DNA of 64,000 nt. It comes from an uncultured delta proteobacterium. Its GTDB lineage: Bacteria; Myxococcota_A; Polyangia; Polyangiales; Houyiibacteriaceae. The stretch covers positions 224,001 to 288,000 of the forward strand of contig CAVOVB010000007.1 in assembly GCA_963699755.1 (NCBI GenBank), given 5' to 3'. The stretch's first letter is position 1. The number at the start of each line of letters is the position of its first letter. The position numbers were made by a program, and so were the translations under genes. Positions 1 through 64,000 of the stretch are shown in pieces. The notes beneath the pieces were generated by a model. It made no database searches. It was not told where the DNA came from and saw only the letters and a list, made by a program, of their open reading frames with translations.

Positions 1-250
1 AGGCCGCGTTCTCAATCGCTTCCATGATGAGATCGCAAAGCGCTCGCTCCTGATCACAATTCTGGACGCTCCCTGTCCCGTCCGGATCGATTCGAACCAA
101 GACCCGAACGAGACCCGACTCCGGGATCTCGACCTCGGCCGGCACCTCGATTCCAGGAAGCGACTTCACCTTAGGCGCGACCAGATCCTGAGCGAGCGCT
201 ACCCCGCCAAAGGCCCAGACCCCCAAGATCAAGGAAAGCAAAACTCTCAT
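1..250 (-). CDS. N-terminus of a secreted protein, possibly TonB-family/TonB-dependent receptor (partial, runs off the window edge)
   Basis: Manual translation from ATG at 250: MRVLLSLILGVWAFGGVALAQDLVAPKVKSLPGIEVP...GLVRVLVRIDPDGTG; signal peptide (ALA-Q) followed by a TonB_C-like segment; no stop before the edge. Confidence 0.55.
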   Translation of the reverse strand, partial: MRVLLSLILGVWAFGGVALAQDLVAPKVKSLPGIEVPAEVEIPESGLVRVLVRIDPDGTGSVQNCDQERALCDLIMEAIENAA

Positions 251-432
251 CGGGACACGCTAGGCCTCAAAATCCATTTCACTCAGGCCGCAAGACCGCC
301 AACGCCCAATCGGGAGCGAACTTTCGCGGCCTGGAGCCCAAGTTACCGGAAAAAGACGTCGGTGGGGGCTGCATCCCGAGCGAGCCATGGCTTGACGCTT
401 CGAGCCAGCAGGGCTACCTCTCCCATCTCTTT

Positions 433-504
433 GCGGGAGTAACTCAGGGGTAGAGTTCCTGCTTCCCAAGCAGGTTGTCGCGGGTTCGAATCCCGTCTCC
501 CGCT
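433..504 (+). tRNA. tRNA-Gly (anticodon CCC); CCA end not encoded
   Basis: Cloverleaf: acceptor GCGGGAG/CTCCCGC, D arm ACTC/GAGT, anticodon arm CCTGC-TTCCCAA-GCAGG, T arm GCGGG-TTCGAAT-CCCGT, discriminator T then CCG. Confidence 0.97.
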
Positions 505-646
505 CCGCAAGTCTCAGCGCTTCAGGGCAGGTCATGGCGCGTTCCCGCGTGCGAAACCACCCGTCTTTTGCAAGAAACTGCGATGTTTCATACAGGCGTT
601 CCGCGCCCGAATCGCTACCCTGGGGGAAGATAGGAGGCCTGTTGCT

Positions 647-829
647 GTGAAGGGGCTCGCGCTGTTTTTCTGGCTCTCGCTCGTGGGCAGCGACCCGCTC
701 GTCGACCCCTGGACAATCGCGTTTCCCGGCCTCGACGAGATCGAGCTCACGACCTTCCATGAACCTTTGGCCTCCGAGTCCTGGAGCCTCGACGACAACC
801 AGCTCCTCGATCCTTTCGAGCAGGAGTAG
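647..829 (+). CDS. Small hypothetical protein (60 aa), hydrophobic N-terminus and acidic tail
   Basis: GTG start with AGGAGG upstream; signal-like N-terminus; repeated LVDPW/LLDPF motif. Confidence 0.5.
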   Translation: MKGLALFFWLSLVGSDPLVDPWTIAFPGLDEIELTTFHEPLASESWSLDDNQLLDPFEQE

Positions 830-2366
830 TGCTGCAGCGGCCCGGCAGGTCGTTCTGACAGAGGAGTTGCTCCCGAGTGCGCTCTCGCCTTACCTTCTTC
901 GGACTGGAGGGCTCATTCGCCATCTGCCCGCATTCGCGCTCGCCTCGATGCTCGCTCTGATCTGCGGCTGCTATGAAGTTTCGTACCCGGCGAAGGGATA
1001 TCAGTTCATCGACAGCGTTCTCGATCCTCCGGTCCTAGCGGGGTCTGGGGCAAGCCAAAACTTCCTCCTGGCAGGCTTTCCCTGGGAGGTCGTTGACGAA
1101 TTCGACCGGGAGCAGTTCTTCTTCTTCCAACGTCTTCCGGTTTCGGTCTGGGAGTGCAATGCGTCCGGTTGCGCGACCCGCCTCCGCGTGGAGACGGGAA
1201 CGGGTCTCGTCATTCATCACCCCGAGCGCTTCGGCCAAGACATGCACGTCTGCACGGCCGGCTACATCCAAACCGTCGGTCGGGTGCATTGCCGTGATCG
1301 TCGGGTGGACGATACGATCCTCGACCGGGAGAAGACGACGTTCATCGGAGATCTGCCGGAAGCCTCCTGGGAAGGAGATTGGTTTTCGCGCCTGACGACG
1401 GGCTCGCACTCCTGGGCCCAGAGCACCGACCCATGGCATCCAGCCGAGGATGGTACGGGCGCAGAGTGGAGTGAGGCGGCCTGGACCGGAGAGCCGGTCG
1501 TCGAGAGCTTGGAACGCGCACACAACGTCGACCTCGGTGCCTGCTCGCTCTTCGTCCCCTGGAAGTGGGAAGATCGCGACCCACGGCTCGACGCGATGGT
1601 TGGGCCCATGCTGGGTGATCGAGGCCTCGCGGAGCTCACCTTGGACCGGCTCGATGCGGCCCGCACTCGATCCGCCAACTCGAACGAGATCGAAGAGGTG
1701 GCCTGGTTCTTCGATGCGTTCACCAAGCTCTGGCCGCGGGTCAACCCGAGCGAGTTTCACTACCACGTCAAGGAAACCGGGGAGCGCCAGGCCTGCCTTC
1801 GAAGCTACTTCGCCGCCAACACGGATCTTCGTGGGCGGCCGAGCGGCTGGAACATCATCGGCGAAGGCATCGTCGCCGGGCTGGCCGAGCTGTTCGGCGT
1901 CGGCGACTGTAAGACGCACCCGATCAGCGTCCGATTTTGCGGAGAGCTTGGCGCGTCGCGCGGCGCTCCGACGTTCACACTCGACGAGTCTTCGATCGTC
2001 GTCGAGATGGAACCCTATTCGCGCTTCAAACCCTCTTGCAACAACAACTTCGTCCCGCTGGTGAAGCAAGGGCTGACAGCGAGTGTCGAGAAGCTCACCA
2101 ACGCAGTCATCACCGAGCAGCTCACCGCTCTCACGGCGAGCTTGCCCTTTTGGATCCGGCGCATCGAGCTCACCCCGAGCGGCGCGCACTTCGTCTTGGC
2201 GCAGGACTACGAGGACATGCAGTACGCCAGCATGAAACTGGCCGGCCAAGCGCTCGCCGGAGACTCTGGGCTCTTTTGTCGGCCCGAGCTCGGAGACAGC
2301 GACTTTGGTCATCTCGCCATGGAGTCGACCCGCTTTTCGCTGCCGAAACGAGGAATCTCCCGCTAG
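759..2366 (+). CDS. Hypothetical Cys/Trp-rich putative lipoprotein (true start probably 867-948)
   Basis: Long ORF; hydrophobic stretch ending in lipobox-like LICGC; no family recognised. Confidence 0.7.
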   Translation: MNLWPPSPGASTTTSSSILSSRSSAAAARQVVLTEELLPSALSPYLLRTGGLIRHLPAFALASMLALICGCYEVSYPAKGYQFIDSVLDPPVLAGSGASQNFLLAGFPWEVVDEFDREQFFFFQRLPVSVWECNASGCATRLRVETGTGLVIHHPERFGQDMHVCTAGYIQTVGRVHCRDRRVDDTILDREKTTFIGDLPEASWEGDWFSRLTTGSHSWAQSTDPWHPAEDGTGAEWSEAAWTGEPVVESLERAHNVDLGACSLFVPWKWEDRDPRLDAMVGPMLGDRGLAELTLDRLDAARTRSANSNEIEEVAWFFDAFTKLWPRVNPSEFHYHVKETGERQACLRSYFAANTDLRGRPSGWNIIGEGIVAGLAELFGVGDCKTHPISVRFCGELGASRGAPTFTLDESSIVVEMEPYSRFKPSCNNNFVPLVKQGLTASVEKLTNAVITEQLTALTASLPFWIRRIELTPSGAHFVLAQDYEDMQYASMKLAGQALAGDSGLFCRPELGDSDFGHLAMESTRFSLPKRGISR

Positions 2367-2536
2367 TCGCGCTGGATCCCCGCACCGCCACGAACGCAAT
2401 TTTGCATCTACGAAGGCAGGGAGCTTGTGAACAATTACGTATAGACCGCTGTGCCGAACTCTCCGATCCTGCTGAGCATGCCTGTGAGTCGATGTAGGCG
2501 CGCCTGCGAACAGGCTGGGCATCAAGGAGCTGCGCC

Positions 2537-3568
2537 ATGGGCCGAATAGGCTCGGCGGTCATCGACCTCACCGAAGCCGCGTATGACCTCGAGCTCAGCA
2601 AGGAGCAATGGCTCCCATCGATGTTGAAGCGCGGCCTGCCGGTGCTCGAACAGGGCTTGGGGGTCGCCGGCTACGCGTATGGCCGCCCTCCCGACGCCGA
2701 GGCGGTTGAGCTCCTCGACGTCCATGTCGCGTCAGGACCCAAGGATTTCGCTGAGCGACACCTGCGTGCCCTCTCGACTACGGATCCGGAGCTGCTGCGG
2801 AGACAACTACGCCCGGGGTCGGCAACGACGGGGTCCGAATACGCCAAGGACGATCCCGAACAGCTTGCGCACTACGTCTCACACGTCGATTACTGCAAAG
2901 ACGTGCTGTTTCTGACCGCCGTCGATCCGAAAGGCGTCGGCGTCGCGATCGTCGCACCCTTGCCCGAAGTCACGACCTTGTCTCCGCAGGACGCGCAGCG
3001 CTGGCAGATGCTCGCGGCGCACGTGGAAGCCGGGCACCGTTTGCGACAGGGGATCACGGGCGAAGACGTCGGTCAAGAAAACAAGAGCCCCTTGCCGAAC
3101 GAAGCGGATGCGATCTTCGATGCAAAAAACTTCCGGGTCACTGAGGCAGTGGGCGAAGCAAGAGGGCGAACCACAGCGAGGAAGCTTCGCGAGGCGGCGA
3201 TCGCCATCGATCGCGCACGCGGGAAGATGCGAAATACCGATCCCGACGAGGCGCTGGAGATCTGGAAAGCCCTGGTGCGCGGGCGCTGGTCGATTGTCGA
3301 TTGGTTCGATACCGACGGAAGGCGCTTCGTGTTGGCGATTCCGAACCCGCCAGAGGTGACCGATCCACGTGGGCTCAGCAAGCGCGAAAGCCAGGTCGTG
3401 ACCGCTGCCGCGATGGGCCACAGCAACAAGATGATCGCTTATCGCTTGGGCCTGTCGACCTCGCGTGTTTCGACCGTCCTGAGGAGCGCGATGCGAAAGA
3501 TGGGGGTTCGCACTCGCGCCCAGCTGGTGAAGCGAATGCGCGGCTTCCAGGCACTCGAGCAGCCCTGA
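2537..3568 (+). CDS. LuxR-family HTH transcriptional regulator
   Basis: C-terminal LSKRESQV...GHSNKMIAYRLGLSTSRV...AMRKMG HTH; AAGGAG RBS. Confidence 0.9.
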   Translation: MGRIGSAVIDLTEAAYDLELSKEQWLPSMLKRGLPVLEQGLGVAGYAYGRPPDAEAVELLDVHVASGPKDFAERHLRALSTTDPELLRRQLRPGSATTGSEYAKDDPEQLAHYVSHVDYCKDVLFLTAVDPKGVGVAIVAPLPEVTTLSPQDAQRWQMLAAHVEAGHRLRQGITGEDVGQENKSPLPNEADAIFDAKNFRVTEAVGEARGRTTARKLREAAIAIDRARGKMRNTDPDEALEIWKALVRGRWSIVDWFDTDGRRFVLAIPNPPEVTDPRGLSKRESQVVTAAAMGHSNKMIAYRLGLSTSRVSTVLRSAMRKMGVRTRAQLVKRMRGFQALEQP

Positions 3569-3570
3569 AG

Positions 3571-4824
3571 TCAGACCACGAGTGGGATGTCGTACGCGCT
3601 GCAGTAGCCCTCGAATCGCTTGCGAATCTGGCCGAGGCTCATCCCGAAGTCTTCGATCTCGTAGCGATGCGAACCGTGCTTTGCTCGGGGATTGTGGGCC
3701 AGAAACGAGCGCATTCGGCTTTCGACCTCGCCAGACCAAGGGATCTCGAAACGCTCATAGGCGCGGCCCAGAGCGGCAACCGGATCGTCCACTAGTTCCT
3801 CGAACTGGATGTCGATGAACTGCTCGTCCTTGTCGCCATGCTTGTGCCGCACCGCCATTGCTTCGTCCAGCGAATCAGCCCACCAATGCATTTGCTGCTG
3901 CCCGAGCGCAATCGGATCGACCGAGTCGCTAGCCAAACCGCGGATCACATAGTAGAGGCTCGCAAGCGAAGGAACGGTCTTTGCCGGGTCGCGGTGCGTA
4001 AAAATGATCCGGGCATCGGGATACTCGACGAGGAGCGCGTCGAGTGTGCGCAGGTGCACGGGGCTCTTGAGCACCCAGCGGTCTCTCATGTGCTCGCTCT
4101 GTAGGTGCTCGAGGAAATGCCGGTGATAGCGGTAGGCCGGTGCGTGGCTCTGTGCATCGACCCATGCCTGGTAGCTCGGCACGTCGAATTGCAAGCTCAG
4201 CTGGGGGCCGAGCATGGTTTGCGCGAGGATCGGCATGCACTCCTGTGGGAGCTCCGCGCCGACTTCATGGATGGAAGCAAGGGAGGGCGCCATACGATCC
4301 ATGTGTCCAAACTGCTTTCGAGCCTTGTCGATGCGCCGGTCCGAATCGAAGGTAGCGCTTTGGGGCGGTGGGTCCGGAAACTGTACTTCCCAGGCCAGAG
4401 GGGCACGGTTGGCCGGGTCCTGTGCGAGGAGGTTGTAAAGAATAGTCGTTCCGGTGCGCGGAAACCCCACGATGAAAATGGGTCGCTCGATCGGAACTCC
4501 GGCAAGCTCGGGATGCGCGGCGCGATGCCGGTAGACGCTGAAACGATTCTGGAGGTAGCCCTCAAGGGACTGGCGACACATCACGCGACCGAGCCAGCTC
4601 AGGTCCGCCTCTTGCGCGACGGCGTCGAGAAACAGCGGGAGCGCCTCGAGAAAACCCTCATCGCCGAGCTGGTTGGATTTTGCCGCTCGCGCCGCACTGT
4701 GAACGATCTTGTCCGGGTCGAGCGAAGGCCAGCGCGACGCCAATAGCGGTCCCAGTTGGTTGAGCGCGCGCATCATGCGGGTTCGATGGGGAGGCTCTGT
4801 GGGCATCGTTGCGTCGATCGGCAT
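3571..4824 (-). CDS. PAPS-dependent sulfotransferase family protein (start uncertain)
   Basis: PIFIVGFPRTGTT 5-prime-PSB loop, WVLKSPVH and THRDP motifs. Confidence 0.9.
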   Translation of the reverse strand: MPIDATMPTEPPHRTRMMRALNQLGPLLASRWPSLDPDKIVHSAARAAKSNQLGDEGFLEALPLFLDAVAQEADLSWLGRVMCRQSLEGYLQNRFSVYRHRAAHPELAGVPIERPIFIVGFPRTGTTILYNLLAQDPANRAPLAWEVQFPDPPPQSATFDSDRRIDKARKQFGHMDRMAPSLASIHEVGAELPQECMPILAQTMLGPQLSLQFDVPSYQAWVDAQSHAPAYRYHRHFLEHLQSEHMRDRWVLKSPVHLRTLDALLVEYPDARIIFTHRDPAKTVPSLASLYYVIRGLASDSVDPIALGQQQMHWWADSLDEAMAVRHKHGDKDEQFIDIQFEELVDDPVAALGRAYERFEIPWSGEVESRMRSFLAHNPRAKHGSHRYEIEDFGMSLGQIRKRFEGYCSAYDIPLVV

Positions 4825-4890
4825 GGCTTTGCCTGACCGGGCTGCGTCGAGTAGCACGGCCCTTCAGGAGCCGCAAAACCTGGAGACTGC

Positions 4891-5760
4891 ATGAGCGAGA
4901 GCCAGAAACGAGAACCAGTCGCGATCGTCACCGGCGCGTCGTCCGGCATTGGCGAGGCCAGCGCGCGGTGCCTCGCCAGGGCTGGCTTCTCCGTGGTCGT
5001 TGCGGCGCGTCGTTCGGATCTTCTCGATCGCCTCGTCGCCGAGATCGCGGCACAGGGCGGCAAGGCCATCAGCGTTCCAACCGACCTCAGCAGTGCCGAA
5101 CAAACCTCGGCGCTCGTCAGGACGACGCTCGATGCGTTTCGCCGCGTCGACGTGCTGGTCAACAACGCTGGATATAGCCCACCCTATGCGCTCGAGCAGA
5201 TGGACCGCGAGACGATGCAGCGTGTGTTTGATGTGAACCTGCTCTCGGGAATGCAACTGATCGCGGAGCTGACGCCGACGATGCGGGAACAAGGCGGCGG
5301 ACGGGTCATCAACATCAGCTCGCTTTCGCGATACGTAGGGGCACCGATGGTCGCCACCTACGCCGCAACCAAGGGTGGCATGGAGGCGCTCACGGCATGT
5401 CTGCGTCTCGAGCTCTCGCCCTGGAACATCCGGCTGAGCATCATCATCCCGGGGTTCGTCGACACGCCGATTCTAGAGACGTCCCGAGCCGCGGGAGAAC
5501 ACCTTCGAAACGACCCCAGCAACCCATACCTGAAGCTGGCGGAGGGCTTGGACGCGTTCGCCACCGAGCAGCTCAAGAGCGCCGTTTCTTCCGAGGAGGT
5601 GGGCAAAGCCGTGGTCAAAGCAGCTACGGATCAATCCCCGAAGACACGTTACTTCGTCCCGAAGGGCGCGCGGACGGCGGCCAGGATGTTCAATGCCCTA
5701 CCCGACCGGATGGCCGACCGGCTCCTGCTGAAGATGTACAAATGGGACGCGATCTCATGA
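4891..5760 (+). CDS. SDR-family oxidoreductase
   Basis: TGASSGIG, NNAG, YAATK motifs. Confidence 0.93.
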   Translation: MSESQKREPVAIVTGASSGIGEASARCLARAGFSVVVAARRSDLLDRLVAEIAAQGGKAISVPTDLSSAEQTSALVRTTLDAFRRVDVLVNNAGYSPPYALEQMDRETMQRVFDVNLLSGMQLIAELTPTMREQGGGRVINISSLSRYVGAPMVATYAATKGGMEALTACLRLELSPWNIRLSIIIPGFVDTPILETSRAAGEHLRNDPSNPYLKLAEGLDAFATEQLKSAVSSEEVGKAVVKAATDQSPKTRYFVPKGARTAARMFNALPDRMADRLLLKMYKWDAIS

Positions 5761-6563
5761 GCAAGCGAAGCGCGACCAGGGGTCGGAAGCGCGTGCTGGT
5801 CACGGGCGCGGCCAATGGTATCGGCGCGGCCATTGCACGGCTCTGCGTCGAAGCAGGCCATCGCGTCATCGCGGTCGACATCGACCGAGAAGCACTGACA
5901 CGGCTGCGCCAGGGGCTTCCAGGTATCGAAACCGCTCTCCTCGATGTTCGCGACCTAGCGGCCTGGGCGAAGGTGGTCGAAGATGCCGAGAGTCAGGGAG
6001 GCCCGATCGACGTCCTGATCAACAACGCCGGGGTGTGCCTGCCCGGCCCCTGCGAGCAGGTCTCCGCCGAAGATGATCGTCTGACCGTCGAAGTGAATCT
6101 CGTCGGTGTGATGAACGGAGTGCGAACCCTCTTGCCGCGATTTCTCGCGCAAGAGCGCGGTCACGTGATCAACGTGGCGAGCATGGCAGCCTTCGCCCCG
6201 GCTCCGGATCTCGCGACCTACTGCGCGACCAAGCACGCGGTGCGGGCGTACACCCATAGTTGCGCGCTCGATCATCGGCATACGCCAATCCATTGGACCC
6301 TGGCCTGCCCGAGCGCCGTCGAAACGCCGATGCTGCAGAGCATGCGCAAACGCCGCGCCGGTCTGGTAGTGTTCACCGAAAAGCCAATGCCTCCAGAGAA
6401 GATCGCTCGCGCGATCGTCGATACCATTCGAGAGCCACGAAGCGAGCTCTTGATGCCGAACGTGCGCGGCAAGCTGATTCGCTTCGTCGGCTTGTTCCCA
6501 GGCCTGCTCTCCCGCGGCATGGACGATGCCGAGCGACGCGGGCGGGAAGCGCTCGGCGACTAG
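5757..6563 (+). CDS. SDR-family oxidoreductase
   Basis: TGAANGIG, NNAG, YCATK; ATGA overlap with the upstream SDR. Confidence 0.92.
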   Translation: MSKRSATRGRKRVLVTGAANGIGAAIARLCVEAGHRVIAVDIDREALTRLRQGLPGIETALLDVRDLAAWAKVVEDAESQGGPIDVLINNAGVCLPGPCEQVSAEDDRLTVEVNLVGVMNGVRTLLPRFLAQERGHVINVASMAAFAPAPDLATYCATKHAVRAYTHSCALDHRHTPIHWTLACPSAVETPMLQSMRKRRAGLVVFTEKPMPPEKIARAIVDTIREPRSELLMPNVRGKLIRFVGLFPGLLSRGMDDAERRGREALGD

Positions 6564-7615
6564 GCTGCGGTTTCGCCGTTTTCGAAACTTGGAACCCCTA
6601 AGGGTCCGAGCTTCCGAACGAGCTGCGCCTTGTTCTTCACGCCGAGCTTGTGCATTGCCGACTTCAGCAAGACCGAGACGCGCCCCTGCGACAGGCCGAG
6701 TCGGTACGCGATGAGCTTGTTGGTGTCGCCGAGCAGAACGTAGTGGAGGACCTGGCATTCCTGCTCGGTCAGTCCTCGCGGGTCGAGCACCCGGGGCGGG
6801 TTCGGTCTTGCGAGCACGAAGCGCCGCCCATCGGTATCGAACCAATCGACAATGCTCCATCGTCCGGAGACGAGCGCCTTCCAGGTTTCGAGAGCCTTTT
6901 CGGGATCGTCCTTGCGCAACTTGCCCCGGGCTCTGTCGACGCGCCGCGCAGCCCTGCGCAAGATCTGGCCAGCATTGCCGTCCTTGGCGCGCCCGACGGC
7001 GTCGACTATCCGGAGCCCGTTTGCGTCGAGCACGGCCTCGGCTCCATGGGGAAGCCCGTTTTGATCCTGATCCATGCCTTCTTCGTGTACGGCCAGCGCA
7101 CGACGGAGACGGTACGCGGAAGCGATATGGGCACCGAGCATCTGCCAGCGGAGCCTTGCTTTGGGGCTGAGCTTCAATGGCTCTCGGAGCGGAGCGCTGA
7201 TGTCGACGCCGACGCCGTCAGGGTCTATCGCAATCATGCCAAACAGGTCGACATAGCCCAGGGCCTCGCGGAGACGCTCGAACTCCTCGGGATGATCCTT
7301 GGAGATCTCGCTCCAGGTGCCAGCGTACCCTGGAGGAGTAACCGCCCGAACGAAGTCGGGGGACAAGGCGCGGCTGGCAGCGGTGAATCGCTCGAGAAAA
7401 GCCGGCGGGAGTGACCTGAGATGCATGTCGTGAATCACGGCATCCTTGCCGCCTCCACCCTCCGGCCGAACGAAGCCAAAGCCGAACATGCCGAGCCCGT
7501 CATCCATGATCGGGGCTGCAGTATCCATCAGAGCAGGCAACCAGAGCGCGTCGGGCTTCTCGAGGTCGTACGCGACCTCAATCAGGTCGATCGCATCTGA
7601 AGTCACGGGTTCCAC
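6560..7615 (-). CDS. LuxR-family HTH transcriptional regulator, paralog of 2537..3568
   Basis: LTEQECQV...GDTNKLIAYRLGLSQGRV HTH; shared WKALVxGRWSIVDWFDTDGRRFVLA block. Confidence 0.9.
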   Translation of the reverse strand: MEPVTSDAIDLIEVAYDLEKPDALWLPALMDTAAPIMDDGLGMFGFGFVRPEGGGGKDAVIHDMHLRSLPPAFLERFTAASRALSPDFVRAVTPPGYAGTWSEISKDHPEEFERLREALGYVDLFGMIAIDPDGVGVDISAPLREPLKLSPKARLRWQMLGAHIASAYRLRRALAVHEEGMDQDQNGLPHGAEAVLDANGLRIVDAVGRAKDGNAGQILRRAARRVDRARGKLRKDDPEKALETWKALVSGRWSIVDWFDTDGRRFVLARPNPPRVLDPRGLTEQECQVLHYVLLGDTNKLIAYRLGLSQGRVSVLLKSAMHKLGVKNKAQLVRKLGPLGVPSFENGETAA

Positions 7616-7690
7616 AGTCGCCGCGGACTCTGCCAGAGCCTTGGGCTCCCTTCCATACGTATTTGTTCACGCCGGTCGGCAATCCGCCAC

Positions 7691-8104
7691 TCAGCCTGGA
7701 AGCTTGAGCGTTTCGATCACGGCGCGGAGCACGTCTCTCCTGACGACCACGCCCACGACGCGGTTGTCTTCGATGACGGGAAATAGCCGCCGTTTCGTTT
7801 CGATGAAGCGCGTCGCCACGTCGAGCAGACCGTCGTCCGCGTTGACGGCCTGTACGTCGCGGCTCATGTAGTCTCCAACGCATCCTCCACGTTCTCCGTG
7901 ATATCCCGCGACCAGCGCAGCTTTCAAGAAGTCCCGCTCCGTCAGCAGGCCGATGAGATTTCCGCGCTCGTCTACGACGGGTGCCCCTGAGATGCGCCGA
8001 TTGACCAATACGGAAACCGCGTCCAGCAAGTCTGTGTCGCTCGTGAACGTCACTGGCTTGGTGAGCATGATGTCGCGAGCTCGGAGCTTCTTGATGGGCT
8101 TCAT
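7691..8104 (-). CDS. CBS-domain pair protein
   Basis: ARDIM, ISGAPVVD..GNLIGLLTERD, VGDYMS; ATGA overlap with nqrM. Confidence 0.92.
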   Translation of the reverse strand: MKPIKKLRARDIMLTKPVTFTSDTDLLDAVSVLVNRRISGAPVVDERGNLIGLLTERDFLKAALVAGYHGERGGCVGDYMSRDVQAVNADDGLLDVATRFIETKRRLFPVIEDNRVVGVVVRRDVLRAVIETLKLPG

Positions 8105-8286
8105 GCGGCGCGCTTCCTCGGGCATTCACCGCTGGCCGCACGGCCGCAGGTGCCACATCCCGAGCCGTCGGGGTTGTTGAGCCCGCCACAGCTGCCGCGA
8201 ATTCCTCCGCGGCCCGCAAGCGCGCCCACACTCAGGCCGGTCAGGGCAAGCGCGAAAACCATGAAGCTGAGCAAGTAGACCATCAC
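8101..8286 (-). CDS. nqrM: Na+-NQR maturation protein NqrM
   Basis: Single TM helix followed by IRGSCGGL and three more Cys; directly after nqrF. Confidence 0.85.
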   Translation of the reverse strand: MMVYLLSFMVFALALTGLSVGALAGRGGIRGSCGGLNNPDGSGCGTCGRAASGECPRKRAA

Positions 8287-8287
8287 C

Positions 8288-9514
8288 TCAACTGCCGAAA
8301 TCGTCGAACATGACGTTCTCCTCAGAGACGCCGAGGTCCCTGAGCATCCCTTGAACCGCGGAAATCATCAAGGGTGGACCGCACATGTAGTATTCGCAGT
8401 CTTCCGGCGCTTTGTGCGCTCCGAGATACATGTCGTACGCGACCTGATGAATGAAACCGGTAGGGCCGTCCCAGTTGTCATCTTCTCTGGGCTCCGAAAG
8501 AGCGACCACGTACGTGAAGTTCGGGTGCTCCTCGGCCAGGCGTTGGAACTCTTCATGGTAGAAGAGATCGCGCCTGCTTCGAACGCCGAACCAGAATGAG
8601 ATTTTGCGTTTTGTCTTGAGGCGTTTGAGCTGATCGAAGATGTGGGAGCGAAGCGGGGCCATGCCGGTGCCACCACCGATAAACACCATCTCGTTGTCGG
8701 TTTCCCTCGCGAAGAACTCGCCATAGGGCCCTGCGATGGTCACCTCGTCCCCGGGCTTCAGGCTGAAAAGATAGGAAGAAACGATGCCCGGAGGCACGTC
8801 CGGGCCGGAGCCCGGCGGCGGCATGGCGATGCCGATGTTGAGCAGGATGATGCCTGTTTCCTCGGGGTAGTTGGCCATCGAGTAGGCCCGCGTCGTGTCG
8901 CTATTGCTGACTGCCTCGAACCTCCAAAGATTGTACTCGTCCCAGGTGTCGCGATACTCCGGCTCGATGTCGAAATCCGAGAACTTTGCTTGAAAGGGCG
9001 GACACTCGACCTGAATGTAGCCCCCGGCCCGGAACGGCACCTCTTCGCCGACTGGAAGGTCGAGGCAGATCTCCTTGATGAAGGTGCTGAGCCCGTGCGT
9101 GGACCGCACCTCGCAGTCCCATTTGCGAACCCCAAACACTTCTTCTGGGATCTCGACGCGGATGTCTTCGCGAACCGCGACTTGGCAGGCTAGCCGGACG
9201 TGTTGCGAGGCCTCATTGCGCGAGATCATCGACTCCTCGGTGGGAAGCAGCGGGCCTCCGCCTGCGAGCACCTTCACCCGACATTGACCGCAGGTGCCCT
9301 TGCCGCCACAGCCGGCCGGCAGGTATAGGCCGGTCTTCGCGAGGGCAATCAAGAGCTTGGACCCGGCGGAGACTTCGAAGTCTTTGTCGCCGTTCACGAG
9401 CATGTGCACGCTGCCGGTTTCGACGAGCTTGGTGCGGGCAACTAGAATCAGGGCGGACAGCGAGACGACGATCCCCGTGAAGACTGCCACAGCCAAGATG
9501 ATTTGAATCGCCAC
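8288..9514 (-). CDS. nqrF: Na+-NQR subunit F
   Basis: [10 protein letters not shown] 2Fe-2[32 protein letters not shown]. Confidence 0.97.
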
Positions 9515-9526
9515 CCTCGTGCCCTC

Positions 9527-10138
9527 CTATAGTTGGATCCCTGCGAAGGCCATGAAGCCGAGGGACATCAGGCCGACGATGATGAAGGTGATCCCAAGCC
9601 CCTGAAGCCCGTTCGGGACGTCGCTGTACTTGAGCTTCTCCCGGATGCCGGCGAGCGCGACCAGAGCCAACGCCCAGCCGAAGCCGCTCCCAATGCCGTA
9701 GACGATGCTCTCGCCCATGGTGTAGTCGCGACGCACCGAGAACAGGGTGCCGCCGAGGATCGCGCAGTTGACCGTAATCAGGGGTAGATAGATGCCGAGC
9801 GCATGGAAGAGCGGCGGGAAATACTTGTCGAGCACCATTTCGAGGATCTGCACCATCGCCGCAATGACCCCAATGTAGGTGACCAGGCCAAGGAAGCTCA
9901 GATCGATGTCCGGCACCCCGGCCCAGGCGAGCGCTCCCTCTTTGAGCACGTAGTTGTAGAGGAAGGTGTTTGCCGGAACGGTGATGAGCTGGACCACGAC
10001 CACTGCCGTCCCCAGGCCGAGGGCGGTTTCGATGCGCTTGGAGACGGCGAGAAAGGTGCACATCCCGAGGAAGAACGAGAGGGCCAGGTTCTCTACGAAC
10101 ACCGCCTTGATGAAAAGCTCGACGTAGCTGCCCATCAC
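9527..10138 (-). CDS. nqrE: Na+-NQR subunit E
   Basis: [23 protein letters not shown]. Confidence 0.96.
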
Positions 10139-10797
10139 ACGACCTCCGTTCGATGGACTTCGTGAATTCGGAACTCGGGCTTTTCGACCTGCTTGGGCTT
10201 CCAGGTCCTGGCCGCCCAGATGATCAGGCCAATCACGAAGAACGCGCTGGGCGGCAAGAGCATCATCCCGTTCGGCTTGTACCAGCCACCGTCTGCCGCG
10301 TTCGGAAAGATCGTATAGCCGAGGAGCGTGCCCGCGCCGAGTAGCTCACGGCTGGTGGCCACGAGGATCAGAATCGTGCTGTAACCGAGGCCGTTCCCTA
10401 TGCCATCGAGGAAGCTCAGGCCGACCGGGTTTTTCGAAGCGAAGCTCTCAGTACGGCCAAGCACGATGCAGTTGGTGATGATCAGGCCTACGAAGACCGA
10501 AAGCTCGCGGCTCGTCTCGAAGGCAAAGGCCTTTAGGGACTCGTCGACGATGATGACCAGAGACGCGATGATCGTCATTTGTACTATGATCCGGATGCCG
10601 CTCGGGAGAATGTGACGAATCGCGCTGACTGCCGCGTTCGAAAGCGCAGCAACCGCGGTGAGCGCAACGCACATGTAGAGCGAAGGCAGCAGCGACGTCG
10701 TGACCGCCAGGGCCGAGCAAATTCCGAGTACCTGCAAGGTGACTGGATTGTCATCGACGATGGGTTCGAGCAGAGCGCGCTTGGCAGGGGAGCTCAT
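10135..10797 (-). CDS. nqrD: Na+-NQR subunit D
   Basis: [33 protein letters not shown]. Confidence 0.96.
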
Positions 10798-11591
10798 GAC
10801 CCTCCTCCTTGAATGTTTTTCAGATAGGGTCCGTACCCGTCGTCGCCGAGCCAGTATTGGACCAGGTTGGACACGCCATTTCCGGTGAGCGTCGCGCCGG
10901 AGACGCCGTCGACGTGGTTGTCAGCGCGGGGGTCTTCGGCAGATACTCGACCCTTGACGACTCGGAGCTCGAGTGCGCCGGAATCATCGAACGCACGCTT
11001 GCCATGCCAAAGCGCGCGCCAAGCGGGCTTGACGATGAAGTCGCCGAGGCCTGGGGTTTCGCCGTGCGCATAGAACGTGATGTCCGAGACCGTGTTTCCG
11101 TCGGCTTCGAGGGCGAGGAAACCGTGGAGGATGGACCAAAGCCCATAGCCGGACACCGGCAGAATGATCTTGCTCAGCTCGTCGTCGCGTCGGACGAGGT
11201 AAACCAGACCGTGCTTGGCGCGTCGCCCGACCTTGGCAATGTCGATCTCCGAAGGGATCCTGACGCTCTGAGCGGGATCCTTGGCGGCTTCGATGGGATC
11301 GTAGGACTCGGGATTGATGTCTTCGGCATAGGCGCCCGTTTCGAGGTCGACGACGCGCACCTCGATGCTTTCGAAAAGCTCGTCGACATCAGCCCCGGGC
11401 GCCCAGAGCCCAGCGACCTCGAGGATGTTTCGGCGCATGTCGACAACGGCGTTCTCGACCTGCCGCGGCTTGAGCAACACGGCCGCAGAGGCGACCAAGG
11501 ACGAGCAGACCAGGCTGACGAAGAGCGCCACCAGCAGGGTACGAGCGACCGTGTCGGCTTTGGCACCTGAATCTTTGGAGGGATCAGACAC
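10794..11591 (-). CDS. nqrC: Na+-NQR subunit C
   Basis: [27 protein letters not shown]-attachment motif. Confidence 0.96.
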
Positions 11592-12798
11592 TTCGACGCA
11601 ACCTCCTGTTGATGTTCACCCGCATGACGAAGTGGTCGATGGTGGGTGCGAAGATGTTGGCGAAGAGGATCGCGAGCATGATCCCCTCGGGAAAAGCGAT
11701 GTTGACCACGCGGATCACGACCGTGATGACCCCCACGAGAATTCCGAAGACCCAACGCCCGGTATTGGTGACACAGGCGCTCACCGGGTCGGTCGCCATG
11801 TACACCATCCCGAAGGCAAAGCCGCCCAAAACGAGATGCCAGTACCAAGGCATGGCATACATCGGGTTGGTATCGGAGCCGACGACGTTGAACAGCAGCG
11901 CAGTCCCAATCATCCCAACCATGACGCCAGCTATGATCCGCCAGGATGCGACGCCGGTCACGGCGATGAAGACGCCGCCGAGAAGGCAGGCCAAGGTGGA
12001 GGTCTCGCCAAGCGAACCCTGAATGGTTCCGAGGAAAGCGTCCATCCAAGTCACGCCCTGCGCGACGATGCCGGCGACGCCGCTTTCCGCACCGATTGCA
12101 AGCGGCGTTGCACCGGTGATCACGTCGATAGGGGGTGTCCAGACGGACTGGCCCGACATCTCCACCGGATAGGCAAAGTAGAGAAAGGCCCGGCCGGCGA
12201 GCGCTGGGTTCATGAAGTTCTTCCCGGTCCCGCCAAAGACTTCTTTCCCGATGACGACACCGAACGAAATGCCCAGCGCAACCTGCCAGAGCGGCGTAGT
12301 GGCGGGCAGGGTCAGGGCATAGAGGATCGAGGTGACGAAGAAGCCCTCGTTGACCTCGTGGTTGCGGACGCCTGCGAAGAGAACTTCCCAAAAGCCCCCC
12401 GCCGCCAAGGTCACTGCGTAGATCGGCAGAAAGTACAGCAGGCCATAGAAGGCCGCGGCACCGACGCTGTTCGGGTCGTGGCCGATTCCGAGCGCCGAGA
12501 TCACGCCCCCTCGCCAGTCGGTAGGCGAGGCCAAGCCGAGCTGCTCGATCGCTAGGTTGGCCTGGTAGCCAGCGTTCCACATCCCGAAGAGCGCGCAGGG
12601 CAAAACGCCAACGACTACGAGGCCCATGACCCGCTTCAAATCGATCGCGTCACGTATGTGCGGCGCGTGACGCGACACGTCGGGAGGCGAGTAGAAAAGC
12701 GTATCGAGCATCTCGTAGATCGCCTGGTAGCTCTCCAGACGCCCGCCCTTTTCGAAGTGGGGCTCGACCTTATCCAGGAGTTTTCGGAGGGGCCGCAT
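11584..12798 (-). CDS. nqrB: Na+-NQR subunit B
   Basis: KEVFGGTGKNFMNPALAGR, TGATPL FMN site, MATDPVS. Confidence 0.97.
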   Translation of the reverse strand: MRPLRKLLDKVEPHFEKGGRLESYQAIYEMLDTLFYSPPDVSRHAPHIRDAIDLKRVMGLVVVGVLPCALFGMWNAGYQANLAIEQLGLASPTDWRGGVISALGIGHDPNSVGAAAFYGLLYFLPIYAVTLAAGGFWEVLFAGVRNHEVNEGFFVTSILYALTLPATTPLWQVALGISFGVVIGKEVFGGTGKNFMNPALAGRAFLYFAYPVEMSGQSVWTPPIDVITGATPLAIGAESGVAGIVAQGVTWMDAFLGTIQGSLGETSTLACLLGGVFIAVTGVASWRIIAGVMVGMIGTALLFNVVGSDTNPMYAMPWYWHLVLGGFAFGMVYMATDPVSACVTNTGRWVFGILVGVITVVIRVVNIAFPEGIMLAILFANIFAPTIDHFVMRVNINRRLRRSV

Positions 12799-14147
12799 CA
12801 GCCGTTCTTCTCGATGAGGTCTAGGTTCGCTCTGAGAAACTCGCCGTATTCGTACTTGCTACAGCAGACGAAGGAGCAAAGCGCGAGGTCTTCTTCTTCG
12901 AGCTCCAGGCAGCCGAGCGCTTTTGCGGTTTCGGTGTCTTCGACGATGAGGGCCTTGAGTAGAGGCGCAGGTAGAATGTCGAGCGGCATCACCTTTTCGA
13001 AGTTGCCGATTGGGATCATCGCACGCGGGCTGCCGTTTTGCGTGGTGCTGAGCCGGAAGCGATAGCTCTGCGGGCGAAAAGAGGCGAGGAAGGCGCGAAT
13101 CGCGGAGTACCTGTCTGCTCCGGGCGCAATCCAACGCAAGAAGTGACGGCTGCGATCCTCGGCGAGCACGCTGATCTGAAGCGCGTAGGGACCGAGGTAC
13201 TGCGCATGCCCGGCCGAGCGCCGACCGCCCAGAACCGAACCGGAAACCACGCGGCAGTCGCCCGGCTCGAGCTCTTCGTTGAGAAGGTCCTCCGTGCTCG
13301 CACCCATCCGCGTACGGAGGAGTCGGGGCTTCTTCACCATCGGGCCGCCGAGGGCGATCACCCGCTCGATGTGAATCCGGCCGCTGGTGAACAAGGCGCC
13401 GATGGCGATCACGTCCTGGTAGTTGAGGTACCACACGAGCTTGTTCTCGCTCACCGGATCGAGAAAATGAATGTGGGTCCCGGGAAGTCCGGCTGGGTGC
13501 GGACCTTCAAAGGTAGCGGAGCGGACCGATTCGAGCTTGGGGAGCTCGAACGATGGCCCCGGTGCCTGGCACACGTGAACCTCGCCATCGGTGAGTCTAC
13601 TGAGGACCGCGACTCCATCGCGAAACGCGTCCATGCGCTCCGCGATGACCACTCGGGGGTCGCCTGCGAGCGGATTCGTATCGATTGCAGTGACGAAGAT
13701 CGAATGCGGCGACGTGCTTGCCGCGGGGATCTTTCCAAAGGGCCGAGTGCGCAACGCAGTCCACAGACCGGAAGCCTGCAGGACCGCCCGAACCTCTTCA
13801 CGATCGAGCGTCGTGAGCTCGGACCGCTCATGCGACGCAAAGACCTCCTCCTCGTCGCCGTCCAAGCGCACGACCACGGATTGAAGTGACCTTCGAGCGC
13901 CACGATGAATCGCAACAATTTCACCGCAGCCCGGCGCGGTGAACATCACGTCCGGATTGTTCTTGTCGATGAGCACTGGCTGCCCAAGGCTCACTCGGTC
14001 ACCCAAGTCGACCTTCAACCTGGGCTGCAATTCAGGGAAATCTCTCGCAACCAGAGCAACCCAGCCGACCGCTTTCGCATTTTCGATGCGCTGCTCGGGG
14101 GCGCCTGCGATGGGGATGTTCAGGCCTCTGCGTATGCGAACGTGCAT
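12798..14147 (-). CDS. nqrA: Na+-NQR subunit A
   Basis: RRGLNIPIAGAP, GPHPAG, LGCLELEEEDLALCSFVC. Confidence 0.97.
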   Translation of the reverse strand: MHVRIRRGLNIPIAGAPEQRIENAKAVGWVALVARDFPELQPRLKVDLGDRVSLGQPVLIDKNNPDVMFTAPGCGEIVAIHRGARRSLQSVVVRLDGDEEEVFASHERSELTTLDREEVRAVLQASGLWTALRTRPFGKIPAASTSPHSIFVTAIDTNPLAGDPRVVIAERMDAFRDGVAVLSRLTDGEVHVCQAPGPSFELPKLESVRSATFEGPHPAGLPGTHIHFLDPVSENKLVWYLNYQDVIAIGALFTSGRIHIERVIALGGPMVKKPRLLRTRMGASTEDLLNEELEPGDCRVVSGSVLGGRRSAGHAQYLGPYALQISVLAEDRSRHFLRWIAPGADRYSAIRAFLASFRPQSYRFRLSTTQNGSPRAMIPIGNFEKVMPLDILPAPLLKALIVEDTETAKALGCLELEEEDLALCSFVCCSKYEYGEFLRANLDLIEKNG

Positions 14148-14199
14148 TCGAGTGGGCGGAGTCTAGCCCAAACTCTCGATTCGAAAAGAACGAAACGAG

Positions 14200-14214
14200 G
14201 CGCAAAACTTGCGC
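14200..14214. promoter_or_regulatory. Palindromic regulator box GCGCA-AAACT-TGCGC
   Basis: Perfect GCGCA-N5-TGCGC in the divergent nqrA/lipoprotein spacer. Confidence 0.7.
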
Positions 14215-14260
14215 TTCCTTCGCTGCTGATCCTGCAACACAAACGTGGTACAAACCAGTC

Positions 14261-14803
14261 ATGCGATGGATCGTCTGCGTAAGTATCCTTTTCGCACTAG
14301 GCAGTTGCGGGAAGGATGAAATCTACTTCATTCCTGGGACGGGGACCTTGCCAGACTGCAACGAAACCCCCGACATGAACCTCGACGGATCCTGCTGGTT
14401 CGACCGTGGAGTCGTCACCATACGCTCAGATGGCTGCAGAGAGGCGATGCCCGATGAGATGTTTACGGTGTGCGGGCTCGCCTGGTCGTTCACCCAGACT
14501 GACAACGACGTCACGATCATCGTCGACGGGGAGTACCGAATCGACGGCAGACTGTGCGGTGACCAGCTTCATTTGCGTGGTGGCTGGTGGCTGCTGGTCG
14601 AGGACGCGGGGATGTGCGACTACCAGGACGAGGAGTCGGCCGACGAAGTAGGCATCCAAGATGGAGGCAACACCCTGACGCTCGTCCCCGCTAGCCCGGA
14701 GACGGGCGGCCAAGCACAGATGAGCGGCGTCTTGGCCGTCCAAGGCAGCTGTAGCGCCGAGTACGACGTCGACCTCCAACCGGGCGCCGGCTGCTACTTC
14801 TAG
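14261..14803 (+). CDS. Hypothetical Cys-rich acidic lipoprotein
   Basis: Lipobox LGSC after a hydrophobic leader. Confidence 0.75.
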   Translation: MRWIVCVSILFALGSCGKDEIYFIPGTGTLPDCNETPDMNLDGSCWFDRGVVTIRSDGCREAMPDEMFTVCGLAWSFTQTDNDVTIIVDGEYRIDGRLCGDQLHLRGGWWLLVEDAGMCDYQDEESADEVGIQDGGNTLTLVPASPETGGQAQMSGVLAVQGSCSAEYDVDLQPGAGCYF

Positions 14804-14804
14804 G

Positions 14805-16118
14805 TCAGCACGGCGATTCTTCGTAGAGATACCCGAGGACGTCTTCGCGCGAGAGAATCCCAACGATCCGTGCGCCGTCGAGCACTGGCAAACGGCCGAT
14901 GTTGTGGGCGGTCATCTGGTCGAGCGCCTCTTGGAGGGATGCGTCCGGACTGATGCTTCGAACTTTGTGCGCCATGCAGCTCTTGACCGCGAGCGAGCCG
15001 CGCCCTTCACGCTGCGCCCTCTCGACATCGCGACGCGAGATGACGCCGACCAGCGCATGGTTCTCGACGACCGGTGCGCCGGTGTGGCCCCACTCGTGAA
15101 GTGACTGGGCAAGCTCGGTCAACGGCATGTCCGGCGCCACGGTCCGGACCGGGCTCGACATGAGGTCGCGCACGATTTTCGGCTCGACGCAGTAGCGCTC
15201 GATGCCTGCACGCAGCCGGCTGACGACTTCGCTCAACGAGGCGTCACGCACGACTCCGGAACCCGCTCCGGCATGCCCGCCCCCGCCGAGCTCTTGGAGA
15301 ATCGCACCGACGGGAATGCTGCTCGACCGTGCCCGACCGATGATGTGGGTCTTACCGTTCGGAAGGCGATAAAGGCAGAAGAGCGCGTCGTATGGAAGAA
15401 TGCGAAACGCCTCGGTCGATACCGAGGCAAGTCCCGCCGGCACCTCTGCGGTCTCCAACGAGGCAATCCCGATCGAGGTGCTGAATCGGGGAAGCTCCTC
15501 CACCGCCTCGATGATCCGCACCAACAAATCGCGCTCGATGGCATCCAAGGCCGGCTTCAAGAATCGTTGAAGCAGCACTGCCTGCGCCCCGTGACCGAGC
15601 AGCCAGCCGAGCGCCATCGCGTCGCGAGAGCTCGAACGCGCATAGGCGAGCGAGCCCGTATCCTCGTGAATCCCCAAAGAAAACAAAGTGGCTTCCTCCC
15701 GATCGATCTCCACGCCGCGCGCCCGCAGCTCTTCGACCAGAAGCGTGGTGACGGCGCCGACGGGCTGCACGTGCTCCTCGTCCGCGTTCAAGTCGTCGGG
15801 CGCGCTAGGGTGATGATCCCAAACGGCGATGCGAACGCTTCGTGGTGCTTGCGCCGAGCGCAAAATCACTTCTTCGACATGCGCCAAGCGGCTGCGGCGG
15901 CGAACGTCTGCCACTATTAGGAAATCCACGTCACCGAGATCGAGGTCCTGGCAGCGTTGCGTTGGAAATCGATCTCCGTGAATCGTCAGATAGTGATGAA
16001 CGTTCGGGGCGAACCCACCGCTCAGACCGATCTGCGAACCTGGAAACAGTTTCTGAAGCGCCACACACGACGCCAAGCCATCGAAGTCGGTGGTCTCGTG
16101 CGAGGTGATGAGCTTCAC
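14805..16118 (-). CDS. DHH/DHHA1 phosphoesterase with C-terminal CBS pair
   Basis: SHETTDFDG, WDHHP, GIHEDTG, GGGGHAGAG, then two CBS repeats. Confidence 0.9.
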   Translation of the reverse strand: MKLITSHETTDFDGLASCVALQKLFPGSQIGLSGGFAPNVHHYLTIHGDRFPTQRCQDLDLGDVDFLIVADVRRRSRLAHVEEVILRSAQAPRSVRIAVWDHHPSAPDDLNADEEHVQPVGAVTTLLVEELRARGVEIDREEATLFSLGIHEDTGSLAYARSSSRDAMALGWLLGHGAQAVLLQRFLKPALDAIERDLLVRIIEAVEELPRFSTSIGIASLETAEVPAGLASVSTEAFRILPYDALFCLYRLPNGKTHIIGRARSSSIPVGAILQELGGGGHAGAGSGVVRDASLSEVVSRLRAGIERYCVEPKIVRDLMSSPVRTVAPDMPLTELAQSLHEWGHTGAPVVENHALVGVISRRDVERAQREGRGSLAVKSCMAHKVRSISPDASLQEALDQMTAHNIGRLPVLDGARIVGILSREDVLGYLYEESPC

Positions 16119-16126
16119 GTCAGATG

Positions 16127-16531
16127 CTACAGAGTGTCCTGGAGCACGCGCAAGAGGTCGACGTAGCTGACGATTCCGAGCAAGTCGCCGGTGTCGAGAT
16201 CAGCGACGGGAATCGCACCCACGCGATGCAGAAGCATCAGCTCCAGGACTTCACGCACGTCGGTCTCGGGATCGACCTTGACCGTGCTGGTGTTCATGAA
16301 ATCGCCGACGGTCGCCGAGCGTGCGCTCTCGATCGCATCGATGGCGTCGTCTTCGCGGGCCGCAGAGAAGCCACGGAGGTCGCGGTCGCTGACGATGCCA
16401 ACGAGCTCACGGCCGCGGACCACCGGAAGGTGCCGGACATCGAGCTCAAAGAGCACTCCCAAAGCTTCGGCGACCGACATCATCTCGGTCGCCGTCACGG
16501 GGTTTTCAGTCATGATGTCTTTTGCGAGCAC
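16127..16531 (-). CDS. CBS-domain pair protein
   Basis: AKDIMT, VRHLPVV..LVGIVSDRD; GAGGAG RBS. Confidence 0.92.
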   Translation of the reverse strand: MLAKDIMTENPVTATEMMSVAEALGVLFELDVRHLPVVRGRELVGIVSDRDLRGFSAAREDDAIDAIESARSATVGDFMNTSTVKVDPETDVREVLELMLLHRVGAIPVADLDTGDLLGIVSYVDLLRVLQDTL

Positions 16532-16565
16532 AAGGTTCTCCTCTCACAGGTCGCCCTCCATGAAG

Positions 16566-17417
16566 CTAGAACATGGGAAACGGCAGGGTTGGCTCCACTG
16601 CATTGAAATCCTGAATGATCTTTAGCGTCGTGACCACCGCTATCAACGAACAAAGATTCGCAGCGACCAGGCTCCAGCCCATGAGGCGGAGCCGACGCGC
16701 CGTCGGCTGAAGGGCAGCCATCAGGAGCACCACGACGGCCACCGGCACCGCCGCCGCGAGAACCCAGAGGCCGAGCCGGGACCCGTAGGGTGCGGCGACC
16801 CCGACGGCGATGACCAGCAAGCAGGCGAGAACCAGCAAGGCTCGCTTGAAACGGACGCGCCTCGAGTCCTCGTCGGTCTTGCCCTTGGTGCGGGCTATGG
16901 TCAGCCGCACCACGGCAGTCCCCAAAAGGGAGGTCGTCAGCCAAATCAACGCGACGGCGAGCGAGGCGGTGAGACCCAGGCCCGTGGAAAGGCCGATCGG
17001 AACTGCGATCGACGAGAGGGCCGCGGCCGCGAGGACTTCTCCAAACATGCTGCGTTCGAGCCCTTGAACGGCCAGCATCACGAGCAAGACGCCTAGCAGG
17101 AGGGGCGCGGCGACGGCGTATTGCACCGGCCTAGACGCAAGCACAAGCCCCGCGATGCCGGCACCCAAGGCAACGAGGCCGAAGACGAGCAGCGCGCGTT
17201 TGGCGCGATCGCTTTCTTCGCGCTGCATGCGGCTCCCCCGCTGCCCGGCTAAGACCAGAAGAGGCTCGTTCGCGAGGAACGCGCCGATCGCGCCGGTAGC
17301 CAGAAGCCAGGTCGAGGTCGTCGGCGCACCACCCAGAACCACGGAGACGATCGGGAAGAGCAGCTCCGCATAGGCGCCGTGCTCGCGCGGGACCATCCTG
17401 CGTTGTCCGGTGCTCAT
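16566..17417 (-). CDS. YwiC-like membrane protein (start 17417 or 17396)
   Basis: N-terminal PREHGAY signature followed by many TM helices. Confidence 0.8.
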   Translation of the reverse strand: MSTGQRRMVPREHGAYAELLFPIVSVVLGGAPTTSTWLLATGAIGAFLANEPLLVLAGQRGSRMQREESDRAKRALLVFGLVALGAGIAGLVLASRPVQYAVAAPLLLGVLLVMLAVQGLERSMFGEVLAAAALSSIAVPIGLSTGLGLTASLAVALIWLTTSLLGTAVVRLTIARTKGKTDEDSRRVRFKRALLVLACLLVIAVGVAAPYGSRLGLWVLAAAVPVAVVVLLMAALQPTARRLRLMGWSLVAANLCSLIAVVTTLKIIQDFNAVEPTLPFPMF

Positions 17418-17483
17418 CGGTGTTGGAGATAGCACCCGCTGACCCACGATCCATCGTATTTTCTCGAGGCCTGACCGAGCGAT

Positions 17484-17498
17484 GCGCAATATCTGCGT
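17484..17498. promoter_or_regulatory. Regulator box GCGCA-ATATC-TGCGT upstream of the cbb3 cluster
   Basis: Match to RCGCA-N5-TGCGY in the divergent ywiC/cco spacer. Confidence 0.7.
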
Positions 17499-17580
17499 AT
17501 TCGGCTATAACTGAGCTTGCGCCGCGTCCCCAGGCTCTTCGCGGCGTGACCCTTTCGATGATCGACCCTACGGAAACGCC

Positions 17581-18309
17581 ATGTGGACAGCGGTAATCGC
17601 GGGGGCTGCCGCCGGCCTTGCATCGGTTCCCCATTGCACTGCGATGTGTGGGCCCCTGGCTGCATACGCGTGCAGTGGACAGCCTGGCGCGTCCGGACAA
17701 ACGCGCTATCAGCTCGGCCGCTTCGTAAGCTACTCGCTGCTCGGCGCCGTGGCCGGCGCAATTGGCGGTGTGACTGCGGTGAGCCTTCCTCAGGCATGGG
17801 GCAGCGCGCTCCTGAGCTGGTCGCTGGCTCTCGGTCTGGGCTTGGCGGCACTTCGCCTTTGGCGCCAACCCAGCCAACCGCTGGTCACCCTCCGGCGCAA
17901 GCGAGATGAGCCCACGCCTTCAGTCGTTTCCCGCGCCATCGGCGGCCTCGGACGCCATCCGTTTTTCGTTGGCCTCGGCACGGCCCTGCTTCCCTGCGGG
18001 GCCTTGGCGGCGGCGGTCTTGATCGCTGCATCGACCGGCTCCTTGGTCCTCGGCTCTCTGAGCATGTTCGCGTTCGCCCTGGTGAGCGGGGTCGGCCTGA
18101 TCGGTGCCACCTGGCTCTTCGAACGCTTTGCACGTCGGCCGCGACCGGCGACCTCGCGCATCCTCGCGCTCGTCCTCGGGCTCGGCGCGATTCTGTTCGT
18201 GATCCGGCCCGTGCATGCCTTGCGCACCGGAGATCCTTCCTCGTGCCATGCACCTGCAGGCGACGAGGCCGGCCACGAGGCGCATCATCAGCATTCCCAC
18301 TCACCGTGA
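17581..18309 (+). CDS. cbb3-associated DsbD_2/TauE-like membrane protein
   Basis: HCTAMCGP, YQLGR..SY, LLPCG motifs; His-rich C-terminus. Confidence 0.85.
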   Translation: MWTAVIAGAAAGLASVPHCTAMCGPLAAYACSGQPGASGQTRYQLGRFVSYSLLGAVAGAIGGVTAVSLPQAWGSALLSWSLALGLGLAALRLWRQPSQPLVTLRRKRDEPTPSVVSRAIGGLGRHPFFVGLGTALLPCGALAAAVLIAASTGSLVLGSLSMFAFALVSGVGLIGATWLFERFARRPRPATSRILALVLGLGAILFVIRPVHALRTGDPSSCHAPAGDEAGHEAHHQHSHSP

Positions 18310-20702
18310 CCGCGCCGGAGCCAGTCGTCTGCGAAGTTCCTGCGGCGCACTCGATGCCGGCGGTGCCGCGCTGCGTTCACTGCGCGCAGCCGATGGTGAA
18401 CGAGAGCTTTGCACCATACTGCTGTCGCGGTTGCCGCGCCGTCCACGGGATCCTCACCAACGCCGGGCTGACGCGCTACTACGACCTGCGCCGCGGACCG
18501 GGCCTTCCTCCGGCAGATCTCGAGTCCCGCCGAATCGACCACAAATGGCTTGAGCTCATCGAAGAAGAGCGGGCCGGAGAGTCTGGGGTCAGCCGCGTCG
18601 CGCTCGACATTCAAGGAATCCACTGTGCTGCCTGCGTCTGGCTGATCGAGGAGCTCTTCAGACGCCATGGAGGCACACGAACCGGCCTCATGTCGATCAA
18701 CCCCGCGCTCGGCCGCGTCGAGCTCCGCGTCTCGCCGGAGTTTCCGCTTTCCGATTGGGTCGATTCGGTGGAGGACCTCGGATACCTTCTCGGCCCCGCC
18801 CGATCGACCGGCGCCAGGGCTTCGGACGACCTGCTCATGCGCGTCGGCATCTGTGCCGCGCTCGCGGCAAACGTGATGCTCTTTGGCGCTGCGATGTACC
18901 TGGGCCTTCGCGAAGGCCCGATCTACGAGCTGCTCAACCAGCTCAGCTACGCGGCCGGTGTCCTGGCGGTTCTCGTCGGAGGCTCGGTTTTCATCGGGTC
19001 TGCCTTCCGCGCGGTTCGGAGCCGCGTCCTGCACCTGGACGTGCCGATTGCGCTCGGCATCGTCCTCGCCTTCGCAGGCTCTACCTATTCATTCTTCTTT
19101 GCCTCCGGACAGGCCGCCTACATCGACACGCTGACCGTATTCGTGGCACTCATGCTGGTCGGCCGCTGGCTTCAGCAACGCATGCTCGAACGTAATCGCG
19201 CCCAACTTCTCGCCGACGACGGCACCGAGAGCTTGCTGACACGGGAGATCAAAGATGGGGTCGTGCGCATCGTGCATTGTATCGGTATCCAAAAGGGAGA
19301 CCGCTTGCTGATCGCGCCCGGCGATTTGGTTCCGGTGGATCTCCGTGTACTCGACCAGGCAGCGAGTTGCTCCCTCGACTGGATCGACGGGGAAAGTCGC
19401 CCGCGCCGCTTTGGCAATGGAGCTGTCGTCCCGGCCGGTGCCTTCAACGTCGGGGAGCGGGCGTTTTCTGGGATCGCAACGACCGACTTCGCCTCATCGT
19501 CGCTCGTGGGATTGCTCGGTCGGGACCCGGCTTCCAAGGGCGATGGTCCATTGGCCACACCTTGGTGGTCGCAGCTTTCGCGCTTCTACGTGCTTGGCGT
19601 CGTGACCCTTGCCGCGGCGGGAATCGGCTATTGGTGGTGGCGAACCGGGGAGCCGCTCTTCGCGATCGAGGTGGGCACGGCGGTCTTGGTCGTGACCTGC
19701 CCCTGCGCGTTCGGAATTGCCGCGCCCTTGGCCTACGAGCTCGTGCTCACCCAGCTGCGCCGCGCCGGCATCTTCGTGCGCGTCGGGGACTTCCTCGATC
19801 GGGTGCGCGGGGTGAAACACATCGTGTTCGACAAGACCGGAACGCTCACCACGGGCTCTCTGGAGGTCGCCAATCCTGTCGCCCTCGAAACACTATCGGA
19901 TGAGCAAATCACCCTCCTCTACAACATGGCAGCACGAAGCGCGCATCCAAAGAGCGTCGCCGTCCGGCGCGCCCTCGAAGGGCACCAGGCGGCACATTTC
20001 ATCGAGCTCGAGGTCGACGAGCAAACCGGGTATGGCACGAGCGCTAGGACCGACGGTCGAGAGCTGAGGCTGGGTTCACCCGACTGGGCCGCCAAGGTGG
20101 CTGCGGAAGACGGCGACGTGGTCTTCTCGATCGATGGCAAAGCCCTCGCCCTCCTCCGGAGCGACGAGCAACTGCGCCCCGGCGCCCGGGCGGAAATCGA
20201 CAAGCTCGTGGGCGACGGCTACGAGCTCGCGATCTTGAGCGGGGATTCGCCTTCGCGGGTCGTGAGCCTCGGCGCGAGCCTGGGCATGGCGGAGGAAATC
20301 TGCGTCGGCGGTCACAACCCCGAGCAAAAGGCGGCGTACGTCCGGGCGCACGACCCGGCACGGACTTTGCTCGTGGGCGACGGCTTGAACGACCAGGTTG
20401 CCATGCGAGAGGCCGCCTGCTCGGGCACACCTGCAGTGAATCGGCCGTTCATGGCTTCACGATGTGATTTTTACTTCGTGTCCCCGGGCTTGCACCCGGT
20501 GGCGCAAGTTTTGCGCGCGTCCGGCATGCTCGCGCATGTCGTGCGCCGGATCCTTGCCTTCGCAATTGCTTACAATCTGGTCGCCGTATCTCTCGCGTTG
20601 GCCGGTTTGATGCGGCCGTGGGTCGCAGCTGTGCTAATGCCGCTCAGCTCGCTGATCACGCTCGCGTACACGGTGATGATGTTGTCGCGAAAGAGGCTCT
20701 GA
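18306..20702 (+). CDS. ccoI: CcoI/FixI-type Cu-transporting P1B ATPase
   Basis: CVHC...CCRGC, IHCAAC, TCPCA, DKTGT, GDGLND; GTGA overlap start inferred. Confidence 0.9.
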   Translation: MTAPEPVVCEVPAAHSMPAVPRCVHCAQPMVNESFAPYCCRGCRAVHGILTNAGLTRYYDLRRGPGLPPADLESRRIDHKWLELIEEERAGESGVSRVALDIQGIHCAACVWLIEELFRRHGGTRTGLMSINPALGRVELRVSPEFPLSDWVDSVEDLGYLLGPARSTGARASDDLLMRVGICAALAANVMLFGAAMYLGLREGPIYELLNQLSYAAGVLAVLVGGSVFIGSAFRAVRSRVLHLDVPIALGIVLAFAGSTYSFFFASGQAAYIDTLTVFVALMLVGRWLQQRMLERNRAQLLADDGTESLLTREIKDGVVRIVHCIGIQKGDRLLIAPGDLVPVDLRVLDQAASCSLDWIDGESRPRRFGNGAVVPAGAFNVGERAFSGIATTDFASSSLVGLLGRDPASKGDGPLATPWWSQLSRFYVLGVVTLAAAGIGYWWWRTGEPLFAIEVGTAVLVVTCPCAFGIAAPLAYELVLTQLRRAGIFVRVGDFLDRVRGVKHIVFDKTGTLTTGSLEVANPVALETLSDEQITLLYNMAARSAHPKSVAVRRALEGHQAAHFIELEVDEQTGYGTSARTDGRELRLGSPDWAAKVAAEDGDVVFSIDGKALALLRSDEQLRPGARAEIDKLVGDGYELAILSGDSPSRVVSLGASLGMAEEICVGGHNPEQKAAYVRAHDPARTLLVGDGLNDQVAMREAACSGTPAVNRPFMASRCDFYFVSPGLHPVAQVLRASGMLAHVVRRILAFAIAYNLVAVSLALAGLMRPWVAAVLMPLSSLITLAYTVMMLSRKRL

Positions 20703-20902
20703 TGGAGATCTTGATCTTACTGATTTTCATTTGCGTAATACTGGTTGGCGTCGCGGTAGCGTTCTTCGCGTGGACCGTGCGGCAAGGGACTTTCGATCAG
20801 GCCGATCGCCTTGCCCTGCTCCCGCTTGACGATGAAAAGCCCATGACCCCAACGACGGAGAGGGAAGAGGACGAGTATGGAAACCCAGCGGATCGTTTAT
20901 AA
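20702..20902 (+). CDS. ccoS: cbb3 oxidase maturation protein CcoS
   Basis: MEILILLI...[11 protein letters not shown]...LLPLDD; position between ccoI and ccoN. Confidence 0.88.
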
Positions 20903-23222
20903 CGACAAGGTCGTCCGCCAGTTCTTGTGGGCGTCGGTGCTGTTCGGCATCGTCGGCATGCTGGTGGGGATCGTCATCGCGCTGCAGTTGGCCTGGTGGC
21001 CGGCGAACCTGCCACCGTATTTGTCCTTCGGCCGTCTGCGGCCTTTGCACACCAACGCCGTCATCTTCGCGTTCGTAGGCAACATGCTCTTCGCGGGCAT
21101 CTACTATTCGACGCAGCGATTGGTCAAAGCGCGCCTCGCGTCGAACATCTTGTCGTCGATCCACTTCTGGGGCTGGCAGCTCATCATCGTCGCGGCGGCG
21201 ATCACCCTCCCACTCGGCATCACCGCGGCCAAGGAGTACGCAGAGCTCGAATGGCCGATCGACATTGCGATCGCCGTCATCTGGGTCGTCTTCGCGGTGA
21301 ACTTCTTTTGGACGCTCGCCAAGCGACGCGAGAAGCATTTGTACGTCGCGATCTGGTTCTACATCGCAACGATCATCACCGTTGCGGTGCTGCACATCGT
21401 AAACAGCTTCGAGATCCCGGTCAGCATCTTCAAGAGCTACTCGGTGTTCGCGGGCGTTCAAGATGCGCTCGTGCAGTGGTGGTACGGCCACAACGCGGTC
21501 GCCTTCTTCCTGACGACGCCGATTCTCGGCATCATGTATTACTTTCTTCCGAAGGCTGCCGAACGGCCGGTCTTCTCTTACCGGCTCTCGATCGTTCACT
21601 TCTGGGGCCTCGTCTTCATCTACATCTGGGCGGGCCCTCATCACTTGCTCTACACGGCCTTACCCGACTGGGCGCAGAGCCTCGGCATGGTCTTCAGCTT
21701 GATGCTCTGGGCGCCGAGCTGGGGCGGCATGTTGAATGGCCTCCTCACACTTCGGGGCGCATGGGATAAGCTCCGCACCGACCCCGTCCTGAAGTTCCTC
21801 GCCGCCGGCGTGACCTTCTACGGCATGAGCACCTTCGAAGGGCCGCTCCTCAGCATCAAGAGCGTCAGCGGCCTCGCCCACTACACCGACTGGATCATCG
21901 GTCACGTGCACAGCGGCGCCCTCGGCTGGAACGGCCTCATGGCAGCCGGCATGTTCTACTGGCTGGTTCCGAGGCTCTACGGCACGAAGCTTCGCTCCGT
22001 TTCGGCTGCGAATTTTCATTTCTGGATCGCGACCGTTGGCATCCTCATCTACGCCATTTCGATGTGGGTCGCCGGCATTACACAGGGCCTGATGTGGCGC
22101 GCGGTCAGTGAGACCGGCGGGCTTCTGTACCCGAATTTCGTGGAGACCTACCTCGCGATTCGGCCGATGTACTGGGCGCGCCTCATCGCGGGCCTCCTCT
22201 ACTTCGCAGGCATTGTCTTGATGGCCTGGAACCTCATCGCAACCGCTAGGAGCGGAGCCCCCGTGGACGGCGAGGTCGAAGTTGCAGTGGTCACCGAGCC
22301 TCGGGCCCGCGAGATCCCCTGGCCGAAGCTTCTCTTCGGTCAGCCGGTCATGGCGTCGATCATCGTCATGGCATTGCTCTTCGGGACAGCCCTCTTCGAC
22401 GGCTTGATCAGCACGATCCTCGCCGTCGCTGCGATCATGTGGGCAGTCGCGGCGATTGCCGTGTCGATCCGCAATCGCGCGGACGAGGAGGTTTCCTGGC
22501 ACCACGCAATCGAGGGCCGCGCCGGAATCTTCACCGTCCTGGTCGTCATCGGCATCTTGGTCGGCGGCGTTGCCGAGATCATTCCGATGATCATCTCCGT
22601 CCCCGAGACGATCCGCACCACGAAGAACGTTCCCTACACGCCGCTCGAGCTCGAAGGCCGCGATGTCTTCATTCGGGAAGGTTGCTACACCTGCCACTCG
22701 CAGATGATTCGCCCTTTCACCTGGGAAACCGCTCGCTATGGCGCGGTCTCTACGATGGACGACTCGATTTTCGACCACCCGTTTCAGTGGGGCTCCCGGC
22801 GCATCGGTCCGGACCTGTCGAGGGTCGGGGGCAAATATTCCGACAACTGGCACTACAAGCACATGATCAACCCGCGTGAGCTTTCGCAAGGCTCGAACAT
22901 GCCGCCCTACGCGCATCTCGCGACGGAAACGATCGACTTCGCTGGCACGCAGGTGAAGCTGCGCGCCATGCGGAACATCGGTGTTCCCTACCGGGCAGAT
23001 CAAATTCAGACGGCGGAACAGAGCGCGCAATCCGCGGCATCTGCGATTGCAGCAGGCCTGGCCAAGGACGAAGGCGTTGCCGTCTGCGACGAGCCAACCG
23101 AGGGCTGCGAGCTCGTAGTCAATAGCCGATTGGTCGCGCTCATCTCCTACCTGCAACGTTTGGGTCGTGTGCCCGAAAGCGAAGCCCTCGCCGCGGTCGA
23201 AGCGAAAGAGGTGGCGAAATGA
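20877..23222 (+). CDS. ccoNO: cbb3-type cytochrome c oxidase, fused subunits I and II (CcoNO)
   Basis: [32 protein letters not shown]; then [23 protein letters not shown]. Confidence 0.96.
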
Positions 23223-23404
23223 GTCGACTTGCCGCCGAATTCTTCGAACGAAGCCCCGTGCTGCTCTATCCGCTGCTCGCACTGGCTTTGTTCTTCATCG
23301 TGTTTCTTGTCGTCATCGTTAGCGTCATGCGGATGAAGAAATCCAAGGCGGACGAATACGCACGCATTCCGCTCCAAAAGGAGTCGGAGGTACCACATGA
23401 GTGA
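23219..23404 (+). CDS. ccoQ: cbb3 oxidase subunit CcoQ-like
   Basis: One TM helix, YARIPL tail, position between ccoNO and ccoP. Confidence 0.75.
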
Positions 23405-23969
23405 TGAAAAACGAACCGACGAGATCCAAGGCGAGATCCTGCACGTCTATGACGGCATCGAGGAAGCCGACAACAACCTGCCGATCTGGTGGCTGCTCAC
23501 ATTCTACGGGGCGGTCGCCTTCGGGCTGGTCTACTGGTTCAACTACCACGTGTACGACATTGGGAAGCTGCAACCCGAGATCTATGCCGATGCAGTGGCT
23601 GCCGCAGAAGCGGAGCGCAGCATCGTCACCGACGAGTCCCTCGACGCACTCTCGATGGACGCAACCGCGGTGGCCGCCGGTCAGGCAACCTTCATGGCGC
23701 AATGCGTCGCCTGCCACGATACGCAGGCTCAGGGACGCGTCGGCCTCGGCTCCAACCTCACCGACGAGTATTGGGTGCACGGAGGCGCGCCCACCGACAT
23801 CCACGCGATCGTCACCAACGGCATCGCGGAGAAAGGAATGCCTCCTTGGGCGCCTATCCTAGGCGAGCAAGGCGTGAACCAAGTCGTCGCCTATGTGCTG
23901 ACCCTGCGGAACACGAAGGTCGAGGGCGGCAAGCCTGTCGAAGAGAACGCAAAGCTCTGGGAACCCTGA
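23397..23969 (+). CDS. ccoP: cbb3 oxidase subunit III, short mono-haem form
   Basis: HVYDGIEEADNNLPIWW, single CVACH, NLTDEYWVHGG, GMPPW. Confidence 0.92.
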   Translation: MSDEKRTDEIQGEILHVYDGIEEADNNLPIWWLLTFYGAVAFGLVYWFNYHVYDIGKLQPEIYADAVAAAEAERSIVTDESLDALSMDATAVAAGQATFMAQCVACHDTQAQGRVGLGSNLTDEYWVHGGAPTDIHAIVTNGIAEKGMPPWAPILGEQGVNQVVAYVLTLRNTKVEGGKPVEENAKLWEP

Positions 23970-24013
23970 GGCCAGCTTGCCGGATGGACTTCCGACCCTA
24001 AAGACAGCCGAGG

Positions 24014-25402
24014 ATGACCATAAAGCTGCCCGTCGTTGAAGAACCTGCAAGCTCATTGCGTTCCGACGGCAGTCGCAACTACGTGCATCCAGCCGATGTG
24101 AAAGGCCGGTTCACGCGCCTCCGATACACGATCTTCACAGTCCTGATCGCGATCTACGTTCTGTTGCCCTTCATCAAGATCGGAGGACACCCGGCGGTCT
24201 TTCTCGATATCGTAAACCGGCGTTTCTACTTGTTCGGTGCCGTGTTCAACGCGCAGGACTTCTGGCTCGTGTTCTTCCTGCTGAGCGGCGTGGGCCTGGC
24301 CCTTCTGATCGTCACTGCGGTCAAGGGGCGCTTATGGTGCGGCTACGCCTGCCCGCACACGGTCTTTCTCGAAGGGGTGTTTCGACGTATCGAGCGTCTG
24401 ATAGAAGGGCCGAGAGCCCAGCGGATGCGGCGCAACGCCGCCGGTCTCAGCTTCGACAAAGTCTGGCGCAAGCTGCTCAAGCACGCCGTGTACATCGTGC
24501 TAGCGCTTCTGCTCTCGCACGTGTTCGTCAGCTACTTCGTCTCACTTCCGTCGCTCCTCGAGATGGTGCAGAGCAGCCCCGCCGAGCATCCGACCGCCTT
24601 TACCTGGGTGGTCGTGATGTCGGCCATCCTCTATTTCAACTTCAGTTGGTTCCGCGAGCAGCTCTGTCTGATCATTTGTCCCTACGGCCGTCTCCAGTCG
24701 GCCATGACGGATCGAGACACGATGGTCATCGGCTACGACTTCAACCGAGGCGAACCGCGGGGCAAGGCCAGCGATCCGAGCAACGGCGACTGCGTGGACT
24801 GCAAACGCTGCGTCGTCGTCTGCCCGACCGGCATCGACATCCGCAATGGGCTGCAGATGGAATGCATCGGTTGTGCGGCTTGCGTCGACGCCTGCGATGA
24901 AATCATGACCAAAGTCGGCCGACCGGAGGGTCTGGTTCGCTACGACTCGCTCAATGGACTCGAAGGCAAGCCCAAACACTTCGGAAGGCCTCGCCTGTTC
25001 TTCTACGGGGGGATCGTCGCGCTTTGGCTGCTCGGCGCTACGCTTGCATTTTCGCAAAGCTCCGCGTTCGAAGCCAACGTGCTTCGCCTCGAGGGGGCCC
25101 CGTTCATGGTCGTCGATGGCAAGGTGCGGAACTCTCTGCGGGTGCATCTCGTCAACAAGACCGGCGACGAGCAGACCTTCATCATCGAGCCAGAGTCCGA
25201 AAGCGGCATCGAGTACATCATTCCTCAGAAGCGCATCGAGCTCGAATCGCTCGCCAGCACCTACCTGCCGATTCTCGCCATCCTTCCAGAAGACCAGATG
25301 AGCCCTGGCCTCGAATTGAAGCTCAGCATCTCCATGGAGGGCCGGGACGACCGGAAGGCCAGCCGTGTCGTCGGAGCGCCCTTCGTCGGGCCGAGCCGCT
25401 GA
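24014..25402 (+). CDS. ccoG: cbb3 accessory protein CcoG/FixG
   Basis: GRLWCGYACP, CPYGR, two CxxCxxCxxxC ferredoxin motifs. Confidence 0.95.
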   Translation: MTIKLPVVEEPASSLRSDGSRNYVHPADVKGRFTRLRYTIFTVLIAIYVLLPFIKIGGHPAVFLDIVNRRFYLFGAVFNAQDFWLVFFLLSGVGLALLIVTAVKGRLWCGYACPHTVFLEGVFRRIERLIEGPRAQRMRRNAAGLSFDKVWRKLLKHAVYIVLALLLSHVFVSYFVSLPSLLEMVQSSPAEHPTAFTWVVVMSAILYFNFSWFREQLCLIICPYGRLQSAMTDRDTMVIGYDFNRGEPRGKASDPSNGDCVDCKRCVVVCPTGIDIRNGLQMECIGCAACVDACDEIMTKVGRPEGLVRYDSLNGLEGKPKHFGRPRLFFYGGIVALWLLGATLAFSQSSAFEANVLRLEGAPFMVVDGKVRNSLRVHLVNKTGDEQTFIIEPESESGIEYIIPQKRIELESLASTYLPILAILPEDQMSPGLELKLSISMEGRDDRKASRVVGAPFVGPSR

Positions 25403-25412
25403 AGCCTCGGCG

Positions 25413-25823
25413 TCAGGGTACCGACATCACGATCGCGCCGCTCTTGTGGACGAGCTCGTGCGACACGCTTCCAAGCAAGGTTCGGGCGACTGCGCCCTTC
25501 CCAGTGGTACCGCAGATGATGAGCGGCGCGTCGATCTCACGAGCCAAGGCCACGACCGCGTCGGCTGGATGCCCGGCCACGGCATGACACTGGATTTGAA
25601 GGTCGTCCGCCCTGACGGTCCCACAGGTCCGCATCTCTAGCAGCTGGCGGAGGTCTTCGAGCTCGTTGCTCGCATTCGGGGCTTTGGTTTCGCTCGAGTC
25701 GAGCACCGTCACGATGTGGACCTCCGCATTGAGCTGACGGCCCATGAACACGCCGAGCTCGAAGGCTCGTCGCGCTGGGTCTGAAAAGTCGTACGCCACA
25801 ACCAAACGTGGAATCAATGACAC
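25413..25823 (-). CDS. Universal stress protein
   Basis: VVAYDFS, GTTGKGAVARTLLGSVS. Confidence 0.9.
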   Translation of the reverse strand: MSLIPRLVVAYDFSDPARRAFELGVFMGRQLNAEVHIVTVLDSSETKAPNASNELEDLRQLLEMRTCGTVRADDLQIQCHAVAGHPADAVVALAREIDAPLIICGTTGKGAVARTLLGSVSHELVHKSGAIVMSVP

Positions 25824-25826
25824 GGG

Positions 25827-26306
25827 CTACTCTCCATCCTTCGGCTTGTTGTCACATCGGCCGCGCACCACCAAGACGGGACAGGGTGCATGGCGGACGA
25901 CCCGTTCTGCGACACTTCCGAGGAACGCGCGGGACAGGCCGCTTCGACCATGAGAGCCGAGAATGAGGAGGTCGACCCCCTCGTCCTCGGCCATTTCGAC
26001 CAGGGCTCGACCCGGCGAAGGATGCTGAATCACGCTCAGCTCCACCTCCGGAACCCCTTGGAGCAGCTCGGCTGTCTTGCCCGTGAGAGTGTCGCGAATT
26101 GCATCCTCGATTTCGATTCGAATGCTCCGCTCGAGTAGGTCCGGGCGTGACCAGACCACGGGAGGAACGTTGGGCGTGGGGTCGAACACATGGGTGACGA
26201 GCACGCGGGATTTGAAGGTCTTGGCATAGAGGGCGGCAGCCCGAAGTGCCTCGTCCGAGATGTCGGAGAAATCGGTACCGACGAGAATGGTTTTTGGCTG
26301 GTCCAT
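25827..26306 (-). CDS. Universal stress protein
   Basis: ILVGTDFS, GSHGRSGLSRAFLGSVAERVVRHAPCPVLVV. Confidence 0.93.
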   Translation of the reverse strand: MDQPKTILVGTDFSDISDEALRAAALYAKTFKSRVLVTHVFDPTPNVPPVVWSRPDLLERSIRIEIEDAIRDTLTGKTAELLQGVPEVELSVIQHPSPGRALVEMAEDEGVDLLILGSHGRSGLSRAFLGSVAERVVRHAPCPVLVVRGRCDNKPKDGE

Positions 26307-26333
26307 GATCGTACCCCTCGCTCTCAAGTCACT

Positions 26334-26349
26334 ATCAAGCTTCGTGCCA
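26334..26349 (-). promoter_or_regulatory. Putative sigma54 promoter for the USP pair
   Basis: TGGCACG-AAGC-TTGAT on the minus strand (one mismatch in the -12 element). Confidence 0.55.
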
Positions 26350-26391
26350 GACGAGAGACACGGCTTTCGCGCAGTGAGCATAGCCAAAATG

Positions 26392-26435
26392 ACGCAGGTT
26401 CTGCGAATGTTTCCGATCGGGCGCAGAACTTGCGT
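26392..26435. promoter_or_regulatory. Tandem regulator boxes ACGCA-GGTTC-TGCGA and GCGCA-GAACT-TGCGT
   Basis: Two boxes 29 bp apart between divergent sigma54-like promoters. Confidence 0.75.
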
Positions 26436-26465
26436 GCCGGCAGAGGAGAAATGCTGCTAAACCAT

Positions 26466-26481
26466 TGGCGCGGTCCTTGCA
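26466..26481 (+). promoter_or_regulatory. Putative sigma54 promoter for the hemerythrin operon
   Basis: TGGCGCG-GTCC-TTGCA. Confidence 0.75.
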
Positions 26482-26517
26482 CCGCCTCGAGCTAGCAATG
26501 CCGTACAGGAGGACGAG

Positions 26518-26979
26518 ATGAGCGACGAAGCCTTAATGCCTTCCGAAGTTCGTCGAAAGGTGCTGAGCCAGCACCGGGAAATCGAGCAGATGCTTTCCGA
26601 GCTCGAAGCAGGAGTTGCCAAGCTCGGTGAGGGGGGTGTCGATGCAGCTCAGGTCAAGCGCGCTGCATATGCCCTCCGCGGTATTCTCGAGCTCCATATG
26701 AACTTCGAGGAGGCTCACATGGTGCCTGCCATCGAAGAAGCCGACGGGTTCGGCCCGGAACGGGCCCGCCACCTACACGCCGAGCATGCTGAACAACGCC
26801 GAGAGCTCGACCTTCTGGTAGACGCAATCCGAGAAGCCAGCTCGACCGATGGCCTCGTTTTGAGCGTAACGAGGCTCAGCGAGATGTTGCGGGTCGACAT
26901 CGAGCAGGAAGAGCGCGAGTACGTGAACGAGAAGCTCCTTAGGGACCACCTCATCCCCAGCGACCCGTTCGGAGGCTAG
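26518..26979 (+). CDS. Hemerythrin/HHE-domain protein
   Basis: SQHRE, HMNFEE, EHAEQ helical pattern; AGGAGG RBS; final HxxxEE reads DIEQEE. Confidence 0.8.
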   Translation: MSDEALMPSEVRRKVLSQHREIEQMLSELEAGVAKLGEGGVDAAQVKRAAYALRGILELHMNFEEAHMVPAIEEADGFGPERARHLHAEHAEQRRELDLLVDAIREASSTDGLVLSVTRLSEMLRVDIEQEEREYVNEKLLRDHLIPSDPFGG

Positions 26980-27012
26980 CCAGCCCCCGATCGAGAGGAC
27001 GGAACACGCCAA

Positions 27013-27906
27013 ATGCAAATCAAACAGATCCTTGTCCCCACTGATTTCTCAAAGAACGCGCAGCACGCGGTCACCTACGCCACCGAGCTCGCCAGGCGCT
27101 GCTCGGCCAGGCTCCACCTTTTGCACACCCCCGTCATTCCGACCTATCTGCTGATGGACCTATCGTACAGTCCCGGCCCGGAGGCGGTCACGCGCATCCT
27201 CAACGACTCACAGGATGCCCTCGATGAGCAGGCCAAAGGCCTCGCGGCCGCCGGCGTGGAGTACTTCACCGTGATCCGCGAAGGAACGGTGCACGAAGTG
27301 ATCCGCGACTATGCCAAGGAACACGACGTAGACCTAGTCGTCGTCGGGACGCATGGTCGAACCGGCGTGTCCAAGCTCATGTATGGCAGCGTGACCGAGC
27401 GAGTCATCAAAACAGTCCATACGCCGATCATCGTCATCCCGCCCGATGGCGACAAGATGCCGCGCTCGACCGTCATTGCATACGATTTCTCGGCTCCATC
27501 CAAGCGCGCCGCCGAGGTTGCCGGCGCGATTCACCAGATCTTCGGCGGACCGCTGCACATGGTGCACAGCTATCTCGACGTCTGGGGGGAATACACCGAC
27601 CGTGGCGCGGTGGTCGGAGAGGCGGCCGAAAAGCGTCGCGAGGCGCTCCACCTGGGGCTCGAGGAGATGCTCGAGGCGGAATCCAGGGAGCTGTTTCCGG
27701 GCGACGCGAAAGACATCGAAACCCACCTAGTGACAGGGGACCCCGCCGAGGGTCTTCTCAGGGTTGCCGAAGACGTGGACGCGACACTGATCTGCGCGGG
27801 CACGACGGGCAAGAGTGGCATCGAGCGTCTCCTGATCGGCAGTGTGGCGAGGCGGCTTCTTCACGACAGCAAAGTTCCCTTGCTTCTCACCCACGACGAC
27901 GCTTAA
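27013..27906 (+). CDS. Tandem-domain universal stress protein
   Basis: ILVPTDFS...GTHGRTG...GSV and IAYDFS...GTTGKSG...GSV. Confidence 0.93.
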   Translation: MQIKQILVPTDFSKNAQHAVTYATELARRCSARLHLLHTPVIPTYLLMDLSYSPGPEAVTRILNDSQDALDEQAKGLAAAGVEYFTVIREGTVHEVIRDYAKEHDVDLVVVGTHGRTGVSKLMYGSVTERVIKTVHTPIIVIPPDGDKMPRSTVIAYDFSAPSKRAAEVAGAIHQIFGGPLHMVHSYLDVWGEYTDRGAVVGEAAEKRREALHLGLEEMLEAESRELFPGDAKDIETHLVTGDPAEGLLRVAEDVDATLICAGTTGKSGIERLLIGSVARRLLHDSKVPLLLTHDDA

Positions 27907-27922
27907 GGGCGCAGCACCTTGA

Positions 27923-28759
27923 ATGAGCGCGCGGACGGCGCATGATAGGGGCGTGATGATGGGGCGGCTCATTGCGATGGGGTTGGCGGTTGGGCTCGGA
28001 AGTGGTTGCGACTGCGAGCCGAAGCGCGCGTCCGACGACGGGGAGATGCCAGCCGGCTTCGAGAAAGTTATGCAGGATCATGGCGCGCTGTCGTTCGTCG
28101 CGCGAAACGCTCTAATCCGCGGCGACCTCCCCGTCGCTCGTCAGTCGATGCGTAAGCTCGCGTTTTTCATGGAGCACGTCCCCTTTCCGAAGGAAGGCAA
28201 GGAGTACGCCCGGATCACCCGCGAGCTCGCCACCGAGGTGCGAGAGGCCGGGGACCTCGAGGAGGCGAGCATGGCGTTTGCCAGGCTATCGAACGCGTGC
28301 GGTCAATGCCACCATGCACTCGACCGGGGGCCCCCGATCAAGCTCGATCCGATGCCTGGCGGCGAAGACCTGAAGATGCACATGCGGCGCCACTACTGGG
28401 CGGTCGAGCGGATGTGGGAGGCTTTGCTCAGCGACTCCACGTCGGCGTTCCAAGCGGCGGCCGGCATGCTCGCCGAGTCGCCGCTGCACGGGCCGAAAGA
28501 CCCCAACAGCGAGAACCCTCCTGGCACGACCCGCCTCGCATACGAAGTTCACGACCTCGCATTCGCCGCGGCTGTCGAAGGCAAAGCACGAGAAGACGAA
28601 TACGTGCGAAAGCCAGGCGAGCCCATAGAGGGAAGGCCAACCACACTTGGGCAAGCCGAGATCTTCGGGCGCCTCTTGTTCACCTGCAGCCAGTGCCACG
28701 GCTTGCTGAATGTGACACCAGGCTTGACGCCCGACGAACGCAGCCCGGAGGTGCCATGA
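27923..28759 (+). CDS. Putative dihaem helical cytochrome c lipoprotein (start may be 27953-27959)
   Basis: Lipobox LGSGC; CGQCH and CSQCH each closing a helical repeat. Confidence 0.78.
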   Translation: MSARTAHDRGVMMGRLIAMGLAVGLGSGCDCEPKRASDDGEMPAGFEKVMQDHGALSFVARNALIRGDLPVARQSMRKLAFFMEHVPFPKEGKEYARITRELATEVREAGDLEEASMAFARLSNACGQCHHALDRGPPIKLDPMPGGEDLKMHMRRHYWAVERMWEALLSDSTSAFQAAAGMLAESPLHGPKDPNSENPPGTTRLAYEVHDLAFAAAVEGKAREDEYVRKPGEPIEGRPTTLGQAEIFGRLLFTCSQCHGLLNVTPGLTPDERSPEVP

Positions 28760-29061
28760 GCTCACCACCTCGCATCGTGTTCCTCGTCGGGTTCCTCATG
28801 GCCCTGCCCTCTGCCTGCGCAAGCGGTCGTGTGCGCGGTGGCCAAGGCACCGAAGTGGCCCAAGAGGAAGCCTACGAACCAGCGCAGAAAGTGGAGCCGC
28901 CAACGGGCAACGTCGACAAGACCTCGGGGCCGCTCACACCCATCGATACGTACCCGTTCCTCGAAGTCGATCTCGAACGGCGTCGCCCAGCAGCCGGCCC
29001 GGAGCCGGAGCCAGAACCCGAGCCCCAAACCGAACCCGAACTCCCACACGACCCGGAATAG
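28756..29061 (+). CDS. Small putative lipoprotein with Pro-Glu repeat tail
   Basis: ATGA overlap, GGAGG RBS, LPSAC lipobox-like, PEPEPEPEPQTEPE. Confidence 0.6.
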   Translation: MSSPPRIVFLVGFLMALPSACASGRVRGGQGTEVAQEEAYEPAQKVEPPTGNVDKTSGPLTPIDTYPFLEVDLERRRPAAGPEPEPEPEPQTEPELPHDPE

Positions 29062-29071
29062 ACAAGGTAAG

Positions 29072-30340
29072 ATGTCGAAGCTCTGCACCGCTGATCAAGC
29101 GGTCAACCACATCAATTCCAATCAGCGCGTGTTCGTTCACGGCGGCGCGGCAACCCCTACGGCCCTGGTGGACGCGCTCGTCCGAGATGCGAGCCGCCTG
29201 CACGACGTCGAGCTGATCCACCTTCACACCTCCGGCGAGGCCGCCTATGCCAGGCCGGAATACGCCCGTTCGTTTCGCGTGGCGAACCTGTTCGTCGGGC
29301 CAAACATGCGTGGCCAACTCGATGGCGACCGGGTCGACTACTTGCCCTGTTTCCTCTCGGAGATCCCACAGTTGTTCCGATCGGGGCGCCGGGCGATCGA
29401 CGTGGCCCTGGTTCAGGTCTCGCCCCCCGATAAGCGCGGGTACTGCAGCCTCGGTGTTTCGGTGGACGTGGCCAGAGCTGCGGTCGACTCTGCCAAGATT
29501 GTGATCGCCCAGGTCAATCGTCACATGCCACGTGTCCATGGTGACGGCTTCGTCCACATCGACCAACTCGATTGGCTGGTCGAGCACGACGAGCCCCTCC
29601 CCGAGGTCCCGGCCGCGACGCCAAGCGACGAAGAACAGGCGATCGGTCATCATGCGGCGGCGCTCGTCGAAGATGGTGCCACTCTGCAGATGGGGATCGG
29701 AGCGGTGCCGGACGCTGTCCTCGCCTCACTCAAAGGTCATCGCCATCTGGGAGTACACACCGAAATGTGGTCCGACGGTTTGCTTCCCCTGCTCGAATGC
29801 GGTGCGGTTGACAACAGCCGGAAAGTCATCCACCCAGGGCGCACTGTGTCGGGTTTCATCGTCGGAACGCAGCGTGTATATGATTACATCGACGACAATC
29901 CTAGCATCACTCAGTACGACATCGGCTACGTCAACCGGGTCTCGGTCATCAACCAGAACCCCAAGGTGACCGCGATCAACTCCGCGGTCGAAGTCGACCT
30001 GACGGGGCAGGTCTGTGCCGACTCGATCGGCCATCGCGTCATCTCGGGAGTCGGCGGCCAGATGGACTTCATTCGCGGCGCGATGACCTCGGAACGGGGC
30101 AAGCCCATCATCGCCCTGACGAGCCGCACTCGAAACGGTGCCCCTCGGATCGTGCCGACCCTGCGGCCGGGCGCCGGAGTGGTCACCACACGGGCACACG
30201 TTCGGTTCGTCATTACGGAGAACGGCTCCGTCGACCTGTACGGTAAGACGCTCAACGAGCGGGCCCAGTTGCTCGTTTCGATCGCCCACCCAGGCGACCA
30301 AGAGGCCCTAGAGCGCGCCTGGCGCGAGACCCGGGCATGA
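29072..30340 (+). CDS. Acetyl-CoA hydrolase/CoA-transferase (4-hydroxybutyrate CoA-transferase-like)
   Basis: DGATLQMGIG, LGVHTEM, SGVGGQMDF, GAGVVTTR. Confidence 0.92.
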   Translation: MSKLCTADQAVNHINSNQRVFVHGGAATPTALVDALVRDASRLHDVELIHLHTSGEAAYARPEYARSFRVANLFVGPNMRGQLDGDRVDYLPCFLSEIPQLFRSGRRAIDVALVQVSPPDKRGYCSLGVSVDVARAAVDSAKIVIAQVNRHMPRVHGDGFVHIDQLDWLVEHDEPLPEVPAATPSDEEQAIGHHAAALVEDGATLQMGIGAVPDAVLASLKGHRHLGVHTEMWSDGLLPLLECGAVDNSRKVIHPGRTVSGFIVGTQRVYDYIDDNPSITQYDIGYVNRVSVINQNPKVTAINSAVEVDLTGQVCADSIGHRVISGVGGQMDFIRGAMTSERGKPIIALTSRTRNGAPRIVPTLRPGAGVVTTRAHVRFVITENGSVDLYGKTLNERAQLLVSIAHPGDQEALERAWRETRA

Positions 30341-30346
30341 GGCCCC

Positions 30347-30391
30347 GCGCAGCGGTTGCGCTTGCCGACGGCGCACATGCAGATGTTGCGC
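30347..30391. promoter_or_regulatory. Tandem regulator boxes GCGCA-GCGGT-TGCGC and ATGCA-GATGT-TGCGC
   Basis: Two boxes 30 bp apart upstream of the glycogen operon. Confidence 0.75.
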
Positions 30392-30451
30392 CGACCTAGT
30401 GAAGATGTTGATCAATTGTGATGGAAAAGCAGGCCTTGGCACGCAAGGCTT

Positions 30452-30467
30452 TGGCACGGCTCCTGCT
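30452..30467 (+). promoter_or_regulatory. Putative sigma54 promoter for the glycogen operon
   Basis: TGGCACG-GCTC-CTGCT. Confidence 0.7.
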
Positions 30468-30517
30468 TGGGACGTGCTTTCGACCCGGTGCGGATTTGGG
30501 TCTAAGGGGAGATTACG

Positions 30518-32512
30518 GTGATTCTGCCAAGTTGGTTCCCATCTCGCTCCGACAGCGCGTCGGGGTTGCGCCTTCTGAGCAAGGCGCCTGAAAGTGTAGA
30601 CGAGAGCAGTGCTGCGGCCACTGCGATCAGTCCGGCTGCCGAGTGGCTGAGCGTCAACACCGTCGGTTCGTTTGCGATCGGCACGATCGATCGCTGCCCA
30701 CGCCGCAAGTACCACGGGCTTCTCACGGTTCGGGAGCCTGGGGTTGGCGGGCCGCTGAACATGGTCGCCGAGGTGGAGGAGTGGCTCACGATCGGTGAGC
30801 AGAGATTCGCACTGCACAGCTACAATTGGGGCAATTCGGTCGAGCCGAACGGGGTCGACTATCTGAGCCGCTTCGAGCCGCTGCCGCGCTGGACCTACCA
30901 GCTCGGCGATCTCACGATGACGCGTGAGCTCTGGCTCGAGGACGACGCCGACGCGGTCTGGATCCGATACACGATCGAGGGGCTGACCGGTCCCGCAGAC
31001 CTCAGGCTTCGTCCTCTGATCCGCTGCCGTCCACTACACCAGCTGACCTTTGCCAACCCGTTCCTGAACGGGGAGCTCGAGATCGAGGAGGGCAGGTCGC
31101 TTCGCGTGGTCATGCAACCCTACAAGAACGTGCCGGCTCTCATCATGAGTCTGCATGGTGCCCCTGGTACATTTCGCCCCGACGGCCACTGGTACGAAGG
31201 CGTGCACTACGAGTGGGAACGCGAGCGTGGCTACCCCGATGCGGAAGACCTCTTCACGCCGGGTGAATTTTGCCTGAATATCGAGGAAGATGGGGCATTT
31301 TGCATTCGGCTCGGAACCACCGCCGCCGCCAGCCACGAGCCGCAGGTGCTCAGCTCGGTGCTCGGTTCACGGCGCTCTTTCGTGCAGGAGCTCGATGACG
31401 CGGCCGACGCGTACCTGGTCGAGCTCAGGGGCAATCGCAAAGGCATCATCGCCGGCTATCCCTGGTTCGGCGAATGGAGTCGAGATTCCTTGATCGCCCT
31501 GCCCGGCCTCTGCCTGGCCCGGAACAAGGTCGACGAGGCGCTGGCGATACTCGAATCGCTCGCTGATCGCCTCGAAAACGGTCTGGTGCCCAACATTCCC
31601 CAAAGCGGTGATGTCCCTTCGAACTCGGAATCGATCGATGCTTCGCTTCTCTTCATCCGAGCCACGGCCCTCACCGCAAAGCGAACGCGCAGCCGCCGAA
31701 TCAGAGCACTCCAGGAGGCCTGCCTCGACCTGATCGACCGAATCGGGGAACGTGCAGACCCGCGGGTCCACGTCGACCCACAGGGCTTTCTCTTCGTCGA
31801 TCACGGGCCCTGGGCGCTCACCTGGATGGATGCGCTCGTGGATGGTTGGCCGGTGACCCCGCGTCAAGGCTACGCGGTCGACCTCAATGCCCTCTGGTTG
31901 TCGGGCCTGACCACCGCGCTTCGATGGGCCAAGAAACTGCGCCCGGACTTCGTGGCAAAGTGGAACGAAACCGCGAAGAAACTATCCGATCATTTCGAGG
32001 AAAAGTTTTGGCTTCAAGATCAGGGCTTCTTGACCGACACGCACGACGGACACCACCCTGACCGACAGCTACGACCCAATCAACTTTGGGCACTCGTCCT
32101 GCCCGGCGTACCCATCGACATGGCCCGAAAAAGGCAGGCCCTAGCGGTCGTGCGCGACAAGCTACTCACACCGGTTGGCTTGCGAACGCTTTCGCCCGAC
32201 GACCCATGCTATAAGCCGTTTTACCGCGGCGGGCAGGCGGAGCGAGACCGGGCCTACCATCAAGGAACGGTCTGGCCCTGGCTTCTCGGCCTCTACGCCG
32301 ATGCGGTCGAGGCCATCGAAGGCCCTGAGGCTGCCACTGAGGAAATGATGCCCGTCCTGGCCTCACTTTGTGCTCATCTGAGGACGGAAGGCTGCATCGG
32401 ACAAATCGGCGAGGTCTTCGATGGAGACGCGCCCCACCGACCCGGAGGCACACCGGCACAAGCCTGGAGCGTCTCAGAGGTGCTCCGGGTCGCGAAGATG
32501 GCGAGCCCATGA
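30518..32512 (+). CDS. Glycogen debranching enzyme (amylo-alpha-1,6-glucosidase family)
   Basis: RKYHGLL, IAGYPWF.EWSRD, LTWMDA, LRPNQ, YHQGTVWPW, QAWSVSE. Confidence 0.93.
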   Translation: MILPSWFPSRSDSASGLRLLSKAPESVDESSAAATAISPAAEWLSVNTVGSFAIGTIDRCPRRKYHGLLTVREPGVGGPLNMVAEVEEWLTIGEQRFALHSYNWGNSVEPNGVDYLSRFEPLPRWTYQLGDLTMTRELWLEDDADAVWIRYTIEGLTGPADLRLRPLIRCRPLHQLTFANPFLNGELEIEEGRSLRVVMQPYKNVPALIMSLHGAPGTFRPDGHWYEGVHYEWERERGYPDAEDLFTPGEFCLNIEEDGAFCIRLGTTAAASHEPQVLSSVLGSRRSFVQELDDAADAYLVELRGNRKGIIAGYPWFGEWSRDSLIALPGLCLARNKVDEALAILESLADRLENGLVPNIPQSGDVPSNSESIDASLLFIRATALTAKRTRSRRIRALQEACLDLIDRIGERADPRVHVDPQGFLFVDHGPWALTWMDALVDGWPVTPRQGYAVDLNALWLSGLTTALRWAKKLRPDFVAKWNETAKKLSDHFEEKFWLQDQGFLTDTHDGHHPDRQLRPNQLWALVLPGVPIDMARKRQALAVVRDKLLTPVGLRTLSPDDPCYKPFYRGGQAERDRAYHQGTVWPWLLGLYADAVEAIEGPEAATEEMMPVLASLCAHLRTEGCIGQIGEVFDGDAPHRPGGTPAQAWSVSEVLRVAKMASP

Positions 32513-34005
32513 AGATCTTGATGCTCGGCTGGGAGTATCCTCCCCACATTAGCGGCGGGCTCGGGACGGCTTGCGAAGGACTGACGACTGCGCTCGCGAG
32601 CCGGGGCATCGACATCGACTTCCTCGTCCCGAAGCTGTTCGGTGAAGAGGACGCTCCACACATGCAGCTCTTGGGCGCGGCGTCAGCGGAATCAACGCCT
32701 CTGGCCCCGACTCAGGCCCCCGTCCACGGACCAGTCGACTTGCCCCAACGGCTCAGACAGTTGTTGGCTGCGCAGCCCTCGCTTGCGACCGACCCGATAT
32801 TCATCGCCGCCGCGGCGGCCGCACAGGCGCAGGCCGCGCCAAGGGGTCGGGGCGGGGTGGAGATGATCCGCGTGCCGGCGATGCTGAAACCGTATCTGGA
32901 CGAGAAAACCTACCGGGACCTCATCAGGACGGGCGCCCTAGACGAAAGCGCCATTCCGGAGATCCTGGCGTCGAGAATCGGGCATCCCTTGCCGGGTCCG
33001 CCCAGCGGGTCCAGGCAGCTCGCACACGGTCACATTCCCGGAGACGACGTTTCGTATGCCGAAGCGAACGCGTCCGGAGCGCACTACGGGGACGATCTGT
33101 TTTCGGAGGTGGCCCGATACGCCATGGCGGCAACGCGGCGCGTCGAGGGGCGGAAGTACGACCTGGTGCATGCGCACGACTGGATGACCTTTCCAGCCGG
33201 GGTCGAAATCGCGCGCCGGGCGGGAGCGCCGCTCTTCGTTCACGTGCACAGCCTCGAATACGACCGGGCAGGTCACGGGGCCAATCAAAACATCGTGTCG
33301 GTCGAGCGTCTTGGCCTTGAAGCGGCCACGCGCGTCATCGCGGTCAGCTACTACACGCGTGGCTTGATCAACCGCGTCCACGGCACGCCTCTGGACAAGA
33401 TTTCGGTGGTGCACAACGGCGTCTACACACGCGAAACAGTCGAAGCCTATGCGGAGCAACGGAGCTCCAAGGGGCCGGTCGTTCTCTTCCTGGGCCGGGT
33501 GACCTTCCAGAAGGGGCCGGAGTACTTCGTCCAGGCCGCAGCGAAGGTTCTCGAGCACGTTCCCGACGCAGTTTTCGTCATGGCGGGCTCCGGCGACATG
33601 CTTCCCCGGATGAGGGAGATGGTGGATGACCTGGGCATCACCGAATCGTTCCGTTTCCCAGGTTTCGTCCGTGGCGCGGAGCTGGAGCGCACGTTTTCGA
33701 CTGCCGACGTGTATGTCATGCCGTCGGTCTCGGAGCCTTTTGGCATCGCGCCGTTGGAAGCGATGAGCTACGACCGACCTGTCATCGTGTCGAAGCAGTC
33801 CGGCGTGTCCGAGGTGCTTCGCCACGCGCTCAAAGTCGACTTCTGGGATGTCGACAAGATGGCGAGCCAAATCGTAGGGCTCTTGGAGCACCCTGAGCTG
33901 AGGCGGACCATCATCGAGCGTGCACGCGAAGAGATCCGGCACATCCACTGGGATGCAGCCGCCGAGACGCTCATTCCAATCTACGAATCCGTCCTACACG
34001 GATGA
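32509..34005 (+). CDS. GT4-family glycosyltransferase (glycogen-synthase-like)
   Basis: MLGWEYPPHISGGLG, HAHDWMT, GRVTFQKG, SEPFGIAPLEA. Confidence 0.92.
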   Translation: MKILMLGWEYPPHISGGLGTACEGLTTALASRGIDIDFLVPKLFGEEDAPHMQLLGAASAESTPLAPTQAPVHGPVDLPQRLRQLLAAQPSLATDPIFIAAAAAAQAQAAPRGRGGVEMIRVPAMLKPYLDEKTYRDLIRTGALDESAIPEILASRIGHPLPGPPSGSRQLAHGHIPGDDVSYAEANASGAHYGDDLFSEVARYAMAATRRVEGRKYDLVHAHDWMTFPAGVEIARRAGAPLFVHVHSLEYDRAGHGANQNIVSVERLGLEAATRVIAVSYYTRGLINRVHGTPLDKISVVHNGVYTRETVEAYAEQRSSKGPVVLFLGRVTFQKGPEYFVQAAAKVLEHVPDAVFVMAGSGDMLPRMREMVDDLGITESFRFPGFVRGAELERTFSTADVYVMPSVSEPFGIAPLEAMSYDRPVIVSKQSGVSEVLRHALKVDFWDVDKMASQIVGLLEHPELRRTIIERAREEIRHIHWDAAAETLIPIYESVLHG

Positions 34006-34013
34006 GGTGAACG

Positions 34014-35216
34014 ATGCCGTCGGTCTGTTTCTATTTTGAAGTGCACCAACCGTATCGCGTGAAGCCTTACGGTGCGCTTCAAGTCGGTCGCGACCACGAG
34101 TACTTCGATGAGAAGCTCAACGCCGATGTTCTGCGTAAGGTGGCCAACAAGTGCTACCTGCCGGCGAACGAGTCGATGCTCCGTCTCATCGAAAAAACGG
34201 ACGGCCGCTTTTGCGTTTCATATGCAGTGACGGGCGTGGCGATCGAGCAGATGAAGCTCTACGCGCCGGAGGTCCTCGACAGCTTCCTGCGACTCGCCAA
34301 GACCGGCGCGGTCGAGTTCATTGGGGAAACCTACTATCACAGCCTGGCTGCCCTCTATGACAAAGAGGAATACCGCGAGCAGATCGACATGGAGCTGAAG
34401 CTCATCAAGTCGGAGTTCGGGCAAGTGCCGCGCGTCTTCCGAAATACCGAGCTCATCTACAACGACGAAATTGGACGGTTCATAGCCGATCAGGGCTTCG
34501 ACGCAATGATCATCGAGGGCGCGGACGACGTTCTCGATTGGCGGAGCCCGAACTTCGTCTACCGAGTGGCCGGCCGGGACATGAAGCTGCTCACGAAGAA
34601 CTACAAGCTCTCGGACGACATCGCTTACCGTTTCTCGAACGAGACCTGGCCCGGTTACCCGTTGACGGCGGAGAAATTTGCCGGATGGGTCCACGATCAC
34701 AGTGGGGTGGGCGACGTGGTCAATCTATTCATGGACTATGAAACCTTCGGCGAGCATCAGTGGAAGGAAACCGGAATCTTCGATTTCCTCGAACAGCTTC
34801 CGGACCTCCTCTTCACGCATCCCCAATGGGACATCCTCACGCCGAGCCAGGTGATCGACCGTTATCCGGCGCTCGGAGAGCTCGCGTTTCACCGAACGGT
34901 TTCCTGGGCCGATGAGGCGCGCGACACCAGCGCCTGGCAGGGCAACGCCATGCAGCAGCGAGCGCTCGCCGAGATCTATTCCCTGGGCAGTGCCATCCGG
35001 AAGCGCAATAATTCTCACTTACTCGCGCTTTGGCGGCGCCTGCAAACTTCGGACCATTTCTACTACATGGCGACGAAAACAGCGTCTGATGCTCAGGTGC
35101 ACGACTACTTTAGTCCTTACGAGGGGCCCTACGATGCCTTCATCCACTATATGAATGTGTTGAAGGACTTGAACCTCTCGGTGCTAGTGCCTGCGGAGAA
35201 GCAGATTCGACTATGA
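34014..35216 (+). CDS. GH57 alpha-amylase family protein
   Basis: FEVHQP, ETYYHSL, RNTE, MDYETFGEHQW, QTSDHFYYM. Confidence 0.94.
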   Translation: MPSVCFYFEVHQPYRVKPYGALQVGRDHEYFDEKLNADVLRKVANKCYLPANESMLRLIEKTDGRFCVSYAVTGVAIEQMKLYAPEVLDSFLRLAKTGAVEFIGETYYHSLAALYDKEEYREQIDMELKLIKSEFGQVPRVFRNTELIYNDEIGRFIADQGFDAMIIEGADDVLDWRSPNFVYRVAGRDMKLLTKNYKLSDDIAYRFSNETWPGYPLTAEKFAGWVHDHSGVGDVVNLFMDYETFGEHQWKETGIFDFLEQLPDLLFTHPQWDILTPSQVIDRYPALGELAFHRTVSWADEARDTSAWQGNAMQQRALAEIYSLGSAIRKRNNSHLLALWRRLQTSDHFYYMATKTASDAQVHDYFSPYEGPYDAFIHYMNVLKDLNLSVLVPAEKQIRL

Positions 35217-38200
35217 GCAACGCTGTTTTTTTCGAGATCTCCTGGGAGGTCTGCAACATGGTTGGTGGCATCCACACCGTGCTGGCAAGCCGCGTCCGGG
35301 AGGTGCATGAACGCCACGGCGAAGATGGATACATCACGATCGGACCGGACGTCCCACGGAGCGAAGGCGTTGCGCCTGAGTTTCGACCCGACATCTGGGA
35401 TCGGAAGCTTGCAGAGTCGCTACAAGACCACGAGGTAGGCGTGGATATGGGGCGCTGGTTGGTACCTGGTGAACCGCGTTGTCTGCTGATCAACCAGTCG
35501 CGCCTGTACCAGCGCAAGGACGAGATCCTCGGTCGCTACTGGGAGCAATATGGGCTCGACTCCCTGTTTGGAGCCTGGGACTACTACGATCCGGTTTTGT
35601 TTGCCCATGGCGCGGGCATGGTCATCGAGCACATCCGCGACCGCTTCCTGCTTCCCGCGCGACACACGGCGATCGTGCAGGCGCACGAGTGGATGTCGGC
35701 GGGCGCGATTCTACACCTGCAAAGCGCTGCGCCCGAAATTGGAACGGTATTCACGACTCACGCCACGGTGCTCGGCCGCTCGCTCGCCGGGCAGCGCGCC
35801 GATCCGAACTTCTACCAGTCGCTGCCGAACATCGACCCCGAGGTCGCAGCCAAGGAGCTGAACGTTTCGTCGAAGCACTCGATGGAATCGGTGGCAGCGC
35901 ATGAAGCGGATGTCTTCACCACGGTCAGCGAGATCACTTCCCTGGAGTGCGAGCATCTGTTAGGCCGAAAGCCCGATGTCATCCTGCCGAACGGCTTCGG
36001 CGCCAGGCCGGTCGAGCCCGAGCAGCGCGGCCGGGCTCGCGAGGAGCTCTTCCAGCTCGCCGAGCTCACCACCGGCGACCATTATAATCGCGAAAATACT
36101 CTTATTTTCGTCCTCGCGGGACGCTACGAGTACACCAACAAGGGCGTGGATGTGTACCTCAACGCGACGACCGGGCTCGCCGAAGAGCTCAGGTCGCGGG
36201 ACGGCAAGCGCATTCTCGTCTACGCGATGCTCCCGGCCGGCCACGCCGAGCCCAAGCGTCAGCTCTGGGATCGAGCCCATGGCGCTTCGGCTGGCGCTCC
36301 GCTGCGGTGCACGCACGATCTGGTCGACGAGCCCAACGACCCGATCACCAATCAGCTCAACGCGCTCCGTTGCGACAATGCGCCGGGAGCGCCAGTGCAC
36401 GTGGTGCATGTGCCTATCTATCTCGACGGCACTGACCCGTTCATCCGTCAGAAGTACTGGGACCTGCTTCCGGGCGCCGATCTCGGCGTCTTCCCCTCGT
36501 TCTACGAGCCATGGGGATACACGCCGCTCGAAGCCGTCGCGTTTGGTGTTCCAGCGGTCACGACCGACCGTGCTGGCTTCGGCCGCTGGGTCGCGGCGCA
36601 GGGCGATCGACAACGTACGGGTGTCCGCGTTCTCACGCGCGAAGGTGTGCCCACCCCAGAAGTCACTGAGTCACTGAAGAAGGCGCTGCTCGAGTTCATC
36701 GATCTGCCAGCAAAGGACCGCGCAGCTCTCCGCGAGGTCTCTTTGAGAACCGCCGCACTGACCGACTGGTCCAACTTCATGGAGCACTACGAGGATGCGC
36801 ACACCCGCGCCCTCGCAGCTGGAGCTGCCCGCCGCAAAGAGCTGCCGATGGATCGCTTGAGCGTGACGTCGATGCCCGCCGTGTCCTCCGATTCCTCCGG
36901 GGTTTTCGGCCTCTTCGTGAAGCCTCCCGTCGAGGAGGGAGAAGAGGCGGCGCCTTACAAGCGAACCTTTCTCGTGGCGAACGCGCTTCCGCCCGAGCTG
37001 CTACCTCTGAAGGCAATCGCCGCCAACCTCTGGTGGCGTTGGCACCCCGAGGTTGCTGCGCTCTTCAAGCGAATCGATCCCGTCCTCTGGTTCCAAGTCG
37101 AGGAGAACCCACACGCGCTCCTCGACCAGGTGACGCCCAGCCGGCTCATGGCCTTGGCCGACGACCCCGGCTACGTTGCCGACGTTGGGCGATTTCATCA
37201 AGAAATGGTCGAGTCGACCCAAACACAGGACCCACGCATCGCCTACTTCTGCATGGAGTTTGGCCTCGCCGGTTTTTTGAAGCTGTACTCTGGTGGCCTT
37301 GGAATTCTAGCTGGGGATCATCTCAAGGCCGCAAGCGACATGAACCTCCCCCTTTGCGCGGTCGGCCTTGCCTACCACGACGGGTACTTCCACCAGATCA
37401 TCGACCGTGACGGCCACCAGGAGCACCTAGGCGACACGAACAACTTCGAGAACGCCCCGTTCGAGCCAGTCATGGTAGGACGGTACTCGCCGCTGCGCGT
37501 CACGGTGCCGCTGCCAACCGGCCCGGTGCAAGTTCGGGCGTGGCAACTCAAGGTCGGGCGTGTGCCACTGTACCTGCTCGACACCAACCTGCCGGAGAAC
37601 CGACCAGAGGACCGAGCGATCACCAATCGCCTGTACGGCGGGGACACCGTGCACCGACTCCGGCAGGAAATAATCCTGGGCCTCGGGGGCTATCAACTGC
37701 TCACCGAGCTCGACATCGAACCGGACGTTTTTCACATGAACGAAGGCCACAGCGCCTTCCTGCTCCTCGCGCGCGCAGCCCACCTGATCAAGAGACACGG
37801 GCTCCGGTCCCAGGAGGCGTTCGAGTACATCCGCAACACGACCGTTTTCACCACGCATACGCCGGTGCCGGCCGGACATGACCACTTCCCCGAAGAGATG
37901 GTCCGCCCGTACTTGACGCGCTTCGAGCACGTGCTCCGCATGGATTGGCCCCGATTGATGGCGATGGGCAATACGCCGGATGACGCAGACAACAAGTTCG
38001 GAACGACCGCGCTAGCCGTGCGAAACGCGGGGCGCATCAACGGCGTCAGCGCCAAGCACGGCGAAGTCGCGCGGGACATGTTCCTCCAATTCTTCCCGGA
38101 GTTCGACGACCCCGATGACGTGCCGTGCGCGAGCATCACCAACGGCGTGCACGTTTCGACTTGGCTCGCGCCTCGCTGGCAGCGGCTGATGGAACGGCAA

Positions 38201-39469
38201 ATGGGACACGACTGGCGAAATCAGATCGAGGATCCCCATTGTTGGCAGTGGTTGCGTAACCACGATCCTGCCGAGATCTGGGCGACTCATCGCGACCTCC
38301 GCGCGGACTACATCGACTGGCTCAAAGAGCACCTCACCGAGACCTGGACTCGCCGACGTGAAGACCTCTCCTTGCTCCGCGACATTCTCTCGAGGCTCGA
38401 CCAAGATCGAATGTTCATCGGCTTTGCTCGACGGTTTGCGCCGTACAAGCGCGCCGACCTGCTCCTGACCGAGCCAGAGCGGCTTGCCAAGCTGCTCAAT
38501 GGCAACCCAGGCGCCACGATCATCTACGCGGGCAAGGCGCATCCAGCCGACGGCCACGGGCAGGCGCTGCTGCAGCGGGTCTATCAGGCGACGAAGCACC
38601 CCGACCTCGCTGGGCGTGTGATCTTCATGGAGGATTACTCGATCGACTCAGCGCGCCGAATGGTCGCCGGATGCGACGTCTGGTTGAACACACCGACCCG
38701 TCCTCTCGAGGCAAGCGGAACCTCGGGCATGAAGGCCGCGATTAATGGCTGTCTGAACCTGAGCGTCGATGACGGCTGGTGGCTCGAAGGCTACGCCGAG
38801 GACAACGGCTGGGTCATCGACCTGCCGGACACCTCGATTCACGACCCCAGCGCTTACGACCGTGCTGTGACCATGGCACTCCTCGAAGGCGAGATTCTAC
38901 CAACCTACCATGACCGAAACTCCGAAGGGGTCCCGGTGGCCTGGGTGGAGAAGATGAAGGCCAGCATGTCCAGCATCATTCCCAGGTTCTCCGCGCGCCG
39001 GATGGTCACCGACTACGCGGACAACTTCTACGAGCCAGCCATGCAGGACGCGGTCGCTCTTCGCGACTCGAACTATCGCCCGCTATTCGCTCTGGCGGAT
39101 TTGGCGGAGGCGATCCGCAATCACTGGAACGAAATCGCGATGGAAAGTGTCCGCTTTGGCGGCTTGAGTGCGGACGAGCTGGTCGTCGGCACGACGGTGA
39201 CGGCCGAGCTTTCGCTTCATCACCCCGGGTTGGACGCACGGGAGCTAGTAGTCGAAGCCGTCGTAAGCTACGGCAGCCGCCTTCAAGATCACTCCTCTAG
39301 AATGGTAGTCCCCTTCGAATCAGAGGACGCAGAAGAGCGGAGCACCTGGAAAGGCGCTTTCACCGTAAGAGCGAGCGGCGGCCACGAGCTCAGATTCCGC
39401 GTCAGGCCAAGGGACCGAAGCCCGCTAAGGCCGGCAGCCTTGGGCATGCATATCCAAAAGTGGCTGTAG
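35213..39469 (+). CDS. glgP: Fused GT3-type glycogen synthase / alpha-glucan phosphorylase
   Basis: N-part: SWEVCNMVGGIHTV, FTTHAT, GRYEYTNKG, YEPWGYTPLE; C-part: YSGGLG, NEGH, ARRFAPYKR, EASGTSGMK PLP lysine. Confidence 0.92.
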   Translation: MSNAVFFEISWEVCNMVGGIHTVLASRVREVHERHGEDGYITIGPDVPRSEGVAPEFRPDIWDRKLAESLQDHEVGVDMGRWLVPGEPRCLLINQSRLYQRKDEILGRYWEQYGLDSLFGAWDYYDPVLFAHGAGMVIEHIRDRFLLPARHTAIVQAHEWMSAGAILHLQSAAPEIGTVFTTHATVLGRSLAGQRADPNFYQSLPNIDPEVAAKELNVSSKHSMESVAAHEADVFTTVSEITSLECEHLLGRKPDVILPNGFGARPVEPEQRGRAREELFQLAELTTGDHYNRENTLIFVLAGRYEYTNKGVDVYLNATTGLAEELRSRDGKRILVYAMLPAGHAEPKRQLWDRAHGASAGAPLRCTHDLVDEPNDPITNQLNALRCDNAPGAPVHVVHVPIYLDGTDPFIRQKYWDLLPGADLGVFPSFYEPWGYTPLEAVAFGVPAVTTDRAGFGRWVAAQGDRQRTGVRVLTREGVPTPEVTESLKKALLEFIDLPAKDRAALREVSLRTAALTDWSNFMEHYEDAHTRALAAGAARRKELPMDRLSVTSMPAVSSDSSGVFGLFVKPPVEEGEEAAPYKRTFLVANALPPELLPLKAIAANLWWRWHPEVAALFKRIDPVLWFQVEENPHALLDQVTPSRLMALADDPGYVADVGRFHQEMVESTQTQDPRIAYFCMEFGLAGFLKLYSGGLGILAGDHLKAASDMNLPLCAVGLAYHDGYFHQIIDRDGHQEHLGDTNNFENAPFEPVMVGRYSPLRVTVPLPTGPVQVRAWQLKVGRVPLYLLDTNLPENRPEDRAITNRLYGGDTVHRLRQEIILGLGGYQLLTELDIEPDVFHMNEGHSAFLLLARAAHLIKRHGLRSQEAFEYIRNTTVFTTHTPVPAGHDHFPEEMVRPYLTRFEHVLRMDWPRLMAMGNTPDDADNKFGTTALAVRNAGRINGVSAKHGEVARDMFLQFFPEFDDPDDVPCASITNGVHVSTWLAPRWQRLMERQMGHDWRNQIEDPHCWQWLRNHDPAEIWATHRDLRADYIDWLKEHLTETWTRRREDLSLLRDILSRLDQDRMFIGFARRFAPYKRADLLLTEPERLAKLLNGNPGATIIYAGKAHPADGHGQALLQRVYQATKHPDLAGRVIFMEDYSIDSARRMVAGCDVWLNTPTRPLEASGTSGMKAAINGCLNLSVDDGWWLEGYAEDNGWVIDLPDTSIHDPSAYDRAVTMALLEGEILPTYHDRNSEGVPVAWVEKMKASMSSIIPRFSARRMVTDYADNFYEPAMQDAVALRDSNYRPLFALADLAEAIRNHWNEIAMESVRFGGLSADELVVGTTVTAELSLHHPGLDARELVVEAVVSYGSRLQDHSSRMVVPFESEDAEERSTWKGAFTVRASGGHELRFRVRPRDRSPLRPAALGMHIQKWL

Positions 39470-39515
39470 CCGTCCCCAGGCGAGCTAAGGGCCAACGGCT
39501 GGAAACCTGGCCGAC

Positions 39516-40280
39516 TCAGCTCATGACCCGTGCGAAATCGAGCCCGCCGACGATCCCGGTCACTCCGCGATCATCCTCGATCAAAATGCGGCGAACGTTC
39601 ATTCCCAAGGCTTGCTCCGCGGCTCGGCCGAGGCCCATGGCGGCGGGCAAGATCAGAACGCGAACGTTCATCGCGTGTTCAACCGCGGTGCTCGGCGGCA
39701 GGCGGCGCGCTTCCAAAGCGCAGGCCTGGTCGAAAATGCCGACGGGGAAATCTCCTTCCACCACGACGAGGCCTTGCTTGTTGGAGACGTCGAGGCGGTC
39801 GACCGCCATCGCGATGGGGTCCTCGGCTCTGATCTTCACCACCGAGCCCGAGGCGATCTCGGAGATCGGCGTCTTGATTCGCTTCTCTCGAACCGCCCGC
39901 ATCAGATCGCGTGTGGAGACTACGCCCTTGGGCATGCCGTCCTTGGTCACGAAGACGCGGTGAACGTGGTTCTTCAGCATGAGCTTGGCAGCCTGTGCCA
40001 GTGGCGCTTCGGTCGAAACCTGAAGGGCCGGTGATTGCATGATCTCCTCGACGGGGCGGTCCGGAACGCGAAATGTGACGCCGTGGCTGAACACTGCGGC
40101 GTGAAGAATGTCCGTGCGCGACACGACGCCTTTGAGTACGCCTACCTCGTTGATGACGCCGAGGGCGGACACGCCCTGCTCCGTGAACATCTCGTTGGCT
40201 GCCACTAGGCTCTCCCCGATGCGAATTGTCTCGACGGGGCTGGTCATGTACTCGGCCACGGGCATTTCGAAGTTCGCCAT
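39516..40280 (-). CDS. Multi-CBS-domain protein
   Basis: VAEYMTSPV, GVVSRTD, VHRVFV, GVVSTRDL repeats. Confidence 0.88.
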   Translation of the reverse strand: MANFEMPVAEYMTSPVETIRIGESLVAANEMFTEQGVSALGVINEVGVLKGVVSRTDILHAAVFSHGVTFRVPDRPVEEIMQSPALQVSTEAPLAQAAKLMLKNHVHRVFVTKDGMPKGVVSTRDLMRAVREKRIKTPISEIASGSVVKIRAEDPIAMAVDRLDVSNKQGLVVVEGDFPVGIFDQACALEARRLPPSTAVEHAMNVRVLILPAAMGLGRAAEQALGMNVRRILIEDDRGVTGIVGGLDFARVMS

Positions 40281-40325
40281 CTCATTCACCTCTTCGTGTG
40301 ACTCGCTCGCTGCGCGGGCTTCCAT

Positions 40326-40775
40326 TCAAATCGCGACCTCCTCACGAAGGTGCTCGATGAGCTCGGCCTCCTTGCTGGTCGCCAGGTCTTTGTGAAGCGA
40401 GCCTACCACGAGCCGAGCGGTGGGTTCGTCGAGGGAGGAACGCAGCAATCCCAAGAACCTGGGAGGTGCTACCAAGACCAGTCGCTCGAACTGATTCTGC
40501 GTACGGGCGTGCTGGAGCTTGTCCGCTAGCGCTCTGGCAAAGTCGGCTACCACCCTATCATGCGGGCCTTCGCTCTGACTCATCGAAGCTCGGCGGGGAT
40601 CTCCACTGTTCTTGCGGAACGATCGTCCCGGACGATCAGAGTCGATGTCCCGGTCCCGAGCCCGCCCTTCGGGATGCTCGATCGACTCGACGAGCGTCAG
40701 CCCGGTGCCCGGGCCATGGTTTTCGAACACACGCGCGCCGGCCTCGTGAGCCACCAAAATCCATGTGCTGTTCAT
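40326..40775 (-). CDS. Host-attachment (Host_attach/baeRF12-like) release-factor-related protein
   Basis: TWILVA...ARVF, SDRPGR, LVLVAPPRFLGLLR, KDL; GGAGG RBS. Confidence 0.85.
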   Translation of the reverse strand: MNSTWILVAHEAGARVFENHGPGTGLTLVESIEHPEGRARDRDIDSDRPGRSFRKNSGDPRRASMSQSEGPHDRVVADFARALADKLQHARTQNQFERLVLVAPPRFLGLLRSSLDEPTARLVVGSLHKDLATSKEAELIEHLREEVAI

Positions 40776-40798
40776 TTTCATCCCTCCGCGGCTGCAAG

Positions 40799-41134
40799 TC
40801 ACGAAGCCGGCAATGAAGGAAGCGGCCGAAGCTCGATGATCTGCTTTGTGCCGTCCCCGGTGATCACCTCGATGCTCGAAAGCTTCCCAGCCTCCTCTCG
40901 AACGTAGATCTCCTTTGGTTTGGAAACCCGATGCGAGATGTTCGAGGCGTCGACTTCAAAAACCTGTTCATTCGAGTCGTAACTGATACCAACCAGCGAG
41001 CTATTCTCGCTTTCGGGCTGCACGCCAATGCTCTCCCCCATAATGGATATCCCCACCCGCATGGACGGAAGGCTCTTTGCGACCTTGTCGAAGTACCGTT
41101 GCCATTCCGTGGGCTCTAGCTTTCGTGTTGTCAT
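40799..41134 (-). CDS. DUF5335-like protein
   Basis: WQRYFD, LVGISYD, HRVSKPKEI pattern; GGAGGAG RBS. Confidence 0.75.
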   Translation of the reverse strand: MTTRKLEPTEWQRYFDKVAKSLPSMRVGISIMGESIGVQPESENSSLVGISYDSNEQVFEVDASNISHRVSKPKEIYVREEAGKLSSIEVITGDGTKQIIELRPLPSLPAS

Positions 41135-41164
41135 CGTCTCCTCCAATAGCAGGGCTTCATAGGA

Positions 41165-41180
41165 AGCAAACCCCGTGCCC
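41165..41180 (-). promoter_or_regulatory. Putative sigma54 promoter for the DUF5335-Host_attach-CBS operon
   Basis: GGGCACG-GGGT-TTGCT on the minus strand. Confidence 0.7.
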
Positions 41181-41220
41181 AATCTCGGAGCCCTAGTTTG
41201 GCTGCTGATCTCGGCAATTG

Positions 41221-41264
41221 ACGCAAACGATGCGCCGATCGGGCGCAGCGCGATAGAATTGCGT
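41221..41264. promoter_or_regulatory. Regulator box ACGCA-AACGA-TGCGC plus degenerate partner GCGAT-AGAAT-TGCGT
   Basis: Boxes 29 bp apart, about 40 bp from the sigma54 element. Confidence 0.68.
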
Positions 41265-41333
41265 GCCCAGAAGGCACGGCTCATGGGCGCCAGTCGCTCG
41301 ATCGGTATACTGAGGGCCTGGCAAGGCCGAAAC

Positions 41334-42884
41334 GTGATGGGAGAGCTGAAGGCAGATCTCGAGGCCCGCGGCTTCGAGCTCATCGAGACACATATCTCAT
41401 GGGTCTTTTTGGGCGCCGAGCTAGTGTACAAGGTCAAGCGCCCAGTCGACCTTGGCTTCCTCGACTTCACGACCACCGAAAAGCGCCGAGCGGCCTGCTA
41501 CTCAGAGCTCCGCCTCAACCGACGGCTCGCGCCCGACGTCTACCTCGATGTGCTGCCGATCACGGTCGATGAATCGGGCCTGCACGAGATCGCCGGCCAA
41601 GGCGAAGTCGTGGACTGGGCCGTGCAAATGCGGCGCCTACCCGTTCAAAGGCGCGCAGACGAGCTCTTGAAAGCCGGCTTGCTGACGCCCGGGCAGATCG
41701 ACGCGCTCGCCGCGCACATTGCTAGATTCCACGAAGGCGTGCGCTGCGACTCGGAGACCTCCAAGCATGGCGCCGTCGAAACAATCCGCCAAAACGTAAG
41801 AGAGAATTTCGAGCAGACCCGAGACTCGATCGGAGACTATCTGAGTCCGGAGCAAGCGCGCGAAGTCGAAACCTGGCAATCGAAGGCGCTCGGCAATGAT
41901 GCTCCGTTCGTGGCGCGAACCATGGCCGGACGCGTCCGCGACGGGCACGGAGACTTGAGGCTCGAGCACGTGTATTTCGAATCGGACGGGTCGATCTCGA
42001 TCATCGACTGCATCGAGTTCAACGATCGCTTCCGATACGGCGACGTCTGCGCGGACATCGCGTTCTTGTCGATGGACCTCGCCTGGCACGGACGTGTGGA
42101 CCTCGCCGAGCGATTCCTGGCGCGCTACGCCCGTGAATCGAACGACTACGCGCTCTACTCAGTGGTAAACTTCTATGAGAGCTACCGGGCCTTCGTGAGA
42201 GGCAAGGTCGCTTCATTGCTAGCCGCGGACACGGAGGCATCCCCAGCCACAAGGGCCCGTGCTCGACGGGAAGCTAGGCGCTACTTCCTCCTCGCTCTGG
42301 CATTTGAACGCCCGCCGCTCGTTCCGCCGAGGGTCGTCGTGGTCGCCGGAATGATCGGGAGTGGAAAGAGTCAGACCGCGGCGACGATCGGCGATTTGCT
42401 CGCCGCTCCCGTCCTCAGCTCGGATCGGACTCGGAAGCTGCTCATGGGCCGAAAGGCGACAGACCCCCTCCCGGGCGGAGCTTGGTCCGGCGCGTACTCC
42501 CGAGGCACCACCAAGCTGGTGTACGACGAGCTTCTGAGGCTCGCCGAGATCGTGCTCTCTTCCGGTCGTCCGGTCGTGATCGATGCCTCGTTTCGGACCG
42601 CCGCGATGCGCGGAGCCACCCGCTCCTTGGCGGAGCGGCACGGGGTTCCATTCATGCTGGTCGAGTGCATCGCCTCCCGAGAGCTGATTACTGAGCGGCT
42701 CGCCGCCCGCGAAGGCGCCGGGACACACGAGAGTGATGCAAGGGCCGACTTGATGGACGAGTTCGAAAAGCGCTTCGAGCCCATCGACGAGCTTGAGTCA
42801 TCGGAGCACCTTCGATTGGACACCTCTCGACCCGTCGACGAGACGCGGGACCTGCTCGAACGAGCCTTCGCAAGCTACGTGTAG
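41334..42884 (+). CDS. Bifunctional APH-like kinase / AAA_33 P-loop protein (Rv2004c-like)
   Basis: ETHISWVF, ELRLNRRLAP, DGHGDL, DCIEFN; GMIGSGKS, SSDRTRK, IDASF. Confidence 0.9.
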   Translation: MMGELKADLEARGFELIETHISWVFLGAELVYKVKRPVDLGFLDFTTTEKRRAACYSELRLNRRLAPDVYLDVLPITVDESGLHEIAGQGEVVDWAVQMRRLPVQRRADELLKAGLLTPGQIDALAAHIARFHEGVRCDSETSKHGAVETIRQNVRENFEQTRDSIGDYLSPEQAREVETWQSKALGNDAPFVARTMAGRVRDGHGDLRLEHVYFESDGSISIIDCIEFNDRFRYGDVCADIAFLSMDLAWHGRVDLAERFLARYARESNDYALYSVVNFYESYRAFVRGKVASLLAADTEASPATRARARREARRYFLLALAFERPPLVPPRVVVVAGMIGSGKSQTAATIGDLLAAPVLSSDRTRKLLMGRKATDPLPGGAWSGAYSRGTTKLVYDELLRLAEIVLSSGRPVVIDASFRTAAMRGATRSLAERHGVPFMLVECIASRELITERLAAREGAGTHESDARADLMDEFEKRFEPIDELESSEHLRLDTSRPVDETRDLLERAFASYV

Positions 42885-42885
42885 G

Positions 42886-43782
42886 TCAGGGACGAACCGC
42901 AAGCACCGGAACGGGCGAATACCGAAGGCAATATTGTGAGGCGCTGCCAAGCATCATACCACGCAACCGTCCCTGTCCCCTGCAGCCCACGAAAACGAGG
43001 TCGGCGTGGATGCTCGTGGCCGTATTGCAGATGGTCTTCCCGATCGGTCCATCCAGGATCTGTATCGTCGTGCTCGGCTTGAGCCCTTCGGTCACGACGA
43101 GCTGCTCGAGCCGTGAACGCGCGGCCGAGGAGATGCCTTCGAGAACGCTCGGCCACTCGCTTGGCATCTTTCTCTCGGTGATTGGGTGCGGCACCACGTG
43201 CAGCAGCGCCACCTGACCGTCGATCGCGTTCGCGACATCCCGCGCCCAGCGAACGGCTTCGATCCCGTGCGCAGAAAAGTCGACACCGACGGCGATGCGC
43301 GCTTTCGAGTAGTCGCTGCGAAGTCGCCCACAGGAAACCAGGACCGAGCAGGGAGCTTGCCTGACGACCCGCTCCGCCGTCGAACCGAGCAAGCGCTCCG
43401 GCAGACCGATCGCTCCCGCCGGATCGCCCACCGCAATCAAGTCGGCGTTGACCGAAACAGCGGTGCGCAGGATCGTTTCCCAAGGACGACCCTCTTCACA
43501 GGAAGTCTGGCAACTCAGACCCAGGTCTTCGCAGGCCTTGCGCTCGCTTTCGAGCTCTTCGATCGAGTTTTCGAAGCGCCCTTTTAGTCGCTCGCGAAGC
43601 GCCTGCGCGGCCGTCCTCGCGCCAATGGGCAGATCGGGCCATGGATGATCCAAGCCCACCTCGTTCGCATGCACCAGCCAGAGGGTCGCGCCCGTGGCCT
43701 GCGCGGTCGAGATCGCGAGCTGCATCGCACGGTGGCCTGACTCACCTAGGTCGGTTCCCACAACGATCGTCTTGATGGCCAT
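42886..43782 (-). CDS. Tandem-domain universal stress protein
   Basis: IVVGTD...LLGSTAERVVRQAPCSV; VGVDFS...GCRGQG...LGSAS. Confidence 0.92.
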   Translation of the reverse strand: MAIKTIVVGTDLGESGHRAMQLAISTAQATGATLWLVHANEVGLDHPWPDLPIGARTAAQALRERLKGRFENSIEELESERKACEDLGLSCQTSCEEGRPWETILRTAVSVNADLIAVGDPAGAIGLPERLLGSTAERVVRQAPCSVLVSCGRLRSDYSKARIAVGVDFSAHGIEAVRWARDVANAIDGQVALLHVVPHPITERKMPSEWPSVLEGISSAARSRLEQLVVTEGLKPSTTIQILDGPIGKTICNTATSIHADLVFVGCRGQGRLRGMMLGSASQYCLRYSPVPVLAVRP

Positions 43783-43794
43783 AGATCCTGCCCG

Positions 43795-43810
43795 AGCAAG
43801 CACCATGCCA
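43795..43810 (-). promoter_or_regulatory. Putative sigma54 promoter for the USP gene
   Basis: TGGCATG-GTGC-TTGCT on the minus strand. Confidence 0.75.
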
Positions 43811-43850
43811 GATTCCTCTGGAGAAATCTCCCCTTCTCACGACGGCCTGC

Positions 43851-44282
43851 TCACATTCCTGGATCGGAGAGCGATTGGATCGCGTATTCCACGAAATCGG
43901 AGTCAGTTAGCATGCCAACGAGCTTCCCGTCCTCGACGACCGGTACACAGCCGTAAGCATGGGAGCGGAGGATCAGCGCCGCTTCCAAGGCTGGCGTGTC
44001 GGGATAGACCGTACGCACTTCTTTCGTCATGACCCACCGCGCTTCGATCCAGCGGTTCATGTGTGACTGCTCAGTCGAGAGGGCGCCCGATAGGCTTCCT
44101 TCCTGACTCCGCAGCACGTCACGGTGCGAGATGAGCCCGAGCAAGCGCGCCGTCTCGTCCACCACGGCGACGTGGCGGATGTGGTGTGCTTCCATCAGTT
44201 GAATGACCTCCCGAAGCGGGCTGGTCGGACCGACGGTCTTCACGGGCTGCTTCATGAGATCTCGGACCAGTAGCTGCGCCAT
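43851..44282 (-). CDS. CBS-domain pair protein
   Basis: VRDLMK, IRHVAVV, GCVPVVEDGKLVGMLTDSD. Confidence 0.92.
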   Translation of the reverse strand: MAQLLVRDLMKQPVKTVGPTSPLREVIQLMEAHHIRHVAVVDETARLLGLISHRDVLRSQEGSLSGALSTEQSHMNRWIEARWVMTKEVRTVYPDTPALEAALILRSHAYGCVPVVEDGKLVGMLTDSDFVEYAIQSLSDPGM

Positions 44283-44333
44283 TCCCCGTGTTTACCGCAT
44301 ATTCTGTGACCGCACCTATCCACAGAGAGGCCT

Positions 44334-44378
44334 GCGCATATTTTGCGCTTGCTCGGATTGCAAATGCAGAATATTCGC
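44334..44378. promoter_or_regulatory. Tandem regulator boxes GCGCA-TATTT-TGCGC and ATGCA-GAATA-TTCGC
   Basis: Boxes 30 bp apart in the divergent CBS / WS-DGAT spacer. Confidence 0.75.
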
Positions 44379-44430
44379 TCATGCTGTCTCGATCTCTGCA
44401 GAGAATCAACCTATCTGCCAGCAGCTGACT

Positions 44431-44446
44431 AGGCTCGCATCTTGCT
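44431..44446 (+). promoter_or_regulatory. Putative sigma54 promoter for the WS/DGAT-regulator operon
   Basis: AGGCTCG-CATC-TTGCT. Confidence 0.65.
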
Positions 44447-44461
44447 TGTACCCTCGCTGTC

Positions 44462-45889
44462 ATGCCGGAAACCTTCTACGAGCGTCTGAGCGCCTTGGAT
44501 GCGACGTTCCTCGACGTCGAAAGTAAGTCCGCGCCCATGCATGTCGGTGCGGCCCTGGTGTTCGACGCAAAACCGCTCACCCTCGAGCACGGAGGCCTCG
44601 ATATCGAGCGCCTAAGCAAGTACACCGAGGCGGCGGTGGACTCGATTCCCCGCTACCGGCAGCGGATCGAATGGATTCCGGGGTACCGACACCCGGTTTG
44701 GGTCGACGACGATCGGTTCAACATGCACTTCCATCTGCGCCACACGCGGCTGCCCCTGCCGGGTGACGAGCGCTCGCTCAAGCGCTTGGTCGGCCGACTG
44801 TTCTCGCAGCACCTCGATCGGAGCAGGCCGCTTTGGGAGTTCTGGGTCGTCGAAGGAGTGGAGAATGACCGCTTCGCGCTGGTCATCAAAGTGCATCACT
44901 GCATGGTGGACGGCATCGCGGGCGTCGAGCTGCTTCAAGCCTTGTTGCAGATCAGCCCGGACGCGGTGGAGCGCGAGCCAGAACCATGGCAGGCGCGCCC
45001 GGCCCCGAGCGGCTTGCAGCTTCTCGTCAATGAGACGAACCACCGAGTCGACGGTCTGCGCAAGCTCAGTCACTTCATGCCCCGCGTTCGAGAGAACTTC
45101 AAAGGAGTGTCGAACGTGTTGCGTTCTGGAATGAAGCCCGCTCCACGGACACCATTTACCGAGCATGACATCAGCCCATACCGTCGATTCGACTGGACGA
45201 CCTTCGCGCTGGACGACGTGAAGGCGATCAAGAACGCTTTGGGCGGAACGATCAACGATGTTGTTGTCGCGACGACTACAGCCGCCGTGCGGCGCTATCT
45301 TCTACGTCATGGCACGGACGTGAATGCAATGGAAGGTTTCCGTACGCTGCTTCCCGTGAACACCAGGAAAGTCGGTGGGCCGTCGGGCGGGAATCACGTA
45401 GCCATGCTGCTCGCAGATCTCCCCGTGTCCGAACCGGACCCCACCGAACGATTGCAGAAGGTCATTCGCGTGACCACGGAGTTGAAGAACGAGTCCAACC
45501 AGACCGGAGGCGCCGAGCTTCTCGAAGATGTGGCCGACCTCACGACCAAGCGCATCGTTTCCGAGCTCTACCGCGCGGCGATGAAGCTGCGCACCTACAA
45601 CTTGATCATTACCAACGTCCCAGGGCCGCCGATCCCACTCTACATGCTCAGTGCGCGGATGACGGCCATCTATCCGATGGTCCCCTTGATGCAAAACCAG
45701 AACCTCGGCATTGCTCTGTTCAGCTACGCCGGCAATCTGCACTTTGGATTCAACGCGGACTGGGAATCTTTCCCCGACGTTCATGAATTCGTCGAGGATC
45801 TCGACGCTTCCTTCTCTGAGTACCAGCAGCTCGCCGCCATACGCTCTACGGAACTGCCAGGAGGAAAGGACGCTCGGGCGCGGGCCTAG
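44462..45889 (+). CDS. Wax ester synthase / diacylglycerol acyltransferase
   Basis: PMHVG, LDRSRPLWE, catalytic HHCMVDG, TINDV, TNVPGP. Confidence 0.95.
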   Translation: MPETFYERLSALDATFLDVESKSAPMHVGAALVFDAKPLTLEHGGLDIERLSKYTEAAVDSIPRYRQRIEWIPGYRHPVWVDDDRFNMHFHLRHTRLPLPGDERSLKRLVGRLFSQHLDRSRPLWEFWVVEGVENDRFALVIKVHHCMVDGIAGVELLQALLQISPDAVEREPEPWQARPAPSGLQLLVNETNHRVDGLRKLSHFMPRVRENFKGVSNVLRSGMKPAPRTPFTEHDISPYRRFDWTTFALDDVKAIKNALGGTINDVVVATTTAAVRRYLLRHGTDVNAMEGFRTLLPVNTRKVGGPSGGNHVAMLLADLPVSEPDPTERLQKVIRVTTELKNESNQTGGAELLEDVADLTTKRIVSELYRAAMKLRTYNLIITNVPGPPIPLYMLSARMTAIYPMVPLMQNQNLGIALFSYAGNLHFGFNADWESFPDVHEFVEDLDASFSEYQQLAAIRSTELPGGKDARARA

Positions 45890-45903
45890 AAAGCAAAGCA
45901 ACC

Positions 45904-47327
<1,424 letters not shown>

Positions 47328-47331
<4 letters not shown>

Positions 47332-48509
47332 GCCCCGGTCGGAATCCAGAACGACGCGCGTGTGCCACCATGAGGGAGCGGGGTCAGCGTCGCAGCGCCG
47401 CCGTGTAGGTCGACGATTCGCTTGACGATCGCAAGGCCGAGACCGGTACCGGCGTCCTTCGTGGTGACGAAGGACTCAAAGGCCCGCCCAAGGACTTCGC
47501 TCGAGACTCCGGGACCATTGTCGATCACGGCGAACTCCCAGCGCTTGTCGCTCAAGATCCGGCTAGTGATCCGGATGGCCGGCTGAGGGCAGCTCGCCAC
47601 TGCTTCGACCGCGTTCGTAATGAGATTGTTGACGACTTGCTTGAGGCGGTCGCTCTCGACTACCAGGGTGCAGGAACCCGCGTCGATGTCCTCGATGAAC
47701 TCAATCCCTTGTGACTCGATCTCTGGGCGGCGCAGCTCCAGGACCTCGCCGAGTAGCGTGCTCGCGTCGCAAGGGACTGGCTCCATCCGCCGGGCCCGAG
47801 CCAAGTTCAAGAAATCGTCCAACAAGAGCGACAGTCGCCGGAGCTCATCCTGTACCACGTTGGTCCGCCGTTCGATCTTGCGACGGGTGGATGCGTCCTC
47901 GACGCGCGAGGCCGTCCGCCGGAGAACATCGAGTTGTAGCTTCGCGGCGTTGAGCGGGTTTCTCACCTCATGAGCCAAGCCGGCGGTAAGGCGCCCCATC
48001 ACCGCGAGCGACTCCGCTTCGGCAGTCTTCTTGAGCACGTAGGCCTCGCGATAGCTTTCGAGCATGATGGCCAGCTCGATATCGCAAATCTGGTCGATCA
48101 CCCGGTGGTCTTCGAAGACCACTGAGCCGTCGGGAGCCGACTCCCACACGGCACGATGAAGGCCGACACGAACTAGATTCATAGCGCCGAGCATGTATCG
48201 CTGTTCGAGCCCGACCTTGACGTGGACGCGGCCGATCCGGGCGCGCCCTTCGTAGTACGCGCTGTCGTAGGTGCCCTCGAACAGCCCCTGGAGCCAGCGC
48301 CTGAACGAGAGCTTGAGGCGCTCGACCTGGGCTTCGCTCGTCAGCACCGCGCGCGCGCCGGGATCTTCGAGGATCGCCTCGTAGAACCGAGCCACGATGC
48401 CCTCGTGATAGGGCTCCATCCGACTACGCATCGCCCGCAAGCGACGGGCGGACTCGGCATCGAACCTCACGTAGCTTCTGAGGGCCGCAAGCAGGCTGGC
48501 ATCGGCCAT
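47328..48509 (-). CDS. Globin-coupled sensor histidine kinase (NmpU/GcHK-like)
   Basis: Sensor globin (IVARFY, RIGRVHVKVGL), H-box AHEVRNPL, NLITNA, DNGPG, GTGLGL; no TM helix. Confidence 0.92.
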
Positions 48510-48565
48510 TAGGCCTGGCTAAGAAACTGCGCCCCTCCTGTCAAGCGATTACGCCAATCGACCGG

Positions 48566-49033
48566 TCAAAAGGCCGACAGCGGGGGAAGCCGGACCATGC
48601 TCACTGGGCACGGCGCCTCCATGGCGAGCCTCTGGATGTCGAAGGGATTGACCTGATCAGCTCCGGTCATTGGCTGAATGCCAAGTAGGATCAGGTCGGC
48701 GCTCGAGCGCTGAGCGCTCTGCAAGACGTAGTCAGGCCAATGCCCGTCTTCGTAGAGCTCCGCTCTGCAGCGGACGCCGCGATCGGCACACCATTGCCGT
48801 TGGCGCTCGAGGAGCTGCCCTTCTTGGCGCAGCCTTGCCTCCACCCGGTCGCGCCAGCCATTGCCGTCCTCGCGCATCGACGGTGGAGGCTCAGTCCGTC
48901 GGCTCCCGCCACCTCCGTAGGTAGAAACCAAAACCACCTCGCCGTCGGTGGGACCAGCGATCAACGCAGCGAACCCCACCAGCTTGTAGCTCGCGGACGT
49001 CAGGTCCGTCACGGTAAGAATTGTAGATGCCAT
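48566..49033 (-). CDS. Divergent universal stress protein
   Basis: TILTVTD, ADLILLG, APCPV; ATP-binding glycine motif degenerate. Confidence 0.7.
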   Translation of the reverse strand: MASTILTVTDLTSASYKLVGFAALIAGPTDGEVVLVSTYGGGGSRRTEPPPSMREDGNGWRDRVEARLRQEGQLLERQRQWCADRGVRCRAELYEDGHWPDYVLQSAQRSSADLILLGIQPMTGADQVNPFDIQRLAMEAPCPVSMVRLPPLSAF

Positions 49034-49061
49034 ACGCGCCACCAGAGCCATTCGAACCAGC

Positions 49062-49077
49062 AGCAAAGTGCATGCCA
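49062..49077 (-). promoter_or_regulatory. Putative sigma54 promoter for USP (and possibly the kinase)
   Basis: TGGCATG-CACT-TTGCT on the minus strand. Confidence 0.75.
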
Positions 49078-49148
49078 TGTAAGAAACCCTGCAATACGGC
49101 GCACCGCTCGGTCGGCCGTCGGAAATCCTTGCGGGGAAAATCGAGAAT

Positions 49149-49163
49149 ACGCAGTTTTTGCGT
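49149..49163. promoter_or_regulatory. Palindromic regulator box ACGCA-GTTTT-TGCGT
   Basis: Perfect arms; a half-site-only partner lies 29 bp away at 49120-49134. Confidence 0.72.
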
Positions 49164-49190
49164 CAGTCGAGCCGAGGGTTAAGCTCGAGC

Positions 49191-49916
49191 ATGGGTGATT
49201 CCCGGCGCCATCGCGGACCGCATCCGATGGATGCGCAGCTGTTTTCGGAGCAGGCAGTCCCTGTGCTCAGAGACGCCGTGGCGGACCTGAGCTGGCTGCG
49301 AAGCCGTGGCTACTCCGACACCTCGGCGGTGAAGCTGGTTGGGGACCGCTATCAGCTGCGCAGTCGCCAACGCATCGCCGCCAGAAGGTGCGCCTGCTCC
49401 GACCAGGCCATGCAGAAGCGAGCCTCGAGACGATGCGAGCCGGAGACCATGGAGGGGCGCTCCTTGCTGATCGATGGCCTGAACGTGATCACCACGATCG
49501 AGGTGGCGCTAGCGCATGCGGTCTTGTTGATCGGACGCGACGACTGCATGCGGGACATGGCGAGCTTCCGAGGAAGCTACCGCTTGGTAGAAGAGACCGA
49601 GCGGGCGGTTGGCATCCTCGTCGAAGTGGTCAGCTCTATGCGGGCGTCTGAGGTGATGGTGTGCATCGACCGCCCGGTGTCGAACTCCGGCCGGCTCGCC
49701 GAGATCGTGCGAAAGACAGCAGCCACAAAACGATGCCGAATCGAAGCGAGGACAGCAGACTCCGTGGACGAAACCCTCAAGGCGTCCACCGCGGTGGTCG
49801 CCACCGCCGACAGCGCGATTCTCGATCAATGCGGCGAATGGCTGAACCTGGCGCGCTTCGCAATCGAGCGCCACGAGGCTGAGCTCGGACCGCTGTGGCT
49901 ACTGGACTTGTCCTAA
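49191..49916 (+). CDS. DUF434-family protein
   Basis: WLRSRGY...LVGDRYQL, IDGLNV, PVSNSG, TADSAILD. Confidence 0.82.
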   Translation: MGDSRRHRGPHPMDAQLFSEQAVPVLRDAVADLSWLRSRGYSDTSAVKLVGDRYQLRSRQRIAARRCACSDQAMQKRASRRCEPETMEGRSLLIDGLNVITTIEVALAHAVLLIGRDDCMRDMASFRGSYRLVEETERAVGILVEVVSSMRASEVMVCIDRPVSNSGRLAEIVRKTAATKRCRIEARTADSVDETLKASTAVVATADSAILDQCGEWLNLARFAIERHEAELGPLWLLDLS

Positions 49917-50810
49917 CTGCAGGTGTCGATTCAGGAAATCGAGCGTGGCCTGAACCACTCGGCTCCGGTGGGGCTCGAGGGCAGCTTCCATGTGCTCGCA
50001 ATCGAGCTCGATGATCGTAGCAGAGCTGCACCTGCGGGCGCGACGCATGGTCGGTCCCGGCGGATTGATCTGATCTCCGCGTGAAGCAACGAGGAGAATC
50101 GGGCGAGAAAACCGCGCCAGCAGCAACCCCGGTACATAGCTCCAGAAGAACAGCGCGATACGGGCTGGGGTGTCGTAGTCGAAGTCCAATGGGACGAGGG
50201 CGCTGTAACCTCGATATGCGTCGCTCGAGGTGAGCAATCCGAGCTCGCCGGGAGCTGCGGTGAGTGGAACCAGAACCGGGGGGCGGCCGAGCCAAGAGCC
50301 GACGAGGTCTTTCGTCGCTCGCCCTACGATACGAACGAGGTTGAGCAGGCTCCAGCCTTTCATCGCGGCCAAGGTACTGCTCAGGCCATCGAACATAGGC
50401 ACTACCGAAACGGCAGCGGCCACGGTCGCATCCCTGGAGGCGGCTGTGAGCGCATGACCTGCGCCGAGTGAATACCCCCAGCTGACGATGCGGGTCGAAT
50501 CGACCTCTGATCGAGCCCGTGCATACGCGAGTGCAGCAGCCCAGTCCGCTAGTTGCTTGCGGATCGAGATGAGCTGGCGAGGCTCCGAGCCGCTGTCGCC
50601 AAAACCGCGGTAGTCGAAGAGCAGCACGGCGTAGCCGGCGCGTGCGAAGGCAAGCGCCAGCTCCAGGAGGCCACAGTGACGCGTCAACCCAAAGCCGTGC
50701 CCCATCACGATGCACGGGCGGGGCTCCTCAGTCCTCTCGGGCGAGAAAAACCAAGCGCGGCAGACCTCGTCACCGCTCCGAAACTCCACATCGACCTGGC
50801 GAACCCTCAC
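49899..50810 (-). CDS. Alpha/beta hydrolase
   Basis: MGHGF, FDYRGFGDS, WGYSLG nucleophile elbow. Confidence 0.9.
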   Translation of the reverse strand: MRVRQVDVEFRSGDEVCRAWFFSPERTEEPRPCIVMGHGFGLTRHCGLLELALAFARAGYAVLLFDYRGFGDSGSEPRQLISIRKQLADWAAALAYARARSEVDSTRIVSWGYSLGAGHALTAASRDATVAAAVSVVPMFDGLSSTLAAMKGWSLLNLVRIVGRATKDLVGSWLGRPPVLVPLTAAPGELGLLTSSDAYRGYSALVPLDFDYDTPARIALFFWSYVPGLLLARFSRPILLVASRGDQINPPGPTMRRARRCSSATIIELDCEHMEAALEPHRSRVVQATLDFLNRHLQLGQVQ

Positions 50811-50813
50811 GGC

Positions 50814-52019
50814 CTAAGACTCAGCGATTTTCAGCGCTTCATCAAGTCCGCCACGGCTTGCGATCAGCATGCGGAGCTGGATCAGCTTGGCGGGCCGGTT
50901 GAAGGCCAGCGCGCCGACGAGCCGGCCGGCACGGGCGTAGAGCGCGATGAGCTTTTCACCCTCCGGCATGCCGCCAGCGAAGACCAACTGGTCGCTCGGC
51001 TTAGGCCTGCCCGCACCCTGAATCTTGATGTCGAACTGGTCGGACCAAAACATCGGCACAGACGCGAAAGGTCTCGCTTCGCCCTGCGCCGCTAGCAGAG
51101 TCGAGACGGCGTGACGCGCTTGCTCGACGGCGTTGGTCCAATGCTCGACTCGCATCCGTTCCTCGAAGAGCGGGTTGTACCAACTGGCCACGTCCCCAGC
51201 CGCCACGACGCCAGGGACACTGGTCGCGAGGGTGGCGTCGCAGCGGACGCCATCTTCGATTTCGATTCCAGAGCCTTCGAGCCACGAGACCGAGGGTTTA
51301 ATGCCGATGCCGACCACGACGAGGTCGCAGAGCACTTCGGTGCCATCGTCGAGCCGCAGGCTGTCGACGCGATCGGCGCCGCCAAAACCTTCAACCCGTC
51401 GTCCACAAAGCACCCGGACACCGCGACGCTCGTGCGCACGCTGTAGAATTCCTCCAAGCCGAGGTCCCAGGCTTTGGGCGAGAGGGGTCTCCAAGGCTTC
51501 GACCATGGTGACTTGGAGCCCCAGCTGCCGGGCAGACGCTGCGACCTCCGCACCGATGAAGCCCGCACCGATGACGGCGACCCGAGGCTTGGTCTGGAAA
51601 GCGGCGCGAATCGCAAACGCATCATCGAGCGTCCGCAGGACGTGAACGCCCTCGAGCGCAGGCTGATTCGGAAGCTCGCACACCTCGCCGCCAGTCGCGA
51701 TGACCAAGCCGTCATAGGAAACCGAATCCCCGCCGTGGAGTCGGACCTCGCGCGCATTGTTGTCGAGGCACAAGGCCCGTTCTCCAAGCCTGAGGTCGAC
51801 ATTCAAGTCGTCGTAGCTCTTGTGGCGCAGCGCTAGGCGCTCTTCGTCCGCTTCGCCCCGGAGCACCTCCTTGGACAGCGGCGGCCTATCGTAGGGCAAA
51901 TGCTTCTCACCACCGATCAAGACCAGCTCGCCCTCGAACCCGGCCCGCCGGAGGAACTCCACGGCACGCAACCCCGCAAGGGACGCCCCTACTACGGCGA
52001 TCCGCTTCATCCCCCTCAT
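50814..52019 (-). CDS. FAD-dependent ferredoxin-NAD(P) reductase family protein
   Basis: GASLAG, YDRPPLSK, GAGFIGAE, AAGD, RVEHW, FWSDQ. Confidence 0.92.
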   Translation of the reverse strand: MRGMKRIAVVGASLAGLRAVEFLRRAGFEGELVLIGGEKHLPYDRPPLSKEVLRGEADEERLALRHKSYDDLNVDLRLGERALCLDNNAREVRLHGGDSVSYDGLVIATGGEVCELPNQPALEGVHVLRTLDDAFAIRAAFQTKPRVAVIGAGFIGAEVAASARQLGLQVTMVEALETPLAQSLGPRLGGILQRAHERRGVRVLCGRRVEGFGGADRVDSLRLDDGTEVLCDLVVVGIGIKPSVSWLEGSGIEIEDGVRCDATLATSVPGVVAAGDVASWYNPLFEERMRVEHWTNAVEQARHAVSTLLAAQGEARPFASVPMFWSDQFDIKIQGAGRPKPSDQLVFAGGMPEGEKLIALYARAGRLVGALAFNRPAKLIQLRMLIASRGGLDEALKIAES

Positions 52020-52411
52020 CGATCGAAGGGGTCGTCTTTGTGACTGCTGATTGCAATCGCCTGCACAACCAGCGTCCTGAGGTCTTTTGCGGCTCCCCGG
52101 ACCACCTGAAACAGGCCCGAAACGAGCTCGGCAGGATCCTGAGGCACCCCCTCGAGATACGAAGGCGGCCGAGACGAGGGCGAGGGCCCTGGCGCGGACC
52201 CTGGCGTAGATCCTGGTGCTCGCGCTGACGCCGACGTTGGCACTGCCGCCGACTCCGCCTTCTTTTTCGCCCGCGGCTTCGCGGGTACGGTGACCCGGCT
52301 CGCCCGCTCCTTGCTCGTCTTCGTGGCAGACGCTTTGCTCGCGCGCTTCTTCGTTGCCTTCTTTGTCGCCTTCTTCGTGACCTTCTTCGTCGGCGTTCGC
52401 TTGGTCGCCAT
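52016..52411 (-). CDS. Small Lys/Ala-rich basic hypothetical protein
   Basis: GGAGG RBS; TKKVTKKATKKATKK repeats, Pro/Ser linker, amphipathic C-terminal helix. Confidence 0.6.
   Translation of the reverse strand: MATKRTPTKKVTKKATKKATKKRASKASATKTSKERASRVTVPAKPRAKKKAESAAVPTSASARAPGSTPGSAPGPSPSSRPPSYLEGVPQDPAELVSGLFQVVRGAAKDLRTLVVQAIAISSHKDDPFDR
52346..52393. repeat. Four imperfect 12-bp tandem units encoding xTKK
   Basis: CTTCTTCGTTGC CTTCTTTGTCGC CTTCTTCGTGAC CTTCTTCGTCGG. Confidence 0.8.
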
Positions 52412-52473
52412 GGCGCCTCCCCGATGAAGCACCTTATCCGAAACAGTGCCAGGGGCAACCTCGTGCGAGGGAC

Positions 52474-52998
52474 CTAGCGCTCGACGACGTATACGAACTC
52501 CAGTTGCTCAGGGCGCGCGGGCGGTTTGAGTGCTTCGGGAATCAGGCCGACTTCCTGATAGCCAACCGCCTCTAGCACTCCGATCATGAGCGTGTCACGG
52601 GTCGGGACCCGCGCGAAGACGTACTGAAGTGGGGTGCGTGCGGCGTGACGGATCGCGTGCGTTGCCAAGGTGCGGGCTAGACCGGAGCTTTGCTGTCCCA
52701 GGCACGTCGTGGCCTCTGCCGTCAATCGCCGCTTCGCGGGATCGGCGCTAGCGGCTGAAAGCATCTCCCAGCCCAGCATCGCCCCATGCCCGTTTTCAGC
52801 GATCCAGAACTGAAAGACATCGTCCTGTACCTCGAGCGCCCGTTCGAAGAACTCGTTGAGCCGCATCTCACCCGGCAGCGTGCCGTCCCAGTATTCCGCA
52901 TGCGTCTCGCAGATCCGTACGATCCCGTCCAGGTCGGAAATCCCGCCCTGGCGGATCAGAAGCCGGCCAGCCGGCGGGATAGTGGACATCCGAAGCAC
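52474..52998 (-). CDS. GNAT-like protein (divergent)
   Basis: IRQGGISDLDGI start, FWIAE..GAMLGW, LEAVGYQEVG. Confidence 0.6.
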   Translation of the reverse strand: MLRMSTIPPAGRLLIRQGGISDLDGIVRICETHAEYWDGTLPGEMRLNEFFERALEVQDDVFQFWIAENGHGAMLGWEMLSAASADPAKRRLTAEATTCLGQQSSGLARTLATHAIRHAARTPLQYVFARVPTRDTLMIGVLEAVGYQEVGLIPEALKPPARPEQLEFVYVVER

Positions 52999-53078
52999 CG
53001 AACTCTTGTGTATACGCCCTCATGGCCGGCTTGGACAGCCCCCAAGATCGGAAGCCGCCAAAAGAGGTGGGTTCCGCG

Positions 53079-55814
53079 CTACTCGACCGACGGGCAAGTC
53101 ATGGGGTTGGAGGTCGCAGCGTTGTTCGCCTCGTCGCATTCGCTATATTTCTGCCCGCCCATCCCATCGCTGTCGACGCTTGCCGAGAGGACGATTTCGC
53201 CGATGGGCGGTCCATCCGGAATCTCGAACACGGCCTCGAGCTGCTCAGACTGCCCCGGAAGCAGCCAGCTCGAGGTGGCGACCGTACCGAGGTCGAAGAC
53301 CCGCTCGTCGTCGCTGGTCACCAGCAGGCGGGTGAGAATGCCGGCCGGCACACTCAGTGAGCCGTCATTGCCCACCACAATCGAAAAAGTGAACTGTCTC
53401 CGATCACAATGGAGCCTGGAGATCTCACGCACAACGAAATCGGGAGCGTCAAACATCCCACCGGGTTGAACGTTCTGCCTGAAGTTGTTCAAGCGCGAGC
53501 GCGTCCAGTTCGGTTCCGGGACCCGCGGAATCTGACCGTCCTCGGTGACGTTGGTGACGCTGTAGCCGTGCTGATTCCAAATGCGTCGGGTGCGAACCCA
53601 ATTGTTGTGGGAGTCTTCCCAAATCTCGATACCGCCAAGCGCTGGATCGGTATTGGGCTCGGGGATCACGACCTCGGACTTCCCGTCGTTGTCGACGTCG
53701 ACCACGATGGGCATCTCCAAACGCGTGTTGCTGCTGTGGGTTCGGTCCTCGTAAAGAATGGCACCGTCCGATCCCCTGAAGATCCGGAAAGTCGTCTCGT
53801 CCGCGTAGACCACCTCGGCCGAGCCATCGCCTTCAAAGTCGAAAACACTGGACCCGGTCGCCCGGCTGGAGCAGTCGTCGTTCTCCACCATCCACCGGAC
53901 CCACTCTCGCGCACACTCGGGGGGTAGTGGGTCCCCAGTGCACTGGAAATCGAACACGACGTAGGCGGTCGAGCTCGCGGTACCGACCTCGGCGAATCCG
54001 TCGCCGTCGAAGTCGGCTACGGTGGGCGGTCCGCTCTCGTTGGCCCCAGCGGTGTGGGCCACGACCTGAGTGCCTTCGCTCATGATTGGATTCCCTCCGG
54101 AGTCGAAAGCGGGCAGATGCAGCGCTCCACCACAGAGAATCCGCTCCGGCGGAAGCAGGTCCCCATCCTCGTCGTAGAGCGGATCGGAAGGCACGTAGGC
54201 GGCTGGAGAGTACGTCGGGGGCTCCACGTCGTCGTAATCTGGAGAGTCGAGATCCTCGAAGCCAGGGATTCGAATCGGCAGCGGAATCCCGGCAACGGGG
54301 GAGCCATCGTGGTCGAGAATGAAGAGCTCACCCTGTCGAATGATCACGACTTCTCCGTCGTCGTCGCCATCGAAATTGCCGACCGCATTGTAGCCGTCGC
54401 AATCGAGCGATCCCCCGCAGCTCGAGTTGACCGTCGTGTACTCGTAGGTCCAGCGCTCGCTTCCATCATAGTTGTAGACCGTGTTCCCGGCGATCACTTC
54501 CTGGAGGCCATCCCGATCCAGATCCGCGACGGTCGACACAGGACCGAGGAACGCGTTGTTCCCGATTCCGAGATTGGAGCCGGGGGTCGCCGATTCGAGC
54601 TCACGCCCATCCCAGGCCAGAGCCTCTACCGGCAGGTCGGCATCGTTTGGCCCCTTCCCCGTCAGACCATCGAGCACGACGTTACCGACGATGACTTCGG
54701 GCCTTCCGTCGGCGTTCAAGTCGGCGATCGACGGTTGCGCGCCGCCGCGGGTGTGCTGGTTACTCGGAAGCTCGTCGTTTTGCCACATCACTTCCCAGGC
54801 CGAGCCGTCATCTGCGGTTCGCCGCCAGGCGATGGCTCCCCCGTTCTTGAAGGTGGCGACGATTTCCGGAACACGCTCCGCGCTCAGGCCGTCAGGGTGC
54901 AGGTTGCCCAATGCGATACCGGTGGAATTTCCTATCCAATCTCCTGCTCCGAGGCCTTTGAGTGTTGCGTGCGTCTTCATCGTTCCATCGCCATTGCAGG
55001 CGCCGGACACGACCCTCAGAACCCCTCGGCTGGTGCAGCAGCCGTCCGCGCTACGGTTGAAGCTCACGAATACAATATCTGGAGTGTCAAACACGTCGGT
55101 GACGCCATCTCCGTTGTCGTCGGTGAGATTCGCCACCGACGGCGTCATCACGACGTCGCCCATGCTCGCGAGCTCGATGGCTTCAGCGCTCGCGCCCGGC
55201 GGCGCCTCGGGAGGCGTCCACCTGCAGGCAATGGTCGGCGCAAAGTCTCCCACCGGAGGTCGATACTCGCAGACGTCGACGGCATCGCGGGGAATGCAGA
55301 CCCCGAGGCTCGGCTCGCAGAGCTCGTCGATCTCGCAATCCTCGCTGAACGTACAGTCGTTGAGAAGCGGAACGCAAGCCTGGCCGATGCACCCTTCGCC
55401 GCTCGCGCAGCAGAGCTCATCGTCGTTTCCGCAGAGCTGCAAAGGGTCATCGCATTGCGCGACGCAGGCTCCGTCGAAACACATCTCCGTGCTTTCGCAG
55501 CAGACGCCATTGCACTCGACTGCGTTTTCGCAATCCCTGACACAGCTTCCGTCCTGGCAGACCGTGCCTGCCCCGCAGCACTGCGCCGTTCCACCGAATA
55601 CACAGGCGGCCTGGGTGCCGCAGATCGAAGTGCAGAGCCCCTCCGGTGAACACTCTTGTCCAAACGGGCAGTTGCAGCCGAAGACGATGCCGCCGCCGGG
55701 ACCGACCGCGCCGCCGCTTCCCCCCGTCCCCGCACGAGGGGAAGAGCTCGTTGCAGCGTCTCCGCAGCCGGAGACGGCCACGCAAAGCAGAGCCAGACAA
55801 ATCGTCGCGCGCAT
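53079..55814 (-). CDS. FG-GAP/VCBS-repeat lipoprotein with Cys-rich N-region and CARDB-like C-terminus
   Basis: VSGC lipobox; repeated ADLNADG/ADFDGDG/DVDNDG; WNQHGY, ECDEANN. Confidence 0.88.
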   Translation of the reverse strand: MRATICLALLCVAVSGCGDAATSSSPRAGTGGSGGAVGPGGGIVFGCNCPFGQECSPEGLCTSICGTQAACVFGGTAQCCGAGTVCQDGSCVRDCENAVECNGVCCESTEMCFDGACVAQCDDPLQLCGNDDELCCASGEGCIGQACVPLLNDCTFSEDCEIDELCEPSLGVCIPRDAVDVCEYRPPVGDFAPTIACRWTPPEAPPGASAEAIELASMGDVVMTPSVANLTDDNGDGVTDVFDTPDIVFVSFNRSADGCCTSRGVLRVVSGACNGDGTMKTHATLKGLGAGDWIGNSTGIALGNLHPDGLSAERVPEIVATFKNGGAIAWRRTADDGSAWEVMWQNDELPSNQHTRGGAQPSIADLNADGRPEVIVGNVVLDGLTGKGPNDADLPVEALAWDGRELESATPGSNLGIGNNAFLGPVSTVADLDRDGLQEVIAGNTVYNYDGSERWTYEYTTVNSSCGGSLDCDGYNAVGNFDGDDDGEVVIIRQGELFILDHDGSPVAGIPLPIRIPGFEDLDSPDYDDVEPPTYSPAAYVPSDPLYDEDGDLLPPERILCGGALHLPAFDSGGNPIMSEGTQVVAHTAGANESGPPTVADFDGDGFAEVGTASSTAYVVFDFQCTGDPLPPECAREWVRWMVENDDCSSRATGSSVFDFEGDGSAEVVYADETTFRIFRGSDGAILYEDRTHSSNTRLEMPIVVDVDNDGKSEVVIPEPNTDPALGGIEIWEDSHNNWVRTRRIWNQHGYSVTNVTEDGQIPRVPEPNWTRSRLNNFRQNVQPGGMFDAPDFVVREISRLHCDRRQFTFSIVVGNDGSLSVPAGILTRLLVTSDDERVFDLGTVATSSWLLPGQSEQLEAVFEIPDGPPIGEIVLSASVDSDGMGGQKYSECDEANNAATSNPMTCPSVE

Positions 55815-55824
55815 GATTTGAAAT

Positions 55825-55846
55825 ATAAGTGTAATCTTACACTTAT
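55825..55846. promoter_or_regulatory. Perfect inverted repeat ATAAGTGTAA-TC-TTACACTTAT, putative operator
   Basis: 10-bp perfect arms, AT-rich, in a divergent promoter region. Confidence 0.75.
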
Positions 55847-55941
55847 GCCAACGTGGGCATCCTGCTTGCGTTTGCCCGCCTGGCCGGTAGAACGTGTTTC
55901 AGTCGTCGCCCTTGGGGCTCGGACGAAACAGGAGCAGATCG

Positions 55942-57483
55942 ATGGCCATCGTGGAAGCACTTGCCCCCACCGCCGAGGGACGCCGCCGGCTCGGAATCCG
56001 GAGCCCAGTGACGCGCGAATCAGTCGGCGAGATCGTGGTCAACAGCAAAGCCGATGTGGAGGCAGCGATCGCCAAGGCGCGAGACGCGCAGAGGGAATGG
56101 GCTCTGGTGCCGGTCGCAGAGCGTGCGCGCATCGTGCGGGGCGCAATCGACGTTCTGGTCCAGAAGCGCGAAGAGGTGGCGAGGACGATCATCGGCGAGA
56201 CGGGCAAGACGAAGCTCGAATCGCTGCTCATGGAGATCGTTCCGTCCTGCGACTACATCAACTTCTGGTGCGGCCGCGCAGCAAAAGAGCTTTCCGACGA
56301 GAAGCGAAAGCTCCACGGCTACCTCCGCCCTTACAAGAAGCTACTGATGCACTACCGGCCACTCGGTGTGGTGGGCATCATCACGCCGTGGAACGGCCCT
56401 TTCTCGTTGGCGATAAATCCGACCGTGCAGGCGGTCCTCGCGGGCAACGCGGTCATCTTGAAACCCTCCGAGGTTGCGCCCTACTCCGGTGACTGGGCGG
56501 TGGAGCTCCTGCGAGAAGCCGGCGTCCCCGAGGGTGTGGTACAGACGCTGCACGGTGATGGAGAGACCGGCGCGGCGCTGGTGAACGGCGGCGTCCAGAA
56601 GATTTCGTTCACGGGCAGCGTTCGAACGGGCAAGAAAATCGCCGCAGCCTGCGCTGAGCAGCTCATTCCGTGCACGCTCGAGCTCGGCGGCAAAGATGCC
56701 ATGATCGTCTGCGAAGACGCCGATCTCGAACGCGCAGCGGGCGGCGCGGTTTTCAACTCCATGCTGAATTCAGGGCATATCTGCATGGGCGTGGAGCGAG
56801 TCTACGTCGTCGAAAGCGTGGCCGACGAGTTCGAAGAGCGCGTGAAGAACATCGTCAGCGAGCTCCGCTACGGATCGGGCGATGAAGTCGACATCGGTTC
56901 GGTGTTCTGGGATCGCCAGCTACCGATCATCGAGCGCCACATCGAGGACGCCAAAGCCAAGGGCGCTGAAATCATCGTCGGCGGAGAGGCCGACACCAGC
57001 CATGGCCTCTTCTATAAGCCGACCTTCGTGCGCAACGTCGATCACAGCATGGAGCTGATGCAGGAAGAAACCTTCGGGCCGATCGTCTCGGTGATGCGTG
57101 TCGCCGACGAAGACGAAGCGGTTCGCCTCGCCAACGACTCGCGGTACGGATTGAGCGGCAGCGTCTGGACGAGAGACATCGAGAAGGGCATCGAGATCGC
57201 GAAGCGCCTCGAGACCGGCTCGGTCGTGATCAACGACGCATCCATGGCATACGGAGCACCCGAGGCGCCGTTCGGCGGCATGAAAGACAGCGGCGTGGGT
57301 CAGGTCAACGGCCTCGGAGGGCTTCGGGGATATACCCACCAGCAGCCGATTTTCATCGACCGCTGGGCCGTGAAGAAGGAGCGCGTTTGGTACCCTCACA
57401 CCGCTAAAACCGTGGAGGAAATCGACGGAATGATTCGCTTCATTTACGGCACCGCCCTCAAGAGGCTCGGCTTCTTTTCCTAG
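55942..57483 (+). CDS. Aldehyde dehydrogenase
   Basis: PWN, KPSE, FTGS, LELGGK, GHIC, EETFGP. Confidence 0.95.
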   Translation: MAIVEALAPTAEGRRRLGIRSPVTRESVGEIVVNSKADVEAAIAKARDAQREWALVPVAERARIVRGAIDVLVQKREEVARTIIGETGKTKLESLLMEIVPSCDYINFWCGRAAKELSDEKRKLHGYLRPYKKLLMHYRPLGVVGIITPWNGPFSLAINPTVQAVLAGNAVILKPSEVAPYSGDWAVELLREAGVPEGVVQTLHGDGETGAALVNGGVQKISFTGSVRTGKKIAAACAEQLIPCTLELGGKDAMIVCEDADLERAAGGAVFNSMLNSGHICMGVERVYVVESVADEFEERVKNIVSELRYGSGDEVDIGSVFWDRQLPIIERHIEDAKAKGAEIIVGGEADTSHGLFYKPTFVRNVDHSMELMQEETFGPIVSVMRVADEDEAVRLANDSRYGLSGSVWTRDIEKGIEIAKRLETGSVVINDASMAYGAPEAPFGGMKDSGVGQVNGLGGLRGYTHQQPIFIDRWAVKKERVWYPHTAKTVEEIDGMIRFIYGTALKRLGFFS

Positions 57484-57510
57484 CATGCTCGATCCCCTAT
57501 AATTGAGAAG

Positions 57511-58554
57511 ATGGCCCGTCCCCGTGACTCGATCATGCCGTTGGTTCGCAACGGCGTGGATAAGGCTGCGAATCGCCTTTCGCAGCTGGGATACGGCGTG
57601 CTTCCCTGGGTCGTTCAGAGCTGGCGTCGCGTGAACGTCGAGCACAACGTGCCGTACCGAAATACCGGCAGGCGCTCGCATTTACTGGACATCTACCGGC
57701 GCCGCGATGCGGTCGGGCTTTTGCCGAGCATCGTCTACATTCATGGCGGCGCCTTCTCGATGATGTCCAAGGACACCCACCGGATCATGGCCTACGTCCT
57801 GGCGGCGCAGGGCTATCAGGTATTCAACATCAACTACCGGCTCGGCCCGGTCCACAGGTATCCGAAGCCCCTCAAGGACGCGATCGCGGCCTTCGAGTGG
57901 GTCTTGGACAACGGGGCCAAGTACGGAGCCGATACCAAGCGTTTGGCGATCATCGGAGAGTCTGCAGGGGCAAATCTGACCGCAGCTTTGGCGTATTGCG
58001 CAACTCATCCACGGCCGGAGCCGTTCACCAGAAGCGTCTTCGAGCGCGACGCGAAGATCGCATGCGTCGCACCCTTGTACGGGCTGCTCGACGTCCATGA
58101 CGTTCGGCGCTTCTGGCGCGACCCGGACAAGAGCCGGCGCATGGCGAGCTGGATCAAGGGCGAGATTCGAGGCACGGCCTACTCGTATCTGGGCCGGCGT
58201 GTGACGCGCGCGCTTCAGTTTCCACTAGCCAGCCCGTTGCGTCTTTTCGAACGGCCGGCGGTGCCAGGGAGTCGGCCCCTGCCGCCATTCTTCACCACCG
58301 TCGGAACGGCCGACCCTCTCTTGGGCGACACGATTCGCTTGAATGACGCGCTCGCAAAGCGTGATACGGAATGCGAGATGCACGTCTTCAGGGGAGAGAT
58401 TCACGCGTTCAACGTCTTGCTCTGGCGAGCAGCAGCGCGCGAGCAATGGGGTGCACTCTTTGATTTTCTCGACAAGCACATGCACGGCACCTCCGAAGAT
58501 GCGCCCGAACAAGCTCCGCACTACGTTTCGTTGGCTGAAACGCTTGCAGAATAG
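57511..58554 (+). CDS. HSL-family esterase/lipase
   Basis: HGGAF, GESAG, DPL, HAF. Confidence 0.92.
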   Translation: MARPRDSIMPLVRNGVDKAANRLSQLGYGVLPWVVQSWRRVNVEHNVPYRNTGRRSHLLDIYRRRDAVGLLPSIVYIHGGAFSMMSKDTHRIMAYVLAAQGYQVFNINYRLGPVHRYPKPLKDAIAAFEWVLDNGAKYGADTKRLAIIGESAGANLTAALAYCATHPRPEPFTRSVFERDAKIACVAPLYGLLDVHDVRRFWRDPDKSRRMASWIKGEIRGTAYSYLGRRVTRALQFPLASPLRLFERPAVPGSRPLPPFFTTVGTADPLLGDTIRLNDALAKRDTECEMHVFRGEIHAFNVLLWRAAAREQWGALFDFLDKHMHGTSEDAPEQAPHYVSLAETLAE

Positions 58555-59423
58555 TCGCGAGTTTGGACCAGTTCCGCAAAGGGCAGCGGCTCGATCGCCC
58601 TGCCCCCCCGTCGGGCCCAGGCTCGCGTGAACACGGCGCCCATCAGAAAGATCTGCGTGGTGTAATAGATCCACAATAGCAAGACGATCAGCGAGCCAGC
58701 CGCGCCGTAGATCGATGCGGGACTCGCATAGCCGAGGTAGATGCCTATCAGGAAGGAACCGCCCAGGACGAAGAGGCAGGTCACCGCGGCGCCTGCCCAC
58801 ACGTCCCGCCAGGCGATCACGGCATCGGGAAGCCAGCGGTAGACCATGGCGATCAATGGCACCAAGACCGCGAACGCACTGCCAAACTCCGCCAAAGTCA
58901 GCATGCGGCGACTATCGCCCAAGAAATGTGCCGCCGCAGCAGCAAGGGAATGCAGCAAGACCAAAGCGATGAGCGAGCTTCCGAAGACCAGCACCATTAC
59001 AAAGGCGAGCAGTCTTCGCTCGACGAGATGCAAGGTCTCGGAACGAGTGGCGTGAATCAGGAGCTTTGGTCGGATCCCCCACATGTGGTTGAGCGCCCGC
59101 CGCAGCATCGAGAACAGGCGCGTCGAAATATAGAGCATGAAGAGCGCACCGATCACCGGGGCGGCAAAGCTCGTCGCCTCGTCGCTGAGCTTCACGATCG
59201 TGTCGACGAGGTAGACGGCGAGGTCGGGACCGACGAAGGCCCCGACCTGCGCTACGAGCTCATCGCGGGCAGCGGACTCCGACATGACCAGCGAGGCAAT
59301 GAGCAAGGCGACCACGCCAAGCGGCGCAATCGCCAACGACGCATAAAAGGCTATTGCCCCGGAGAGCAATCGCCCATCATGCGACGTGAAGTAACGCCAA
59401 GTCTCGATCAAGAGCGAGACCAT
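58521..59423 (-). CDS. YihY/BrkB-family membrane protein
   Basis: AIAFY, YRWLP, YGAAGSLIVLLLWIYY. Confidence 0.92.
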   Translation of the reverse strand: MVSLLIETWRYFTSHDGRLLSGAIAFYASLAIAPLGVVALLIASLVMSESAARDELVAQVGAFVGPDLAVYLVDTIVKLSDEATSFAAPVIGALFMLYISTRLFSMLRRALNHMWGIRPKLLIHATRSETLHLVERRLLAFVMVLVFGSSLIALVLLHSLAAAAAHFLGDSRRMLTLAEFGSAFAVLVPLIAMVYRWLPDAVIAWRDVWAGAAVTCLFVLGGSFLIGIYLGYASPASIYGAAGSLIVLLLWIYYTTQIFLMGAVFTRAWARRGGRAIEPLPFAELVQTRDYSASVSANET

Positions 59424-59429
59424 CGCGGC

Positions 59430-60758
59430 CTAGTAGCGGTAGTAACTCGGCTTGAACGGTCCCTGGGGCGGGATCCCCAGGTATTCGGCCTGGGCTGGCG
59501 TGAGCTTGGTGAGCTTCGCGCCGAGTTGTCCGAGATGGAGCGAAGCAACTTTCTCGTCGAGCTCCTTCGACAGCACGTAGACCTTGCCATCCTCGTAGCG
59601 GTCGCCCTCGGTCCAGAGCGAGAGCTGAGCGAGCACCTGGTTGCTGAACGAGTTGCTCATCACGAAGCTCGGATGGCCGGTGGCGCAACCGAGGTTCACC
59701 AGGCGGCCGCGAGCGAGCACGATGAGGCGTTTGCCGTCGGGGAAGATGAAGTGGTCGACCTGCGGCTTGATCTCCTCTTCGCGGATTCCGTTGGATGAAT
59801 CGGTGAGCCAGGCCATCTCGATCTCGGAGTCGAAGTGGCCGATGTTGCAGAGAATGGCTTCGTTCTTCATCTGCTTCATGTGCTCGCCGGTCACGACGTC
59901 ACAGCAGCCAGTAGCCGTGACGAAGATGTCGGCGACGGGCGCCGCCTCTTCCATCGTCACTACCTGCAGGCCTTCCATGGTCGCCTGGAGCGCACAAATC
60001 GGATCGATTTCGGTGACGAGGACGCGAGCGCCGGCGCGGGCCATTGCCTGAACGCAGCCCTTGCCCACATCACCGTAGCCGGCCACGACCACCACCTTAC
60101 CGGCGATCATCACGTCGGTGGCTCGCTTGATACCGTCGACCAGCGACTCGCGGCAGCCATAGAGGTTGTCGAACTTCGACTTGGTCACCGAGTCATTCAC
60201 GTTGATCGCGGGACACTTGAGCGTGCCGTCCCGCTCCATTTCGTAGAGGCGATGCACGCCGGTCGTCGTCTCTTCAGACAGACCGACGATGCGATCCGGA
60301 CCTTCGAACAGGTCCGGATACTGCTGATGCACGATGGCGGTTAGGTCACCGCCGTCGTCCAGCAGGATGTTCGGCGCCTTGCCGCCATCAAAGGCACGAA
60401 TCTGCTGGTGAATGCACCATTCGTACTCTGCCTCGGTCTCCCCCTTCCATGCGAAGACGGGAACGCCGGTCACCGCGATGGCAGCGGCGGCATGATCCTG
60501 GGTCGAATAGATATTGCAGCTGGTCCAGGTGACTTCCGCTCCGAGCTCGCGAAGGGTCTCGATCAGAACGGCCGTCTGAATCGTCATGTGAAGGCAGCCG
60601 GCGATGCGAGCGCCAGCGAGCGGCTTCTGAGCGCCGAACTCTCGTCGAAGCGCCATCAAGCCGGGCATCTCGTGCTCAGCGATTGTGATTTCCTTTCGTC
60701 CCCAGTCGGCCAACGAAAGGTCGGCAACTTTGTGCTTCAGATCTGGATTTGGGCTCAT
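59430..60758 (-). CDS. ahcY: Adenosylhomocysteinase
   Basis: [50 protein letters not shown]. Confidence 0.98.
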
Positions 60759-61747
60759 GATTCTCTTGTCTCCTCTTTCGATCCACGTCGTGCTGCGAGA
60801 ACCTGCCACTTCAAGTGGGCATCCGGTCCAGGCCCGTAGCGCGCCGCGGGAATTTCAAATACGTCGGGATTGATTAAGCCGGCTGACTTTGCGAACTGAG
60901 AAAGCTCGTCGCGCTCGAATCCAAGCCATAGATCGGCCTGGCGCTCGCGCATGAGCTCGTCATCGTGGGAGCAGTAGTCGATGATCACCACTTGGCCACC
61001 AGGGCGAACGAGCGAGCCCAGGAGCGACACCACCTGCTGCGGCTTCGGCGCATGGTGAAGCAGACGAACGGCAAACACCACGTCTGCCCCGCCCAGCTCG
61101 CGAATCCGTTCGGTAACGGCTACGTCATCGTAATCGGCCTGAATGAGCTCGACGTGATCATAACCCTGGCTCGAAAGCCTGCGTTCTGCGGCCGCAAGCT
61201 GCTTCTCCGAACGGTCGACCGCGATCACGTGATCGAACAGAGGCGCCAAGAGCTCCACCAGTGCACCGTCACCCGTGCCGAGATCGACCGCGAGCGATCG
61301 CCTCGGCAACAAGGTGCGGATCGCCGTGAGGTAGGCAGACCACTCGGACACCGACCTTGGCGAGCTCTCGTCCACCGCTTGGTCGAAGAAGGCACGCGCT
61401 TCGTCGTCGCGTGCTTTGATGACGGAGGCAACGCGCTCCAGGCTTCCATCCTCGCTGCAGAGCGCACGACCCGATCGGATCGCGTCGGCCAAGAGAGGAT
61501 CCCCATTGAGATCAGGAGAGAGTCGCGCGAACGCTCGCGTTCCCTGCCGGCGGACTGCCACCAGACCCGCTTCCCGAAGCAGCTTCAGATGCTTGGATAC
61601 GTTGGGCTGCGCTTCCTGGGTGAGCTCGGCCAGCTCGCCGATCGAGAGCTCGTCCTCGGAGGTGAGACCGAGCAAACGGAGCCGCCGTGGCTCTCCGAGA
61701 AGTCGGTAGAGCTCCCATCGGGGGGATTCAGCGAGGGCCAGCGGCAT
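60755..61747 (-). CDS. ArsR-HTH plus methyltransferase-domain regulator (SahR-like)
   Basis: [30 protein letters not shown] motif; ATGA-coupled to ahcY. Confidence 0.88.
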
Positions 61748-61757
61748 TGGTTAGTAT

Positions 61758-61777
61758 ATATGCCCTCATTCGCATAG
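61758..61777. promoter_or_regulatory. Imperfect 20-bp palindrome, candidate autoregulatory operator
   Basis: ATATGC-CCTCATTC-GCATAG 10 bp upstream of the regulator start. Confidence 0.45.
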
Positions 61778-61819
61778 ATGCAAGGAAGGGAGCTGCTCAT
61801 TTCACACAAATGCTTGAAA

Positions 61820-62842
61820 TTATGCGTTTTTCTCTCTTAGGGCGCGCAGGTAGTACGCTCTTGCGAACTCACCCCCTCGCTCGCAGGCCTGTTCGAGGAG
61901 GGGCACTGCGTCCGCGGGCTTCCCGAGCTCCACGAGGACAGCGCCCTCGAGCGCAGGATCGGCACGCCGCTGGCCGGACAGCGAGGTGAGCGCTTGATGG
62001 GCTTCGCCGGGCTCACCGTTGATGAGCCTTCCCCAGGCCAGGAGATGAAAGGCCTCGTCCAGCTCTTCGGTCGAATCGGCCTTCGCGACGAGCTCGGACG
62101 CGACGCGAATCAAGCCCTGGCCGTCGCCGCGCTCGAGGGCCTCGAATGCTTGCTGCACGAGGCTTCGGGGCGGCATGACCTGCTCTGCCGGCGAGCTGAG
62201 GCGCTGCCGCTCGATACGAAAGGCTTGGTAGGTGCTGAAGGCCAGCAGGAAGAGAAGAATGGTCATCGGATACTGCCTAGAGGTGACGGTCACCGTGAAG
62301 AGCAGGCCAATGACCGCGAAGGAAACGTAGCAAGCAAGCAGGCGACCGCGCGACGGAGCGACCAGCTCCATCAGCGACGCGACGATGTTCCCGCCATCGA
62401 GCGGCAAGACCGGCAGAAGATTCAACAGCCCCCAACCTAGATTGACGTAGACCAGCGAACGAAACGCGTAGCGCGCCAGCGAGGGGTCGGGAATGCGCAG
62501 AACATCCATCATCACGAGCGCAAGCGAGCCGATGAAAATGCCGACAGCAGGGCCCGCGGCGCTCACGAGCAAGCTCCGCCCCGGGCTCATCGGTTCGCGT
62601 TGCTCCCACCAAGTCAGGCCTCCGAGGGCGATGAGCTCGATTCGCGGCTGCCGCCCAAATAGGCGACCGACCATGGCGTGGCCGAGCTCGTGCATCAGGA
62701 TTCCCTGGAACACCACGAGCACCCAGATCAAGAGGCCGGCCCAACCCTGGTCGCTGTGGAGTGTCCAGAGCCAAAGCGCCATCAACCAGAACCACAAATG
62801 AATGCGGACGGGGATTCGGAAGAGGCTGAATTCGATGCTCAT
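61820..62842 (-). CDS. Site-2 protease (M50) with TPR-like C-terminus
   Basis: HELGH, AAGP, NLLPVLPLDGG. Confidence 0.93.
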   Translation of the reverse strand: MSIEFSLFRIPVRIHLWFWLMALWLWTLHSDQGWAGLLIWVLVVFQGILMHELGHAMVGRLFGRQPRIELIALGGLTWWEQREPMSPGRSLLVSAAGPAVGIFIGSLALVMMDVLRIPDPSLARYAFRSLVYVNLGWGLLNLLPVLPLDGGNIVASLMELVAPSRGRLLACYVSFAVIGLLFTVTVTSRQYPMTILLFLLAFSTYQAFRIERQRLSSPAEQVMPPRSLVQQAFEALERGDGQGLIRVASELVAKADSTEELDEAFHLLAWGRLINGEPGEAHQALTSLSGQRRADPALEGAVLVELGKPADAVPLLEQACERGGEFARAYYLRALREKNA

Positions 62843-62888
62843 CGCTGCAAATATGGGTCGCCGCTGGGGCTACGACCAGTGCTTGGCG

Positions 62889-63542
62889 TCAGCCGTGCCG
62901 TGATTCTTCCACAATTCGCTTCTTCGTGGCGGCCCAGCTGCAGATCGGGCACCGGCGGAGGTCGTGCCCGCGGGCCGGACAGTATTCGCGGCCGAAGTAG
63001 ATGATCTGCAAGTGACGGCGGATCCAGGTGTCGACTGGAAACAGCTTCTTGAGATCCGCCTCGGTCTTTGCAACGTTCTTTCCATCGGAGAGACCCCAGC
63101 GCGCGGCGAGTCGGTGAATGTGCGTGTCGACCGGAAACGCGGGCCGGCCAAAAGCCTGGCACATCACGACCGAGGCAGTTTTGTGTCCTACACCGGGGAG
63201 TGCCTCGAGCGCGTCCATGTCTTCAGGCACCTCGCCGCCGTGTCGTTCGAGCAGCAAGCGGGCCATCGCTTTGAGGTTCTTGGCCTTCGTCGGCGCCAAG
63301 CCAACCGTTCGAATACACGCAAGAATGCGATCCACAGGCATGGCGGCTATCGACTTGGCGTCTGGGGCCTCTGCAAACAAAGCCGGCGTGACCTCGTTGA
63401 CCTTCTTGTCGGTAGTCTGTGCGCTGAGCAAGACCGACACCAGGAGCGTGAACGGATCGTGATGATCGAGAGGGATACGAGGCGTGGGATAGAGCTCGTC
63501 GAGGATCTCTCCGATACGGTCGGCTTTTTCCCGACGTGTCAT
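62889..63542 (-). CDS. nth: Endonuclease III
   Basis: LSAQTTD, LPGVGHKTA, VDTH, C-terminal Cys cluster. Confidence 0.95.
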   Translation of the reverse strand: MTRREKADRIGEILDELYPTPRIPLDHHDPFTLLVSVLLSAQTTDKKVNEVTPALFAEAPDAKSIAAMPVDRILACIRTVGLAPTKAKNLKAMARLLLERHGGEVPEDMDALEALPGVGHKTASVVMCQAFGRPAFPVDTHIHRLAARWGLSDGKNVAKTEADLKKLFPVDTWIRRHLQIIYFGREYCPARGHDLRRCPICSWAATKKRIVEESRHG

Positions 63543-63551
63543 CGGACCGGG

Positions 63552-64000
63552 CTACAGCTCTTTGGCGTCCGCATTGATCGTGTACTTCGCCATCAAGCTG
63601 GCTTCTCCGAGCACGTGGCCCTTCATGGCGGCCAGCACGTCTCCCGCCGTGAACTTTCCCTCTACGCCCAGACGATCGACGTCGAGCGCATACACGCTGA
63701 ACCGGTAGTGGTGCACGATGCTGTCGTTGAAGGGCGGACAGGGTCCGTCGTAGCCGTAGTAGTCGCCAGCCATATCAGGATCCCCCGCGAACCAGCCCGT
63801 GTAGTCGTTGATGCCCTGGCGGCTGCCTCGAGGACCTTCGGGCCCGTCTTTGCCCCTTGCGGTGATGCCATCGCAGAAGGCTCCTTCGGCAACCGTGGCG
63901 TCGGGCGACAAATCGACGAGCACCCAGTGGCTGAAGTCAGCACGGGGCAGATCGGCCGGCACGACACGGCCAACCTGATTCACATCATCGGGCCTCGTCG
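63552..64000 (-). CDS. YbhB/YbcL (PEBP) family protein, 5-prime end outside the window
   Basis: FSHWVL, GINDY, YDGPCPP, HHYRFSVYALD. Confidence 0.92.
   Translation of the reverse strand, partial: TRPDDVNQVGRVVPADLPRADFSHWVLVDLSPDATVAEGAFCDGITARGKDGPEGPRGSRQGINDYTGWFAGDPDMAGDYYGYDGPCPPFNDSIVHHYRFSVYALDVDRLGVEGKFTAGDVLAAMKGHVLGEASLMAKYTINADAKEL

Follow-up and report, generated by a model that had tools for sequence, protein, structure and literature searches.

The window, i.e. the whole stretch of 64,000 nucleotides from an uncultured delta proteobacterium that we analysed, carries a block of genes (7691..49163) whose first members, on the minus strand, are nqrABCDEF, a small gene labelled NqrM-like from its position only and a CBS-pair gene (7691..14147), every gene from nqrA to nqrF scoring above its NCBIfam equivalog cut-off. 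They are followed by genes encoding a YwiC-like protein, a CBS pair and a DHH-CBS protein (14805..17417, minus strand; Pfam) and by the plus-strand cbb3 oxidase operon (17581..25402; Pfam and NCBIfam), which encodes DsbD_2, the P-type ATPase CcoI, CcoS, a fused CcoNO, CcoQ, CcoP and CcoG. Two single-domain USP genes (25413..26306, minus strand; Pfam) precede the plus-strand genes for a hemerythrin, a tandem USP, a di-haem cytochrome c with two CxxCH motifs and an acetyl-CoA hydrolase/CoA-transferase (26518..30340; Pfam and NCBIfam). Then comes the glycogen/alpha-glucan operon (30518..39469, plus strand; Pfam and NCBIfam), the four genes of which encode a debranching enzyme, a GT4, a GH57 and a glycogen synthase-phosphorylase fusion.

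Further along, the genes for DUF5335, baeRF12/Host_attach and a CBS protein (39516..41134, minus strand; Pfam and synteny) likely form a single operon, and an APH-like kinase fused to AAA_33 is encoded on the plus strand (41337..42884; Pfam, with the APH match below cut-off). On the minus strand lie a tandem USP gene (42886-43782), with its own sigma-54 site (43795-43810), and a CBS-pair gene (43851-44282). A wax ester/TAG synthase gene (WS/DGAT, HHxxxDG motif intact; 44462..45889, plus strand; Pfam and NCBIfam) stands upstream of the gene for an NmpR-type REC-sigma54-Fis activator (45904..47331, plus strand; Pfam), which is convergent with the gene for a protoglobin-HisKA-HATPase_c kinase of 393 aa (47328..48509, minus strand; Pfam). 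A USP gene (48566..49051, minus strand; Pfam) lies upstream of the kinase gene, as it does in the genus loci fetched, and the two are likely co-transcribed. The block holds five USP genes (at 25413, 25827, 27013, 42886 and 48566) and five CBS genes (at 7691, 14805 for DHH-CBS, 16127, 39516 and 43851). All the genes that an earlier note on this DNA had listed were recovered in place by Pfam (60 hand-picked ORFs) and NCBIfam (29 ORFs).

The contig that holds the window (C7) is colinear with part of another contig of the same assembly (C1), the two being about 78-89% identical along most of C7 but 99.8% at one of its ends, and the CheckM-type contamination of the assembly is 9.04%; the assembly is a mix of two related populations, with two copies of the block. 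Despite this mixing, a synteny comparison across the genus found the same gene order in independent genomes, so that the clustering is due neither to chance nor to misassembly, and we rejected an assembly artefact. The description of the block as an island did not hold up, knowing that its GC content is 0.59-0.66 as compared with about 0.625 for the genome and that its flanks are conserved across the genus, on which grounds we rejected an island or a horizontal transfer. No integrase was found with Pfam among the 60 ORFs scanned, and the nearest tRNA is 7 kb off. As regards the members of the block, a ccoNO match is absent from eight of the 55 genomes of the genus, five of which reach a completeness of 90% or more with no more than 5% contamination, and therefore the cbb3 oxidase is not an obligatory output. 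The nqr genes are a variable member, being unlinked in two relatives (G014 and G050) and without a match in 10 of the 55 genomes. The genome also encodes, outside the block, a separate A-type oxidase, which makes cbb3 plausible as the low-O2 option, and it possesses norC/norB-like operons.

The activator and its operators

The activator has a REC domain with D74, an AAA+ domain with GAFTGA at 239 and a Fis HTH. Among 48 sigma-54 activators it falls within the NmpR clade (99 SH-aLRT), together with NmpR of Myxococcus and Anaeromyxobacteraceae, and its recognition helix (HTH motif) is the same as that of NmpR. Judged from this phylogeny and this helix, the activator is an NmpR orthologue. In this tree and the following ones, which are quick searches supported by SH-aLRT only, named Myxococcus loci other than those of M. 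xanthus served as stand-ins for the M. xanthus proteins.

The operator of NmpR, GCGCA-N5-TGCGC (PMC11841059), is conserved at eight sites of the block, mostly beside sigma-54 promoters. The eight box-bearing operons are those of hemerythrin, glycogen, WS/DGAT, USP, CBS, DUF5335/APH-AAA, ywiC/cco and the kinase; the 178 control regions upstream of genes gave one match, and shuffled sequences about 0.2 per gene. Where boxes are paired, they are 14-15 bp apart, matching the published spacing. The USP-kinase operon has a sigma-54 promoter at 49062-49077 (minus strand; match in 18/18 of the regions compared) and a box at 49149-49163 (14/18 with at most one mismatch), and is predicted to be autoregulated. 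Between the divergent CBS and WS/DGAT genes we found paired boxes (44334-44348 and 44364-44378; box in 14/18 on the WS/DGAT side and 12/16 on the CBS side) and a sigma-54-like site (44431-44446, plus strand). The divergent DUF5335 and APH-AAA genes are separated by a box at 41221-41235 and a minus-strand sigma-54 site at 41165-41180, both present in 10/10 on the DUF5335 side, the box being found in 14/16 on the APH-AAA side. The glycogen operon is preceded by paired boxes (30347-30361 and 30377-30391; box in 15/17, two or more in 13/17) and a plus-strand sigma-54 promoter (30452-30467; 16/17). Paired boxes also occur in the hemerythrin/USP region (26392-26406 and 26421-26435), flanked by divergent sigma-54 sites at 26466-26481 (plus strand) and, weaker, at 26334-26349 (minus strand); on the hemerythrin side the box is found in 12/17, two or more boxes in 14/17 and the sigma-54 site in 16/17.

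A box at 17484-17498 lies between the divergent ywiC and DsbD_2 genes (12/14 and 11/16), with a weak minus-strand sigma-54-like site at 17431-17446, and the cco-side sigma-54 site, found in 7/16, is degenerate in the window. Another pair lies within the ccoI coding sequence (20502..20546, plus strand; box in 15/16, two or more in 13/16), 200 and 170 bp upstream of ccoS, with no confident candidate for the promoter that it serves. Its codons are fixed in 16/16 sequences, as the sole such column of 45 Ala and of 66 Leu, and also as two of 30 Arg columns. Upstream of nqrA stands a single perfect box (14200..14214), which is weakly conserved (6/13), and the nqrA upstream regions show no conserved sigma-54 site; with nqr unlinked or not found in several relatives, sodium pumping, which had been counted as part of the programme, makes a weak member. 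The boxes at nqrA, DsbD_2, APH-AAA and norC adjoin sigma-70-like rather than sigma-54 elements, and therefore a box need not always mean activation.

A genome-wide scan for a box plus a sigma-54 site, using weight matrices that had been trained with the orthologous promoters of the block in other genomes and were thus biased towards it, returned 30 hits, 11 of them within the two block copies. Paired boxes numbered 17 genome-wide, eight in the block copies and nine outside, the latter number being close to that expected from a shuffled megabase (2 per Mb). The genes adjoining the outside hits had no common theme among the 29 of 77 ORFs scanned. Several of the outside box plus sigma-54 hits fall within a dispersed intergenic repeat. 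The block is self-contained only in part, as a conserved box also occurs upstream of the unlinked norC-like operons (14/16 loci). Its control by a single globin kinase together with a single sigma-54 activator, as proposed in the earlier note, is the most likely arrangement in view of the NmpR orthology and the eight conserved sites.

Make-up and ancestry of the kinase

In the kinase, an NmpU-type globin (about residues 5-157) leads straight into an NmpS-type HisKA-HATPase core, with the junction at about residues 158-162 (window positions about 48026-48040). In comparisons with nine relay loci, all nine gave the same result: the globin segment is 41-55% identical to NmpU, and the DHp is 51-63% identical to NmpS versus 26-41% to NmpU. 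In the tree of the cores, that of the window is placed within those of NmpS (98 SH-aLRT; 95 with Polyangiales REC-PAS-HKs), the cores of NmpU being in a clade of their own (99 SH-aLRT), and an AU test under LG+G4 rejected the monophyly of the window core with NmpU (p=0.0058). The globin grouped with NmpU globins of sister lineages in two trees (SH-aLRT 98 and 99). Y43, H96, H180, N184, N295 and D330 are invariant among 51 aligned relatives, Y43 and H96 aligning with Y45 and H99 of AfGcHK. On these sequence grounds, the kinase is a hybrid of an NmpU globin and an NmpS core and not an NmpU; the likeness to NmpU/NmpR that had been pointed out, and for which a phylogeny had been suggested, is thus confirmed for the activator, which falls in the NmpR clade, and for the globin, but not for the kinase core. 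Fusions like this one have more than one origin, Sorangium and Polyangium being examples, and independent globin-PAS-NmpS fusions occur in cultured Sorangium, Polyangium and Minicystis. We found no report of a globin-NmpS fusion in the open-access literature searched, and the words "fused" and "fusion" are absent from the main text of PMC6211767. The fusion is the new point here, the NmpR regulon itself being already described.

A same-family NmpS query gave a full-length match in 23 of 33 sister-genus genomes and in 0/55 genomes of this genus, where the 27 matches at E<=1e-50 were all core-only and, where checked, in the frame of the globin kinase. An NmpS encoded elsewhere in the genus was searched for with two queries and none was found. 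Neither the window nor three genus loci scanned contained an NmpT receiver-only protein, and genome G000 had no double-receiver-only ORF. The nine sister-genus loci fetched all keep NmpU and the REC-PAS-HK, and in sister genera with the relay, its neighbours already include cco, USP, CBS and hemerythrin genes. As far as these genome searches reach, a separate NmpS is absent from the genus.

The fused kinase and the NmpU-type kinases also differ in linker length. The Tyr-to-His distance is 26 in 79/79 and 22/22 NmpU-type loci, as in AfGcHK (Y157 to H183), and 27 in the fused kinase and 120/120 homologues, which are close kin (at least 72% identity) and not independent; the linker of the fused kinase exceeds by one residue that of every one of the 101 NmpU-type loci measured. 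One helix is predicted across residues 132-202, with low confidence at 174-181. Among direct fusions the distances are 27 (this genus, L159), 32 (L037), 35 (L002) and 51 (L009, L161), which led us to reject the extra residue as a general rule; none keeps the NmpU register, in cases so few that chance could explain it.

Proposed oxygen response and its alternatives

In M. xanthus, the O2-active NmpU silences NmpS, and only NmpS, which is more active when unphosphorylated, phosphorylates NmpR, whereas NmpU does not (PMC6211767). The targets of NmpR are hypoxia-induced (PMC11841059). AfGcHK is active when oxy and inactive when deoxy, its activity tracking the spin state and not O2 itself, as the Fe(III) and Fe(II)-CO forms are also active (PMC8697598). 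We consider it likely that the hybrid kinase phosphorylates the NmpR-type activator directly, most probably when its haem is O2-free, which would turn on the block at low O2. It may have originated through an in-frame deletion across an nmpU-nmpT-nmpS operon. Haem and O2 would be bound by means of the conserved Y43 and H96, and phosphate would be transferred directly to D74 of the activator, since the core has the partner-specificity helix of NmpS. In contrast to AfGcHK, it is probably the deoxy form of the fused kinase that signals: because the inverting step was lost while the low-O2 outputs and the operator were kept, the polarity would be reversed with respect to AfGcHK and NmpU, the kinase being on when deoxy and/or the phosphatase on when oxy. 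The one-residue-longer linker within a continuous helix may set this polarity, and the kinase's own box and promoter would provide positive feedback. We put at about even odds the broader view that an inverting phosphorelay collapsed repeatedly in nature into an O2-inhibited globin kinase, with a single linker residue acting as the NOT in this genus. In YF1, 7n+1 linkers invert the polarity (PMC5431215), and in phytochrome kinases the inverted variants are spread over several registers (PMC11164954). No class of O2-inhibited globin-coupled histidine kinases was found in the literature searched.

The same fusion could have kept the polarity of AfGcHK, O2 activating the kinase and the block being induced as O2 reaches a mostly anoxic cell. 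The globin belongs to the AfGcHK type, whose distal Tyr and proximal His it shares, all the block genes can be read as serving O2 use or buffering or carbon storage, and the norC/norB-like operons suggest times without O2. We nevertheless give this reading only a small chance: it requires a change of sign in a regulon that was inherited, the orthologous promoters of which respond to hypoxia by induction in M. xanthus and which, in sister genera, is already found next to the intact relay, fusions of this kind have more than one origin, and the A-type oxidase is encoded outside the block. It is also improbable, in our opinion, that the kinase senses NO, CO or haem redox, or is a largely default-on NmpS core tuned otherwise. 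The dependence of AfGcHK on spin state, with active Fe(III) and Fe(II)-CO forms (PMC8697598), the higher activity of unphosphorylated NmpS (PMC6211767) and the conserved box upstream of the norC-like operons would fit such a kinase, but the (near) invariance of Y43, H96 and the globin-to-His linker in relatives suggests retained ligand-coupled control, and the outputs fit an O2 regulon.

That the kinase is an ordinary NmpU, its inverter (NmpS or other) being encoded elsewhere so that the known relay is simply scattered, we hold to be very improbable. MAGs are incomplete, and genomes across the genus encode a REC-HK-REC protein that shares 31-36% identity with Myxococcus NmpS, but the G000 copy of this protein falls outside the NmpS clade, none of the 55 genomes, many of them near complete, yielded a full-length NmpS, and the kinase core is itself of the NmpS type.

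For the globin-coupled histidine kinases characterised so far (AfGcHK, NmpU), activation by O2 is known or predicted, and a second kinase is needed for inversion. Should the fusion be inhibited by O2, as in the reading that we prefer, one and the same sensor domain would drive outputs of opposite sign according to a short helix, which would offer a natural matched pair for studying how globin sensors set kinase activity, and a natural multi-step circuit would have been simplified more than once with its logic kept. For the question of how they do so, no full-length structure was available in PMC8697598. The contigs of the one metatranscriptome found (0.08 word share) were short, came mostly from relatives and were mostly less than 95% alike.

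Relation to known systems

The closest known system is NmpRSTU of Myxococcus xanthus (Bretl 2018, PMC6211767; McAllister 2025, PMC11841059), which has an orthologous activator, the same operator, sigma-54 promoters, an autoregulated sensor operon, the same globin type and outputs comprising CBS, USP, a P-type ATPase with cbb3, and hemerythrin. It consists of four proteins, whereas there are two here: NmpS and NmpT are missing, the globin sits on an NmpS core, the NmpU-to-NmpS inversion is gone, and the outputs form a single block with additional glycogen, WS/DGAT, CoA-transferase, baeRF12 and APH-AAA genes. The best PDB hit of the kinase is AfGcHK of Anaeromyxobacter sp. Fw109-5 (PDB 5OHE, PMC8697598), with which it shares the Globin-HisKA-HATPase layout, the distal Tyr and the proximal His; it differs in having a core of another clade, one more linker residue and, as predicted, a different partner and an opposite O2 response. 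FixL is an O2-inhibited haem kinase and a one-residue linker shift inverts the polarity of YF1 (PMC5431215, PMC11164954), but their sensors are PAS or LOV domains and not globins, and the inversion of YF1 was engineered, while here it would be natural.

A clustered low-O2 locus is already known, since lxa of Burkholderia cenocepacia comprises about 50 contiguous genes, including six USPs (Sass 2013, PMC3721108). Like the block, lxa has storage-polymer and electron-transfer genes, normal GC and a shared promoter motif, and its authors noted its overlap with DosR; its motif is, in contrast, the Anr/Fnr-like TGA-N6-TCA, and the part of PMC3721108 drawn on here describes neither a globin kinase nor a sigma-54 activator. 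The block is likely the low-O2 regulon of a widespread myxobacterial genus, in which glycogen and wax-ester/TAG storage share an operator with cbb3, and an O2 switch made of two genes, the operator of which is known, might be of use in synthetic biology.

In mycobacteria, DosS and DosT are GAF-haem sensors and DosR is a NarL/LuxR-type regulator, and Rv2629 is linked to release factors. Like the kinase predicted here, DosS/DosT are haem sensor kinases active in the deoxy form, and USP, CBS and WS/DGAT families are among the DosR outputs (PMC11203133). The sensor and regulator families are unrelated, a protoglobin kinase and a sigma-54 activator (Pfam) being found here, and the match of the outputs, with Rv2626c, Rv2004c, Rv2629 and tgs1 as the mycobacterial counterparts, is one of domain families only (Pfam). 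The block should be viewed not as a DosR-like regulon wired to a different sensor, as the earlier note had it, but as the described NmpR regulon enlarged with storage genes. For its individual products, comparison with the PDB gave no match for baeRF12, a single weak hit for APH-AAA and, as the best hits for one CBS protein, AcuB-like ones.

NmpR-type activator and operator in an inherited gene cluster

In the NmpRSTU oxygen relay of Myxococcus xanthus (globin kinase NmpU, receivers NmpT, receiver-kinase NmpS and sigma-54 activator NmpR), NmpR recognises GCGCA-N5-TGCGC (hereafter the box), mostly paired 14-15 bp apart ahead of sigma-54 promoters; it targets CBS, USP, P-type ATPase-cbb3, hemN-hemerythrin and nmpU genes, the first target being induced 6.5-fold in hypoxia (PMC11841059). 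The activator of the block (REC-sigma54-Fis; 45904-47331, plus strand) has a recognition-helix motif in common with NmpR, and it fell within the NmpR clade (99 SH-aLRT, 48 proteins) in the phylogeny suggested by the earlier note. Judged from sequence, the block at 7691-49163 has the activator and the operator of the NmpR regulon already described.

Allowing at most one mismatch within 350 bp upstream, and counting both the window and its copy on contig C1 of the same assembly (G000), we found the box ahead of hemerythrin (12/17 loci), the glycogen operon (15/17), WS/DGAT and the USP gene of the kinase (14/18 each), DUF5335 (10/10), ywiC (12/14), ccoS (15/16) and nqrA (6/13), in counts where a site between divergent genes counts for both and the genomes scored are related. 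By comparison, the 178 upstream regions of 16 control genes gave one match, and shuffled upstream sequences gave about 0.2 boxes per gene. Paired boxes are separated by 29-30 bp start to start, i.e. 14-15 bp apart. There are 10 boxes in the 41 kb of the block versus 326 in 5.35 Mb, and paired boxes outside it occur at chance level. One pair lies inside the ccoI coding sequence (20502-20546), and is conserved at the DNA level: all 16 sequences use identical codons for its Ala, Leu and Arg residues, unlike in other conserved columns, although synonymous codons were available. In G000, the nqrA, DsbD_2 and APH-AAA boxes adjoin sigma-70-like elements, and the counterpart of the cco-side sigma-54 site of relatives is degenerate.

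In 14 of 16 loci (L190, L191, L194-L210), norC has a single near-perfect box about 130 bp upstream of it, ahead of a sigma-70-like promoter and with no sigma-54 site. G000 has two norC/norB/norQ/norD-like operons (C1:1813841-1818761 and C1:401263-406175), named from motifs, from the order of the genes and from a match to the COX1 family, with no NCBIfam match. The best candidate for a regulon member outside the block is a LamG/ConA-like lectin gene, preceded by strong paired boxes and a sigma-54 site (C5:69157-69243, locus L140). A second NmpR-clade activator (C1:648357-649817; L141:8357-9817, minus strand), with a degenerate receiver that has no acidic pocket and a Glu at the phospho-Asp position, lies near a divergent pair of box-plus-sigma-54 matches and a small gene without a name. 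An intergenic repeat of some 100 bp, dispersed over several sites (C2:367607, 368082, 844841, 845438 and 846677; C3:3213), carries one NmpR-like box and, about 55 bp from it, a sigma-54-like element.

The block is an inherited chromosomal cluster in which nqr and cco are movable modules, rather than the island proposed earlier: its GC content per 2-kb window is 0.59-0.66 versus 0.62-0.63 for the contigs, and luxR-type and reductase flanking genes recur on both sides of it in relatives. At the kinase region, the synteny comparison took in 18 further genomes of the genus, a non-random sample picked for long contigs and including some without cbb3. The clustering recurred, with nqr and cco variable: nqr, cco and kinase were linked in the window order in nine genomes (G062 partly judged by coordinates), cco and kinase occurred without nqr in four, and the kinase block lacked cco in five. 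Among 55 genomes of the genus, 52 had protoglobin family matches, almost always in a reading frame of about 396 residues, 47 had ccoNO matches and 45 had nqrB matches.

The likeness of this gene set to the mycobacterial DosR regulon, proposed earlier, holds at the level of domain families only (compared with the review PMC11203133). A clustered low-oxygen locus of Burkholderia, with six USPs and DosR overlap, was already known (PMC3721108), and gene neighbourhoods have linked baeRF families to translational dormancy (PMC6514570). The clustered low-oxygen regulon is real, yet close to known systems.

A kinase joining an NmpU globin to an NmpS core

In M. xanthus, NmpU is active in oxygen and phosphorylates the NmpS receiver, which keeps NmpS off, and NmpR is phosphorylated by NmpS only, not by NmpU (PMC6211767). 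The window system would work in the manner of NmpRSTU as a whole, but without NmpU, NmpS and NmpT as such, neither NmpS nor NmpT being found in the window. The loci named as Myxococcus, Pyxidicoccus, Corallococcus and Anaeromyxobacteraceae have globin-HK, REC-REC and REC-HK genes in a row with NmpR nearby, and one Myxococcus locus has two boxes 24 bp apart before the globin kinase, matching the published nmpU spacing.

The earlier note had compared the 393-residue globin-HisKA-HATPase kinase (47328-48509, minus strand) with NmpU, which describes its globin but not its core. In all nine relay loci compared, the globin is 41-55% identical to that of NmpU, and the DHp (the part carrying the phospho-His) is 51-63% identical to that of NmpS versus 26-41% to that of NmpU; the helix after the phospho-His is of the REC-HK, not the globin-HK, type. 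The globin tree places the window with NmpU globins of sister lineages; the kinase-core trees (98 of 176 rows, and 45 rows) nest it among NmpS cores, and monophyly of the window and NmpU cores was rejected (AU p=0.0058).

In other genera of the family, all nine loci compared still have both NmpU and a REC-PAS-HK protein. A same-family NmpS query matched full-length in 23 of 33 sister-genus genomes, with split or partial matches in five more; in the 55 genomes of the genus it gave 27 matches, to the core only, and no full-length match. Several relay loci are ordered nmpU, nmpT, nmpS, then convergent nmpR; an in-frame loss of everything between the NmpU globin and the NmpS core would yield the window layout. 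Core nesting and gene order argue for fusion rather than fission, and we consider a collapse of the relay into a fused globin kinase very probable as regards structure. The literature searched, a scope outside which S2 Fig of PMC6211767 (Nmp synteny) falls, yielded no globin-NmpS fusion.

Probable oxygen polarity of the fused kinase

AfGcHK, the globin-coupled kinase of Anaeromyxobacter sp. Fw109-5, shows activity in the Fe(II)-O2, Fe(III) and Fe(II)-CO states, whereas its deoxy Fe(II) form is inactive (PMC8697598). If such a sensor were joined to NmpR without an inverter, air would induce a hypoxia regulon, barring a change of sign. The outputs and the operator are older than the fusion, because relay-bearing sister genera have both beside the relay. 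Since, in addition, G000 has an A-type oxidase elsewhere in the genome and no match to a bd oxidase, the net sign is most likely unchanged, and the fused kinase should load NmpR when deoxy, which would switch the block on at low oxygen. The fused kinase is thus probably sign-reversed, this functional reading having moderate support.

The linker offers a structural hint that fits reversed polarity. The distance from the last conserved globin Tyr to the phospho-His is 27 in 120/120 close homologues of the window kinase, and 26 in AfGcHK and in 79/79 and 22/22 NmpU-type loci; these two sets have a few loci in common, and three globin ORFs were unmeasurable by pattern. AlphaFold2 predicted a single helix at residues 132-202 (mean pLDDT 78.9, below 50 at 174-181). 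Linkers of the 7n+1 type invert the polarity of the engineered kinase YF1 (PMC5431215), though the dependence on linker register is looser in phytochrome kinases (PMC11164954). A +1 linker is no general rule for fusions, other direct fusions having distances of 27, 32, 35 and 51. An alignment of 51 relatives shows no variation at Y43, H96 and H180 or in the N and G boxes. N184 points to phosphatase ability.

Repeated fusions, assembly and gene content

When 28 fused NmpS-type cores were compared with 31 from relay loci, the test rejected a single origin of the fused ones (AU p=4.7e-6). Five changes are required on the core tree, two of them forced by strongly supported branches, and the globin tree forces three. 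By these trees, relay fusion happened more than once. One large fused group has a globin-PAS-core architecture, and homologues of one of its members are source-named Polyangium, Sorangium (including S. cellulosum) and Minicystis. An NmpR-like gene still neighbours the kinase in fused loci, often together with USP, CBS or cco genes, though the 14-kb stretches of those loci showed no paired boxes. L029, L031, L033 and L174 join the same globin, with 31-residue spacing, to a kinase of a third and unrelated class (hybrid HK-REC-REC). Two or three globin kinases occur in some genomes, and in some a globin fused to an RsbR/STAS-like tail (named by eye) lies nearby (loci L167, L168, L169; L178, L179; L077, L090). 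The single frames NmpU-REC-NmpS (L043) and NmpT-NmpS (L061) could be real or sequencing errors.

Contig C7, which carries the window at 224001-288000, is colinear with a stretch of C1 (about 1.58-1.91 Mb) at about 78-89% nucleotide identity, and its last 5.5 kb are 99.8% identical to C1; the assembly is therefore a mixture of two related populations and has two copies of the block. Window genes were called from codon usage, and Pfam (60 ORFs) and NCBIfam (29) scans recovered, in their expected places, all gene families named in the earlier note. Homologues carry a Polyangiales label from their sources.

A tRNA-Gly(CCC) gene (433-506) lies 7 kb from the block, and no integrase was seen next to it. 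Immediately to the left of the block, two paralogous LuxR-HTH regulators (2537-3568 and 6560-7615), whose upstream regions have no NmpR boxes, flank a sulfotransferase and two SDR genes. Between nqrA and the DHH-CBS gene, a Cys-rich lipoprotein-like gene (14261-14803; no Pfam match) is present in only some relatives. The DHH-CBS protein (14805-16118), whose gene is missing from the C1 block copy and from the relative G005, resembles the N-terminal half of an A-adding tRNA nucleotidyltransferase (NCBIfam score below cut-off). A 1418-residue fusion of a GT3-like glycogen synthase to an alpha-glucan phosphorylase (35213-39469) is conserved across the genus.

What the first reader, a model, noticed from the sequence alone, without database searches (positions are those of the whole stretch)
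14200..49163. Recurrent RCGCA-N5-TGCGY palindrome marks seven intergenic regions of the island
Boxes read directly at 14200, 17484, 26392/26421, 30347/30377, 41221, 44334/44364 and 49149, mostly with AT-rich spacers. I saw none in spacers outside 14-49 kb (inspection by eye only). It matches my recollection of the M. xanthus NmpR consensus GCGCA-N5-TGCGC. The local activator at 45904..47331 is the obvious candidate reader, so the regulon can be predicted from sequence.
Basis: partly seen in the sequence, partly recalled or inferred. Interest (0 to 1): 0.85.

Follow-up and report, generated by a model that had tools for sequence, protein, structure and literature searches.

The report
Fused oxygen sensor drives NmpR regulon
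The repeated palindromes are real, conserved DNA sites that are likely bound by a neighbouring activator of low-oxygen genes known from Myxococcus, but here the usual four-protein oxygen relay has collapsed into one hybrid sensor kinase that is predicted to work backwards, switching on when oxygen is lost.

Summary
Confirmed. RCGCA-N5-TGCGY occurs 10 times (shuffles 0.82). Most boxes are pairs 29-30 bp apart beside sigma-54 promoters, conserved in congeners. Motif, spacing and targets match the published Myxococcus xanthus NmpR regulon. The activator at 45904-47331 is NmpR's best match, with a near-identical recognition helix. The cluster is core, not an island, and the motif is genome-wide.

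The new part is the sensor (47328-48509). Its globin is NmpU-type but its kinase is NmpS-type (AU test rejects NmpU, p=0.003); nmpS and nmpT were not found. It is likely a fusion inside the nmpU-(T)-S operon that phosphorylates NmpR directly. To keep a hypoxia output it must be off with oxygen, opposite to AfGcHK. Its globin-to-histidine linker is 37 residues against an invariant 36 in NmpU; +1 inverts engineered kinases. Independent fusions mostly avoid the NmpU phase. Polarity and binding are untested.

The scan already noted a two-protein Nmp version on other genomes. New variant of a known kind; interest 0.6.

The parts
45904..47331 (+). NmpR orthologue: receiver, sigma-54 AAA+ (GAFTGA intact) and Fis-type HTH; predicted reader of the boxes
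47328..48509 (-). Hybrid globin-coupled histidine kinase: NmpU-type protoglobin (about residues 1-157) joined by one helix to an NmpS-type kinase (phospho-His180); linker 37 residues against 36 in NmpU
44334..44378 (.). Box pair 44334/44364 (30 bp) between the CBS gene (-) and the WS/DGAT-nmpR operon (+); predicted positive autoregulation
44430..44446 (+). Predicted sigma-54 -24/-12 site for WS/DGAT-nmpR
43795..43811 (-). Conserved sigma-54 site for the USP gene ending at 42886; about 520 bp from the nearest box pair
49149..49163 (.). Exact box upstream of the USP-kinase operon; a conserved TGCG half-site at 49130-49133 marks a degenerate partner 29 bp away
49062..49078 (-). Predicted sigma-54 site for USP (48566-49012) and the hybrid kinase
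41221..41264 (.). Box pair 41221/41250 (29 bp) between DUF5335-baeRF-CBS (-) and the AAA_33 gene (+)
41165..41181 (-). Predicted sigma-54 site for DUF5335-baeRF12-CBS
30347..30391 (.). Box pair 30347/30377 (30 bp) upstream of the glycogen operon
30451..30467 (+). Predicted sigma-54 site for the debranching enzyme, GT4, GH57 and synthase/phosphorylase genes (30566-39469)
26392..26435 (.). Box pair 26392/26421 (29 bp) between two USP genes (-) and hemerythrin-USP-unknown-acetyl-CoA hydrolase (+)
26465..26481 (+). Predicted sigma-54 site for the hemerythrin operon
26334..26350 (-). Variant sigma-54-like site (GA at -12), invariant in 8 aligned sequences, for the USP pair
20502..20546 (.).
20355..20371 (+). 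Predicted intragenic sigma-54 site 147 bp upstream of that pair, facing ccoS-ccoNO-P-G (20702-25402), so the enhancer lies downstream of the promoter
17484..17498 (.). Exact box between ywiC-like (-) and DsbD_2-ccoI (+); weak conserved GG-N10-GC at 17431-17447 (-)
14200..14214 (.). Single exact box upstream of nqrA-F; no partner at 28-31 bp and no sigma-54 site; weakest candidate

Best explanation
The palindromes are likely enhancer sites for the adjacent NmpR orthologue, which is predicted to activate sigma-54 promoters of cbb3 oxidase, hemerythrin, stress-protein, glycogen and lipid-storage genes under low oxygen, and the adjacent sensor is a hybrid of an NmpU-type globin and an NmpS-type kinase that likely phosphorylates NmpR directly and is predicted to be active without oxygen. 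Shown: the boxes, their pairing, sigma-54 geometry and conservation; NmpR orthology; the split ancestry of the sensor; the one-residue longer linker; no separate nmpS or nmpT found. Inferred: binding; a deletion within an nmpU-(nmpT)-nmpS operon as the origin; direct phosphotransfer; inversion of polarity by the helical phase shift. The last step replaces the double negative of the four-protein relay (oxygen turns NmpU on, NmpU turns NmpS off).
For: Boxes: 10 against 0.82 by chance. Partner offsets at intergenic boxes are 28, 29 or 30 bp in 13, 14 and 11 cases, at most 3 for any other offset. A sigma-54-like site lies within 130 bp of 38 of 72 intergenic boxes, against 0 of 24 control-spacer boxes and 3.4% of random positions. 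Sites recur at orthologous places in congeners. In ccoI only 14 of 288 fourfold columns are invariant; the 2 invariant GCG columns of 21 are the two boxes. Reader: best match to NmpR; the recognition helix matches NmpR, and of the 25 other AAA+ hits in G000 only the C1 twin shares it. Sensor: the kinase lies in the NmpS clade (100/97) apart from NmpU (100/100), and the AU test rejects a clade with NmpU, p=0.0029. The globin groups (99/96) with NmpU globins, many from the genomes whose NmpS groups with the kinase. AfGcHK His99 and Tyr45 are kept. G076, same family, has nmpU-nmpS converging on nmpR, the pre-deletion layout. In M. xanthus NmpS, not NmpU, phosphorylates NmpR. Linker is 36 in 36 of 38 NmpU rows (2 unmeasured) and in 36 of 39 U-type representatives (3 unmeasured), and 37 in 119 of 120 close homologues (1 unmeasured). 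The model shows one helix over residues 132-200. Signal-inverted YF1 variants fall in register +1 (PMC11164954 passage). Of 31 direct fusions with linkers up to 46, 2 lie within 60 degrees of the NmpU phase. Relay-type and fused-type relatives share target types.
Against: No binding, phosphotransfer or oxygen assay exists. The phase argument compares two different kinase domains, so equal phase need not mean equal polarity. The +1 shift is about 100 degrees, while the commonest fusion linkers (31, 38, 42, 45) sit near 200-260 degrees. Four longer direct fusions (51, 57, 61, 64) were left out by the 46-residue cut; three of them fall near the NmpU phase, and with all 35 the clustering drops to R=0.39. 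The lineage-level count (2 of 13, p=0.038) is post hoc. In other engineered kinases inverted variants span several registers. G042's fused kinase sits beside a different activator. Contig C7 is probably from a sister species mixed into the assembly, so the absence of nmpS and nmpT was tested mainly on the sister genome and on congeners.
Confidence: 0.62

Rival explanations
1. Same boxes, same reader and same fusion, but the kinase keeps AfGcHK polarity (on with oxygen). The regulon is then induced when traces of oxygen reach otherwise anoxic cells.
For: The globin keeps the AfGcHK haem residues, and AfGcHK is active as Fe(II)-O2 and inactive as deoxy. cbb3 oxidase and hemerythrin need oxygen to be useful. 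Two of 13 fusion lineages keep the NmpU register.
Against: Targets include five USP genes, CBS proteins, a WS/DGAT and glycogen turnover genes. USPs, a triacylglycerol synthase and HspX are hypoxia-induced types in the DosR regulon (PMC3177182 passages). The same target types surround intact relays. The linker left the invariant NmpU length in 34 of 35 direct fusions.
Confidence: 0.2
2. The boxes are read mainly or also by the genus-specific NmpR paralogue (G000 C1:648354-649748), which has a degenerate receiver, so part of the set is a constitutive or differently controlled regulon.
For: It is the nearest HTH after the twin (27 of 52 positions). Its acceptor aspartate is replaced in most copies. 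It is found in 15 of 24 congeners. Many box pairs elsewhere precede secreted-type genes with no hypoxia link.
Against: Its recognition helix differs from NmpR's, while the local activator's does not. The cluster's layout is shared with families where the paralogue was not found. Co-occurrence with the 28-bp cassette is not significant (11/4/4/5, p=0.21).
Confidence: 0.1
3. The adjacent kinase does not feed NmpR; a distant NmpS-like hybrid kinase does, and the relay is intact but scattered.
For: G000 has other receiver-kinase hybrids, for example C1:1100843 at 33% to NmpS. The window's own organism may be only partly assembled.
Against: The 16 other G000 kinases placed on the tree lie outside the NmpS clade. 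An NmpS kinase profile scores the two fused copies 272 and 271, next 200. An NmpS receiver profile finds at best 100 bits against 137-169 for held-out true members. All 12 congeners give one match at E<=1e-44, whereas relay genomes usually give two.
Confidence: 0.05
4. The boxes are a chance or repeat-derived palindrome with no regulatory role.
For: About 50 matches per spacer class arise by chance genome-wide. 50450 is such a case. Some outside pairs are copies of a repeated cassette.
Against: Spacer-specific enrichment, fixed pair spacing, sigma-54 association, conservation and synonymous constraint.
Confidence: 0.02

Closest known systems
NmpRSTU pathway and NmpR regulon of Myxococcus xanthus (PMC6211767, PMC11841059)
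   Same: Box consensus, 14-15 bp pair gap, sigma-54 promoters, NmpR orthologue with the same recognition helix, and targets of the same types (P-type ATPase/cbb3 operon, hemerythrin, USP, CBS, the signalling genes themselves).
   Different: No separate NmpS or NmpT found; one hybrid kinase with NmpU globin and NmpS kinase. Targets are gathered in one 35-kb cluster and add glycogen, WS/DGAT, acetyl-CoA hydrolase, baeRF12 and DUF5335 genes. An enhancer pair lies inside ccoI, downstream of its predicted promoter.
AfGcHK, globin-coupled histidine kinase of Anaeromyxobacter sp. Fw109-5 (PDB 5OHE; PMC8697598)
   Same: Best solved-structure match for the globin (E 1.8e-27); His99 and Tyr45 kept; same two-domain layout and length class.
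   Different: AfGcHK is the NmpU homologue and is active with oxygen. The window's kinase domain belongs to the NmpS clade and has a linker one residue longer than NmpU-type proteins; predicted opposite polarity.
FixL-FixJ (haem-PAS kinase, active without oxygen; PMC8697598 passage) and engineered YF1 linker variants (PMC11164954 passage)
   Same: Predicted logic: a single haem kinase, off with oxygen, directly driving a hypoxia regulator; polarity set by linker phase as in YF1.
   Different: The sensor is a protoglobin, the output a sigma-54 enhancer-binding protein, and the chimera is natural.
DosR/DevR hypoxia regulon of Mycobacterium tuberculosis (PMC3177182 passages)
   Same: Tandem boxes in helical phase; USPs, a triacylglycerol synthase and HSP20 among targets. 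Further domain parallels (CBS, AAA_33, baeRF, erythromycin-esterase fusion, S30AE) are recalled, not from a call.
   Different: Unrelated regulator and sensors (recalled); a likeness of gene content only.

Membership tests
NmpR regulon | GCGCA-N5-TGCGC sites, with GCA-N5-TGC intact | tested here: met
   10 exact RCGCA-N5-TGCGY matches against 0.82; partners 41250 and 44364 break the GCA-N5-TGC core
NmpR regulon | Paired sites 14-15 bp apart | tested here: met
   Five pairs at 29-30 bp start to start; 14200, 17484 and 49149 lack a partner with two or fewer mismatches
NmpR regulon | Sigma-54 -24/-12 site facing the target gene | tested here: met
   Sites at 20355, 26465, 30451, 41165, 44430, 49062; none at nqrA; only a weak one at 17431
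NmpR regulon | NmpR orthologue with intact receiver, GAFTGA and NmpR-type HTH | tested here: met
NmpR regulon | Binding in vitro and NmpR-dependent, hypoxia-induced expression | not testable with these tools
   One RNA run gave only contigs of relatives
NmpRSTU four-component relay | NmpU: globin plus NmpU-clade kinase | tested here: not met
   Kinase in the NmpS clade; clade with NmpU rejected, p=0.0029
NmpRSTU four-component relay | Separate receiver-kinase hybrid NmpS | tested here: not met
   Not found in G000 or as a second match in 12 of 12 congeners; the window's own organism may be incompletely represented
NmpRSTU four-component relay | Receiver-only NmpT beside the kinases | tested here: not met
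   None at the locus in the window, its C1 twin or the 16 other congener loci; no G000 hit at E<=1e-25
Globin-coupled histidine kinase (AfGcHK type) | Protoglobin with proximal His and distal Tyr fused to HisKA-HATPase | tested here: met
Globin-coupled histidine kinase (AfGcHK type) | Kinase active in the Fe(II)-O2 state | not testable with these tools
   Predicted to be reversed; needs an assay

The most novel reading that the evidence does not exclude
Myxobacteria have repeatedly short-circuited the NmpRSTU relay by fusing the NmpU globin to the NmpS kinase, and each time restored hypoxia-on logic by shifting the helical phase of the linker. In this genus one added residue makes a natural oxygen-repressed globin kinase: a natural counterpart of the +1 inversion engineered into YF1, and an oxygen-off globin-coupled kinase for which my searches found no report.
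Probability: 0.5. Interest if true: 0.8.

Novelty: new variant of a known kind. Interest (0 to 1): 0.6.

Why it matters
The boxes alone extend a known regulon to an uncultured Polyangiales genus. The sensor makes a general question cheap to test: can evolution replace a sign-inverting phosphorelay by changing one linker residue? There is a natural series (36 residues in NmpU; 31, 37, 38, 42, 45 in fusions) built on one sensor family with a characterised reference protein. A confirmed oxygen-off globin kinase would also be a compact two-gene hypoxia switch. It warns that globin kinases annotated as NmpU or AfGcHK homologues may have the opposite sign and a different partner.

Tried and rejected
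Horizontal island: rejected. Box 50450 as a site: rejected; codon third positions vary and it is absent from the congener stretches. A sigma-54 site downstream of the ccoI pair near 20598: rejected, its GG and GC are not conserved. C1:1100843 as a displaced NmpS: rejected, outside the clade. Link between the paralogue and the 28-bp cassette: inconclusive (p=0.21). RNA evidence: one run with 0.09 of the words, contigs only and mostly under 95% alike, so nothing on starts or induction. Rfam gathering scan of the window, L098 and L099: one tRNA only. The 117-row careful tree did not finish and returned the quick tree; the careful result rests on 35 chosen rows. The literature search on downstream enhancers returned nothing I read. 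No complex prediction was sent: a kinase-receiver pair would tend to pass by likeness to solved pairs.
Full report
Observation. All ten listed positions hold a box: seven exact and three imperfect partners. The window has 10 exact RCGCA-N5-TGCGY matches; 100 dinucleotide shuffles give a mean of 0.82 and a maximum of 3, and other spacer lengths give 0-1.

Setting. The window is G000:C7:224001-288000. Named close homologues of the kinase are labelled 'Polyangiales bacterium'. Profile scans of 59 chosen ORFs give nqrA-F, a DHH-CBS gene, ywiC-like, DsbD_2, ccoI, ccoNO, ccoP, ccoG, five USP genes, hemerythrin, acetyl-CoA hydrolase, a four-gene glycogen operon, two CBS genes, baeRF12, DUF5335, AAA_33, WS/DGAT, a sigma-54 activator and a protoglobin kinase; one search adds ccoS. 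This is not an acquired island. GC is 0.59-0.66 throughout, nearly the whole window with flanks matches C1 at 79-82%, and the kinase is in 24 of 24 congeners. C7 is 83% identical and colinear to C1 over 251 kb in an assembly with 9% contamination. One of the two likely comes from a sister species, so genome-wide counts describe a mixture.

Promoter anatomy. Five sites are pairs 29-30 bp apart (20502, 26392, 30347, 41221, 44334). Sigma-54 -24/-12 sites (scored with a recalled consensus) face the targets at 26465, 30451, 41165, 44430 and 49062, with further conserved ones at 43795, 26334 and 17431. Genome-wide, with my own gene caller (4611 genes, 88% coding), 72 of 138 boxes are intergenic against 6-13 of 42-62 for seven control spacers. 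Partner offsets pile at 28, 29 and 30 bp (13, 14, 11; others at most 3). A sigma-54-like site lies near 38 of 72, against 0 of 24 control boxes and 3.4% of 2000 random intergenic positions. In stretches from 11 congeners plus the C1 twin, read, the ccoI pair is present in 8 of 8 that cover it, an exact box at the hemerythrin site in 8 of 8, a box or pair at the WS/DGAT site in 10 of 12, the USP-kinase box in 10 of 12, the nqrA box in 5 of 7, and the 50450 box in none.

The ccoI pair. In a nine-sequence codon alignment only 14 of 288 fourfold columns are invariant. The two invariant GCG columns of 21 are the two boxes, the one invariant GTG of 18 is in the second box, both CGC ends vary only C/T as the motif allows, and the one invariant GCA of 10 is the -24 element at 20358. 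The conserved sigma-54 site lies 147 bp upstream of the pair, so I infer an internal ccoS-ccoNOPG promoter with a downstream enhancer.

PMC11841059 (abstract, passages, sections 3, 16 and 22, supplement file 1; figures not seen) shows NmpR binding GCGCA-N5-TGCGC pairs, five of seven bound promoters with 14-15 bp gaps, at CBS, USP, P-type ATPase/cbb3, hemN-hemerythrin and nmpU genes; only 5 of 10 predicted promoters bound. I fetched the M. xanthus AM003 locus with a published primer. NmpR's best G000 match is the window activator (57%, 472 bits; C1 twin 463; next 372). Its recognition helix reads ISQRKIQYRVKE against ISVRKIQYRLKE in NmpR; over 52 positions the twin scores 50, one paralogue 27 and the other 23 hits 9-18. 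The acceptor aspartate and GAFTGA are intact. Binding is inferred, not shown.

The sensor is a hybrid. In M. xanthus, NmpU phosphorylates the receivers of NmpS and NmpT but not NmpR, and NmpS phosphorylates only NmpR (PMC6211767 passages and Discussion part 1 of 2; S2 Fig not seen). AfGcHK, the NmpU homologue, is active as Fe(II)-O2 and inactive when deoxy (PMC8697598 passages). The window has only a globin kinase converging on nmpR. Across the loci surveyed, globin kinases split into 38 NmpU-type and 24 whose kinase scores higher to NmpS. On a careful tree of 35 chosen kinase domains NmpU is a clade (100/100), NmpS plus the fused forms is a clade (100/97), and holding the window-type with NmpU is rejected (p-AU 0.0029). 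On a globin tree of 36 rows the window's globin lies in a 99/96 clade with NmpU globins, many from the same genomes whose NmpS groups with its kinase. G076, another genus of the same family, has nmpU-nmpS abutting and converging on nmpR; deleting the middle gives the window's layout. No separate NmpS was found: 16 other G000 kinases fall outside the clade, and an NmpS receiver profile reaches 100 bits against 137-169 for three held-out members. All 12 congeners give one match at E<=1e-44. The fused label needs at least three origins by starred branches, and four to nine by parsimony. Direction is well supported for this genus; a root for the whole family was not tested.

Mechanism. The relay is a double negative: oxygen turns NmpU on, which keeps NmpS off. 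A direct fusion reverses the output unless the sensor's sign also reverses. Relay-type and fused-type relatives have the same target types, with 29-31 bp pairs (18 loci, not all with pairs), so I infer the output was kept. From the end of the globin H helix to the phospho-histidine the distance is 36 residues in 36 of 38 NmpU rows (two unmeasured) and 37 in 20 of 24 fused rows, including G094 from a different NmpS subclade; the rest are 45, 61, 61 and 170. It is 37 in 119 of 120 close homologues. The AlphaFold model (pLDDT 82; 55-77 in the linker blocks) shows one helix over residues 132-200, so length sets phase. In YF1, signal-inverted variants fell essentially in register +1, though in the bacteriophytochrome chimeras they spanned several registers (PMC11164954 passages). 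Among the best 150 representatives at 50% identity, 134 carry a globin: 39 NmpU-type (36 measured, all 36 residues), 80 NmpS-type, 10 unassigned and 5 without an H-box. Of the 80, 35 are direct fusions, 40 have a long insert and 5 were unmeasured. The direct linkers peak at 31, 37, 38, 42 and 45, and only one is 36. For the 31 up to 46 residues, 2 lie within 60 degrees of the NmpU phase (mean angle about 200 degrees, R 0.53); with the four longer ones R falls to 0.39. By my own grouping 2 of 13 lineages keep the NmpU register (p=0.038, post hoc). The query was NmpS-type, so these counts do not measure abundance. This is suggestive, not proof: the two kinase domains may need different phases for the same sign.

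Beyond the cluster. A second group of hypoxia-type genes on C10 (hemerythrin, HSP20, PCMT-erythromycin esterase) and an S30AE gene on C4 carry boxes. A repeated cassette with a 28-bp pair and a sigma-54 site precedes small secreted-type genes. It is in 15 of 24 congeners and 1 of 16 other order-level genomes. Its reader may be NmpR or a receiver-degenerate paralogue found in 15 of 24 congeners; unresolved.

Novelty. The regulon is a new member of a known kind; the sensor is a new variant. Four searches listed no paper on an NmpU-NmpS fusion or an oxygen-inhibited myxobacterial globin kinase; most subscription journals are not covered. PMC6211767 notes that distant deltaproteobacteria have only an NmpU homologue, without kinase typing in the text I saw. 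The scan's own notes already describe a two-protein Nmp version on two other genomes and an NmpR-type cbb3 operon; the excerpts shown do not mention the hybrid ancestry or the linker, and I had reached both before looking. Confidence: boxes are NmpR enhancers about 0.9; hybrid kinase feeds NmpR directly about 0.85; inverted polarity about 0.7; whole model 0.62. Interest 0.6.

Noticed in passing
G000 C7 against C1:1583460-1910945: C7 is 83% identical and colinear to C1 over 251 kb; the assembly likely mixes two congeneric species. C9 also duplicates the ends of C3 and C4 at over 99%.
   Followed up: partly
L099 (G000 C2:843801-848100); also C2 367650, 857950, C3 3137, C10 18238: Array of small secreted or lipoprotein-like genes, several preceded by a repeated hairpin-like cassette with a 28-bp box pair and a sigma-54 site about 83 bp on; nearly genus-specific. 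It looks like a portable promoter module.
   Followed up: partly
L112:3357-4748 (G000 C1:648354-649748): Orphan NmpR paralogue with a degenerate receiver (acidic pocket and acceptor aspartate mostly lost) and a related HTH; in 15 of 24 congeners, not found in 16 other families' genomes.
   Followed up: partly
L108 (G000 C10:237801-246000) and L110 (C4:33801-37900): Second hypoxia-type group with boxes and sigma-54 sites: hemerythrin, HSP20, PCMT-erythromycin esterase, cation efflux, HAD hydrolase; a box pair before an S30AE-cold-shock gene.
   Followed up: partly
window 14805-16118: The DHH-CBS gene is absent from the C1 twin and from G023, G005 and G019, but present in G020, G011 and G015.
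   Followed up: no
window 45889-45904: Several congeners and the C1 twin have an extra sigma-54 site between WS/DGAT and nmpR; the window's gap is only 14 bp and lacks it.
   Followed up: no
window 14162-14167: A conserved sigma-70-like -10 hexamer (recalled consensus) on the minus strand upstream of nqrA; the lone box just upstream could repress or be neutral. About half of the intergenic boxes genome-wide have no sigma-54-like site nearby.
   Followed up: no
L053 (G042): A window-type fused kinase lies beside a non-NmpR activator and lone receiver genes, while NmpR is on another contig.
   Followed up: no
proteins P0123-P0267: Forty representatives have globin, a 100-300 residue insert and an NmpS-type kinase: a larger uncharacterised fused class, the insert probably the NmpS middle domain (not typed here).
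   Followed up: no
window 35213-39469: 1418-residue fusion of glycogen synthase and alpha-glucan phosphorylase domains.
   Followed up: no
window 433-504 and 27956-28759: A tRNA gene; and a conserved 267-residue gene without a Pfam match inside the hemerythrin operon.
   Followed up: no
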